Positions 1 to 64,000 of a DNA stretch of 64,000 nucleotides are shown piece by piece. How positions within the stretch are numbered: the first letter of the stretch is position 1; every line of letters starts with the position of its first letter. Source of the DNA: Azolla caroliniana (taxonomy: Eukaryota > Plantae > Polypodiophyta); assembly GCA_043228905.1 (NCBI GenBank), contig JBHGNT010000008.1:3906001-3970000 (forward strand). Reading direction: 5' to 3'. The notes beneath the pieces were generated by a model that saw nothing but the letters and a program-made list of their open reading frames with translations, was not told the origin of the DNA and made no database searches. The translations under genes and the position numbers were made by a program.

Positions 1-1680
1 CTACTACGTCACCATAGCGCATCCCTAACTAATAAAGTTTGCACATGTGGGTGCCTAATCTGTCGATCAAGCCCGCAAGAGGAGTGTAAATCATCTGAGC
101 ACGTTATCTCTTCCATGAGTTATTTATTAGATTCAATATTGTGTCTGAGAGAATCTGACGCTATCTTCCATATTCATAAATGTGTCATGGGTTTATGTCA
201 AGATTGTGGCCCTACTAGATTTAGGTGGTGTCCAAATGAATTGAGTAGTGAAATATTGATCTCTGTGAAGTTATTTGAGTCAGTGAACACCAATTTCGAA
301 GGAAAGGTGTGTAAAAGAAAGGATCTAGTTCGGAAGATGCTTAAACCAAGGGATTTGGTGTCTCTGTTTGTAGTATCTCTAGGAAAGTTCATCAAACACA
401 ATTTCATTTATTCATGGCAGGCCCATCAGTTTAAGACTTGCATATCTGATTTCCCAAATGATGTAGTAGTCTCAGTAGTAGATTTCGCAGAGAATTATAC
501 TTTCAAGCAGCAGAATGAAATTCAATCTATGCATTGGTGTTCAGTTCAGGTAACCATTTTTGTGCACATAACATATTTTCGAGTTTCAGGTGATGTTAAA
601 AAAGTAATTCATTTCTTTATTTCCGATGATAAGAAGCATGATACCTTGTTCGTCCAACACTGTTTTAAGTTACATTGGCAGTGGTTATTAGCTCAACGTA
701 AGGAGCTTACTCAACATTGGGTCTGGTCTGACGGAGCTGCGTCACAATTCAAGGCTCGACGTCCATTTTATTTTGTGGGGAGGTATCCTGCTATAACAGG
801 TTTGGAGATGAGATGGAATTTTTTTGGGTCTGGCCATAGTAAAGGTGAACATGATGGTGCAGGGGCTGTTATAAAGCGGGCACTTACCCATGAACAACTA
901 AAGACAGATGGTGTGCACATGAATTGTGCATCACATGTAGTTGAATTTTTAAGAACAAATATGTCGACGAGTGCCACAGGTGTTTATTCCTCGCAAGTTC
1001 AAGATATCAAACGTGAATTTTGGGAAGTGAAGATAGATGAAGTAAATAGGGAGAAGACCTGGGAGTGCCAAGGAATTCCCGAATTGCGATCTCTGCATGC
1101 TGTTCGCGGTTATTCCAGGTTGGATGGTCATTGTATTGCGGTTAGAGAATTGACTTGTTTTTGCTTCCATTGTGTGCAGGGAAATTGGAGATATTGTCTA
1201 AACAAAGCATACATTCAGAATTGGGAGTATCACACTCTGAATGATAAGGAAGCAGTTGATGGAGAAACAGGGCAGAATGCTGACTTCACATATGAGGGAC
1301 TTGGAGATACTTTGAGTGATGTCCTGAACGTTGGGGATAACTTCGCTGTAAATGCTGAAGAAGGCAATTCAGAGGGTGCTGATTTCTATATATTAAAGTG
1401 CACGGTTAGTAAACAGTGTGCAAGGCAGAATATTGTAGATGCATGGGGAAATTTTGTATCTGCCGGGACATTCTACATCGAAGGCATTTTTTATGCAAAA
1501 CTAGATGACTACGAATATGTGTACAGGCTGTTAGAAGACAAACCAACGGCGTATATGTACTCTCATTTGGTCAGATGCATCAACGTCCCAATGTCAGAAT
1601 ACAATAGCTGCTCCGGTTTATACACTGTTGGTGCTAATGTGTATGAATGTATTTACAATAGTATGCCATGGAATTTGTAG
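1..1680 (+). CDS. Sola2-like DDD transposase, 5'-partial
   Basis: Frame is open from base 1 (LLRHHS...VCTCGCLIC) through ORF 115-1680. Motifs VDFAENY...EIQSMHW, WSDGAASQFK and NFFGSGHSKGEHDGAG, with Cys clusters on both sides of the core. Confidence 0.75.
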   Translation, partial: LLRHHSASLTNKVCTCGCLICRSSPQEECKSSEHVISSMSYLLDSILCLRESDAIFHIHKCVMGLCQDCGPTRFRWCPNELSSEILISVKLFESVNTNFEGKVCKRKDLVRKMLKPRDLVSLFVVSLGKFIKHNFIYSWQAHQFKTCISDFPNDVVVSVVDFAENYTFKQQNEIQSMHWCSVQVTIFVHITYFRVSGDVKKVIHFFISDDKKHDTLFVQHCFKLHWQWLLAQRKELTQHWVWSDGAASQFKARRPFYFVGRYPAITGLEMRWNFFGSGHSKGEHDGAGAVIKRALTHEQLKTDGVHMNCASHVVEFLRTNMSTSATGVYSSQVQDIKREFWEVKIDEVNREKTWECQGIPELRSLHAVRGYSRLDGHCIAVRELTCFCFHCVQGNWRYCLNKAYIQNWEYHTLNDKEAVDGETGQNADFTYEGLGDTLSDVLNVGDNFAVNAEEGNSEGADFYILKCTVSKQCARQNIVDAWGNFVSAGTFYIEGIFYAKLDDYEYVYRLLEDKPTAYMYSHLVRCINVPMSEYNSCSGLYTVGANVYECIYNSMPWNL

Positions 1681-2155
1681 CTACAAGTAGCACTTACCAT
1701 GTTCTCTTGTAAAACAAACATGTATTTCGCGAAAACAGATCAATAAATTCATTTGGAATCAATTTCTTGTATACAGTCTGCTTTCTGTGCTTCTTTCTCA
1801 ATAAAATCATGTCTTTTTTGTTAAGTTTGAAGTTATAAGTTATAGCGAAATAGTCATCAGTAGCTAATTAGCTGTACAAATGCAGCTAATTAGCTGTACA
1901 AATGTATTTACAATAGTATGCCATGGAATTTGTAGCTACAAGTAGCACTTACCATGTTCTCTTGTAAAACAAACATGTATTTCGCGAAAACAGATCAATA
2001 AATTCGTTTGGAATCAATTTCTTGTATACAGTCTGCTTTCTGTGCTTCTTTCTCAATAAAATCATGTCTTTTTTGTTAAGTTTTAAGTTATAAGTTATAG
2101 CGAAATAGTCATCAGTAGCTAATTAGCTGTACAAATGCAGCTAATTAGCTGTACA
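1646..2155. repeat. 255-bp tandem duplication covering the transposase stop and 3' UTR
   Basis: AATGTATTTACAATAGTATGCCATGG... starts at 1646 and again at 1901; the copies are nearly identical. Confidence 0.9.
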
Positions 2156-3452
2156 AATGCAGCTAATTAGCTGTCAATAGCTAAATAGTCATCAATAGAA
2201 TGAAATCAACATCAAATGCAGCTAATTAGCTGTCAATAGCTAAATGTCATCAATAGGTAATTAGCTATGGTAGTAGCTAATTAGCTAGTAGGATAGCTAA
2301 TTAGGTACTTTACTCAACTATGGTAGTAGCTAATTAGCTAGTAGGATAGCTAATTAGCTACTAGGATAGCTTATTAGCTACTTTACACAACTATGGCAGT
2401 AGCTAATTAGTTACTAGGATAGCTAATTAGTTGCCAGTGGCTAATTAGCTAGTAGGATACCTAATTAGCTTTTTTACACAACTATAGTACTAGCTAATTA
2501 GCTAGTACCATAGCTAATTACCTACTAGGATAGCTAATTAGCTAGTAGGATAGCTTATTAGCTACTTTACACAACTATAGTAGTAGCTAGGATAGCTAAT
2601 TAGCTACTATGGTAGCTAATTAGCTACTTTACTCAACTATGGTAGTAGCTAGGATAACTAATTAGCTACTTTACTAACTATGGTAGTAGCTAGGATAGCT
2701 AATTAGCTACTTTACTAACTATGGTGGTAGCTAGGATAGCTAATTAGCTACAATGAAAGCTAATTAGCTACTTTCTCAACTATGTAGTAGCTAGGATAGC
2801 TTATTAGCTACTAGGACAGCTAATTAGCTGCCAGTAGCTAATTAGCTACTAGGATAGCTAATTAGCTGCCAGTAGCTAATTAGCTACTAGGATAGCTTAT
2901 TAGCTACTTTACACAACTATGTCAGTAGCTAATTAGCTACTATGATAGCTAATTAGCTAGTAGGATAGCTAATTAGCTTTTTTACACAACTATGGTACTA
3001 GCTAATTAGCTAGTACCATAGCTAACTAGCTACTAGGATAGCTTATTAGCTACTTTACACAACTATGTCAGTAGCTAATTAGCTAGTAGGATAGCTAATT
3101 AGTTGCCAGTAGCTAATTAGCTAGTAGGATAGCTAATTTGCTTTTTTACACAACTATGGTACTAGCTAATTAGCTAGTACCATAGCTAACTAGCTACTAG
3201 GATAGCTTATTAGCTACTTTACACAACTATGGCAGTAGCTAATTAGTTACTAGGATAGCTAATTAGTTGCCAGTGGCTAATTAGCTAGTAGGATAGCTAT
3301 TTAGCTTTTTTACACAACTATGGTACTAGCTAATTAGCTAGTACCATAGCTAATTAGCTACTAGGATAGCTAATTAGCTAGTAGCTCATTAGCTGCCAAT
3401 AGTTAATTAGCTAGTAGGATAGCTAATTAGAAAAGACTAAGCTTATTAGCTA
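2110..3452. repeat. Satellite of palindromic (T)AGCTAATTAGCT(A) motifs
   Basis: Dozens of copies of the 12-14-bp palindrome with CTAGGATAG and TTTACACAACTATG spacers; higher-order blocks of about 165 bp. Confidence 0.95.
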
Positions 3453-5600
3453 CAGTATGGTATACCTGTTTGTTTTCTCCACTCATTTGGTAGAGTTGTA
3501 CTGCAATCTCCCAAACAGAATGCAGCAATTCGACAGGCATGTTGAAAACAAAGCAGATGGTATGTGTGGTTGCATGGTTGTAGGTGAACCAACAAAGACG
3601 CAGTTTTGTCCTCCACACCTAACCCGCAAGCGATGCAACGTGCTTGAACTGTCAATAAATCATTTTCTGGTTCTACTTCATTTGGTAAGGGAGCAAGAAT
3701 GTTCAGGTCCAAATCCTGTCTGGTCCTTACCATTCCCTCCACAAAATGTAGCTTCTTCTTAAGGCAGCTAACTACCTGTTCTTGATGAATGTATTGTTCC
3801 TTCAACGCAATAGAGAAATTTACCGATTAATTATTCTTGTTGTTGAAAGATACACCAACTTTGCTCAGGAATCGTTAACTTACTTGAAGCTTATCCAAAT
3901 TGTAATCTGCAACAGTATTTACACCTAGAAGGTCCAGGTTCATTGAAAGAACCTGGATCTCTATTTGCAGTTCTATTTTACGCTGGGGATCCAGTGGCCC
4001 CTCTAATTCAAGCTCCTGTTGCGCAACCTATTCCAGATAATGCTTGATTAGCACATTTTACCCGTTATTTATAACACAATCACATACCAGCAAAACAATA
4101 GTTACCTGAATCTTATTTCTAATTGTTGTAACAGCAGAAGTAACTTTGCTCTCCATTGCAGAAGCCATTGTGGCTTTCTCTAAATCAGTCTTAAAAAATG
4201 CCAATGTCTCACAGGCTTCATGGACATTTTTTAGCATATAGCTAACCAATGTCTCACCTGTATCATCGACATTGGCTTTCCTTGGGTGTCGGTGTGGTGT
4301 ATGCCCCCGGTCTTGCTGGGAGTCGGCAGTTGCATCAACAGCTGCCATGCTCCAAAATCTGTCTATTTTTTGTGCCAAGGTCCCCATCTTTCGGCATCTT
4401 TTTACCAATGCCTCACCATAGATTGCCCAAGCTACCCTATACATTTCAGGGTCTCTAGATTCCTTCGCTGTTTTGCAGTACTCATATACAAATGCTCTAG
4501 CAAATGAAACTGCCAACTCATTGTTGACTGGGATCTCCTGATGAACTTTCTGGTGCAGTCTCATGCAGTCATCGTACAAGTCGGCTCGTACATGCTTCAG
4601 CTTGACCTTGCCTTTGACTCTAGGCACTGTATATACTGTCATCCAGTCTATATCACTGATCAATTTATCACTTAGGACAGCAGGGTCAACACCCTCCAGT
4701 GACAGACCATAGGTGTTGTGGAAGTCCTCCTTTGTCTCGCAAAATTTTGCGAAGTTTAGCACTCTCGTATACGGAGGAACGAGCCATCTGAAATATCATT
4801 TCAGAAATCAGAAATAGTGCAAAATCAGAATATGTGAGAATCAAAAACCCCAATCAACAACAACAAAAATGGTGCAAAATCTTTAACTTAGCAAATCAGA
4901 AACCCTAATCATAATTTGTATTCAGAAATTTGAAATCAGAAACCCTAATCAAAATCTGTAATCAGAAGTTTGAAATCAGAAACCCTAATCAAAATCTGTA
5001 ATCAGAAGTTTGTAACCAGAAACCTTATTCAGAAATTCTAATCAGAAATTTATAATCAAAAACCCTAATCAGAAATTTCAATCAGAAACCCTAATAAAAA
5101 ATTTCAATCACAAACCCTAATCAGAAATCCTAAGCAGAAATTTATAAACAAAAACCCTATTCAGAAATTCTAATTTGTAATCAAAATTTGTAACCAAAAA
5201 CCCTATTCAAAAATTCTAATCAGAAATTTATAATCAAAAACCCTAATCAGAAATTTCAATCACAAACCCTAATCAGAAATTTCAATCACAAACCCTAATC
5301 ACTAAAGACAGGATTAAACACAAAAAAAGTAATATAAACACACCTGTTGCTACTCCCCGATTTGCGAGACATCCTTGTATGGGACTCCAAGGACTTCGCC
5401 CTATTCGATTTTGGGGAAATATAAATCGGCACCAAAGTTCAGACAGTAGTCAAAAAGAAAAAACAAATGTTTGGGGTTTCTGTAACTGAAACATACCTGG
5501 ACGATGATCGAGCAGGTTCTGTGTTGTAGCTCTCAATCTGCAATGTCGATTTTTTGCTGTTGCGGGAGCTACGTCTGCGTTCGTGCTCTGAGTACTCCAT
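3446..5600 (-). CDS. Spliced 5-exon gene, 446 aa, coiled-coil-like region plus C-terminal RING-H2-like finger
   Basis: Exons 5600-5497, 5400-5344, 4787-4106, 4027-3884, 3799-3446 (1341 nt). All four introns are GT-AG, phases 2,2,0,0 are compatible and there is no internal stop. C-terminus CIAC...PCNHTYHLLC...CLGDC. Confidence 0.75.
4840..5305. repeat. AAACCCTAATC (telobox-like) minisatellite in intron 2 of the RING-like gene
   Basis: Roughly ten AAACCCTAATC-type motifs in 25-40-bp units with CAGAAATTT. Confidence 0.85.
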
Positions 5601-5845
5601 CTGCGTTCAAAATCAGACTTAGGCTAAACAGGAAATTGATGACATTGAAGTCGACCTTAGATGATGGTGATATTCCCCAAGTTCCACTACGTCTGAAACA
5701 GAAGTTCAAATATTTGAGTTTTTTCATAAATTAGTTTTTCAAATATTTGATTTTCCCACAAGAAAGACTAGCTAAACAAATAGCTAATTAGCTATGGCCA
5801 TTTTAGTAGCTAATTAGCTATAATAGTGTTTCCACTCGCATGCTT

Positions 5846-8800
5846 TTACCCTTGACCAATAGTAAATGCACGAGGACGTCTATCCTGATCAGCATAAAAT
5901 CGAGCACGATCTTGAGCTGTCTTGACATTTTCTTTGGCAATATGCAACATTTGGTTCATGTCTTGCAAAAAATTGCGTGTACTGTCTAATGTATCACGAT
6001 GAATCGTGACATCAACTGGGGCACGTGGCTGAAAACCATACATCAACATAAAAGGACTATATCCAGTGGATGTATGTTTAGAGCTATTATAGGCAAATTC
6101 TAAGATAGGAAGGTATTGCTCCCACTTAGAAGGGGTTTTTGCTACATAAGCTCGAAGCATGTCCTCAATAATTTGATTAACTCGTTCAGTTTGTCCATCA
6201 GACTGAGGATGATCTGCGGAACTCATGCTCAACGTAGTTTCTAGTTTCTTAAAGACCTGAGTCCAAAAGTCACTAGTAAACTTGGAATCTCGATCACTAA
6301 CAATATCCATCGGTAATCCATAAAAACGAAATAACTCATCAACAAATTGATAAGCCAACTGTTGAGCGGTTACCGTGGTTTTTGTAGGAATAAATCTAGC
6401 TAATTTTGTTAGCCTGTCAACGACAACCCATATGGCATCATGACCCCTCTGTGTACGAGGTAAACTAACAATAAAATCCATCGAGATACTTTCCCATTTA
6501 TTGTTGGGAATATCTAAGGGATGTAAAAGACCAGCAGCTTTAAGTCGTTCCGACTTATTAATCTGACATTGTAAGCATTGAGTTACGTATTTATGCACGT
6601 CAGAGCGCATCTTAGGCCAGAAAAAAGTACACGAGATGAGAACGAGTGTGCGTTGTATTCCAGGATGACCAGCAGATGGTGCATCATGACATTCATGAAA
6701 AATTTTCTGTTTAACATTTGGTAAATCTGGAACACAGACCTTTCCACTACGGTAGAGCAAACCGTTTGTAATGTGAAAGGTCGTCTTCGAGGGTAGGGTG
6801 CTAGTATCGGCATCTAAACCAGATTCGGCTTTCGTCCAGTATTTTGAGAAATAACTGTCATCAAGGTATTTCCCTCGAAGGTGATCTAAAAGATCAGATT
6901 TTATTTCCGTGAAGCTAAGCATGTTAACTTCTTTAATGCGACTAAGAGCATCAGCAACGGTGTTCATAGAACCCTTGCGATATCGTATGGAAAAAATCAA
7001 AATCTTGCATAAGGTCAGCCCAACGGCCTTTACGACCAACAAGATCGGGCTGGTCACAAAAATACTTTAATGATTGATGGTCTGTTGTAACCACAAATTT
7101 ATTTCCATAGAGATAGTGCCTCCATGTTTTAAGTGCGTGTATCACCGCAAACAACTCTTTCTCTTGAACCGAATACCGAGATTGAGCAGCATCAAGCTTC
7201 TTACTTTCAAAAGCAATAGGGTGACCACCTTGATAAAGAACGGCACCAATAGCATAATCACTAGCATCGGTTTCAATTGAGAAAGGCTTAGAAGGGTCTG
7301 GTAATAGAAGAGTGGGAGCCTGACACACATGCTCCTTGAGTGTCTCAAATGATTTGTCAAGTTGTTCATTCCATGAAATTGGTTTGACAGACTTACGTGG
7401 ATGACCTTTTAAAAGGTCAGTTAATGGCGTAGTCAATTTGGAATAGTTACGAATTGATTTTCGTAAAAATCCAACAAACCCTAAGAATGATCTAAGTTCA
7501 CGAATATTACGAGGAATGGGCCAAAGTTTAACCTTTTCAATACGAGAAGGTTCAATTTCAACGCCATTTTCTGTAATTAAATGACCTAGGTACACAATAG
7601 ATTTTTGGAAGAAGTCACATTTTGAATGTTTTGCATAGAAAGAGTTGTCACGCAACTTTCGCAAAACAAATCGAACATGTTGAACATGATCTTGCAAGGT
7701 ACGGCTATATATCAAAATATCATCCAAGAAGACGACAACAAAATCACCGAGTTGATCTCGGAAAACATCATTCATCGCTTGTTGGAATGTGGCTGGAGCA
7801 TTAGTCAACCCAAATGGCATGACTAAAAACTCATAATGGCCATAGCGCGTACGAAAGGTGGTTTTAGGAATATCATCCTCGGCGATGCGAATCTGATGAT
7901 AACCAGTTCGTAAGTCAATTTTCGTAAAATATCGAGCCCCGTGCAAATGATCAATCAAATCATCGGCACGAGGTAATGGATATGCATTCTTAATTGTCAT
8001 TTTATTCAAACGGCGATAATTGATACACATTCGCCACGAACCTTCCTTCTTCTTGACTAATAGAACTGGCGCACCCCAAGGTGATTTACTATACCTAATG
8101 TGGCCCATACTCAAGTATTCCTTAAGTTGTTTAGCAATCTCATCCTCTTCTAATCGACTAAGTCGGTAAGGTGGAATGCTCACAGGAGCAGCCCCAGGGA
8201 TGAGTTCAATTTGATGGTCCACATTACGTTTAGGTGGTAAAGTAAGCGGTAATTCAGTAGGAAACACATCTTGAAAATCCTCTAAAATAGAGTCGAGTAA
8301 TCGTTGCTCAAAATGTGGTAATTGTGTGGCGTCAATATTAAAATAATAAAATTGAACCGCAGGATCAATTACACACGAATAAATTAATGAACTAGAATAC
8401 TCACCTAAAGATTTAGAAGACACAAGTGAATGAGAAGGAAGTTTGGAACATTGAATAAAATGTTTACAATTATTAAGTTCAAATGTGATTGAGTGATTAA
8501 CCCAATCAATGGACAAAGAAGGGTTTTTATTAAAAAACCAAGGATATCCTAAAATGACATCTGCGGATTGTAATTTCATAACATGAAAGTCAAGCTTCTC
8601 CAAATAAGTATCTATTTGAATTGGCAGTTGACAAACAATGCCACTGATGTATTGAACGTTTCCATTTGCCATGTGAACTTGATAGATATGATCACTTGCG
8701 TTTATGTGGAGCTCCATTTGCTGCACAAAGTGATCATTAAGAAAATTGTGAGAACTACCGGAATCAAACAAGAAATGTGCTTGTGTTCCATTGATATATC

Positions 8801-9824
8801 CGACTGCTCGGAGTAAATCATTAGGTCCAAGTAAATGTGAAGGAAAAGTGCATTCACATAAACTTAAGTGATTGGTATGAACTTCAACAATATCAAAAGA
8901 CTCACCTGTGTGACTCGTAGATTTGTCTTGAGGAGGGGTGTTCATTGACTTCCTCTCAAGACGACGACAGGTATCCTTTGTGTGGCCCCGCTTCTTGCAA
9001 TATGCACAGAAGAGGTTCGGTTTCTTTGAGTCGCGGTCAAGAGTGTCACTGGATTGCTTACGTTTCCCAATGAACTTGACATTCGGAGTTTTGGCGAACT
9101 CAGGTTTATTGTGGTCTTTCTTGGAAGTCCTATGGTATCGCAGCACAATGTTGACGGCTTCCTCGAAAGTTGTGGGGTCCTTGTCATGGACAATCCAATG
9201 ATAATCCCCATTGGGAATACCATTCAAAAAACAAGCGACAAACCATTTCTCACCCGTAAGTCCCGATTTTTGGATCTGGGTCCGAGCGTGATGTACATAA
9301 TCCTCGAGAGAGGTAAATGGCTTACTAGACAATGTGAGCAAGTGTTGCGCTTGTTCGGTTTGAGAAGGTGGCTGCAAGAATTGTTTCTTAAAAACATCAA
9401 CGAAACCTTCCCAAGTTGTGGGTAAGTTTTTTGCGGTCCTTAGGCCACGCCACCAAGCAGCAGCTCGGCCACCTAACTCACGACCGACATAACCAATTTT
9501 TACTGCATCGGGCTTGGGATGAAGCTCAAAGTGAGACTCCCAACGACCAAGCCAAGTGCTAATGGCCTCCTCGGTTCTTTCTTTCTTATCTCCCTTGAAA
9601 GGCGTGACTACGAAGGAAGGTTCACCTTCTTTCTTGGACTCAATAGTTAATTCTTGGAATTTCTTTTCCAATGCCATATTGACCTGTCTCATTTCGGCCA
9701 ATTGATTCAAGGTAGTAGTGAGCAATTGCTCAATAGTGATCTCAGCTTGTGTGCGAGATGCGGATTGGGGTTGAGAGGTCTCATTTGGAGAGATCGTTCC
9801 AACTGCGTTCAAAACTTGTTCCAT
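5846..9824 (-). pseudogene. gag-pol of element A (1-bp frameshift near 6995, integrase truncated)
   Basis: CAYCKKRGHTKDTC knuckle, FDSGS protease, VFLDD RT, ETDASD RNase H, HDAPSAGH...CLQC and SMDF...SDRD...TE integrase. An A6 run here versus A5 in element I explains the frame break. Confidence 0.9.
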
Positions 9825-10814
9825 GATGCACGCTGTGGGTATGCAATAAAATAAGGAGGTTCAGAAAATACACAAGCAAAATGAATGCTTGAAATTTTGA
9901 TTGAAAGAACTTTATCCAAGAACGTATCTCATGTCTTTACCCCTCTAGACATATGAGATGTGATTCGAGATCCGATAACTATGGTAACACTATGGTGTTT
10001 TAAAAACCATGGGGGAAAACATAGCTAAGATGTATTTCTCGGATCTCTACCTTGAGTAATCATGGCGGCTCCCCAAGGCTCAACCATGGTTCTTACATCA
10101 ATGAAATTTCCTAGATAGCCTTATATTAATGCCAACCCATCATGTATTATATGGTCGAGAAAGTGTATTACGTGAAAAAACAAGTGCACTCACAAGTAAT
10201 ATTCTAGTCTTGCGAGCAATAAGCAAACGTGATGATAAAATGATAAAATAAGGCACTACTCATAAGAGTTAAGTAGTGACGAAAACAAGGGTAAAAAAAA
10301 GAACCCATGTGTTACCTACGAAAAAAACAATGTCACAAATAAATGGGAAGTGCAAGGTATGCACATATACATCCCAATATGATTGTTATAACTTGCACAA
10401 TTGTGACATAAGCCACAAATTGATACAAGTGATGACGGTGTTGTGCGCAAAGATGTAATACTCAAATCCATGAGTAAAACATCAATAAGGGAACTCATAT
10501 GGTTTTACTCGTTTTCTAAGGCTTGATGATAAGAGTTAAACCTAGATGACCCGTTGAAAAAAAAAATCGTTCAACAAGCCACTCCATACGAAAAAATAGT
10601 CTACACGTAAAGGTTACATTAAAATAAACGATGTAAATACTTTATACATGAAAAGGAAGTGGAAAAAGGAGAGTTAATTGTGGGCGGGTAAATAATAATT
10701 ACTAGAAAATCATATAAGTGAAACAATACTTATGAAATTAAAATTTAATTAGAATAATCAACAATTAGGTGTATGGAATCAAACATGCCCTAAGATACGA
10801 AACCCTAGGGTAGT

Positions 10815-11150
10815 TGACATGCACCTCCTCAAGACCACCACATATCCCTAGAATCGGCCAAGTAATGGCTAATTAAAGAGGAAAGTGGCATAGGTAAGTG
10901 ACATATACCTCGTCAAGGCCACATCATCCCTTAGAATCGGCCAATTGATGGCTAATTAAAAAGGAAAGTGGCATATGTAAGCTACATATACCTTGTCAAG
11001 GCCACAACATCCCATAGAATCGGCCAATTGATGGCTTAATAGAGAGTAGAGTGGCATAGGTAGGCAACATACACCTCGTCAAGGCCACATCATCCCTTAG
11101 AATCGGCCAAGTGATGGCTCAATAGAGGGGAAGAGTGGTATACTCAACAT
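10815..11150. repeat. About 4 x 83-bp tandem repeat in the 5' UTR of A
   Basis: Unit CATAYACCTCGTCAAGGCCACA...TAGAATCGGCCAA...AGTGGCATA repeated. Confidence 0.85.
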
Positions 11151-12051
11151 CATATGCAAAACGGCCATGAGATAAGTGTGTGCGATTAGAGCAAACACGC
11201 TCGACCCAATGCACAAGAATAATTATTATCGTAAGAGTTCAAGAGAGGAGAGAGTGGGATATATATCGCAATATGCAAAAGGCCATGAGTTGAGCGTGTG
11301 CGATTAGTGCAAACATGCTCGGCCCGATGCATAATAATAAGTAAAATCGTAGCGTAGTAGGAGGTAGAAAGAAAGAGAATAAAACGTAATACCAATTTGA
11401 TTCGACCATAAAGAACGCATAATAGAAAAAGAGAAGAGATCAAAAAAGAAGAATACCGGGTTTAGAGTGTTGTTTTGATCCTGAGAAGAGCATGACGAGC
11501 CTTGTTAGATCCCCCTCGCTCACACGCAAAAAACATCAAAACAATAAAAAAATTGTTAGTAAAAGCTCTGATACCACTGTTAAGAGTCTATTACTAATCA
11601 ATAGACCAAATCAAGTAAAAAGGAAGAAAATAGATTGGATAGAAGAACCCGTTCCACCCGACCACCCCCGAGCTATGATCTAGACATAGCCAACCTACCA
11701 TCGACGTCCCATACCGCCGGATATTAGGATGACTAATACCTTGGAAGAGATAAACACGATCGTCGAGACGAAAGCCTAGCCCGCACCACCGGTGTCTACG
11801 ACAGCAACCTTCCGACGTGATGATCCTTATGAGGGTAGCTAAGCCTCATATTTATACCTTTTCCTAGGCCCCTTGAATAGATGTGCCTTTCTAAAAGGCT
11901 CTCTATTCATTGGTTGTCTAAATCATGATAGTGCATGCACATATCATTCATTCTATCCAATCATTAGTCCCCTTTTTAATAATAGTGAACATACCCTTCA
12001 CTAATGTAAATATTAGTGACCTACCCTCACCAACGTTATGTGTACATAACA

Positions 12052-15000
12052 GGAGCCCCACACCAGACCGGAGACTCCGGTAGTTCGGCCAACGTGGCAA
12101 CGTGAGACCGTGATAGAAGGCTGGCGGCGACGGGAAACGGGACCCGACTACGTGGAAGACACGAGGAGAGTCTGGGAGGGACTCAAACAAAAGACACCCG
12201 AATTTCGGCAAGCAACGAAACGAAGATCGGTCCTTTGGGATCTTCACACCAATTCGGAGACTCCGGCTGTTCGGCCAACGTGGCAACGTAAGACTGAGAG
12301 AGAAGGATGGTGGCGGCAAGGAACGAGACCTGACATCGACAATAGCCAACAAGACGGAAGTTGTCTAAGTGCAAAACCCCTACCGGCCGGTTACGGTTTC
12401 TGAAGGAGCCGGTAAGGGCAAGTATGGGCGGTGTGCCAAGCCGGGAGGGGCACACCCAGAGTTGAAGAAGAATCCTGCAAGTGGCCATCGAGGGCCAAAT
12501 CGGAGCACGACTAAAGGATGGCACGCACGCGATGGTGCCGGGAACACTGAAAGGGGTGCGCGATGAACTGCACGGGTCAGAGACCGGGAAAGATATACAT
12601 GCTGGAGAAGGATCCTCCACGCCCGCTTCGAAGATCTCGGCGGCTTAGTCAGAGTGGCAACAACTAGCGTGGCAAGCCGAGCCCGAGATAACGAGCTGAT
12701 GGGGGCGAGGGGACGACGACGAGCGGAAGGCTTCAACCCAGTGACAATGGCGCAAGACGAAAGAGGGCCGAGTAGGCTACTACGAGTATTCCTCGGACGC
12801 AGAGGACACCCACAAGCGAAAGGGAAGCGGTGGTGCCGAGACTTTGCACGCACCGATTCTGGAGACTCCAGCATCCGGCCCGAGAGCCCGTGTGAGACCA
12901 AGAGTGACAGACGGTAGCGGCGGCAAAGACGGCAACCAAGACAACACGACGACAGACTGAGGCCAAGCGGGCTGTTACAGGCGCTCCTTGAGTGGAGGGC
13001 CCCGGGCTTACAACAGTTAGCGGAGCGTGCATTTGGCCAAGTGAAGGGCTAGCAGCGAAGCACGCGTACTACGGGACCGCGGCGGACGACCTGTCGACGG
13101 GTCGAACGAGCCTACGAGGACGCAAGCGCGAGGAAGAACCGAAGCCGATGGTTCAAACCCGGCAACGATCGATGCGGCAAGCCGGGATGCGGACGCGAAA
13201 GACCGGTTTCTCACCGGCCGAAATCCTTCTCCCTTCTCCAGAATTGGCACCTACCGGTGGACGTGCGGTTTGGTGGGGGCGGATGTCGTGAAGTTTCCGG
13301 CACATAGTGAGAAACCGGGAGATATTGGAGGGATCGGCGAGGTGCAACGTGTGCACCCATCCTTGTAAATTTGTATAAGGAATAGGGGCGCCTTTATGGC
13401 GCCGAACGACAACAATTACGGGACAGAGAATCCCATGTATCGTGGGTTTACCTCACATTCCACTCGACCCTCACCTTGTTCTATAAAAGGGAGGGTGCGC
13501 CCTTTGTATAGGGATTCCCAGTTTTTCTCTTGGGTTCCAATTTTGCGCTTTCTCCATTCAGGCTGTCTTGATTTGTATGCTTTAGGGTTCACAGAGTTCC
13601 CCTCTGCGGGTTCCATTGTTGTTCCTATGTAATATAACACAACAGTTTCTGTTCTACTTTTGTGTCTTCTTCCTTTCGTCTTGTTCTCTTTTCTCTATTT
13701 CTGTTAGGGTTTCTGTGTGTCCTTTTTGAAGGTTTTCCGTTCTGTTGAAGATGCGAGTTCGTCCGTGTCAGTGTGTGCGTGTGCGGGTGTTAAGGTGTCT
13801 TCGCTATCGTTCGTGGTGAACTGCGTACTCGGTTGTTTGGTAGCAGGCTCCCTCTTCTCTGGCGTGCAAGACCCATAGGAAACGGCGAGCTAAACACTCC
13901 TGGTAGGCAGTTCGACAACAAGAGGTGGTCGTTCAAGAAAAGGGCGTGCCCTACACGAGGATCCCGTCGTGCGTCTGACCCCGGGTGCTCCCCGACTGGT
14001 CTCGGGATGTAGGTGTTGGGAGACAGGTTCCTCCGGATGGGAAGGGTGAAGAACAGTGCTGATAAGCAAACTCGGCCGAGGCCGAAACCGGATGAGGAGT
14101 ACCCGGCTACGGAGAGCCGGATGGTGCAGACCTGGTGAGAACTGAATGAGGAGTACCCGGCTACAGAGAGCCGGATGGTGCAGACCCGGCTATGGAGAGC
14201 TGGATGGTGCAGACCCGGCTACGGAGAGCCGGATGGTGCAGACCCAGCTACGGAGAGCCGGATGGTGCAGACCCGGTGAAGAACCGGATGAGGAGTACCT
14301 GGCAAGATCCGGATGATGCAGGCCCGGTGAGGAGTGCTCTCTGGATGAAGAGATATATTTGTAAATATGTTTCTGAGAGTCCATCGTGGCTATATTTATA
14401 AATAGCTGAAAAGTCATATTAGTATAAATATGACTTAGGGCAAACTTTTTGATGGATTGTTGTTGTTGTTATTCTTGTTGGTGCAAGAATAGAGTGAGTG
14501 CGTAACAGTGTACAGAGAGAGAGAGAGAGAGAGAGCAAGAGGTCGTTGCCTCTGTTGTAACCGCCGCCTGTGGCGAGGATCGTGAGCACGAGGTCGTTGC
14601 CTCCGTGAACTCACTGTTGTACATTCTAGCATAGTGATAGTTTGCAGCCTGTGGGCTGCCGTGGTTTTTCCCTCCTTGGGTTTTCCACGTAAAAATCCCG
14701 TGTACTCTTCTCCTCTTTGTGTCGTGCTTTCATACCCCGTTTTCTATGTATGAATCTAAGCTTGGTTGTGGCCGAGCGTTGCTTATAGGGGAGCATTTAG
14801 TTCCTGTCAGTAGGCTCCCTCTTTCCCTCTCTATGCGGAACCGACGTTGTGTGTGTGTGAGGCTGAGTTCTAACCGGTGCCGAAGAGCCAGTCAAAACCG
14901 GGTGTATATGTGTGCGTGCGTGCACATGAGCATGGTTAACCGGGTCGTGACCCGTGCTTGTTTTGGGCCCTTGTACATACGAACCAAGGGGCGGTCAAGA

Positions 15001-15167
15001 TGAGCGTGCGTCATCTCACTCCGCGGACGGTTATCGGTCACAACCGAGAAGAAATCAGCAGTGCGGCAAGATCCTAAGGAGTCGAGCCTCCGACAACCTC
15101 CTCTCTCCTGGTCCATGACCCCAGTGGTCCCGCTTGGATTCGACATGCAAGCGCGGAATCCCGCGAC
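12052..15167 (+). mobile_element. Element B: 3' part of a non-autonomous gypsy-type element (N-like)
   Basis: 12052-13283 resembles the reverse complement of about 39896-41290. G-rich PPT, then 3' LTR TGTCGTGAAG (13284)...CGCGACA (15167), interrupted by a solo LTR. Right flank ACGG resumes the pol of C. Confidence 0.8.
14014..14809 (+). mobile_element. Solo LTR, copia-like, 796 bp
   Basis: TGTTGGG...CTGTCA flanked by 5-bp TSD GTAGG (14009-14013 and 14810-14814). GTGGTTTTTCCC...GGGTTTTCCACGTAAA motif; 30-bp tandem units at about 14100-14330. Confidence 0.85.
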
Positions 15168-16760
15168 AACGGATTGTTTGCCGATTCTTGGTATCATAGC
15201 TAATTGTGATATTCCAGATCAAGCTATGTTAAGATGGTGCATCTATATTAGATCAATCAACCTTGAAGTTCGAAATATCTCTGGGAATAGAAATGCAGTA
15301 GCAGATATGTTATCAAGAACAAGGTATGAGGAAGAGGAGATTCCAGACACAGACGATGAGGACAAAGAACAAACAGTCCTTACCACAAGCATTACCCGGG
15401 AAGGAGGAATGCAGTTTCTAGAAGAAGATTATGAAGAAGAATTCAAGGAAATAGGGAAATACCTACAAACCCCTGACAAGTACAAAGGTCAATCTGGAAA
15501 AGAGTTCGCACAATTTCACAAGAAAGCCCATAAGTTCTTCCTGCATGAAGGATATCTATGGCAACATCCAAAATCGAAGACTGGAAACCCGCAAAGAGTA
15601 ATAGGTTCTAAAGAGCAAAGAAAGGAGATAATGAGAGAGTTGCATGATAAAGAATGGGCTGGTCATTGAGGAGTGTGGGCCACTTTCATTAAGATTAAAG
15701 AACGGTTTTGGTGGCCTCGATACTATGAGGAAATAAAAAAGTATGTGGAAACTTGTCCCACTTGTCAATATTATTCAAATGTAAATTTTTTTGATGAGTT
15801 ACACCCAACATACTCACTGGGGGCGCATTACAAGTGGATGATTGATTTGATAACAATGCCACTTGGAGTAGGACAAAAGAGATACTTGGTTCTTGCAAGA
15901 GAAGATCAAACAAATCAAGTGGAAGGACGTGCACTACGAACAAAAGGGACATTAGGAGTATGTCAATTAATCTTGGAGGACATTGTTTGTAGATATGGAT
16001 GTATCGGGAAGAGATAGTGGCAGATAGGGGAGAACTCAATTCTACGGAAGCTCAAGATTTTTTCAACAAAGTAGGAATTCAGCTTTCTTTGACAACGGCG
16101 TATAATCCGGAAGTTAATGGAAAGATAGAAAGGGGCCATGGGCCAATAGTCAAAGCTTTAGCAAAGGCATGTAAAGGACGGGTCAGTGATTGGCCAAAAA
16201 TCTTACCCTATGCATTGTGGGCTGATAGGACAACTCACAACACTGTTACTGGATATATGCCTGCAGAATTAATCAAGCCGATAATGCCAATTGAAGAAAA
16301 GATAACTACATGGGTTGTGTTGCCTTGGGAATTAGAAATGAGTAGGGAAGATTTACTTGCGATTTGGATACGACAACTTCAATCAAGGACAAAAGACATA
16401 GAAAAAGCAACTACTAGATTGAAAGCGGCAAGAATCAAGAATAAGGACAAATTTGACAAGATAAAAAGAATATGACCAAGAAACGTGGGTATTAGTATAT
16501 GATAGCAGCCTAGATAATCAATACAGTACTATTCGGAAGTACGCAAAAAGATGGTTTGGACCTTATGAAGTTAGGAAAATAACAAATAAGGCCACATATT
16601 TCCTCAATGAATTAGATGGGACAGAAATTCGTATCCCAATTGCAGGAAAAGGGATTAAAATATTTAAAAGGAGGGAGTCACTAGAGCCCGAATTTTATGA
16701 AGAAGTAGAAGAGCTAAAAGAATTGGAAGAAGTTTTGGATGAACTCTGCATAACCAATGT
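15168..16760 (+). pseudogene. RNase H-integrase remnant of C
   Basis: ORF pieces 15061-15669, 15673-16017 and 15999-16475, separated by stops and frameshifts. Confidence 0.85.
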
Positions 16761-17735
16761 GCAAGTTTAGAGAGGGTAGGTGTCGTGAAGAATGTGCTTC
16801 ATGATATAAAAATGAACTTAAATATTGTATTTAGTAAATATATTTGAGAAACTTGAACCCACACCCTTATATATGAAGTACAATGTACATGCCACTAACC
16901 TAGGCTATTTATTTTTAGAAGAATTGTAAAGAATGGACTTCATGATATAAGAATGCAACTAAATATTGCATTGAGTAAAATCTAGAGACTTAATCCCTCA
17001 ACCTTGTATACCAAGCACAAGGTATACACCACTTAGGTAGGTTAGTTATTTTAGAATGTATTTCCATTATTATACTTATCCCATGTCTATTTTCATACAT
17101 GGAAGCTCAAATGAACGAGATGTCTATCATGCATCACATGCATTATATGCATGGGGGCACCTATAAAAAGAGGGGAATCAAGTGAGGGAAGGGAATCAAC
17201 AGAAAGTTAGAGAATAATATAATCAAACAAACAAGTTAGCTTATTTGTGTTACTGGCCGACAAAGGAGTCTAGAGTGTGAAACAGGGAGTTATTTAAGTA
17301 GTAGGAATGTGGTTGTAATTAAGCTATGAGTGTGGACGGACGGACCAGAATCGGTATGCCGTTCCAGATCCGGACCGATCCCGAACAAGTGCGGATGGCA
17401 CCGTTTTGTAATACAGACCGGAAACCTATTTAAAGGCCCGGATACAATGTAATGAATAACGGTTAATTAATAAAGCTTAGTGTTGTTATCTCTCTGTGTT
17501 AATTGCCGTTCTGCCTTCATTGTTATATCTTACGCATGTGATTATTAAAGACGATCAGGCTAAGTAACCTAATTAAGTCGGATTAAGTGTTGAGTCTAAT
17601 CCTGTTGCTGTAACACCCCTTTGGTGAAGTGTCTTCCGTAGACACCCTGTGTTAGGCCATTGTCCGCTCCTAAGAGTTAACACAGTTTTTGGCGACCACA
17701 ATTCCTGTTTTTGCAGCGAACGACGGCACAGATGG

Positions 17736-20700
17736 ATGTCTAGATCAACGCACGACCTGGTTACAAATCAAACTCGACGCCTTGCCGAAAGGCAAAGGAG
17801 ACGTGAGGCTTTCCAGCAAGCGGCGCAGGAAATTAGAGCGGATCGCTCGTTTTCCAACGTAATCCGGAGAGTAGCGGAGGACTCCCTCTGGTTACAGCAA
17901 ACATCGCACCCGGACGACGGAAGCAGCCTAAGCAGCCTCCGGGAAACCGAATCCCTTCTCCACGTGTTGGCAAACGGAGAAGGCGAAGCAGAAGCCTTTT
18001 CAGCATATGAATCGGACTCCGAAGGGGAATACAGCGTTCACACGAACTACCGTAGCAGCAACAAAACCCTGGGCGGACCGGAGGACGAAGGATCGGATAC
18101 CTTACAGACACCGGAACCGGAAGTGCTAACGCCGGAGAGGAAGAGCGACCTCCGACACCGGAAGTCGAAGAGGAGAGGCCTCCGTCACCAAAAGAAGAGG
18201 AAAGACCACTGACACTGGAGAAAATCCCGGAACGAGCACCAACACTGCCAGCCCGAGCACCGATACCGGACGACGACATGTCGTTCCAGTACTCCAAGTA
18301 TAGAGATGATCCGGACGCGGAAGCTCACGTGCACGCCTTTGAGCAGACCTGGGAAGCCAACCATGTGTCCCAGCGATTGACCCCGGATGAAGAGGAACGC
18401 TCTAAGATAGCGGAATTTGGCGTCACATTGGAGGGACCAGCAGCAAGATGGCGCCGGACACAGGACCCGTCTACCATCAACACCTTTGCATATTTAAAAG
18501 CTAAATTCTTGCATTTTTTCCAAAAGGAGGTGGACCAGACCGTAATGGTAGGCTTATTTTATACCATCCGACAGGAGGCAGGGGAGAGCATTACCCAATT
18601 TGTCATCCGGTTTCAATGGATGCATAGTCAGCTTGCCCGCGCACCCTCGGAGGAGGAATTAAGGACTATATGCCTAAACGCGCTCCGGGAACCCCTACGC
18701 ACGGTTTGCACGGTAATTGACTTCCGCACAAGTACCATCGACCAGGTCATTGACCGGGTGAGAGAGATGGAAAAGACAAGCTCCTGGCTCACACTGGGAG
18801 CACTCCAACGGGCGTTACCATCCGATGAAGACCTCCGGTTTCGGCAAGCAATACAGTGCACAACCTGCTTGAATTCCGGACACTCGGCTCTAGAATGCAC
18901 TATGAGGACGCAATGTGTAATCTGTCAATCCAAGGGCCATACGACAGATAGGTGTGAGTATAATCTATTGAACCGGCAAGCACCGCCCGTTCGACAAATT
19001 GAGCCACGCAACAGCCAGGATGAAGAAGAGGAACGCTGGCGGCGAATGGACCGAGACCGACTGGCACATGATGTCCGGTATGGCGATCCACGGGAGAATG
19101 ATGTCTGGTACGGTGATCGGCGGGATAACTATGACCGGCATGATCGGTACCGGGATTACAATAGACGATACAAACATTACGACCGGGAGCACTCCCCCGG
19201 GTATCGTCAGCAACGGGAGGAATACGACAGATATAACGACCAACCTCGTCAAGAGTACCACAATAAGAAGAGCTATAACAAAAAATGGCATTTCAAAAAA
19301 GGCGGCTACCCACGGGATCCGGAACAAGGAGCTCCAAGCAGCCAATCGGTCCAAAACCCCACGCGTACCGCAGGACCTGCCCCGGGTACAACAGACAATG
19401 CCGAATCCAGCAATACCCGGAAAGCCTACTGCTACTACTGCCGACAGGAAGGCCATTATAGTAATCAATTCCCGGTGAAGAGCTATGAAAAACGACCGGC
19501 GGTAAATATGGTAGTCCCTGAGGTGGCAGATCTGCAACAGGTGACCACAAGGTCGAAGGGCATGGCCAAGGAATGGGAGACGCAGGAGACCATCCGGAAA
19601 CAAGCAACGGAATGGGTGAAGAAAGCAAACGAGCAGAATGTCACAGACTTACAGCGGCAAAAGGAGAACACCGTAGGGCTTGCTGGCGGTAGTCACTCCG
19701 AGAACGAGACATGGCAGGCGTTGCAAGAATACCAGATTACGTTGCCACTAGGAAGACTCCTACAACTCGTGCCGAGATTCACGGAAGGACTGAAGACGGC
19801 CATGACGGCAGGAGAACCATCACCGGCACCGGTACTCTTCTCGAATCCGGAGGAGGGACCAACGGTGGTGGACACCAGCAGTCCGGTAATCACTGCCATT
19901 GTAAAAGGGAAAGAACTCCCCGGCACAATTATAGACGGAGGCTCTGGGGTGAATGTAATAAGCCTTCGGACGTGTGATGCCCTAGGAATCCATGAGTGGG
20001 AGCCGTGTCCGTTCTGGTTGCGGATGGCCGATACAAGCTCAGTGCGGCCGACAGGATTAATACGGAAATTAGAAGTCACGGTGGGCGGTCATACATTTCA
20101 CATTTCGGCAGTAGTGCTACAATTACAGGCACAAGGTGCATACCCGCTATTACTAGGGCGGCCATGGTTGAAAACGACACATATCAAACAGAATTGGAGG
20201 AAAAATATAATTACCTTCCGGCGAGGACAAGCCAAGGTATGGGTACCAACACAGCCAAGGACGAGCACTGGCAAGGAATGTACACCGTTGTATGCGGAAT
20301 GCATCAACATGCTAGAAGGGTTAGCTGACGAAGAAGAAGCTCAGTACTTGCAGGAAAACCCGAAGATCATACCCCTCTTCGAAATTGACATTGCCGAAGT
20401 AGTAGCACCATACTTACCGAACCGGAAGAGGCTGAAGCAGAACCGGATAAAGACGCAATCCGCGCAGGAAGCGTTGGAACGGGAAATGGTTGTTTCACAG
20501 CGCATAAAAGCGTCGCAACTGGAAGAGGTTAACCTAGGGACCACGGACGAAGCAAAACCGGTGCACATTGCCAAGGAGATGAAGTCCGAAGACAAAACGA
20601 CGATGATCACACTTCTCACGGAATTTCGTGATGTGTTCGCCTGGTCATACGAAGACATGCGAGGACTCGACCCTCAGTTATAAAAGCATCAGGTTCACTT

Positions 20701-23461
20701 GAGAAAGGACGCAAAACCAGTGGCACAAAGACGGTACCGGATGAATCCCAATTATGCCGCCAAAGTCAAGTAGGAAATCGACAAACTGCTAAGAGTTGGA
20801 TTTATCCGTCCGTTAAAGAAAGCGACATGGTTGAGCCCGATCGTAGTCGTACCGAAGAAGAATGGAAAAATTCGAGTTTGTGTGGACTACCGGAAACTCA
20901 ATGCAGCTACGGTAACGGATGCGTTTCCACTTCCGTTCACAGATGGAGTGTTGGATGCCGTCGCCGGCCATGAGGTCTATAGCTTCCTAGACGGATTCAG
21001 CGGGTATAATCAAATCCGGATGCACCCCGATGACCAAGAGAAAACGACTTTCGTCACCGAATGGGGGGTGTTTGTGGCCGTGGTGATGATGTTCGGACTC
21101 AAAATGGCACCGGCAACATTTCAACGAATCATCATGGAAATCTTTGGTGAATATATTCCAGCTTTTATGCAGGTTTTCCTTGACGATTTCGCCGTCTATA
21201 GCCGAGAGGAGGACCATTTCCAGCACCTCCGTCTTTGTCTAGAAAAGTGTAGAGCATACCGGCTAAGCTTGAATACGGCAAAGTGTGTATTTGGGGTGTC
21301 CAGTGGAACTCTATTAGGACATATTGTGAGCCAGGAAGGTATTGCAGTCGACCCGGATAAAGTGAAAGCCATATTAGAAGCATCGGCGCCGGCAACGGCA
21401 AAGGCATTAAGCCGGTTCTTAGGCCAGATCCGGTGGCACAACTGGATGCTTCAATACTTGGCCGACCTGGCTACACCGTTGCATGCCGCCGTACATCGGA
21501 CACCATTCCAGTGGACCGACACCGAGGATAGGGCGTCTAGGGCCCTCAAGGTACTATTGTCGCAAGCACCGGTAGTGCAGCCTCCGGATTGGAGTAAAGA
21601 ATTTCACGTGTTCGTGGACGCCTCTGACATCACAATCTGAAGCGTACTGATGCATCTTACGGAGCCAAAGTGGTACCGGCCAGTGTACTATGCCAGCCGA
21701 AAGCTATCCCAAGCAGAACGGAACTACTCTACCACGGAACGGGAATCTCTAGGGATGATCTACAGTGTGACAAAGTTTCAGCATTATTTATTGGGAAGGA
21801 AGTTTTCCTTCCATGTAGATCATTCGACACTCCTTTACCTGGTGTCCAAAGCGTCACTCACCGGCAAATTGGCCCGGTGGACCTTACTATTATAGGAATT
21901 CGAGTTTGAAATATTCCACCGACCCGGTATACAGCATGCCGTGGCGGATTACTTAAGACGATTAGAGTCCGGAGAGACGGGTGACAGAGTAGCGGATGAG
22001 TTTTCGGATGCGGAGCTGTTTCGAGTCACTACGGAAACGGCAGCAGATGAGACGGTGGCACAAGAAGACAAGTGGCTCACAAACATGCACCAGTTTCTGA
22101 GCACAGGACTGCCTCCGGAAGAGATGAACCAGGACGAACGGAAACGCCTGGCGGTGCAAAGCCGACATTTCGGCTTACTACAAGACACACTTTACCACAA
22201 GGGCGCGGACGGCATATGGAGACGGGCTGTGCGCAATGATGAAAAGGACCTGATACTGAGGGAAGCCCATTGCGGAGTTGCCGGAGGTCACTATGACGGA
22301 GATGCGACGGCCAGGAAAATATGGCAAAGTGGCCTATGGTGGCCAACGACATTAAGAGATGCGGTACGGTACACAAAAGAATGTGACCTATGCCAGAGAA
22401 TGGGCCAGCCAACGGAGCAGGCTCGTATGCCACACCAGCCGGTACTACCACTCGAGCCATTCCAGAAGTGGGGGCTGGACTTTGTTGGACCATTCAAACC
22501 ACCGGCAATGAGAACGGGTAATCGGTACGTCATCGTTGCGACGGATTACTGCACGAAATGGGTGGAGGCCAAAGCATTAAGAGACAACACCGCTGCGTCA
22601 ACGGCGAAATTTCTATACGAGTACATCTGGTGCCGTTACGGATGCCCAATCGAATTAATAAGCGACCAAGGGGGGCACTTTCTCGGCCAAGTAGTGGAAA
22701 GCCTGACGACATTTTATGCCGTTGTCCACAAATAGAGCACACCTTACTATCTGCAAGCGAACGGTTTAGCGGAATCAACGAACAAGACGCTCCAGAATAT
22801 CCTCCGGAAGATCGTCAACAAAAACTGAACGGATTGGGATACCAAGCTACATAGCGCGCTTTGGGCATATCGGACGGCATACAAAACGAGCATCCGAACA
22901 ACACCGTTCCGGTTAGTGTTTGAACTAGAGGCGGTAATGCCGGTGGAATTCCAAGTACCCAGCTTACGGATCCAGCTACAGGAACAGCTGAACGAGAAGG
23001 AGTCGGAGGCAATACGGTTAACAGCGCTGTGTGAACTCGAGGAACAACGACTGGCAAGCATCCTGCACTTAGAATGGGAACAACAGCGACAGAAAGCATT
23101 TGTTGACCGGCACAGGAAAGGAAACGAAAAAATGTTCGCAATCGACAAACTGGCGTTAGTATTTCAGACCCAGATGGGCAAGATGCCGGGTAAACTACGG
23201 TTTAGATGGACCGGACCGTATTGGCTAACACGTGAGTATAATGGGTCCTACCAGTTAGGGACACTTGCCGGTGAAGTGCTAGGCAAATGGGTCAACGGAT
23301 TCCGATTGAAGCCATATAGAGGACCGATGCCTAAGAACCCATTTGAGCAAAGGACCGACACCAGTGAGGGAAACGGCAACCACCAAGTCGGCAGAGACGG
23401 CGAGCCAGTAACTGGGGAGAATGAGGCCGGTAAGGGTCCGAGAGGACCAACGGACAAGTAA
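17736..23461 (+). pseudogene. gag-pol of D with several premature stops
   Basis: CCHC-type knuckles (CTTCLNSGHSALEC, CVICQSKGHTTDRC), IDGGSG protease, LDGFSGY/VFLDD RT, VDASD RH, HCGVAGGH...CDLC, WGLDF...SDQG integrase, GPY motif. Confidence 0.9.
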
Positions 23462-23832
23462 CGTCACACTAGTAATCATGAAAAAAAAAAAAAAACCGAA
23501 GTAATCATGCAAAAGCGAGGAATGAATGGACGAAAGAGCGAGGAGCGGAAAGGTACGTAGTGGGCATTTAAAGCGCCACCATAGGACATAATGCTATTTT
23601 AGTACACGACGTGCACACACTCGAAAAAGGCGCCAGAATGCACAAAGAAAAACCACTGCGCGTGGAGACCCTTTACTTTCGTGAACCCAGGAGCACAGAA
23701 GCACCAAGGCGCTCCAAGATCATCAGACGAGAACCTACGCACAAAGAACCCCCGCTATCTGAACTCTCTCTCTCTCAATCTCACTCGCATCACCATCCAA
23801 CCTCGCCACCGCAATCCGACCTCGACACAGAC

Positions 23833-26534
23833 ATGGACCCACAAACGCTGTCGGAGGCCGCCAAGACTTGGCTAAAGCAACACGGGCTCGAGGGCTTCTT
23901 GATGATGATGGAAGTACCGCCACACAAAGAAGCCAACAAGGTGATCAAAGAAATCAACATAGAGGTCATAACGGCAGAGGCGATTCGAGCGTTAACAGGC
24001 CTTCCGGAGGGAGGCATACTCACGATTGACCATCCGACCCCTGAGCAATTCATCAGGTATTTTGGTGAGTACTCCCTAGCCAGCAAGGGCTACCAGACAC
24101 ATGGCGGCGGAGATATGTTGTTCCGCGAGATTGCTCGGGTGCTCCACGAATACGGCCATGTGTACCCTAAACCCCCTGTCATGCCGCAGAACCGGGCAGG
24201 GATGATCATCGCCACCTATGAAGGTATCAAGGTGGATTGGCCGGTATTGATCGCAGACGGGTTGTGTGTGGCGATCGAGATCATCAGAGGCAAAGACGAC
24301 AAAGAAGGCCGAGACGGACGGAGGATATGGCACGCCGTAACGCAGTGGCTCACCTTGCTTGTGCCACCCGTCCAGCTCGTCCAGCCCAAGAAGTGAGGAA
24401 GAGTGGCTGACGGCACCCCAAAGACGGCTTCCAAAAGACAACAGTTGTTGGCCTCTAAGGCCACTAAGGGGAAGGCGGCGGATGCAGAACAGGCGGGAAA
24501 GGAGAGTGGCAGCTGGAAGCGGCCAACAGATGCGCAGGAGGAACCACCGGCACGGCCTGTAAAGGTTACATTCCGCCGACCGGTGAATAGAGAAGCGGAC
24601 CCCTTGGCGGCAAAACTCAATACCGGGACTCAGGAAGAGGAAATAGAGGAGGAGCCTACGGAGCACCTCCAGCGACGGTCGTCGGCAAGGACCGTTAAGG
24701 CAGCCGGGAAACGTTCAAACCCTCAGACGGAGGGAACACCGGCTCCCCATACTGAGACTCCCACGCCAAGGAAGGAACCGGAACCGGTGCGGATGGCACC
24801 GGAATCAGAAGCCCCGGCACCACCGGCAATACCGGCAAGTCCCATCCCGCTAGAGCAGGAAAGGTCAATGCAGCCTCCCTCGGGCAACCAAGAAGAAGCG
24901 CAAGGGGAACCAGGACAACAGGGTGGTCCACGGGCGGAAACGGAATTGCAACTCGACGCAACCAAGCGGGACCACCCATCTACAAGTGAGCCCAGCTGTC
25001 AAACCTCCGTGCAAACACAACAATGCACCGGTAACCTGTGGCTCCGGTGGATAGGCGAACAGATAGCCGGAGCAGTGGGGTATATTGAGGCGGAAGAAAG
25101 AGCGCAAAGCGAACGGTTGCTCGTCACAACCGAACAACTAAAGACGGCCCGGTCCAGAATCCGGTGCCTTGAAAAAGACTTGGATCAGGTCACGACAGAG
25201 ATGGCCAAAATGGCCTTAACGGCAACACAGATCCAATCACCGGTGACTCCGGTAAGTGTACAGAATAAAGAAACGGATCGACCTGTACATACCAATAAGA
25301 CCCCGGCAACGGAAACCGTTCCGGCGAGAGATGCGGCGCAAGCCCAGGAGCTTGCGGAATTGAGAGATGAACTTGCCGCACAGGAAGCGCTAAGGAGCCG
25401 TGAACGGGAATTGAAGACAGCGGCCGAAGCCGAATTAAAGAAGACTGCTAAGGGAGGAAAAAGACATCGTGCTGCAGTAAAAGGACAAGCTACGGAAGAC
25501 GGCGGAAACGGAAATTGAACGGCTAAAGGAAGAGCTCCGCCAGCAGAAGGACCGCGAGGACCGGGCCCGTCGACAGATCAACGCACGGCTCAAGCAAAAG
25601 ACAGATGATTTTGAGCACCTGCACCGGGACTACAAACGGCTGGAAACGGAGCATAAAGAACGGATGGCCGAGCTCCAGCAGGAAGTTGATCGGGCCGCGA
25701 CGGCGATCGCCGACGAACGTGCGGAAAATACAAGACGCTTGGACGAGGCGGAGAAGGTCCGGATGGAGCTCCAAAGGCAGCAGCATGAAGAAAAGGAGAG
25801 AGCGTCAACGGTATTGCAGAAATTACAAAGCACATATCAACGTCAAAATCATCAAGCAACTGAAGGAGGAACGACAAGCGGCGGAAACCAAATCGCAATT
25901 GGGAACGAGCTGGATTTAGTCCATCCTTCGGGCATGGCTGAATTAGACAAAACACTTGATTGATGAAAGCTCCGTAAGATGGTGGACAAAGTGGGCACAA
26001 AACGCGGCGGAACTCCAATTGCTACGGGCAGACGTGGCAAACCGGCGGAAGGAAGGAGATGATTGTTATACGTTAACTTCCGAGGACTTCACCGCCATAC
26101 GGGACGAGCTGGCCGACGACTTCCAAGTCCTGGCGGATGAACAGGTGGCGCAGGTCCGGCGACTCGTAGCTCAGCTAGACGATGATAGGCTGGACGCTCA
26201 AATCCAGTTTGAAAGCTACGAGCGGTCCCGGGTTCGGGAAGAAAAAGCAAGGGCAGCGGCAACGGTTAACCTTAGTGATGAGGAACCGTCGCCGGCCGAG
26301 GGCCAGCCCGGAACCAGTCAACCGGAGACCACTACGACGGAGGGAGCAACGACGGAGACGCCGGTGTCAGAGCAACAAACGGAGGAGCAGCCGCAGTAGC
26401 CACCAACGAACCCGTCGCAACAGACATCAACAGAGCAGCAACAACAGCAGCAACCACAACAACAACAACCAATTCCAGATGAACCATTGGAGACTCTCGA
26501 ACAAAGCATTCTGGATATTTTGGACGAAGAATAG
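23833..26534 (+). pseudogene. Extra ORF of D, about 900 codons when reconstructed; N-terminal globular part, P/E-rich linker, coiled coil, Q-rich tail
   Basis: MDPQTL... start, in-frame stops at 24394 and 26397, frameshifts near 25445 and 25900. Lies between pol and the 3' LTR. Confidence 0.65.
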
Positions 26535-27506
26535 CAAGGGTTGGTTGTGGATTCGACGTACAAGGTACTGTCCCACGGGCGTGCCATGTGTTACCGGCCG
26601 GCAAAGGAGTCCAGAGTGTGAAACGGGGAGTTATTTAAGTAGTAGGAATGTGGTTGTAATTAAGCTATGAGTGTGGACGGATGGACCGGAATCGGTATGC
26701 CGTTCCGGATCCAGACTGATCCCGAACAGGTGCGGATGGCACCGTTTTGTAATACAGACCGGAAACCTATTTAAAGGCCCGGATACAATGTAATGAATAA
26801 TGGTTAATTAATAAAGCTTAGTGTTGTTATCTCTCTATGTTAATTGCCGTTCTACCTTCATTGTTATATCTTACGCGTGTGATTATTAAAGACGATCAAG
26901 CTAAGTAACCTAATTAAGTCGGATTAAGCGTTGAGTCTAATCCTGTTGCTGTAACACCCCTTTGGTGAAGTGTCTTCCGTAGACACCTTGTGTTAGGCCA
27001 TTGTCCGGCCCTAAGAGTTAACAATTTGCAAAGAGGCTCGTGTCTTGGAGATGAAGTTGAGGGGTCAAATATAGAGTTTGGCAAAGAAAGATCTCATCTT
27101 GTGATGAAGCATTGTACAGGTGGTAAAATCATGTGTTCTTAATATAAAGTTTATTCTTATCATACCATTTCAATTCTTCAATCATACATTGTCTCTGTCT
27201 CTTATCTTTGCTCATCTCTCTCTTGTACAATACTTTCAACTTTTGTTCTTGCTACCCTTAATCTGTGGTAAAATCTTATCTTCTTCATATAAATCATGTT
27301 AATATCATATACTATTGCTTCTTGAGTCATATATTGTCTTTGTCTCTATTCTACGCTCGTCTCTTTGTCACACAATACTTTTAACTCTTATTCTTCCTAT
27401 CCTTAATCTTTCTAACATCAACGCACAAGCCTTATAAAATATATAGCCAACTCCCTTTAACCTTAGTCCCTGTGACTTCGCCGCACGAACCACAACTACC
27501 CCGACA

Positions 27507-27979
27507 ACGTAGTTATTCCTATCGAGTTTCTCCGTCGGGAGTGACCTTGCCATCCCTCTGTCCATTTCTTTTCTTTTCACTCTGTTCTTTTCCGGAAGCG
27601 AGGGTTCGTCTATGGAAATTGCTTGTCAGCAATAGAGGTTCTCAACCGTCGCACTCTGATACCATGTAAAGAGTTCGTGCGGAAGCTTTATAGACACAAC
27701 CGGCTCCATCGGATAGAAACAGAAAATTGAAGTGAACTAAGGTTTAATAGAAGCTTGAGAGCACACAGTACATGGGAGACATAGAGAGAGAGCAGAACAT
27801 TAACCCTATTTCAAAAATTACTCAAGACTCTGTACTTAAAACTGTGCTTTACAACACTATTTATACAAGTCCTTAAAGGACTGACTAAAGTACGAACAAG
27901 TACTTAATGTTTATATTGAGCTACTGACACTAATTCCTAGGAGAACTACCTAGTAGTTTAGGAGTGTAGACCTCCAACA
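27507..27979 (-). mobile_element. Element E: 5' end of a Ty1/copia element
   Basis: LTR 27665-27979, iMet PBS at 27653-27664, gag start MARSLPTEKLDRNNY (compare G: MGSSLPREKLDRSNY), cut by C. Confidence 0.8.
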
Positions 27980-28099
27980 ACCTACCAGTTCGCACATGGA
28001 TCTGGCCCTCCGATCCGGATCCGATTGAGCTTGTTCGCTCAAGATAAATTGTTGGAACAACCATCCCATTTTGTATATTGTGATTTTTGAAATATCAAA

Positions 28100-28780
28100 T
28101 CTATGCGCTCAGTGTATTATCAAATCTTGCCATTTTTATATATCCAATCCGGTATATAAACCCATTTTTGAATATGGGAAAAGTCTAGTGTTTGACAATA
28201 TATAGGAGGAGGATGGTGTCGCTTGACATGTGTGTGGAGGAAACTTTGGCCCCGTTTGGTAGAATGTTCACCAATAGACATGATGACACTACCAATATTG
28301 TGGAAAGACATTGGCAGTTTATCAAGTATATTGCCTGGAGAGGAAGAATAAACCGATCAATTACCAATCTTAGGCATGTCTTAATCGAGGACAATGAAAT
28401 TGGCACTTGCATTGGAGGATTCGTTGTAGAATGTTACAAGCATGGAAGTCCAAAATACAATCGGACGAGGAAACTATTCAATGTCTCAAGCAAGGGTTAG
28501 AATCCTTCGATTGTGCAACTATTTTGGAATGTACACAAACAATAGAAGATCTTACTAGCAAGGTGTATCACGTTGGTGCACCAAAATCAGCAAATGAAGA
28601 AGACGGTGGATCCATAAGCCAAAAGCAACAAATTGGTGTGAAGAGAGGAGCAATGGTCCACATCTCGCAAGAACTTATTGGCAACTCCCCAAACACTTCT
28701 AAATCCCACACTGGAAAACTATAGGGAGGTGCAAGTCAGGCTAGGAGACGATTGCCAATATGTGAAATGAAGAAGGTTTG
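28100..28780 (+). pseudogene. Degenerate transposase-like fragment, possibly Mutator-like
   Basis: DTTNIVERHWQFIKY...GRINRSI resembles the TNNxxExxxxxxK third-catalytic-residue motif of MULE transposases; broken frames. Confidence 0.35.
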
Positions 28781-28999
28781 ATGTTTGCATTGCAATGGCT
28801 TGACCTTGACTTCAAGTGATTGTTACATGTTGCAAAAATTGTGGCTCCATTTTGCCATCATCCCCACATGAGCCATAATCTTTTCTTATGTGTGTATTCA
28901 GATTTCATCTTTAGGTTTTTTGTCTTGGACTTTGGACATTTTTTATCCCTGAAATCAAAACTATATAGCTTGTGATGTTAGAAACATTTTGTGTTAGGA

Positions 29000-29215
29000 G
29001 ATTTGTGTAATTTGAAGTTTTAATCACGTAAGTGTAATTCGAAGCTTTAAATTTTAAGTCAATTTGTTATTTGACCCTTAAGTTTTAAGTTGATTTGTTA
29101 TTTGAAGCGTTAAGTTTAAGTTGATTTGTTATTTGAAGCTTTAAGTTTTAAGTTTGTGTAATTTTGGAGCTGTAAGTTTTAAGCTTCGTGTAATTGGAAG
29201 TTTTAATTTGATTTT
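29000..29215. repeat. About 30-35-bp AT-rich tandem repeat
   Basis: TTGTTATTTGAAGCTTTAAGTTTTAAG variants, about 6 copies. Confidence 0.75.
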
Positions 29216-29431
29216 TTAGAAAAAAATTGGTGTAAGATTTTGATGGCAAATTTTGTTTTACACTTCAAATTTTTTGAAGTTTTTGATGTCTGTTTTTTTA
29301 GTCGGGCTCCTTTCTTGAGTCGCTCAAGCTTCAAGTGATAGAGGTTGTCAAAGAGTCGGGATCCTAGTGACAGAGGCTCTCAACTTTTTTGATGGTGTGC
29401 TTTTCTTTTATCCGGATCGGACGGTGCATCA

Positions 29432-29488
29432 CACGCGCCCTTGGCTACGCACCCTACACCATCCAAGGGCACGTGATTTCCTCGCTAG
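29432..29488 (+). mobile_element. Helitron-like 3' terminus
   Basis: 13-bp stem CACGCGCCCTTGG/CCAAGGGCACGTG (one mismatch), 9 nt, then CTAG followed by T. Confidence 0.5.
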
Positions 29489-30268
29489 TCCTCTTAATGA
29501 TTTGGTAGCAATTAGATACGAGCCATCATCATCATCATATCATCATCATCACCACCACCACCATCAAGAGACCAAAAATGATGTCTCTTTCATGATTCCT
29601 TGTGGAGTTTCTCAATTAAAAACCTTTACATACATCAGAATCTCTCTCTCTCTCTATGTATTCTAAGACTCCTAGTGTTACGGGCATGCCCATATTGTTA
29701 CACTTACGTGTTCCTCGAGTAGCTTTGATGTGAACCTTTTCCTTATTCATAGGCACTTTTTACTCTCGTGATGGCTAGAGGTTTTTTCCCCATGTTACCA
29801 CATACATGACTCACTCATATGTGGTGGTACTTAGTACTTAGGGATATATATTTCAGCTCTTACTAGTTTTGTAGAATACATCAACAGAGAGAGTTATTCC
29901 AGCCATTGTCTTCTCTATGTGACTGCTTCTTGTCTGAGCTTCTTGTGTGTTTTTCTTGTGTGTCTCCCACTCTTCCATATACACCCAGCAGTGGTATCAA
30001 AGCGAGTTCTTCATCCTCTCCATCTTCGGTTTTCCGCGTCGCAGCACGCACGCACTTTTAACAGTGCAAATCAACTTCCGAATATAGAGAAGTGATTTTC
30101 AGCACTCAGAGAGCATTTCCAACAAGTACCTTGCTATTTTACCCCCATTTTGAAGCCATTTGTGCAATCAAAGTCGCCATCCGAGTGACGGTTTGTGAGC
30201 TGAAATTTCAGCACTCATTTCAGATTTCGTTGAGGTAAGATTTTACCACTTTCTTGTTCTTTGGTGAA

Positions 30269-32822
30269 ATGGCAAACAACAGTGACTTGTTTGGCATGCT
30301 TCAAGCTGAGGATAAGCTTGATGGGACTAACTATCCAATGTGGTCCTACATGATGAAACACGTACTTGTTGCCAAACAACTATGGAACATAGTGGTGGAT
30401 GTAGATCGGCGTCTCGCCGGTCCTTCTACTTCATAATCTATTGTCACAAATACAGGCTCTTCTTCGAGCACAGTGACTTCATCTACTCCACCTACTCAGG
30501 AGCAACTTAGATGGGATGGAAAAGATGCTCAAGCTCATGCATTGATTGCAGTTTCTGTGAAGCGTCAAATAGTTCCACATATTCGGTCATGTTCTACATC
30601 CAAACAAGCATGGGACACTCTTGCTTCGTTGAATGCCGTGCATAATGAAGCACATGTTGCATATTTGAGAAAGCAACTTGAGGATGTATATATGGCTGAA
30701 AATGAGTCAGTAGATGTGTATGTGACACACATCAACGATTTGAAAGAGCAATTGGTGAACATAGATGAGATCTTTCCGAATACATCACTCATCTCTACAT
30801 TGTTGAAAGGGTTACCTGAATCTTTTCAAAGCTTTGCTACTACAATCCGTTTGGTTGCAAAAGGGAATACCGATATGTATGCATTTGATGAGATTGTGTC
30901 TCTTCTTTTGCGAGAAGAACAATCTAGAGTGAATAAAAGTGGTTTGATAGAGGGAACACAAACACTTGCTATCTCTCAAAAGGGAAAAAACAAGTATGGT
31001 TCAGCTTTTGGTTCGTCAAAACCAAAGCCTCAACCTCCCTCTTCCACTTATTCCTCCAATGATCGCGATGTGCAAAAGAAGAAGAGATGCAAATATTGGC
31101 GGAAGGCTGGTCATACTATTGATGAGTGTAGAAAGCTTGAGCGCAATGAGAAGAAGAAGGAATCCGGCATGACCATTGCTAAAAATGTTTCATGTGCAAA
31201 GAGTGATGAAGCCAACATGGCCCAAGATTATTGGGCATGTGTTGTTACATATCATTATGATGCATCATTGCACTCTAAGTGTATGGTTGTAAGTGAGATT
31301 GATTTGGATTGGTTGTTTGATAGTGGTGCTTCAAAGCACATTACTTCATGTAAACATTTTTTTGCATCCTTGAAAGATGCACCCAAAGGAGGACATTTGG
31401 TGTGTGCAAACAATGCCTCCTATCCTATCATTGGAGTAGGAGAAATTGGGCTTACGATTGCAAATGGAAGTGTTGTCATCTTAAAGAATGTATTGTATGT
31501 GCCCGGTATCAACAAGAACTTAATTTTGGTTCCTTTGATTGCCAAAATTGGACTTCATGTACATTTTGTTGATGATAAGTGCATGGTTCATGATTTCAGC
31601 AATGGCGATGTTATCGTGATGTCCGGTACATTATGCAATGGCTTATATCGCTTGGATACATACAAGAGAGCTGCTCTAAATGCCTTGGCGGTCCATACTT
31701 CTTCCATGGCTGAAATTGAGTTGTGGCATGTTGGTTTTGGTCACTTGAACTTCAATAGTTTGCTCCACTTGCAGAAGAAGGATATGGTTATTGGGTTTCC
31801 TACACTTGAGTCCATTGAAAAACATGCATGTGAAGGTTGCATTCTTGGAAAAATGCATCGTGCCCCTTTTCCAAAAGATAGTCATACACACACTACAAGA
31901 AAATTACAACTTGTTCATAGTGATGTGTGTGGTCTCGTGAAGACTTCATCTTTTGGAAAACATGTATATTTTGTCCTTCATTGATGATGCTACTCGCCAT
32001 ACATGGGTGTATCCTATGAAAGCAAAGAATGAGGTATTTTCTTGCTTCAAATCATTTTTAGCTACGACTGAAATTTTTTCTGGAAATAAGCTCTTGACTC
32101 TACGCACGAATCATGGCAGCAAATACATGTCACATGAGTTTAATGATTTTCTTTGTGAAAGAGGTATTTCACATCAATGTATGGTGCCATATATACCTCA
32201 ACAAAAGGGTGTTGTGGAGCGCAAAAATAGAACACTCTTAGAGATGACACGATGTATGATTAAAGGAAAGCATCTTCCTAACGAGTTTTGGATGGAAGCG
32301 GTTATGTGTGCAAATTATGTGTTGAATCATTGCCTTACAAAAGCATTGAGAGTCATTACTCCATATGAGGCTTAGAATGGACATAAACCTATGGTTAGTC
32401 ATATGCGTGTGTTTGGTTGTTTGGCATATGCTCTTGTGCCATCACAATAATGTCACAAACTTGATGACAAGGCAAAGAAATGCATATTTGTTGGTTATAG
32501 CGCGGAAAGTAAGGGATATCGTTTGTATCATCCATTGACGGATTCAATTATTGTGAGTCGAGATGTGGTATTTGCTAAAAATTCAGCCTTCCCTTTTCTT
32601 GAATGCAAAAAACACCCAACACTTACCTCACAATATGTATTTGATACACTCATGCCTTTGTTCCAAAGTGGTGCGCTTGACTATGGACATGTAGACCAGC
32701 TAAGTGAGCTTCAAAGGGTTGAAAATTTCCAACAAATAAGTGTTGAAAATGCACGAAATGTCCAACCAAACATGGTTGAACATTTGCAACAAAATATGGT
32801 TGAAAATGAGCATGAGATTTAG
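30269..32822 (+). pseudogene. copia gag-PR-INT of F
   Basis: KLDGTNY, WLFDSGASKH, WH..FGH...CEGC, VHSDVCG, VVERKNRTL; stops and frameshifts. Confidence 0.9.
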
Positions 32823-32842
32823 CCCACACATGATGTACATAT

Positions 32843-35800
32843 TTGTGGGTATTTTTGTATTTGATGATGATAATGCTAATTTAATATACTTACTCATCCC
32901 CCATCTTGTGTTATTCATAAGTGTATCCCTCTCTCTCTCTCTTCCTCTCACACACATACACACACATATCACTTAAACTTCCGCTTATCAACTAATCACA
33001 TAATTAGGTACTAATTAACCCGTAGTTAATCTCCTAATTCTTAACATGGTATCAGAGCGTGTGGTTTAGAAAATCCACTAAGCCCACCCGACTTCATAAT
33101 TGTGTGATCGAAACGCCGACGATAAATTCCGGCTATCCGCTACCCTAGTGCCACTACGTAGCACGTATACATGATCAAAGGAAGAAAAACAAAAGGAGAA
33201 GACACTAATCAACATGAACACACAAATGGGTAGCTCGCTCCCTAGGGAAAAGCTAGACCGGAGCAATTATTCATCTTGGGAGTACAAGATGACCCAATAC
33301 CTCATCGACCAAGGGTATTGGAGCTACATTAATGGCGCACTCGAAAACAAACCCGACATCACAAACACCAGCTACCCAACGTGGTAGCAAGGAGCGAGTC
33401 GGGTAATGTATTGCCTGGCAACATGTGTCCACGACCACATGCTTAGCCACATTCGAGACGCCGAGACGCCTAAAGAGGCGTGGGCGAATTTAAAGAAAAT
33501 TTTCGCCGGCAACACGACCGCCCGAAAGCTTCAACTTCGACAAGAGTTGAACAACATCCGGCAAGAAGATATGTCCGTGTCAGACTACACCGCCAAGATC
33601 AAGAGCATTTGTGACTCACTTGGCTCCATCAACATAAACGTCGATGAGGACGAGATGGTTCAAGTATGCTTGGGTGGCCTCGACAACGATTCGATCCATT
33701 ACGGACGGCAATCTTGGCGAGAGAAAACCCTCCTTCATTCTTCGACCTCCAATCAATGCTATTGGTTGAAGAGAACCACATCCGAACCAAAAGCAAGACA
33801 TCGGAAGGACAAATGTTCTTCTCGAATTCGAATGGTGGCCTAGGAGGAGGTCACGGCGGTAGAAGAGGTCAATTCGGCCTGTCACACGAAAGGAACTCAA
33901 ACCTTCACGGAAGCCATCAAGGAACCTTCGGAAGAAGGGGGAGCTTCCACGTCGAACAATCTCGGCAAACAAGGCCCGCAACTTGCAATTATTACGGAAA
34001 AATCAGCCCCCGCGAGGAGGAGTGCCGAAAAAGAAGAAACGAGTTGGCCTCCACAAGTCGACAACTCACGAATTACGCCGTCAACTCCGAATACGATGAT
34101 TACGGCGGACTATTTTTAATGAGGCATACATCGAACTCTATGTCAGCCTCCAACTCCACAAGTGCCTCCAACTCGGAAGACGTGTGGTTCATTGATTCCG
34201 GCGCCTCACATCACATGACATCTCACGAAGAGTGGTTTCGTGATTTACGAACACCGGATCGACCCAGCTTCATAGAGACGGGAGATGACACCACACACCC
34301 CATTCGTCACATCCGCAATGTCTCATTCGGGAAAGAAGGCGAGCAAACTTGCATCAAGAATGTCTTGCACGTGCCCACAATAACGAAGAATTTGGTCTCG
34401 GTCAGCCAAATCGTGGAGCAAGGCATGCAAGTCCGCTTCAACAATGAAGGTTGTTTCATTGAGAAAGATGGCTGACTCATAGCTAAGGGGCGGAGAGACG
34501 GCCGAATGTTCATCCTTGATTCAAACGAGGTGAAATCGGCATTGTACACCAAAGGTCTCAAAACCGAGACAAGCATCGCGTTGTGGCACAAGAGAATCAG
34601 CCACATAAACCTCCAACGGCTTCGAGCGATGCAAACCAAGGGAGTCGTCATCAAACTTCCGACATTCGAGTCAAAACGAGTCGACCGAGCATGCGAAGTG
34701 TGTCAACTCGGCAAACAACATTGAATCCCATTCCCGAAGGAGAGCCATGCAAGCAAAGGCCTCCTCGACGACGTACACTCGGATGTATGGGGACCAACTC
34801 AAACGCCGACGATCGGCGGATGCTAATACTACGTAACCTTCATCGATGACTACTCGCGCTACACGTGGATCTACCCGATGAAGAAGAAGAGCGAAGTGTT
34901 CACCCACTTCCAAAAGCTCAAGAGGCAAGTCGAAAAAGAAACCGGTTGACACATTCGATGCCTACGATCGGATGTAGGAAAGGAGTACTTCTCTGACGAA
35001 TTCACCTCCTACCTCCAAAGTGAAGGCATTCGGAGAGAATTCTCGTGCCGACACACACCCCAACAAAATGGAGTAGTCGAAAGGAAAAACGGCAAATACT
35101 TGAGGTAGCACGTGCCATGATGCATGAGAAGCACATGCTGAATTTCTATTGGGCCGAAGCGGCATCCACGAACGTCTATCTCATGAACCGGTGCACCACC
35201 ATTGGAGTGCATGAGCTAACTCCATACGAGCTCCTTGTCGGAAGGAAGCCAATCATGTCGCACCTCAAGGTGTTCGGAAGCATTGCGAATGTATGCATCC
35301 CGAACGAACAACGACAAATGCCCTACGCGAAGTCGAAGGAATGTATCCTCATAGGATACTCGTCAGAGAAGAAAGCATACAAGTGCTACAACCCTTCTAC
35401 CCGAGCGGTTTGGGTAAGGCGAGACGTAGTTTTCGACAAGTCCGCATCCTGGTATGCACCAAAGACAACTTCGACTCCGACTATGGTTGACCCAGAATCC
35501 GCCGAACAAGAGGTAGAAGATGGAGATCGCTTCGAACACATGTTCGAAGAATGTCTGATTACAGCAAGGCCTAGTGGGCCACAAGATCCCCCACGCAACC
35601 CAAGCACATCGCAATCAAGTAAGAACTTGGACAAAGGCAAAGGTAAGATGCCCGAATACGAATTTGACCAGCCCGACGACAATGATTCGGATGGATCGGC
35701 TCCCTCACTAAATAGTAAGTTCGGTGTACCCATCATGCGGACACCTGGAGTAAAGAAGGCGCTCACATCGGCGAGCGAAAAACTTCGATGCTCTTCTAGA

Positions 35801-36436
35801 GAGAAGAATCCCATCACTCGACTCGGCTACAACGAGTATATGGCCCATCATTACACCTTCACGATGAAGGTAGCGGCCGAATAAGAGCCCAAGAGCTCCA
35901 TTGAAGTAGCTCGTCACCCACGATGGGTGGAAGTAGTCGGCCTTTGCTCACACACTATAAGCCTTCGTCACCGGCTTGAGGGGGAGGACCCGAGATTGCC
36001 ATGGCGAAGAAAGCTGAAGGCCAGACAAAAACCACACAGAAGCCAACATCGAAAGCCGAACAACGCTGAAAGCAACGCCGGATGTCGGACACCTCACACT
36101 TGAGCTTGAGGGGGCGTGTTGAGAGATCAAGCTCAACTTAGTTTAGTTAGTTAGTCAACCATGTAACTTCGTAGTTACCTAGATAGAATCTAGTTAGAAG
36201 TGTTGACTATAACGCTTTAAATAGGACCTTGTACTTAAGTGGGATATTCTAGATCCTCCACTCCTAAGTACATTTAATATAGGACTTAAACCTTAGTACC
36301 TATATTCTACTCACACATGTGCACCTTTGCACATGAGATGTATATATACCTCATTGTGGGTATTTTTGTATTTGATGATGATAATGCTAATTTAATATAC
36401 TTACTCATCACCCATCTTGTGTTATTCATAAGTGTA

Positions 36437-36482
<46 letters not shown>

Positions 36483-36579
36483 ACACACATACACACACAT
36501 ATCACTTAAACTTTCGCTTATCAACTAATCACATAATTAGGTACTAATTAACCCGTAGTTAATCTCCTAATTCTTAACA
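32843..36579 (+). mobile_element. Element G: Ty1/copia with internal deletion of RT-RH
   Basis: Partial 5' LTR ending 33047, PBS TGGTATCAGAGC, gag-PR-INT pseudogene about 33226-35935 (WFIDSGASHHMT), PPT GAGGGGGCG, 3' LTR 36117-36579. Confidence 0.88.
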
Positions 36580-36844
36580 TTCTTAAATGGTGATTTGCAA
36601 GAAGAGGTTTATGTGAAGCAACCTCCTAGATTTGCTATGAAAGAGAAAGACCATATGGTTTGTCACTTGCATAAAGCCTTGTATGATCTCAAGCAAGCTC
36701 CACGTGCATGGTATGAAAAAATCCATAAGCACTTGATTGTTCTTGGCTTCACATGTAGTCCGATTGAAAGCACACTATATGAGGATACATGACTCACTCA
36801 TATGTGGTGGTACTTAGTACTTAGGGATATATATTTCGGCTCTT

Positions 36845-37340
36845 ACTAACAATTGGTATCCGAGCTTTCATTCTAATGTTTCTTTTGTTGATTTTTTTTG
36901 TTTTCTTCTTGATGGATGGTGGTCGATCGATGTGATCGAGGCTGATCCAGATACCTATCAACAAAGGAACTTCGGTAACTCTTTCATAGTTTTTTGTACG
37001 AAGACGGCATTCATGTCGGCTTCTCATCAGGAGGGTGGACACTCCACAAGGGGAACCTCCTACTTGCTTGAGGTCCGAAAGTACATTCTTTGTACCCGCT
37101 ATATGTCACACTCAGAAAGGGTGACTTGTTCCTGGTTGACATCCCTGTATCATCATTATAGCATGGCTGACTCAGACGCCTCAGCAAGGCCGGCATCACC
37201 CATCTATCTAGAGTTGGATACATCCCCAAATTCTCCTTCTCCGATCATCAATTCTGCGAGCATTGCCAATACGACAAACAGATAGCCGCATCACACCCGA
37301 CATCAACATGGAGAGAATCGAGTCCACTCGATTTGGTCCA
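36845..37340 (+). mobile_element. Fragment H: LTR tip, PBS and leader of an I-like element
   Basis: AACA-AT-TGGTATCCGAGC followed by sequence similar to the reverse complement of 60950-61075. Confidence 0.6.
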
Positions 37341-37782
37341 CTCGGAGACATGAACTAATGTAAGCATTAGATAAGGATAGAATATAGATAGATAGTTAGA
37401 AAGGAGAGAGAGAAAGAAGGGTGCTGATCCACCCAACCACCCCCGAGCAAAGGGATCGAGACGGACTCGAGCATCAATCGGTGTCCCATACCACCGTTGT
37501 GGCATCGAGTCGTACCTGGTGCTAGCACGCTCGCTACAAGAGTTGACCCACCACAAGATAGAGTCTCGACGTAGTCAACAACATGTCGAAATGAGGGTAG
37601 CTAGGCCTCTTATTTATAGCTATACGCAAGGCCCCCAACCATGTTCACACTTGGCCTAATGGGTTGTCTCAATCCCGAGGATTAAAAGTAATCCTCCCCT
37701 TCTTTACACTCTTGTTTAACCCTCACATTTATCCACGTGTATAGAATACTATGGTAAATTCTGACCACGGGATATTATATGG

Positions 37783-38467
37783 TCATGCCTGTAACATACT
37801 CCCCCTCTTTAAAACATTGCACTCTTGCAATGGAATGTTAGGGAAGGTAGTTCTGAGAGTATTTTCGCGTTCCCATGTGGCATGTTTTATTGATTTATCC
37901 ATCCATTTTATTTTAAATTCTCGGATTTCTTTAGTAAGTAATTTTTTTGTTTTAACATCGAGAATTCTTTCTAGTACATGTGGTTTAGAAGATAAATCTT
38001 CAGAAGTAACCAGAGTTTCAGTTGTAACTATATTGTCGCCAGAACCTAGAATTTCAACACCATCGGGAAGAGCGAGACGATAGGCTGATGACCCAATGCG
38101 TTTGAGGACTGTAAATGGTCCACAAAACTGTGGGGCTAACTTAGCGCACTTACCCGTAGACAATGTCTTAGAATTGTGAGGTACACGTAAAAATACCTTC
38201 TGTCCAAGGTTGAATACACGAGGTTGCCTATGATGATCGGCATAAAAACGTGCTCTATCTTGAGCTGTTTTTATATTATCTCGTGCAATATGCAACATAA
38301 CTTGCATATCCCGAAGAAAGTTTTGTGTACTTCGCAACTCATCATGATGTATATTAACATCAATCGGGGCTCGTGGCTGAAAACCATACATCAACATAAA
38401 AGGACTATATCCCGTCGACGTATGCTTGGAGCTATTATAAGAAAACTCCAAAATTGGGAGATAACGT
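37783..38467 (-). pseudogene. Integrase C-terminus with GPF motif and chromodomain (element I)
   Basis: KLAPQFCGPF...; LERILDVKTK...EFKIKW...HATWERE. Confidence 0.85.
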
Positions 38468-41029
38468 TGTCGTGAAGAATTTCAGCCAGAGGCAGAAACC
38501 GGGAAATATTGGCTACATCGGCGGGGTGCAACATGTGCGCTCACCCTTGTACATTTAGTGTGAATAACGAGGGCGCCTTTATGGCGCCGAAGAGTAATCA
38601 AGTCGGGACAAGAATCCCATGTAATAAGGGATTTATCCCACAATGCTACAGATCCCTCTCCTTGTTCTATAAAAGGAAGGGAGCGCCCTTGGTGAAGGGG
38701 TTGCCCATTTTGTATTAGTAGGGTATACCGTTACATTAAGAGACGTCCTCTCTTTCTCTTTCCCTTCCTCTTGTTTAGGGTTTCGTTTTTCTTCTTCTTG
38801 CCTCTGCTTCTTCCTCTTCGTCGTTCTGAGTATCGAGCCTTGGCGTCTCGTGTTCCTATTTTCTGCCCGTTCTCTGTGCAAGACCCCGCTCGGCACGACA
38901 AGCCCGAGAGCTCCCCAACCGGCGGCTTGGCAGTAGACGACTGTTGTAACCTGAGCTACTTAGGTCGGGCTCGATACCAGTATTGTATCTTAGTCTTGTA
39001 ATATATGCATGGAGGGTTCTACATTTCGGTGTTTATGTGGGTGTTTTGGTGTTCTCTTACCTCCGTTTCTGTACATAAGGGCGTGAGTTGGGTCGGCATG
39101 GTGTGTGTATGTGGGTGTGAATTGGTGTCAAGCGCGCGCTGTCGCGTTGTTACGCACGTGCGTGGAGAAAGGCGGGACCATAGGGGTCTTGGACTAGGGA
39201 GTGATGGAGCGTAGGAAGTCGTGCTTCACTATTTCTGGGGCATCCCAGAAACAGCCAGGGAGCAACCAAAGGGAGAGAGAGAGAGAGAGAGAGATGCTTA
39301 ACACCGACTCACGCACACACACGCACACACAGCCCGACCCGACTCACGCCCTTATGTACAGAAACGTAGGAAAGGGGTAGCACCCGACACCAACAGAGAC
39401 GCGGATGTACACAAACAGACGCAAATGTATATATATAATATATATAAACAAGAATACATTCCCGGCTTCGAGCCAGACTAAGGTAGGTTACAGTAGTCGT
39501 CAGCTGCCAAGCCTCCGGTCGGGGAGCTCACGGGCTCGTCGCGCCGAGCGGGATCTTGCGCAGGAGATGAGCTGAAGCAAACCCTAAGCGAACACGAAGG
39601 AGAAGAAGAAGAAGAACCTAACTCTAAACCTAACGGTATACCCTCTAATGCAAAATGGGCAACCCTTTCACAAAGGGCGTTCCCTTCCTTTTATAGAACA
39701 AGGACAGGGATGCGTTACAATGTGGGACAAATCCCGCTTTACATGGGATCGTCTGCCCCGACTTGACTACTCTTTGGCGCCATAAAGGCGCCCTCGATAT
39801 TCACACTAAATGTACATGGGTGCGTACACACGCTGCACCCCGCCGATGTAGCCAATGTTTCCGGTTTCCGCCTCTGGCCGAAATTCTTCACGACATCCAC
39901 CCCCACCTAACTGCACGTCCACTGGCACGTGCCAAATCTGGTTGAAGGGTGAGAGATTTCGGCCGGTGAGAAACCGGTCTCCCGTGCTCCGCATCTCGGC
40001 TCGCTTCCGGTTTGATCCGTCGGCTTCGAGTCTTCCTTCGCGCTCGCCTCCCCGTAGGCTCGTTCGGCCCGTCGATGGGTCCTCTGCCGTGATCTCCGTA
40101 GTACGTGTACTTCCGTTGGCCCTTGTTCGGCCGTATGAACGCCCCGCTTCCCGCCGTATGCCCGTTGTTTCCCGTTTGAGGAACGCCCGTAGCGGCCCGC
40201 TTGGCCTCCGTTGATCATTCGTGTCATCCTGATTGTCGTCCCATGTCGTTTCGCGTTGCCCTCGTCCTTTCGCCGCCACCTTCCTTCTCCATGGTCTTAC
40301 ATCGCCGCGTCAGCTCGAACCGCCTTGGTCTCCGGAACGGTGTGGAGGATCCCTTTCCGGCCTTCTCCGCGATACCTTTGAACAGCGCAACCGATCTCCG
40401 CGCTCGCCTTTCTGCTCCGGCACCTCCGCGTGCCACATATCCTCATCCGTTGCTTGGCACCGCCTATGCCGTACTCCAGGTCATTGCACACCTCGTCGGT
40501 CCCTTTCCCGGCCAGATCGTGCATCGCCGCTCACCTGCATACCAGTGTCCTTTGCATCCGAGGAACACCCCGTAGTAGCCTGCTTGGCCCTTCCCGTCTT
40601 CGTGCTGCCGCGATAGGTCCTGAGTCGTCTGCTTGCCGTCGTCCCCTCGTCCCACCAGCTTGTCACCCCGGGCTTGCCGTGTCAGTCTTCGCTACTTCGA
40701 CGGAGCTACCGAGATCTACGTAGCGAGTGTGGAGGATCCTCCTCCGGCCTCTCTTGCCATCCCCTGACTCCGAACCTGTGCAATCCACTAGGCACTTGTA
40801 ACCTCGTTCCCGACACCTCCCTTGTGCCATCTTCCGCTTCCTTCGTTCGGCCCTGCCCGCGCCGAACACCGTCCAGTAGTCACGCTTCGATCCGGCCCGC
40901 GATGGCCACTTGCGAGACTCTTGTCCTATCCAAGTTGTGCCTTACCGGCCTGACACACCTCCCCGTGTTTGCCCCTACCGGCTCCTTCCGAAACCTCGTG
41001 TCGTCGGGTCCCGTTCCCTGCCGCCACCG

Positions 41030-41545
41030 TCCTTCTCCCTCGGTCTTACGTTGCCACGTTGGACGAACAGCCATAGTCTCCGGATTGGTGTGAGGGTCCC
41101 ATAGGACCGGACTCCGTTTCTATGCTTGCCGTAATTCGGGTGTCTTTTGTTTGAGTCCCTCTCGGACTCTCCTCGTGTCTTCCGCGTAGTCGGGTCCCGT
41201 TTCCCACCGCCACCAACCTTCTCTCTCGGTTTCATGTTGCCACGTTGGCCGAACTGTCGGAGTCTCTGGTTAAGTGTGGGGATCCCGTAGGACCGGACTT
41301 CCTTACGCCCATTGCCTTCGTCACCTCGCCGCCACCGTCAGTATCTTGGTCTTACGTCGACTGCGTTGCCGACTGCCGAAGTCTCTAGAACTGGTGTGAA
41401 GGATCCTCCGTAGACCGCCCATCCATAGCCCCTTTTGCCTTCGTCACCCGCCACCGTCAGTATCTTGGTCTTACGTCGACCGCGTTGCCGACTACCGAAG
41501 TCTCTAGAACCGATGTGAAGGATACTCCGTAGACCGCCGATTCGT
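41030..41545. repeat. Degenerate GC-rich repeats inside N
   Basis: Two copies of about 120 bp (CACCGTCAGTATCTTGGTCTTACGTCGAC...) and two GTTGCCACGTTGG...TAGGACCGGACT units. Confidence 0.75.
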
Positions 41546-41937
41546 CTTCTCGACCCTGTCCCGGGTCGTCCTTTTCCGCATGCCGAGAGACCGTTTTGCT
41601 CCGCACCCTCTCCCGTGGTACCGACATACCGTGTCCTCAGCCTCTTCGTAGGCCAGCTCTCTTCCTCCCTCCCGGAATGGTCATCCGGGAGTCCGCTCTG
41701 CCCGGTTCTCCTCCGGGTCTGTTCGTCCTTCTCCGGATTACCGGGTCCTGTTCTCCTGTCGCCACCGTCTCTCGTATAGGACTTACGCCGGCACTCGGGC
41801 CTGCAGCCGGATCGGTGTAAGGAATCCCATTGGACCGGCTTTCATTCTCTTTCCAAATCTCGACCTTCGCCCGGTCGGTCTTTCTCCCCATGTAAAAGAG
41901 GGCGGCTTGTCCCGCACCCTCTCCCGTATCGGCACCT

Positions 41938-43377
41938 TCATGCCGAATCTGGCCCCGATCGAACGATCCACGACCGGATTCTGCTCCATACGAATCGGAA
42001 TGCCGATCTTCTCATGCTGCTTCCGTCCTCGGCCTCCTCGCAGGCCGTTTCCCATCTGTCTTCGCTGGCATCGTGCCAGGACTCCTCGGTACCGCCATCC
42101 ATCTCCTTGGTCTTACATGGGCATACGGGCCCGAATGCCGAGTTCTCCGGAATCGGGTCCGTGGACTTTCGTCCGCTCCTTCCCCATATCGTCTCGCCGA
42201 TGATTCTTGGCCTTTCGCCGCCGCCTTCCTCCGCTTGGGACTCACGTGGGCACTTGGGCCCGACTGCCATCGTCTCGGGAGCAAGTGTGGGAAGACACAA
42301 AGAATCGCTTGTCCGTTTTACGCCCTTGTCCGTAGCCACCGACTCTCCGTGGTCGATGGTCGTCTTCTTACCGATCGCGCAAGCCCCGTCTGGGCTTGCT
42401 TCTCCCATGACCGGGATCTCGGGCTGACACGCCCGAAACTGCTGGTCCCAACGTTCCGGTTCCGCGATCGGTATCTCAGCCTCGTCCTTGGCCGTTCTAT
42501 CTCCGCAAGTCGAGAGGGCGTTTCGTTCCGCACCCTCTCCCGTGGTACCGTCGTACCGATCTTCCGCCGCCGCGTGGGGCAAGTCCGTCTTCTCAGTCTC
42601 GGCTAGCGGCCTCCGTCTTTCCTCTTCCTCGAGCATCGCCCCGAGAGTTGCGTACGCCTCTGCAATCCTGGCCCCAACGCCGACCCTTGCCGACTCTCTT
42701 TGCCGTTCGGCCTCTTCCCGCTGTGATGGCACGCCATCGCGTACCTTCCTCTTAGCCTTCTCGGCTCGCTCGTTGTCTAGCCGTTGGCACACCCTTCCGA
42801 CCTTCGACCAGTCCTCTGTAAGCCCATTCGCTCCGTCATCGTCTTCGAGCTCAATCCCGATGGCTTCCCGTTCCGCTCGGTCGATCGACCTGACGAACAA
42901 AAGGACTTTGTCCGCCCCCACCAAACCTTGTTCCCGCTCCGGGAGCCGAGCAAGCCGTTGCTCGAACTCTCGGAACACCTTGGTTGCGCCCCGGTGGGTC
43001 TTTGCCGATGCTACCCACTGGTCAAAGTCGTGTCGTCCCCGGCTCTTCCGCCGTCCTCCGTATGCCTTCAGGAGCGCCTCTTCGAAGGCCTCCCATGAAC
43101 TATGAGCCTCACGGAGCTCCTTTACTTCCGCATGCATCCGGACAGCTACGACCCGGCAGAAGAACTCCAGCCTCAACGCCTCGTCTACGCCACGCTCCTC
43201 CATTTCCGCGTTGTAGGCTTCCAAGTAAGATGGGACTTTGTCCCCGTTGAAACGGCCGACTCTTTCGACCACTCGCTCAACCGCTTGTTGCGCTGCTTCT
43301 CGCCTCATCACCACTCGTGCCGACTCCAACACCACTTCGGCCACCATCTCCGCAAGGTCGTCGTCTTCCAACTCCAT
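41938..43377 (-). CDS. Gag-like protein of N, 479 aa
   Basis: ATG just after the PBS. VGRFNGDKVPSYLEAYNAEM and DKVLLFVRSID align with Gag of J, K and L; no zinc knuckle or protease follows. Confidence 0.8.
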   Translation of the reverse strand: MELEDDDLAEMVAEVVLESARVVMRREAAQQAVERVVERVGRFNGDKVPSYLEAYNAEMEERGVDEALRLEFFCRVVAVRMHAEVKELREAHSSWEAFEEALLKAYGGRRKSRGRHDFDQWVASAKTHRGATKVFREFEQRLARLPEREQGLVGADKVLLFVRSIDRAEREAIGIELEDDDGANGLTEDWSKVGRVCQRLDNERAEKAKRKVRDGVPSQREEAERQRESARVGVGARIAEAYATLGAMLEEEERRRPLAETEKTDLPHAAAEDRYDGTTGEGAERNALSTCGDRTAKDEAEIPIAEPERWDQQFRACQPEIPVMGEASPDGACAIGKKTTIDHGESVATDKGVKRTSDSLCLPTLAPETMAVGPKCPRESQAEEGGGERPRIIGETIWGRSGRKSTDPIPENSAFGPVCPCKTKEMDGGTEESWHDASEDRWETACEEAEDGSSMRRSAFRFVWSRIRSWIVRSGPDSA

Positions 43378-44399
43378 CCTCCCTTGCCGCCTTTCACGTC
43401 GGGTTCACCAAATATGTCGCGTTGTTACGCGCGTGCGTGGAGAAAGGCGGGACCACGGGGGTCTTGGACTAGGGAGTGATGGAGTATAGGAAGTCGTGCT
43501 TCACTATTTCTGGGGCATCCCAGAAACACCCCGGTGTCGTAGTGTAGGTTGCACACTATGTGGAAATTATATTTTTGTCCCTCCGGATAGAGAATGGAGT
43601 GCTCGGTGAGAACCGGAAGAAAACGGCAACCGGCAAGGAAGAAAACGGCATACCGGCAAGGAGGAAGAAAACGGCATACCGGCAAGGAGGAAAACGGCAT
43701 ACCGGCAAGGAAGAAAACGGCATACCGGCAAGGAAGAGCCGGATAAAGAGACATAAATGTAAAAAGAAAGGAAATATTTACTACTGCGCAGGGCGTGATT
43801 CAAACTCTGCACCTCCACGTTGACAAACCCCAACCTTACCATTACATTAAATTATCTTAAGTGTTTTAAATATAGATTTAATATGTATAAGACCTTTATT
43901 TATGCATACCTTTATTAAAAGGTAAATCGTGTATTTCTTTAATATATGAAAAAGAAAATACACGAGACACTAAAAATAACTCAGGCACATCTAGCGTGCA
44001 TGAGCCCTATACTTAGGAAATAAAAAAGCATCACATGCACATTTAGTAGACATGAACACTTTTTGTAAAAGAAAAAAAAAAGCATGAAGCCATGCTTAGC
44101 TCTTCTTTCCTTATATAAGGAGGAGAGAAATATGTAAAGGGTTGTTGATTATTTGGATTAAGTATTAATCAATACAAAAATTATTCGTGGGATTCACGAT
44201 TTATACATCTACTTCTCTCTTAACACCCTAAGTACCAATTAATATAGTATACTCGTGTGATTCACGAGTTTCTTATCTTTCTCTTTGCTATTTACTCTTA
44301 ATTAATCTCTATCTCACGAACTTCTTTCTCCTAGTCCAAGACCTCTATGGTTCCCACCCGACTCACGCAACGATCCGCAGCCGAAAGGCACGACATAGT

Positions 44400-44417
44400 T
44401 GGTGAACCCGACGTGAA
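44400..44417 (+). promoter_or_regulatory. Primer-binding site complementary to the tRNA-Trp 3' end
   Basis: TGGTGAACCCGACGTGAA is the reverse complement of TTCACGTCGGGTTCA-CCA, the plant cytosolic tRNA-Trp end as I recall it. Identical 18-mer at 43393-43410, 59553-59570 and 61948-61965. Confidence 0.85.
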
Positions 44418-44433
44418 AACGGGTGGCAAGAAG

Positions 44434-46473
44434 ATGGAGGCTCAACAAGCTAACAATATGATGGCGATGTTCGAACGGATGCTTCAAGAACAACGCACGA
44501 TGTCGGAGATTTCGGCATCAGTAGAGCGGCTCGTGCAACGCAACGGGCAATTTAATGGTAAGGATGTGTCGCGATATTTGCAGGACTACAAGGCGGAGAT
44601 GCTCCGGTGCCGGGCTTCGGAAGGACTGCAAGTGACATCCTTTAACCAGGTGGCGACCGACGGGCTTCAAGGGAGTATCCACGGGTTGCAACAACAAAAT
44701 CCGACGTGGGAAGCATTCGAAGAGGCGTTAAAGACCACGTTTGCCATCGAGGACTCCTCCAAGGCAACGCGGAGGGGATTCGAGGATTGGGTGGAAACGT
44801 CAGGTAAGGGGCTGAAGGTCCTCGAAGTGTTTTCGACATTCCAAAGTCGGTTCGGGAGGTTGTCCGCGAGAGATCAAACTATTCTTGCACCGGACAAAGT
44901 CATCATGTTTTTGCGAGCTGTGGACGTCCGGGACCGGAAAGATCTCGGAGTGCTTCTTGAGGACGCGACCACCGAAAGCGGCCTCACCGAAACATGGGAA
45001 AGCGTGCGGGATATCGTCGCGCGGTACACGAAGAGGGGGCAATGGCTTGCCAACGAAGAAAAGAGGGTTTCGGAACCGATTCTGAAACCGAGAACGGGAC
45101 TGGAAGACCATCAACCGAGGGCTCGGGAGATTACGGCCGAGAAGGGAGTCGACGCGTCTACGGTGGAGCAGCTGCTGAAGGAGATGGAGAATCTAAAGAT
45201 CGCGATGGTGAAGAAGTCGGACGACCGCCCCACAAGCTCCAAATATACGGATCGACGGTGCATATGGTGCGATAGCGCCGAACACGATCGGAGGGATTGC
45301 GACGACCATAAGGAGGCGCTACGACGGGATCTCATCTACTACGAGGGAAACCGGATTCATTCGATGGACTCTCGGAAGCCACTCCGACCGAACTTCCGGA
45401 AAGGCGGCATGAAGAAGGTGCTCGAGGAGGAGTTAGCGGTAAGAAGCAACTATGCGACAACCGCGGGAATATGTGTCGGGGAGTCAACGGGAGCGAAGGC
45501 GTCTTTCTGGCCGGAGGTGCTAAGAAACACCGAGAAAACCGACTCCAACAATATCCGAAACACCGCGGAAGGCGTCCGGGAAGCTACGGGATGGGAGTGC
45601 CCTGTCGACAAGAATAGCATTTATGCCCTGTGTCAATTACATGAGGTGTATGTGGACGAGAAACGACGGCGCACGGAGGATGCGGCCGGACCATCGAAGA
45701 TACCGGAAAGCTGGAACTCCGGAGGTAAGGGAAAAGAAAAGGCGACTCCGGCATTCAAGCTCGCCTCGGACATAGAACAACAAACCGACTTGAAAAGAGT
45801 GTTCGAGGAAAGAATCTTGGATAGCCGGGTAGATTTTTCGCTGCGGGAACTACTCGGAATAGCGAAGAAGGAGTTTCACGATCTTCTCGTGGATCTCGTA
45901 AAAAGGAAGAGACAAAGTACGGAGGAAAATGCTCCAAGGGTGAATGCAAATACCGTTTCAATGAACGACACCGAAGTGGAAGGCGAAATTCCGAACTCCC
46001 ACTATACAAGGCCACACTGGGCACGTGCGACTACGGAGACTCCGGTCCGAATCGGCAACATCAAAGAACCCGTGCTAGCATTGATTGATCACGGATCGGA
46101 GATCAACTTGATGTCCAAGGAGTTCTACCGAAAGGGGAAGTGGCCTATAAACACCAACCATGGATGGAAGATTCGGGCAGCCACGAAAACGACAGAAGAC
46201 CTATTTGCGGCTTGTCCGGATGTGACGGTAAAGATCGGGGATGTCGAAATTGACCAAAATTTCTTTGTGCAGGATGAGGTTTCACATTCTGTCATCCTCG
46301 GCCAACCCTTTATCACGGCTTCACGGATGGAGACGAAGGTGCTCGATAGTGGTGCGGCTTTTGCGCGAATTCGGAGCCAAAACGGAGGGAAATCCGTCCA
46401 ATTCCTAACGGTGCCGGCAAATCACGAAAGGAACAAGAGGGAACTCTTGTCCCAAGTGAGAATGGATTTTTAA
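44434..46473 (+). CDS. gag: Gag-protease (ORF1) of J
   Basis: First ATG after the PBS (MEAQQANN); CIWCDSAEHDRRDC knuckle; LIDHGSEIN and VILGQPF protease motifs. Confidence 0.9.
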   Translation: MEAQQANNMMAMFERMLQEQRTMSEISASVERLVQRNGQFNGKDVSRYLQDYKAEMLRCRASEGLQVTSFNQVATDGLQGSIHGLQQQNPTWEAFEEALKTTFAIEDSSKATRRGFEDWVETSGKGLKVLEVFSTFQSRFGRLSARDQTILAPDKVIMFLRAVDVRDRKDLGVLLEDATTESGLTETWESVRDIVARYTKRGQWLANEEKRVSEPILKPRTGLEDHQPRAREITAEKGVDASTVEQLLKEMENLKIAMVKKSDDRPTSSKYTDRRCIWCDSAEHDRRDCDDHKEALRRDLIYYEGNRIHSMDSRKPLRPNFRKGGMKKVLEEELAVRSNYATTAGICVGESTGAKASFWPEVLRNTEKTDSNNIRNTAEGVREATGWECPVDKNSIYALCQLHEVYVDEKRRRTEDAAGPSKIPESWNSGGKGKEKATPAFKLASDIEQQTDLKRVFEERILDSRVDFSLRELLGIAKKEFHDLLVDLVKRKRQSTEENAPRVNANTVSMNDTEVEGEIPNSHYTRPHWARATTETPVRIGNIKEPVLALIDHGSEINLMSKEFYRKGKWPINTNHGWKIRAATKTTEDLFAACPDVTVKIGDVEIDQNFFVQDEVSHSVILGQPFITASRMETKVLDSGAAFARIRSQNGGKSVQFLTVPANHERNKRELLSQVRMDF

Positions 46474-46527
46474 AGCGGACTGTTGCGGAGTGGGGAAGTG
46501 ATAGTCCGAGAAGCCCTGATACCCCAC
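46464..46527 (+). promoter_or_regulatory. -1 ribosomal frameshift signal (G GAU UUU plus pseudoknot)
   Basis: Heptamer 46464-46470 before the TAA; stem 46476-46486/46498-46508; loop GTGGGG can pair with CCCCAC at 46522-46527; -1 frame is open into pol. Confidence 0.7.
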
Positions 46528-49500
46528 ACAGGAAGAAACCTCTCGGAGCAAAACAAGTACGAATCGGCCCGGATGGGGCATCTACGTACACGGCCGTAAC
46601 CGGAGGAATGAAGAAACAATACCGACAAGTGGAGGATAAGTTACGGTCGGCATCAATAATAAAAGAAGATGAAGAAATCGTGGGAGTGATCGAGGAAGTG
46701 TTCTATGGGAATACACTACAACGGCTTGAAGAGCTTGCGGAAGATAAAAGCCAAGGGAACCGGGTAGTCCCGGTGGAATCGGTCGAGATGTACGAGATCG
46801 TTGCAAAAATGGGGCCGGATGCGCTCCGCAAAGAAGAAGCAATGGTAAGTACGAAATACAAGACCGTGGAGAAGAAGGTGAAACCGGCTGCGGGACCACT
46901 ACCCGCCGATAGCGAACAAAAGAAGAAAGAAGTCTCGGGAGATCCGACACTTCGGAAGTCCGTGGATATCGGACATGCCTTCACAGATGAGACCCGGAAG
47001 AAACTTCGGATCGGTGGAGGTGGGTTCCTCTTACAAGAAGAAGAAAAACGGTTTCGAGAGATGTTGGAGCAACACGGCAAAGCATTCGCGTTCACATCGA
47101 GGGAGATCGGATGCATTGATCCAAAGATAGTGGAGCCGATGGTGATTTTCACGATTGATCATGTACCGTGGAACCTGAAGCCGATTCCGGTGCCATGGGC
47201 GCATATTCCGAAAGTCATCGACTTGCTCAAGGAGAAGGTGGCGATGGGGATTCTAGAGCCATCAAGTGCTCCGTACTCAAATCGATGGTTTACGGTTCCG
47301 AAGAAGAATGGGTCACTCCGATTCATCCAAGACTTGCAACCGGTGAACAAGGTCACGATCCGGAACTCGGGAGTCGGTCCGATAGTGGACGAATTCGCGG
47401 AAGCTTTTGCCGGACGTGCGATATACTCCATCGGGGACCTATACTCGGGGTATGACCAATTCCAACTAGCCGTGGAGAGCCGAGACATCACTACCATGCG
47501 GACACCGATAGGACTAGTTCGAATGTGCACACTACCACAAGGAGCGACAAACTCGGTTGCACATATGATGAACGCGATGAACAAGGTGCTTCGAGATTGC
47601 ATCCCGGAGATAACGATGCCGTTTCTAGATGACATTCCGATGAAAGGATGCGCGGTGGAAGAAAAAGATGAGACTATGGATGATCGGGGATGCCGAAAGT
47701 TCGTGGTCGACCATATTCATGATTGCGAGAAAGTGTTGCGAAAGATAGAAGATGTGCACCTAACACTTTCCGGGGAGAAATCGGCATTCGGGCAAGAAGA
47801 AATATTGGTGGTCGGACATCTATGTGGACCCTACGGCCGAAGACCGTCACCAACAAAGATCGATGCGATTCAAGCTATGAAGGAAGTATGTGAGTCAACA
47901 TCAGAAGTCCGAAGGTTTCTGGGTGCGTGTGCATTCTATCACATATGGATTCCGCACTATGCACATATAGCGGACCCGCTCTATCACTTGTTGCGGAAAG
48001 GTAAGAAATTCGAGTGGAAACCGGAACACACTAAAGCCATGAGGAAGCTCAAGAAGACACTATGGAGGGCGGAATCACTTAAGAAGCCAAGCTACGAGCG
48101 GCCAATCATAGTAACGGTTGATACAAGTCCAACCGGTATCGGGTGGGTCATCAATCAAGCCGACTCGGATGGTTCGCGGTATCCGATCCGATTTGGAGCA
48201 AAGGTCCTCAACGAAAGGCAACGCGGATATGCACAAGTCAAAAGAGAATTGTGGGGAGTCGTGTCGGCGATAAAATCGGATCGGGATTATTTGATCGGAG
48301 CTGAAGTGGTGATCGAGACGGATTGTCTTCCGATACTCGGGATGATGCGGTGTTGTACGATACCGGATGTGGCTATGCTAAGGTGGATTGCATATGTCAA
48401 GTCACTTAATCCGGAGGTTCGACACATCTCGGGGAAGGACAACGCGGTAGCGGACATGTTATCGAGGGCGCGGTTTGAAGACGACATAACCGAATCAGAT
48501 AATGAAGAAGTTTCCGAAGACTACTTCGCGTCAGAACACATATGCCGAGTGAACGTGATCCGAGAATTCCGGGAAGAAGAATACAAGGGGGAAACCTTGA
48601 TGATCGGGAAGATGCTACAAGAGGTCGAGGATTCAACCAATGATAAAGAAAGGAGAGCCGAGATCCGAAGGAAGAAGAGGCAAGTCCAAAAGTTCTTCTT
48701 GGAAAACGGTTTAATATGGAGGACGCCGAAAAGACCGGATGGGATACCACTTCGAGTAGTCGGGACGAAAGAGCAACGAAACCGGATAATGTCCGAGTTC
48801 CACGAATCCGATTGGGCTGGACATCGAGGAACATGGGCAACTTTTGTGAAAATCAATCAAAGATATTGGTGGAAGAACATGTATAAAGATGTTGCGGAGT
48901 TCACAGAAAGCTGCGAGAAATGTCAAGTCTACTCCGGGGTCCGACACCGAGATGAGCTGCATCCGACATTCTCACCGACAGTCAACTTCAAGTGGATGGT
49001 CGACATTGTAGCTATGCCGACCGGGATTGGACAAAAGAAATACTTGGTGTTAGCTCGAGAAGATCTCACAAACCAAGTTGAAGGTCGAGCGCTTCGGAGG
49101 AAAACGTGTGCCGCGGTGTGCCAATTTCTTTTGGAAGAAGTGTTTTGTAGGTACGGCTGCGTAGGACAAGTGATTGCGGACCGGGGAGAACTCGACTCGG
49201 ACAAAGCTAGGGGATTCTTCGCCAAACATGGAGTTCGGTTAACGTTGACAACGGCCTACAATCCGGAGGCCAACGGGAAGATCGAACGAGGACATAGTCC
49301 GATCGTGAAAGCACTTGCGAAGGCATGCGACGGAAGGGTGAAGGATTGGCCACAAATGCTTCCGTATGCTCTATGGGCGGATCGGACGATGCATAGCTCC
49401 GTGACCGGTTACATGTCGGCAGAACTCATGACCGGACAAGCACCGGTAATGCCAATGGAAACCGCAATCGCAACATGGACAATACTACCGTGGAAGGAAG

Positions 49501-50075
49501 AGATGAGCCGGGAAGAACTACTAGCGGTCCGGATACGACAACTGGAGGGAAGACCGAAAGATGTAGCGGAAGCGTCACGCCGACAACAAGAAGCACGATT
49601 CCGGAACAAAAGCCGGTTCGACACAAAGCACCGACTACGACCGAGGAGGATTGAAGAAGGAGATTGGGTGATCGTATATGATAGTAGCTTGGACCATCAA
49701 CATACAACGATGGGGAAATTCGCGAAAAGGTGGTTCGGGCCGTACGAGGTTCGGAAGGTCTTCGACAACGGGACGTACCGACTGTCCGAGTTGGATGGAA
49801 CAATACTACGAGTGCCTATAGCCGGGAAGCGGGTGAAGATTTTTAAGAAGCGGACCGACGACAAACCTTATGTGATCCAAGTCGAGGCCGACAACGAGGA
49901 GCAATCGGACGAAGACCACAATGATGCGGGAAGCGAAGAAAGTGGATTACAACTCATAGTCGACATAAGGGGAGAATCGGAGGAAGCTTCGGATGAAGAC
50001 GGATACGAAGAATCAACAACTTCGGCACATACCGGAGGATGTGCGGGTTTGGAGGGGGCGAGTGTCGTAGTGTAG
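46464..50075 (+). CDS. pol: RT-RNase H-integrase (ORF2) of J, in the -1 frame
   Basis: DLYSGYDQ, LPQGATNS, FLDD; VDTSP/ETDC RH; HESDWAGH...CEKC, VDIV, ADRG, IERGH integrase; GPY; acidic tail. Stop lies inside the 3' LTR. Confidence 0.92.
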   Translation, partial: GFLKRTVAEWGSDSPRSPDTPHRKKPLGAKQVRIGPDGASTYTAVTGGMKKQYRQVEDKLRSASIIKEDEEIVGVIEEVFYGNTLQRLEELAEDKSQGNRVVPVESVEMYEIVAKMGPDALRKEEAMVSTKYKTVEKKVKPAAGPLPADSEQKKKEVSGDPTLRKSVDIGHAFTDETRKKLRIGGGGFLLQEEEKRFREMLEQHGKAFAFTSREIGCIDPKIVEPMVIFTIDHVPWNLKPIPVPWAHIPKVIDLLKEKVAMGILEPSSAPYSNRWFTVPKKNGSLRFIQDLQPVNKVTIRNSGVGPIVDEFAEAFAGRAIYSIGDLYSGYDQFQLAVESRDITTMRTPIGLVRMCTLPQGATNSVAHMMNAMNKVLRDCIPEITMPFLDDIPMKGCAVEEKDETMDDRGCRKFVVDHIHDCEKVLRKIEDVHLTLSGEKSAFGQEEILVVGHLCGPYGRRPSPTKIDAIQAMKEVCESTSEVRRFLGACAFYHIWIPHYAHIADPLYHLLRKGKKFEWKPEHTKAMRKLKKTLWRAESLKKPSYERPIIVTVDTSPTGIGWVINQADSDGSRYPIRFGAKVLNERQRGYAQVKRELWGVVSAIKSDRDYLIGAEVVIETDCLPILGMMRCCTIPDVAMLRWIAYVKSLNPEVRHISGKDNAVADMLSRARFEDDITESDNEEVSEDYFASEHICRVNVIREFREEEYKGETLMIGKMLQEVEDSTNDKERRAEIRRKKRQVQKFFLENGLIWRTPKRPDGIPLRVVGTKEQRNRIMSEFHESDWAGHRGTWATFVKINQRYWWKNMYKDVAEFTESCEKCQVYSGVRHRDELHPTFSPTVNFKWMVDIVAMPTGIGQKKYLVLAREDLTNQVEGRALRRKTCAAVCQFLLEEVFCRYGCVGQVIADRGELDSDKARGFFAKHGVRLTLTTAYNPEANGKIERGHSPIVKALAKACDGRVKDWPQMLPYALWADRTMHSSVTGYMSAELMTGQAPVMPMETAIATWTILPWKEEMSREELLAVRIRQLEGRPKDVAEASRRQQEARFRNKSRFDTKHRLRPRRIEEGDWVIVYDSSLDHQHTTMGKFAKRWFGPYEVRKVFDNGTYRLSELDGTILRVPIAGKRVKIFKKRTDDKPYVIQVEADNEEQSDEDHNDAGSEESGLQLIVDIRGESEEASDEDGYEESTTSAHTGGCAGLEGASVVV

Positions 50076-51739
50076 GTTGCACACTATGTGGAAATTATAT
50101 TTTTGTCCCTCCGGATAGAGAATGGAGTGCTCGGTGAGAACCGGAAGAAAACGGCAACCGGCAAGGAAGAAAACGGCATACCGGCAAGGAGGAAGAAAAC
50201 GGCATACCGGCAAGGAGGAAAAACGGCATACCGGCAAGGAGGAAAACGGCATACCGGCAAGGAAGAAAACGGCATACCGGCAAGGAAGAGCCGGATAAAG
50301 AGACATAAATGTAAAAAGAAAGGAAATATTTACTACTGCGCAGGGCGTGATTCAAACTCTGCACCTCCACGTTGACAAACCCCAACCTTACCATTACATT
50401 AAATTATCTTAAGTGTTTTAAATATAGATTTAATATGTATAAGACCTTTATTTATGCATACCTTTATTAAAAGGTAAATCGTGTATTTCTTTAATATATG
50501 AAAAAGAAAATACACGAGACACTAAAAATAACTCAGGCACATCTAGCGTGCATGAGCCCTATACTTAGGAAATAAAAAAGCATCACATGCACATTTAGTA
50601 GACATGAACACTTTTTGTAAAAGAAAAAAAAAAGCATGAAGCCATGCTTAGCTCTTCTTTCCTTATATAAGGAGGAGAGAAATATGTAAAGGGTTGTTGA
50701 TTATTTGGATTAAGTATTAATCAATACAAAAATTATTCGTGGGATTCACGATTTATACATCTACTTCTCTCTTAACACCCTAAGTACCAATTAATATAGT
50801 ATACTCGTGTGATTCACGAGTTTCTTATCTTTCTCTTTGCTATTTACTCTTAATTAATCTCTATCTCACGAACTTCTTTCTCCTAGTCCAAGACCTCTGT
50901 GGTTCCCACCCGACTCACGCAACGATCCGCAGCCGAAAGGCACGACACCGGGAGCAACCGAAGGGAGAGAGGGAGAGAGATGCTTAACACCGACTCACGC
51001 ACACACACGCACACACACGCGCACACACGCACACACAGCCCGACCCGACTCACGCCCTTATGTACAGAAACGCAGGAAAGGGGTAGCACCCGACACCAAC
51101 AGAGACGCGGATGTACACAGACAGACGCAAATGTATATATATATATATATAAACAAGAATACATTCCCGGCTTCGAGCCGAACCAAGGTAGGTTACAGTA
51201 GTCGTCAGCTGTCAAGCCGCCGGTCGGGGAGCTCACGGGCTCGTCGCGCCGAGCGGGGTCTTGCGCAGGAGATGAGCTGAAGCAAACCCTAAGCGAACAC
51301 GAAGGAGAAGAAGAAGAAGAACCTAACTCTAAACCTAATGGTATACCCTCTAATGCAAAATGGGCAACCCTTTCACAAAGGGCGTTCCCTTCCTTTTATA
51401 GAACAAGGACAGGGATGCGTTACAATGTGGGACAAATCCCGCCTTACATGGGATCGTCTGCCCTGACTTGACTACTCTTCGGCGCCATAAAGGCACCCTC
51501 GATATTCACACTAAATGTACATGGGTGCACACACGCTACACCCCGCCGATGTAGCCAATTTTTCCCGGTTTCCGCCTCTAGCCGAAATTCTTCACGACAG
51601 CGCTCTCTCTCTTTCTCTCTCCCTTTCGGTTGCTTCCGGAACGCGTCTGGAATCGTCTTCTCAGCTTCCCTTCTTCCCTCGTCTAAGACCCCCGTGGTCC
51701 CGCCCTTCTACACGCGCGCGGGTAATAACGCGACAACGT

Positions 51740-54700
51740 TCCTATTTTGTTGGTTTTGTACCAACGTACGCTCGAAGCATGTCCTCAATAAATTGATTTA
51801 CTCATTCTGTTTGTCCATCGGATTAAGGATGATCTGTGGAGCCCATGCTCAACGTAGTTTCTAACTTCTTAAAGACTTGCATCCAGAAGTCACTAGTAAA
51901 ATTTGGATCTCGATCACTCACGATATCCATCGGTAACCCAAAAAAATGAAATAACTTGTCAACGAATTGGTAAGCCAATTCAGGAGCTGTTACCTTGGTT
52001 TTAGTAGCAATAAATCTGGCCATTTTAGTTAGTTTGTCAACCACAACCCAGATGGCATCATGATCTTTTTGGGTGCGAGGAAGGCTAACAATAAAATCCA
52101 TGGATATACTTTCCCACTTATTATTGGGAATGTCCAAGGGATGTAAAAGTTCTACGGCTTTAAATCGCTCGACTTTGTTAACCTGACATTGGTGAAATTG
52201 TATGTCAGGACGCATCTTAGGCCAATAAAATTGAGTGGCGATGAGAACGAGTGTACGATGTATTCCAGGGTGCCTTGGTAAGGGTGCATCATGGCATTCA
52301 AAAAGAATTCTCTTTTTTACCCCAGGCAAATATGGAACACAAACCTTCCCATTACGATAGAGTAGACCGTTAGCAATGTGGAAGTATTCCTTCGAGGATG
52401 TGGTGGGGTCTGTTCCAGACTCAACTCTTGCCTAGTATTTTGCAAAATAACTGTCATCAGGATACTTTCCTCGAAGGTGATCATAAAGATCTGATGTTAT
52501 TTCAGTGAAGCTAAGCATGTTAACTTCACGGATGTGACTTAGTGCATCAGCGACAGTGTTCATGGAACCTTTACGATATCGTATGGAAAAATCAAAGTCG
52601 TGGATGAGATCAGCCCATCATGCCTTACGACCTTTCAGGTCTTGTTAGTCACAAAAATATTTCAAGGACTCGTGGTTCGTAGTTACCACAAAGCGATTTC
52701 CATAAAGATAATGGTGCCATGTTTTGAGCACATATATAACTGCAAATAATTCTTTTTCTTGAACAGTATACCGACATTGAGCAGAATCAAGTTTCTTACT
52801 CTCGAATGCTATTGGTTTACCATCATGATATAAGACAGCACCAATAGCATAATCGCTTGCATCGGTTTCAACCTCAAAAGGTTTTGAAGGATCAAGTAAA
52901 AGAAGTGGAGCCTTGCAAACCAGGTCCTTGAGTTCCTTAAAGGCGAGGTCTAGTGCAACATTCCACACAATAGGTTTTGTAGACTTTCGTGTTTGACCTT
53001 TTAGAATATCAATAAATGGCGTCGTCAATTGGGAGTAATTACGAAGAGATTTTCGCAAAAACCCGACAAAACCAAGGAATGATCGAACTTCTCGAATATT
53101 CTGAAGCCTGGGCCAAAGCTTGATTTTCTTGATGCGAGAAGGATCAATTTCAACTCCTCGTTTGGTTATGAGATGTCCAAGATAAGTAATTGATTTCTTG
53201 AAGAACTCACATTTTGAGATCTTCGCGTAAAACTGTTTGTCATGCAATGTTTGTAAAACAAAGCAAACATCTTTAGCATGTTCTTGTAATGTACGGCTAT
53301 AAACTAAAATTTCATCCAAGAAAATAACAACAAATTGTCCAAGTTGTTCTCGGAAAATGTTATTCATTTCTTGTTGAAATGTAGCCGGAGCATTGGTCAA
53401 ACCAAAAGGCATAACCAAAAACTCATAATGGTCATAGCGCGTACAAAATGTTGTTTTAGAAACATCGTCCTCACTTATACGAATTTGATGGTAGGCAGTA
53501 TGGAGATCAAGTTTCGTAAAATACCGAGCTCCCTGGAGACGGTCAATTAGATCGTCATCCCGAGATAATGGATATGAATTCTTGATCGTCACTTTATTCA
53601 AGCATCGGTAATTAATACACATACGCCATGTGCCCTCTTTCTTTTTAACCAAGAGAATTGGTGCCCCCCATGAAGATTTGCTATAACGTATATAACCCAT
53701 TCGTAAATAGTCCTTGAGTTGCTTAGTTACCTCATCCTCTTCAGATCGACTTAAGTGATAAGGAGGTACACTTATTGGTTCAACGCCAAGTAGAATATCT
53801 ATACGATCGTCTATATTACGTTTAGGAGGTAAACCATCTGGTAGTTCACTCGGAAAAACATCACGAAAATCATTTAAGATTTCATCAAGTTGTTGTTGTT
53901 CAAAATATGTTAATTGAACCGAGACATTATCGATATTGTAAACGTGAATGTCCGGATCAAGTACACAATAAAATAGAGTAGAACAAGACAACTCGGATAT
54001 TGATGGACACGAGGAAACAATCGAGAGGGATTGTTTTTTGACACATTGAATAAAATGAGTACAATTGTTCAATACAAAAGTTATTGAATGATGAATCCAA
54101 TCAATAAATAAAGAAGAGTTTTTATTATAAAACCAGGGATAACCCAGTATTACGTCGGTGGTACAAAGATTCATTACATGGAAGTCTACTTCCTCTATAT
54201 AAGTATTAATAGAAATTCCTAATGAATGAATCGCCATGTTGATGTATTGTACTCTTCCATCAGCCAAGTGCACCGTGTAGGTGTGATCACTTACGGTGGG
54301 TTGGATTCCCCATATCTGAACCAAAGGATCATTGACAAAGTTGTGTGAGCTTCCCGAATCAAACAAAAATTGTACGGGAGATCCATTGATATACCCGTTT
54401 GCACGTAGTAAATCATTGGGACCCAATACATAGTGAGGGAAAGAACATTGACAATTACTTAAATGATGTGTATAGACCTAAAGGACATTAGGAATCTAAC
54501 CTTTATGGTCTGCAACTTTAGCTTTGTTGTCATGCTTTTTCCGTTGGAGCTTTCGCCATTGCTCTTTTGTATGACCCTTCTTTTTGTAGAATACGCAAAA
54601 AGGATGTTGTCGCTTACAATCGCGATCCATGAATTCATTGGGTGTCTTGCGTTTCCCAGCAAATTGCGAATGCTTTGTCCCGGGTGCTTCGTTGGGTTTG

Positions 54701-55150
54701 TTGTGGTCCTTTGAAGTGCGTTGATAGCGAAGAACTATTTCAACAGCCTCTTCGAAGGATTTTGGATCCTTATCGTGTACTATCCAGTGATAGTCCGAAT
54801 TGGGGATGCCATTGACAAAACAAGCTATCAACCAATTGTCCCATTCTAGACCCGACTTTTGGATTTGGGTTCTAGCATGGTGAACGTAATCTTCTAGCGA
54901 GGAAAATTTCCAGCTAGAGAGGTTCATTAAAGCTTGTGCTGCCTCGCTTCGAGAGGGAGGTTGTAGAAATTGGCCCTTAAAAATTGTGACAAAATCTATC
55001 CAGGTATCAGGCAATTTCCCTAAAGTACAAAGCCCACACCACATAGTTCTCGGCCGACATATGCAATCTTCGTACTATCTGGCATGGGATAGAGCTCAAA
55101 TTGAGACTCCTATCAGCCCAACGACGTGCAGATTGCTTCTTCGGTTCTTT
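51740..55150 (-). pseudogene. gag-pol of element I
   Basis: ORFs 54496-55044, 52645-54426 and 51823-52329 are collinear with A; premature stops and small deletions. Confidence 0.9.
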
Positions 55151-58100
55151 GCAACTCCTCCTGTTCCTCCTTCATCGCCACTACTCGGAGCGGGATGTCG
55201 TTTCTCTTCTTCGGGTGCTTCCATAAGTATCCGTCCCGGAGAAAGAATCGGTACGCTTTCTTCCGGATCCGGTTGGCCTCGTCCTTTGTCCATGACGCGT
55301 CCGGCGTCATCGTCCTTAAGAATCCTCCAATCTGCAGCCACTCCCCATCGTACATGCTTTCGTTAAAATCGTTAAGCGCCGGAGTGCTCCCCCCCTCGGT
55401 TGTTACGTAAGCCGCCTCGAAGAAGTCCACGCCGACTTCCTCGTCCTCCGAAACCATGTTGCCCTCGTCGTTGAATCGCGTCCTCGAAAGCATGTCGGCC
55501 ATGGCATTGTCTTTCCCGGAAATGTGTGTGTCGTATTTCCGGATCCAGGGACATGATGTACGCTATCCACCTGAGCATTGCCAGGTCCGGGGTTGCGCAT
55601 CCGGAAACCATGCCGAGAATCGGCAGGCAGTCCGTCTCGATAATCACCTCTGTCCCGATCAAATAGTCTTTATTGGCCTTCACCGCCGAAACGATACCCC
55701 AGAGTTCGCGTTTAACCTGGGCGTATCCTCGATGTCACTCACTGAGGACCTTCGCACCGAACCGGATTGGGAACCGAATGCCGTCCTCATCTTCTTGGTT
55801 GACAACCCATCCGATCCCGGTCGGACTCGTATCTACCGTTATGTAGACGGGAGTGCCTTTCTCATAGACAGCCTTCCGGAGTGCCGGTGCTGCAGCAAGA
55901 GCCTCCTTCATCTTTCGGACCAACTCCGTATGCTCGTCTCGCCTCTCGAACCTCTGTACCTCCGTTTCCGAGTTACAGTCGGGCTTCATTGCGGAGATGG
56001 CTTCCACCTTAGCCGGAGACGGTTTCCGGCCATACGGTCCGCATAGATGTCCGATGACCATGATCTCTGATTGCCCGAAGGCCGATTTCTCCCCGGAGAA
56101 GGTGAGCCTCGCTTCCTCTAGCCTCTTCAGCACCCTCTTGCAGTCATCAATGTGTGTCGCCACGAATTTCCGGCATGCGTCCGGTCCGATCGTTTCGTCC
56201 TTTTCCTCCACTGGACATCCCTTGATCGGGATGTCGTCCAAGAATGGCATGGTGATGTCCGGGAAACAATCCCTTAGCACCTTGTTCATCGCATTCACCA
56301 TGTGGGCCACCGAGTTCGTCCCTCCTTGTGGCAGGGTACACATCCGCACTAGGCCGAGAGGAGTCCGCATCGTCGTAATGTCTCTGCTCTCTACGGCTAG
56401 TTGGAACTGGTCGTACCCCAAGTACGGATCACCGACCGAGTAGATCGACCTTCCGGCGAATGCCTCCGTGAACTCGTCTATCGTTGGTCCGATTCCTGCA
56501 TTCCGAATGGTCACGCTGTTGACCGGTTGCAGGTCTTGAATGAAGCGCAACGTCCCGTTCTTCTTCGGTACGGTAAACCACCGGTTCGAGTACGGGGCAC
56601 ACGACGGTTCGAGGATGCCCATATCAACTTTCTGCCTCAATAGCTCCATCAGCTCCGGGATGTGAGCTCTCGGTACCGAAATTGGCTTGAGATTCCACAG
56701 CACAAGTTGTACCGTGAATATCACCATCGGCTTCACGACTGTCGGGTCTACGCACCCGATCTCCTCCGGCGAGAATGCGAAGGCTTTCTCGTGCCTTCCG
56801 AGCATTCTCCGAAACCAGTCTTCTTCCGCCGGCAGTAGGAACCCGCCCCCATCGATTTTGAGCTCCCGTAGCGTTCTGTCGTGAAGGCGTGCCCTATGCA
56901 GGCCGGATCTCGTAAACTGGGGTCCGACGCGACCCCCTTGATTCGCAACTCGCTGCCCTCCGGTAAGGGTGCCGCGACTGGCCTTACCTTCTGGTCCACA
57001 GTCCTGTACTTCGTGTTAACCTGTGCCATCCGATCCGACTCGAGCCCTCGACTGAAGTCCGCGATGACTTCGTACATCTCTTCTGAACAAACCGGTATCG
57101 TTCGGTCCTCTTTAAGGCCCTCTCCGACCACCTCTCGCAGTATTCCCAAGGTATCGTCGAGGGAGACCGCCTCCACGGCTCCGTTGATTTCCTCGCTGGG
57201 ACCGAGAACTTCGTACGCCCGAAGTCGCTCTTCCGCCCTTGTCTTTTCTCGGCCAACGACGTCGACTATCGTACACCCTCCGTTGTCGGAGAAACAAAAC
57301 ATCCTACTTATGGTACAGGGTTTCTTCGGTTTCGCCTCTATCGTACATTTGTGGGGTTTTCCCGGACTGTCTGGACTGTCGTAGCCCCACGCCTTGACAG
57401 CCCTCTCTAAAAATCCTCTCGGTTCTCACCACCTAGGGACTCGCGGTTTCGCTCGTGGTTCAGTCGCACCGTCAGGAACTGGACCAAATGACGCCCATCC
57501 TGACTCTTGACCCTCGCGTAAGCCGACCCATTGTCCAGCACCTTGGTCTCCATCCGCGCTGCCGTAATGTACGGTTCTCCCAGTATGATCGGGTGCGAGG
57601 ACGTCTCCTGCACAAAGAAGTGTTAGTCTATCTCGACGTCGCCGATCTTGACTCGCACATTTGGGCAGGCCCCGTGTAGTTCCTCGGTGGCGCGCGTCAC
57701 CGCTCGTATCTTCCACCCGTGCTTGGTGTTGATCGGCCATTTCCCCTTCTTGTAGAAGTCCATGGACATCAGGTTTATTTCCGAACTGTGGTCCACCAGC
57801 GCCACCACCGGTTCCTGAACTTCTCCGATCTTCACCGGGGTTTCCGTGGTCGCTCGGGCCCAGTGTGGCCTCGAATAGTGGCTCTCTGCCCACTCGTCTT
57901 CCATCGCCATGTCCTCCATGTGCGTCGTCCGCACCTCCACCGGCCTTTCTGATTCTGCCTCCGTCGACATCCTCTTCCTCTTCACCAAGTCTACGATGGA
58001 GTCGTGGAACTCCTTCTTGGCGATTCCGAGCACCTCCCGCAACGACAGTTCCACTTTGTTGTCAAGGATTCGTTCTTCCAGGACCTTTCGTAGGTCCGTG

Positions 58101-60226
58101 GTCCTTTCGATCTCCGTGCCCAAATGGTATCCGCCCTTCTTGTGGTTATCCCGGGCACTGGACTCACCGGCCTCGTTCCGTTTCGGCCTGAATCGGGTTT
58201 CGTATCTCTGTGAGAGTCCGGCCCCTCCTGTTTTACCTACCCGTTTGTCTTCAACTAGAGCCTCGTAGTTCTGGCAAGCTGCTTCGACGAAACCCGTCTT
58301 TTCTTCGACCGGGTCACTCCATCCGGTTACCTCCTGGACCCGCTTCTCCGCGCGGTCCGCCTCGTCTCTCTTTAGTCGGGCACCGGCGAGGCCTTCCAGC
58401 ACCGTCGGCCAGAACCCGACTTTGCTCTCCTTCCGATCCTCGCTGCCTCCGACCCGAATACCGGCTGACGCTGAGTAGTGGACAGTCTCTGCGTGCCGGG
58501 CTGCCGCCTCTTCCATCAGCCTTTTCATTCCTCCTCGCCCGTCAATTCGGTTCAGGGCCCTCCAGGTATCGTTGGCGTGACCCGACCTTCCCACAGGTAC
58601 ACTACCCGGCTTCTCAAAGCCTCCATAAAGTCCTCGCAGTCTTTCCGGATGTGGCCGACCTCGTCGCACCACATGCACCTACTTCCTGCCGGAGGCCGTC
58701 GGTCACGAGCCTGATCGCCGCCTTCCCTCCGAGCCTGGGCGATCTGGAGATCCTTTACCGCTCGTGTCAACTCTTCAAGAGTTGTTCCCCCGGACGAGCC
58801 TCTGATCACGCCGGTCGAAGACGAACCAGTTTCGAGCCACTCCCGGGTCTCTTCCCTTCGCGCCTGCGGTATCAGTTCGAGCTTCCTTGCTGCGACAGGT
58901 CCCGCCCCGGTCGCCTCTGTATCAGCCCACTCCCACCGTTTGTCAAAACGGCCGCAGACTCTCTTTACCTCGGCCCAGTCGGCTGTCAGCCCGTCTTCGG
59001 TTTCCAGTAAGGAGCCAACTTGCCCCCGATCCCGTGCGTCAACAGATTTGACAAATAGTAGGACACGACTTGTGTCCAGAATGGTCCGATCGAGCGCCGA
59101 AAGGCGCACAAAGCGTTCCTCAAACTCCCGGAGGAGTACCAATGCATTTCTTCCTTTGTTGGGGGACTCCACCCACTCCATGAAGCCCCGCTTCGAAAGT
59201 CGAAGCGCGTCATCCAGCCCGTATTTCTCCAGGAGCCGTCCTTCGAACTCCTCCCAGGTCCGGCTCTCCGCCCGGACCTCGAGCACCTCCGCATGGATGC
59301 CCGACATCGCCACTCGAGGGAATCCGGCAAGACGCCTCTCTTCCGGAATATCCCTCATCAACATCTCTGCCCGGTAGGATGCCAAATAGCTCGTGGCATC
59401 CTTTCCATTGAACCGGCCAATCATACCGACGATCGCCTCAATAGCCCTGTCAAGGGCGCCGGTGCCCTCGCGCGCGCTCACTATCCGGTCCACGGCCGAA
59501 GCCATGGCCTCTGCAAGATCCGACCCCCTCATCTGCTCCTCTACCGCCTTGTTTCACGTCGGGTTCACCAAAGATGTCACGTTACTACGCGCGTGCATGG
59601 AGAAACGAGGCGGGACCACCGGGGTCTTGAACCGAAGAGCAGGTGATAGAAGGGGAAAGAGAGAGAGAGAGACGCCCAGTCACGTATGAGCAAAGAAACA
59701 CAGGGGCACGGCCCGTCAACACAGAAGACGCGAATGGACACAAAGACAGGGAGACACAAGTTTTTGTAAATTAACGAATAACAAATACACAACAGAGCAC
59801 GTGAGCGGTTACAACCGAACAGGTCGGCGAACAGATGTCGATGCTTGTTCGTCTGCGCACGAAAGGAGAAAAGGGTGGAGGTGCTGCCGGAAGCACACGG
59901 GCGTTCCTCGGAGCAGCGCGAGCCTCCCGAAACCCTGCAGAGAAGAGCGATCGAGAACGAACAGAGGAGAAGCGTTCGGTTACGGTCTGACAGCACTTCG
60001 TCCTCCTTAATGTGCAATCCCTTCTCTCCCGCGTCTCCCTCTCTTTTATAGCTTAAGGAAGGGAGCCGTCTCCCTCATTTACTTCCTACCTACCGAATCT
60101 AACTACCCCCGGATATGCCTATGTACCTAATTTCCTATTATATACATTAAAGGGCGCGCACGCGTGAAGAGCCGATTCACGCGCGCTATGCACCGATTGC
60201 GCTAAGGGACGGTTTTCTTCACGACA
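55151..60226 (-). mobile_element. Element K: Trp-PBS gypsy, 3'-deleted
   Basis: 5' LTR 59575-60226, PBS 59553-59570, broken gag-PR 59532-57407, RT-RH to about 55151 where it fuses to I gag. Outer flank ACGT. Confidence 0.88.
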
Positions 60227-60579
60227 ACGTGTGTCATAGGAGTGACCTCACATGAAGTGGGCCAAGCCCTACGTACTCAACATCATTATGGTTATAGGCA
60301 TTTCTTTACATAACGAAATATCGAAGTCACCAACGTGGATTTCAACAATAAAAAATTGTTGAAAAAAGGGATGGTGACAACGCTATTCTCACAAAAATGT
60401 GAGGATGGCCACCAAGATCCTTTCCCCGAAAAGCAAAACATTCGATTTAAAATCACGTAATAACTTATATACACAGATGTATATTATCACATATATACGA
60501 TGAACTACGTATACACGTGACCACATATGCCTAAATTAAAGAAATCGTTATATTTAATAGACAAAAATGATGTAATCAA

Positions 60580-60835
60580 GACATATACCTCTACGCACAC
60601 GAGACATCCAAAAATAAACGTTAATCATAATACACAATTTAGGCATTGACCTCTTACGCATATGAGACCAAACGCATATCATTTACAACGAATCGAGGTA
60701 TTTACCTCATATGCAAATGTAACATATGTATGTGAGCGTAATACACAATTGAGGTATTAACCTCGTACGCATATGACACCAATCACATATTATTTATATG
60801 TCAAATGAGGTATTGACCTCGTGCACATATGTAAA
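60580..60835. repeat. Degenerate tandem repeats in the 5' UTR of I
   Basis: GAGGTATT(G/A)ACCTC...GCATATG units, 4-5 copies. Confidence 0.65.
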
Positions 60836-61309
60836 CGTTTTATATAACCAATTAATTACCACTACAACATCATTGAATATATAAAAACAATTACATATTA
60901 ACCATACACATGATTAAATTGGGAGAAGAAAGAATAGAAAAAAAACAAGAAACATTACCAAAGTTCCTTTGTTGATTGTTGTTTGGAACAAGGTCGACCG
61001 CACGTTGATCAATCGCCATCCATGAAGAAGACAAAACCAACAAAAGAAACATTAGAACATAGGCTCTGATACCAACTATTAGAGACATGAACTAATGTAA
61101 GCATTAGATAAGGATAGAATATAGATAGATAGTTAGAAAGGAGAGAGAGAAAGAAGGGTGCCGATCCACCCAACCACCCCCGAGCGAAGGGATCGAGACG
61201 GACTCGAGCCTCGATCGGCGTCCCATACCACCGTCATGGCATCGAGTCATACCTGGTGCTGGCGCGCTCGCTACAGGAGTTGACCCACCACAAGACAGAA
61301 TCTTGACGT

Positions 61310-64000
61310 TGTCGTGAAGAAAACCATCCACAAGCGGAATCGGTGCACCGGAGCGTAGGAACCGGCTCTTCATGAACGTACGCCTTATGTTGTACATAGA
61401 AGATCCTAGGTAGGTAGATTCGGTAGGTAGGAAGTTAATGGGAAACGGCTCCTTCCTTGCCTATAAAAGAAGGAAGACGAGGAGGGGGTGAGGGATCGCG
61501 AATAGTCGAGGACGAAGTGCTGTCAGTTTGTGGGCGGAGGCTTCTCTCTCTCTCTCTCGCTCGTAGACTCCGTAGCTTCTGGCTGTGCAGGTTTCAGGAG
61601 GCTCGCGCTACTCTGAGGAATGCCCGAGTGCTTCCGGAAGCACCTCCAACCTACTCTTTCCTTTCTGTGCGTTTACGAACAGGCATCGGCATCTGTTCGC
61701 CGGCCTGTTCGGTTGTAACCGACTTCGTGATTTTTGCTGTTTGTTTGTTAATATATACATTTACATACATTCGTGTCTCTCTGTGTCGGTGTCCCACTCG
61801 CGTCTTTGTGTCGAAGGGCCGTGTCCCTGTGAATCAACGCTCGCACGTAGTGGGTCCCCTCCCTTCTCCTTTCTCTCATGCTCTTCGGTACAAGACCCCT
61901 GAGGTCCCGCCTCATTCCACGCATCCGCGAGGGATACCTCGACATCTTGGTGAACCCGACGTGAAGGAGGCGGCAGAAGAGCAGAAGATGAAAGGGTCGG
62001 ATCTTGCGGAGGCCATGGCTTCGGCCGTGGATCGGATATTGAGTGCACGCGAGGGCTCCGGCGCCCTCGACAGAGCCATTGAGGCGGTCGTCGGTACGAT
62101 CGGCCGGTTTAGCGGAAAGGATGCCACGAAGTATTTTGCGTCCTACGAGGCAGAAATGTTGATGCGGGACATTCCGGAAGAGAGGCGTCTTGCCGGGTTC
62201 CCTCGAGTGGCGATGCCGAGCATCCATGCGGATGTGCTCGAGGTGCGGGCCGAGAGCCGTACCTGGGAGGAGTTCGAAGGTCGACTCCTAGAAAAATACG
62301 GGTTGGACGACGCGTTCCGGCATTCGAAACGGGACTTCATGGAGTGGGTGGAGTTCCCCGGCAAGGGAAGAAGCGCGTTGGCACTCCTCCGGGAGTTTGA
62401 AGAACGCTTTGCGCGCCTTTCGGCGCTTGACCGAACCGTTCTGGATACGAGTCGGGTCCTACTGTTCGTCAAGTCGGTGGACGAGCGGGACCGGGATCAA
62501 GTCGGCTCCTTGCTGGAGACCGAAGACGGGCTGACAACCGACTGGGCTGCGGTTAAGAGAGTCTGTGGCCGTTTCGACAAACGGCGAGAATGGGCTGATG
62601 ACGGGGCGGCCGGTGCGGGCTCTGTCACAGCAAGGAGGCTTGAACCGGCACCGCAAGGGCGACGGGAAGAAGCCCGGGAGTGGCTCGAAACCGGTTCGGC
62701 TTCGACCGGCATGATCAATGGCTTGTCCGGAGGAGCAGCGCTGGAGGAGTTGATGCGGGCGATAAAGGATCTCCAGATCGCCCAGACTCGAAGGGAAGAC
62801 GGCGAACCGGCTCGTGACCGACGGCCGGCAGCCGGGAACAGGTGCATGTGGTGCGACGAGGTCGGCCACATTCGGAAGGACTGCGGCGATTTCGCTGAGG
62901 CGTTGAGGAACCGGGTGGTGTACCTGTGGGAAGTCCGGGTGCACGCCGGCGATACCAGAAGGGCCCTAAACCGAAACGACGAGCGAGGAGGTATGAAGAG
63001 ACTGATGGAAGAGGCAGCGGCCCGACACGTGGAGGCCATCCACTACTCGGCGTCAGCCGGTATTCGGGTCGGGGGCAGCGAGGCCCGAAAGGAGAGCAAG
63101 GACGGGTTCTGGTCGGCAATGTTGGAAGGCCTCGCCGGCGCACGACTGAGGAAAGATGAAGCGGACTGCGCCGAGAGACGGGTCCGGGAAATAACCGGGT
63201 GGAGCGACCCGGTCGAGGAGAAGAAGGGCTTCGTAGAAGCCGCCTGCCGGAACTACGAGGCGCTGGTAGAGGACAAACGAGTGGGGAAAGCCGAAGCAGC
63301 CGGGCCCTCACAGCGATACGAGACCCGATTCGGGCAACGACGGAACGAAGCCGATGGGTCCAGCGCGCAAGATAACCCCAGGAAGGGCGGATACCGATTG
63401 GGGACAGAAATAGAAAGGACCACGGACCTACGAAAGGTCCTAGAAGAACGGATCCTCGACAGCAAAGTGGAGCTGTCATTACGGGAGGTGCTAGGGATTG
63501 CCAAGAAGGAGTTCCACGACTCCATTGTGGACTTGGTAAAGCGGAAGAGGCTGTCGACGGAGACAGAACCGGAAAGACCGGTGGAGGTGCGGACGACGCA
63601 CATCGACGACTTGGTGCTGGAAGATGAGTGGGCGGAGAGCCAGTATTCGAGGCCACACTGGGCCCCAGCAACCACGGAGACCCCGGTAAAGATCGGAGAT
63701 GTTCAAGAACCGGTGGTGGCGCTGGTGGACCACGGTTCGGAAATAAACCTGATGTCCATGGACTTCTATAAGAAGGGAAAGTGGCCGATCAACACCAAGC
63801 ACGGGTGGAAGATACGGGCGGCGACGTGCGCCACCGAGGAACTGCACGGGGCCTACCCGAACGTGCGAGTCAAGATCGGCGACTTCGAGATTGACCAGCA
63901 CTTCTTCGTACAGGAGACGTCCTCGCACCCGGTCATATTAGGGGAACCATACATCACGGCGGCGTGAATGGAGACCAAGGTGCTGGACAACGGTTCGGCC
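61310..64000 (+). mobile_element. Element L: Trp-PBS gypsy (K-like), runs off the window
   Basis: LTR TGTCGTGAAG 61310-61944, PBS 61948-61965, inserted after ACGT in the 5' LTR of I. Confidence 0.9.
61988..64000 (+). pseudogene. Gag-protease of L with a premature TGA at 63965
   Basis: MKGSDLAE start, CMWCDEVGHIRKDC, LVDHGSEIN. ITAA*METK here versus ITAARMETK in K. Confidence 0.85.

What the first reader, a model, noticed from the sequence alone, without database searches (positions are those of the whole stretch)
15160..61320. A gypsy lineage that inserts at CpG with 4-bp target duplications (7 of 7 sites)
Seen: three complete insertions have 4-bp TSDs: M ACGT (38464/51736), N GCGC (39136/51600) and J CCGG (43531/50948). 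For M and J the empty site can be rebuilt from the host reading frame or the sister LTR, confirming 4 rather than 5 bp. The four one-sided junctions read ACGG (B, 15168), ACGT (C, 27507), ACGT (K, 60227) and ACGT (L, 61306). All are N-CG-N and six are palindromic, even in AT-rich hosts. D and the copia-like solo LTR have ordinary 5-bp TSDs. Known: plant LTR elements usually make 5-bp TSDs with weak sequence preference. Inference: the integrase recognises CpG, possibly methyl-CpG, which could steer a chromodomain-less element into TE nests.
Basis: partly seen in the sequence, partly recalled or inferred. Interest (0 to 1): 0.85.

Follow-up and report, generated by a model that had tools for sequence, protein, structure and literature searches.

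The report
Phygy-like retrotransposons inserting at CpG
Several related jumping genes in this plant DNA insert almost only at CG sites and duplicate 4 bases; the pattern is real but was already reported for the moss Phygy lineage, to which they likely belong, and whether the CG must be methylated is untested.

Summary
All 7 window junctions read N-CG-N; M, N and J have exact 4-bp duplications and fail at 3, 5 and 6 bp (chance about 4e-10). Independent junctions in metagenome loci agree: 8 of 11 CG, the other 3 CA/TG, the decay products of methylated CG. But it is known. Neumann et al. 2019 list Phygy as '4 bp (100%) (NCGN)', n=186, tRNA-Trp PBS, no extra domain. J has the same duplication, PBS type (tRNA name recalled) and domain set, and its RT groups with liverwort (Riccia) elements. 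The defining test, a tree with P. patens Phygy, could not be run. Added here: the target refines to V-CG-B with ACGT favoured (8 of 15); an invariant Glu sits at the integrase position that touches target DNA in foamy virus; and there is a likely -1 frameshift signal between protease and RT. TE CpGs here appear methylated, but so is CHG, and no methyl-reader domain was found, so the methyl-CpG idea stays open (about 15%). The scan's index showed no earlier report of this.

The parts
13284..15168 (+). Element B, 3' LTR (M/N-like family); PPT before it; 5' half missing or interrupted
   Evidence: LTR start similar to M and N; end matches PBS-defined ends of L008/L009
15169..15172 (+). B target ACGG, in the RNase H coding region of element C
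   Evidence: J homolog reads ACGG at 48318-21
15169..27506 (+). Element C: RH-INT fragment and 3' LTR (16781-27506, split by D); same lineage, integrase has DRGEL
   Evidence: tblastn to J pol 50-62%; motif; 3' end inferred from terminal CGACA only
27507..27510 (+). C flank ACGT (weakest of the seven)
   Evidence: no homolog covers the LTR end
17248..27023 (+). Element D, a different gypsy lineage, 5-bp TSD ATTTG; internal control
38468..51735 (+). M, solo LTR of about 804 bp once N is set aside; TSD ACGT 38464-67/51736-39; host is a chromovirus integrase gene
39140..51599 (-). N, non-autonomous element (about 5043 bp without J, gag-like ORF, no pol); TSD GCGC 39136-39/51600-03; PBS 43394-43410
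43535..50947 (+). J, full-length 7413-bp element; LTRs 43535-44395 and 50063-50947 differ by 1 substitution in 861 aligned columns plus a length difference; TSD CCGG; inserted in N's 5' LTR
44400..44416 (+). J primer-binding site (tRNA-Trp type; tRNA name recalled)
   Evidence: complement equals the CCA-ended small RNA 'miR894' listed in PMC5846777
44335..46473 (+). J gag-protease ORF (stop to stop), DUF4100 and weak Asp protease hits
46464..46507 (+). Candidate -1 frameshift signal: G GAT TTT, stop, then a stem-loop
46350..50075 (+). J pol ORF: RT, RNase H, integrase; no chromodomain or archaeal-type RNase H hit
49179..49193 (+). Integrase DRGEL motif: second catalytic Asp, with Glu at the position aligned to foamy-virus Ala188
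49821..49853 (+). Basic AGKRVKIFKKR motif at the end of the integrase C-terminal domain, followed by an acidic tail
55152..60226 (-). Element K: 5' LTR 59575-60226, PBS 59554-70, gag to start of INT, 3' part lost; flank ACGT 60227-30
61310..64000 (+). Element L: 5' LTR 61310-61944, PBS 61948-64, runs off the window; flank ACGT 61306-09 in a copia-type LTR

Best explanation
J, K, L, C and the integrase-less M, N and B are related non-chromoviral Ty3/gypsy elements, likely of the Phygy lineage, that leave 4-bp duplications centred on CG, likely because their integrase cuts with a 4-bp stagger, kinks the target at the central step and reads the C-G bases itself without needing methylation. Shown: the 4-bp duplication, the central CG, the V-CG-B and ACGT bias, the shared PBS and domain set. 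Taken from retroviral work: a 4-bp stagger needs a sharp bend and favours a central pyrimidine-purine step, with T avoided at position 0 (PMC4422553). Inferred: base-specific readout narrows that step to CG, with the invariant Glu after the second catalytic Asp and the basic C-terminal motif as candidate contacts; M, N and B were moved in trans; the CA/TG junctions are later deamination of methylated CG.
For: 7 of 7 window sites NCGN, P about 4e-10. 11 independent locus junctions: 8 CG, 3 CA/TG, 0 other. Loose-end consensus after J's LTR end starts ACGT in the two runs for which the row is shown (X1 32 contigs, X2 39). After M's end, 10, 19, 14 and 1 contigs run through ACGT and then diverge, against 26, 29 and 23 that leave at the LTR end with a PBS-led consensus. 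Phygy table: 4 bp (100%) NCGN, 186 elements, tRNA-Trp 81%, no extra domain. J and K RT sit in a 22-row group with 5 Riccia proteins, apart from chromoviruses and D, 100/100. No T at position 0 and no A at +3 in 21 outward read-outs from 18 sites; ACGT is 8 of 15 intact sites against 4.2% of window NCGN. DRGE Asp and Glu invariant in 61 of 61 aligned sequences, DRDxxF in 26 of 26 chromovirus-set matches. Foamy-virus integrase, a 4-bp cutter, is the best sequence and fold match.
Against: No P. patens Phygy sequence was available, so membership rests on features. J (7413 bp) is a little below the published Phygy range of 7656-9968 bp. Nothing here separates CG from methyl-CG. In foamy virus, Ala188 contacts bases outside the duplication, not the central step, and the D-to-hydrophobic spacing is one residue shorter in J, so the residue match is alignment-level only. 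The fold match has low TM-scores (0.32) because domain arrangement differs. The run data are majority consensus lines, not per-site counts.
Confidence: 0.72

Rival explanations
1. The integrase needs or strongly prefers 5-methyl-CpG, reading the symmetric methyl groups at the bent central step. This would direct a chromodomain-less element into silenced TE DNA.
For: TE DNA here shows CG-biased C-to-T change: D LTRs CG 10/40, CHG 7/29, CHH 1/90; copia LTR copies 7/27, 3/9, 1/67. 3 of 11 locus targets read CA/TG. All seven window hosts that could be named are TEs. Phygy-into-Tcn1 nests were the commonest repeated nested pairs in P. patens (PMC6911290), and Phygy is among families enriched at centromeres of the liverwort Apopellia (PMC12885004).
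Against: No methyl-reader domain in Pfam or in the model; the tail after the C-terminal domain is acidic and has low confidence. The window is nearly all TE, so TE hosts are expected. Decay shows methylation after insertion, not before. Retroviral central-step preferences persist on naked DNA (PMC4422553).
Confidence: 0.15
2. There is no base readout: the enzyme only wants a flexible central pyrimidine-purine step, and CG wins by local composition.
For: 4-bp retroviral integrases all enrich central YR steps. Three locus junctions have CA/TG.
Against: TA, CA and TG are each more common than CG in the loci (0.057, 0.067, 0.068 against 0.041), yet 15 of 18 sites are CG and none is TA. Phygy is 100% NCGN in 186 elements.
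Confidence: 0.04
3. These elements are a separate lineage that reached the same target, PBS and layout independently of Phygy (for example TatI-like or an unnamed clade).
For: No direct comparison with Phygy proteins was possible. TatI also has 4-bp TSDs and a tRNA-Trp PBS. J is below the Phygy size range.
Against: TatI carries an archaeal-type RNase H in 100% of elements and only Phygy has NCGN; J has no such domain. The only named hits of J pol among 120 listed are from the liverwort Riccia sorocarpa.
Confidence: 0.08
4. The pattern is a picking artefact: junctions were called where CG followed a CGACA-like motif.
For: Four of seven sites are one-sided and C has no homolog support.
Against: Three two-sided sites alone give about 1.6e-4; blind probe searches and sequencing-run contigs repeat the pattern.
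Confidence: 0.01

Closest known systems
Phygy (non-chromovirus Ty3/gypsy clade of Physcomitrium patens; Neumann et al. 2019, PMC6317226)
   Same: 4-bp NCGN TSD, tRNA-Trp PBS, no chromodomain, no archaeal RNase H, no extra ORF, coding region filling the internal part.
   Different: Described there as species-specific to P. patens; J is 7413 bp against 7656-9968; coding layout was 'ND' there and here shows a gag-PR / pol -1 overlap. Phylogenetic identity not tested directly.
Riccia sorocarpa gypsy proteins (R1sor_006544, R1sor_011087 and others)
   Same: 58-63% identity over J pol for the best ones, same RT group, DUF4100, same C-terminal basic motif and acidic tail.
   Different: Their target sites could not be read here.
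Selgy and TatI (Selaginella and related non-chromovirus clades in the same paper)
   Same: 4-bp TSD; TatI also has a tRNA-Trp PBS.
   Different: Selgy uses tRNA-Ala and averages 5 kb; TatI has an archaeal RNase H; neither has an NCGN preference.
Prototype foamy virus integrase (intasome structures 3oym, 3l2q, 4e7k)
   Same: Best sequence and fold match; 4-bp stagger, central YR step, T avoided at position 0.
   Different: About 21% identity; its preference is weak, not near-absolute CG; Ala at the position where J has Glu.

Membership tests
Phygy | RT, RH and INT cluster with P. patens Phygy in REXdb phylogeny | not testable with these tools
   REXdb FASTA and per-element table too large to read; no named P. 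patens hit among 120 listed of 229 or 29 of 29. RT tree only shows J apart from chromoviruses and D, with Riccia.
Phygy | 4-bp TSD with NCGN motif | tested here: met
   3 of 3 two-sided sites; 15 of 18 sites CG, 3 CA/TG.
Phygy | PBS complementary to tRNA-Trp | tested here: met
   Same 17-nt PBS in J, K, L, N and 13 of 45 loci; complement is a CCA-ended plant small RNA. That the tRNA is Trp is recalled, not shown by a call; no tRNA gene was found.
Phygy | No chromodomain, no archaeal RNase H, no extra ORF | tested here: met
   Pfam on J gag and pol; model ends in an SH3-like strand set and a low-confidence tail; ORFs run from PBS to 3' LTR.
Phygy | Element size 7656-9968 bp (descriptive range, not defining) | tested here: not met
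   J is 7413 bp, 243 bp below the published minimum.
TatI | Archaeal-type RNase H in the polyprotein | tested here: not met
   No such Pfam hit in J pol.
Selgy | tRNA-Ala PBS, about 5 kb, no TSD motif | tested here: not met
   PBS is not of that type (name recalled), J is 7.4 kb, TSD motif is strong.
Chromoviruses (Tcn1, Tekay and others) | Chromodomain and RT clade | tested here: not met
   No chromodomain; RT separated from 15 chromovirus-set rows.

The most novel reading that the evidence does not exclude
The Phygy-type integrase is a methyl-CpG-directed enzyme: it reads symmetric 5-methylcytosine at the kinked centre of its 4-bp target, so a chromodomain-less retrotransposon uses the host's own silencing mark to land in TE nests. 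It would be the first LTR integrase shown to select sites by DNA methylation, as far as my searches reached.
Probability: 0.15. Interest if true: 0.8.

Novelty: new member of a known kind. Interest (0 to 1): 0.3.

Why it matters
The CpG target itself is in print as one sentence and one table row, with no mechanism. This window supplies a very young, apparently intact copy (J), a refined target (V-CG-B, ACGT best) and two candidate integrase contacts, which make the open question, sequence readout or methyl readout, directly testable. A strict CG-specific LTR integrase would also be a useful model for how target specificity evolves from the weak preferences of retroviral integrases.

Tried and rejected
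No genome was held, so no genome-wide logo. Phygy reference proteins were sought in the Neumann supplements, in PMC7466625 and its supplements (sequence cells cut at 400 characters, RLG2/RLG3 not tied to Phygy), by homolog searches, cluster look-up and the Atlas; none gave one. A host-chromovirus search did not name the host plant. Rows dropped from the junction count: hits inside coding regions (L008, L009, L016, window 56517, L001, L002, L010 555), LTR-internal repeats (L006 534, L010 4155), one PPT-side start (L005 6230) and all PBS-adjacent ends, all PPT-adjacent starts and L012 6741 (GTGT, 6 of 22 mismatches, inside copia coding). The P values (3e-9; 3e-6 at a CG frequency of 0.1) were computed for 8 of 12, before that last row was dropped. 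In one search the J-end row was not shown for X7 and X17, and no 5' junction row was shown; N's outer end fell in a masked repeat. Single-sequence folding failed (pLDDT 35). Rfam, ARAGORN and a viral-contig scan for the PBS gave nothing relevant. GingerRoot (6-bp TSD) and Ylt1 gave no parallel. The motif count caught only 30 of 121 and 26 of 120 proteins because the pattern was strict. Methylation bias is weak or absent in the older pairs (K vs L, chromovirus copies) and uninformative in J.
Full report
Observation. The window is a nest of LTR retrotransposons; no whole genome is held. All ten junction coordinates were read directly. M, N and J are flanked by exact 4-bp repeats (ACGT, GCGC, CCGG) and fail at 3, 5 and 6 bp. 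B, C, K and L have one junction each: ACGG, ACGT, ACGT, ACGT. D, a different gypsy, has the 5-bp repeat ATTTG. With local CG frequencies of 0.015-0.076 in the host flanks, 7 of 7 has probability 3.6e-10; three sites alone about 1.6e-4 at the window-wide frequency.

Empty sites. M's flanks match a sister chromovirus copy with a 4-base gap, and contigs of the uninterrupted host site with one ACGT appear in runs X1, X2 and X18. J's site has the length of the sister LTR if 4 bases are duplicated; that sister reads CAGG, but M's LTR reads CCGG at the homologous place. L's host has a sister copy with ACGT at the same point, and B's host position reads ACGG in J. C is the weakest: its end has no homolog.

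Independent junctions. A scan of metagenome contigs with J pol gave 45 loci. Probes made from LTR ends next to a PBS or PPT recovered, blind to flank, all window outer ends except C's, and 11 outer junctions in the loci: ACGT (L002, L027, L035, L011), ACGG (L015), ACGC (L012), GCGG (L009), CCGG (L043), ACAG (L036, L003), CTGC (L013). So 8 of 11 are CG and the other 3 are CA or TG, what deamination of methyl-CG would leave. Dropped rows are listed under Tried and rejected. In sequencing-run contigs the consensus after J's LTR end starts ACGT in X1 (32 contigs) and X2 (39) (rows for X7 and X17 not shown), and after M's end 10, 19, 14 and 1 contigs pass through ACGT before diverging. Over 18 sites no junction has T at position 0 or A at +3, and ACGT is 8 of 15 intact sites against 4.2% of window NCGN. 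The target is best written V-CG-B, ACGT favoured.

What the elements are. J is 7413 bp, with LTRs differing by one substitution in 861 columns, a gag-protease ORF and a pol ORF with RT, RNase H and integrase, and no chromodomain or archaeal RNase H hit. J, K, L and N share a 17-nt PBS, also seen in 13 of 45 loci; I recall it as tRNA-Trp, and its complement is a CCA-ended plant small RNA. The only named relatives among the 120 listed hits are from the liverwort Riccia sorocarpa, up to 63% over full length. An RT tree of 38 rows (5 from the window, 33 of the fetched proteins) puts J and K with Riccia and environmental sequences, apart from chromoviruses and D, at 100/100; the root is midpoint and D is a long branch. 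M is a solo LTR and N and B lack pol. The host plant was not identified; C-to-T change is biased to CG and CHG in D's LTRs (10/40, 7/29, CHH 1/90) and in copia LTR copies (7/27, 3/9, 1/67), the plant pattern.

What is known. Neumann et al. [quoted passage not shown] Jedlicka et al. 2019 (PMC6911290; passages) found GC-rich centres in 4-bp TSDs and Phygy-in-Tcn1 nests in P. patens. Phygy is also reported in the liverwort Apopellia (PMC12885004; passages). The window's elements meet every Phygy feature I could test except size (J is 243 bp short). The defining test, phylogeny against REXdb, could not be run, and the unread files bear on it. I file them as Phygy-like, very likely Phygy.

Mechanism. 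Serrao et al. 2015 (PMC4422553; passages) show that integrases with a 4-bp stagger bend the target sharply, favour a central pyrimidine-purine step, avoid T at position 0 and A at +3, and keep these preferences on naked DNA. The V-CG-B pattern fits this. Flexibility alone does not explain it, since TA, CA and TG are each more common than CG in the loci and TA is never used, so a base-specific contact is inferred. J integrase is closest to foamy-virus integrase by sequence and fold. Its second catalytic Asp is followed by RGEL; the Asp and Glu are invariant in 61 of 61 aligned sequences, where chromoviruses have DRDxxF. The Glu aligns with Ala188, a target-contacting residue, although in foamy virus that contact lies outside the duplication. 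A basic AGKRxKxF motif closes the C-terminal domain in all 13 proteins printed. Both are candidates only.

Methyl-CpG. TE CpGs here appear methylated and some targets have decayed, so methylated targets are available. But no reader domain was found, CHG is as methylated and is not used, and a TE-only window cannot show steering. Searches and Neumann's text showed no test of methylation dependence; subscription papers are not covered. I put it at 0.15.

Verdict. Real, statistically strong and reproduced outside the window, but a published lineage trait: new member of a known kind, interest 0.3. The useful additions are the refined target, candidate integrase contacts, a young intact copy for assays, and a likely -1 frameshift signal between protease and RT. 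Look-ups in the scan's own notes returned nothing bearing on this.

Noticed in passing
window 46464-46507 (J), 57362-57419 minus (K); loci L001, L003-L012, L017: The gag-protease ORF ends at G GAT TTT followed at once by a stop in 14 of 18 rows (J, K and 12 loci), with pol open in the -1 frame in the intact ones; L013 and L014 have G GTT TTT, one row ran off the window and one was a broken segment. A 10-pair stem follows (11 sequences, mostly one-sided changes, 2 pairs with a change on both sides). G_GAU_UUU is called a typical -1 slippery motif in the abstract of PMC11050907 (search listing). Likely a programmed -1 frameshift between protease and RT; Neumann gives Phygy's coding layout as ND.
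   Followed up: partly
window 59554-59573 (K), 44400-44416 (J): The PBS complement is the small RNA annotated as miR894, first reported in moss and mapped to gypsy repeats in Cryptomeria (PMC5846777 passages). It is likely a tRNA 3' fragment that could both prime and silence these elements.
   Followed up: partly
window 39140-51599 (N), 12049-15168 (B): N and B are related non-autonomous elements with a gag-like ORF (N) and no pol, sharing LTRs with solo LTR M.
   Followed up: partly
window 38201-51800: Four-level nest: chromovirus host, then M, then N in M's LTR, then J in N's 5' LTR. Three of seven insertions (B, N, J) are into members of the same lineage.
   Followed up: partly
window 55152-64000: K and L are 82-84% identical, lie back to back about 1.08 kb apart and both have ACGT flanks; they appear to be separate insertions.
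   Followed up: no
window 17248-27023 (D): D is a non-chromovirus-looking gypsy with long extra ORFs after pol (23572-26399) and a long RT branch; lineage not assigned.
   Followed up: no
window 1640-3425, 4886-5327: Tandem arrays: a 255-bp duplication, a complex TAGCTAATTAGC-based satellite and a 13/40-bp repeat.
   Followed up: no
window 4058-4795 minus: A 245-aa open frame that is not an obvious retrotransposon domain; not searched.
   Followed up: no
loci L013:7371, L003:333, L036:1352: The three CA/TG targets; at L013 and L003 the LTR end itself has also decayed (CATGACA for CACGACA), as expected of older copies.
   Followed up: partly
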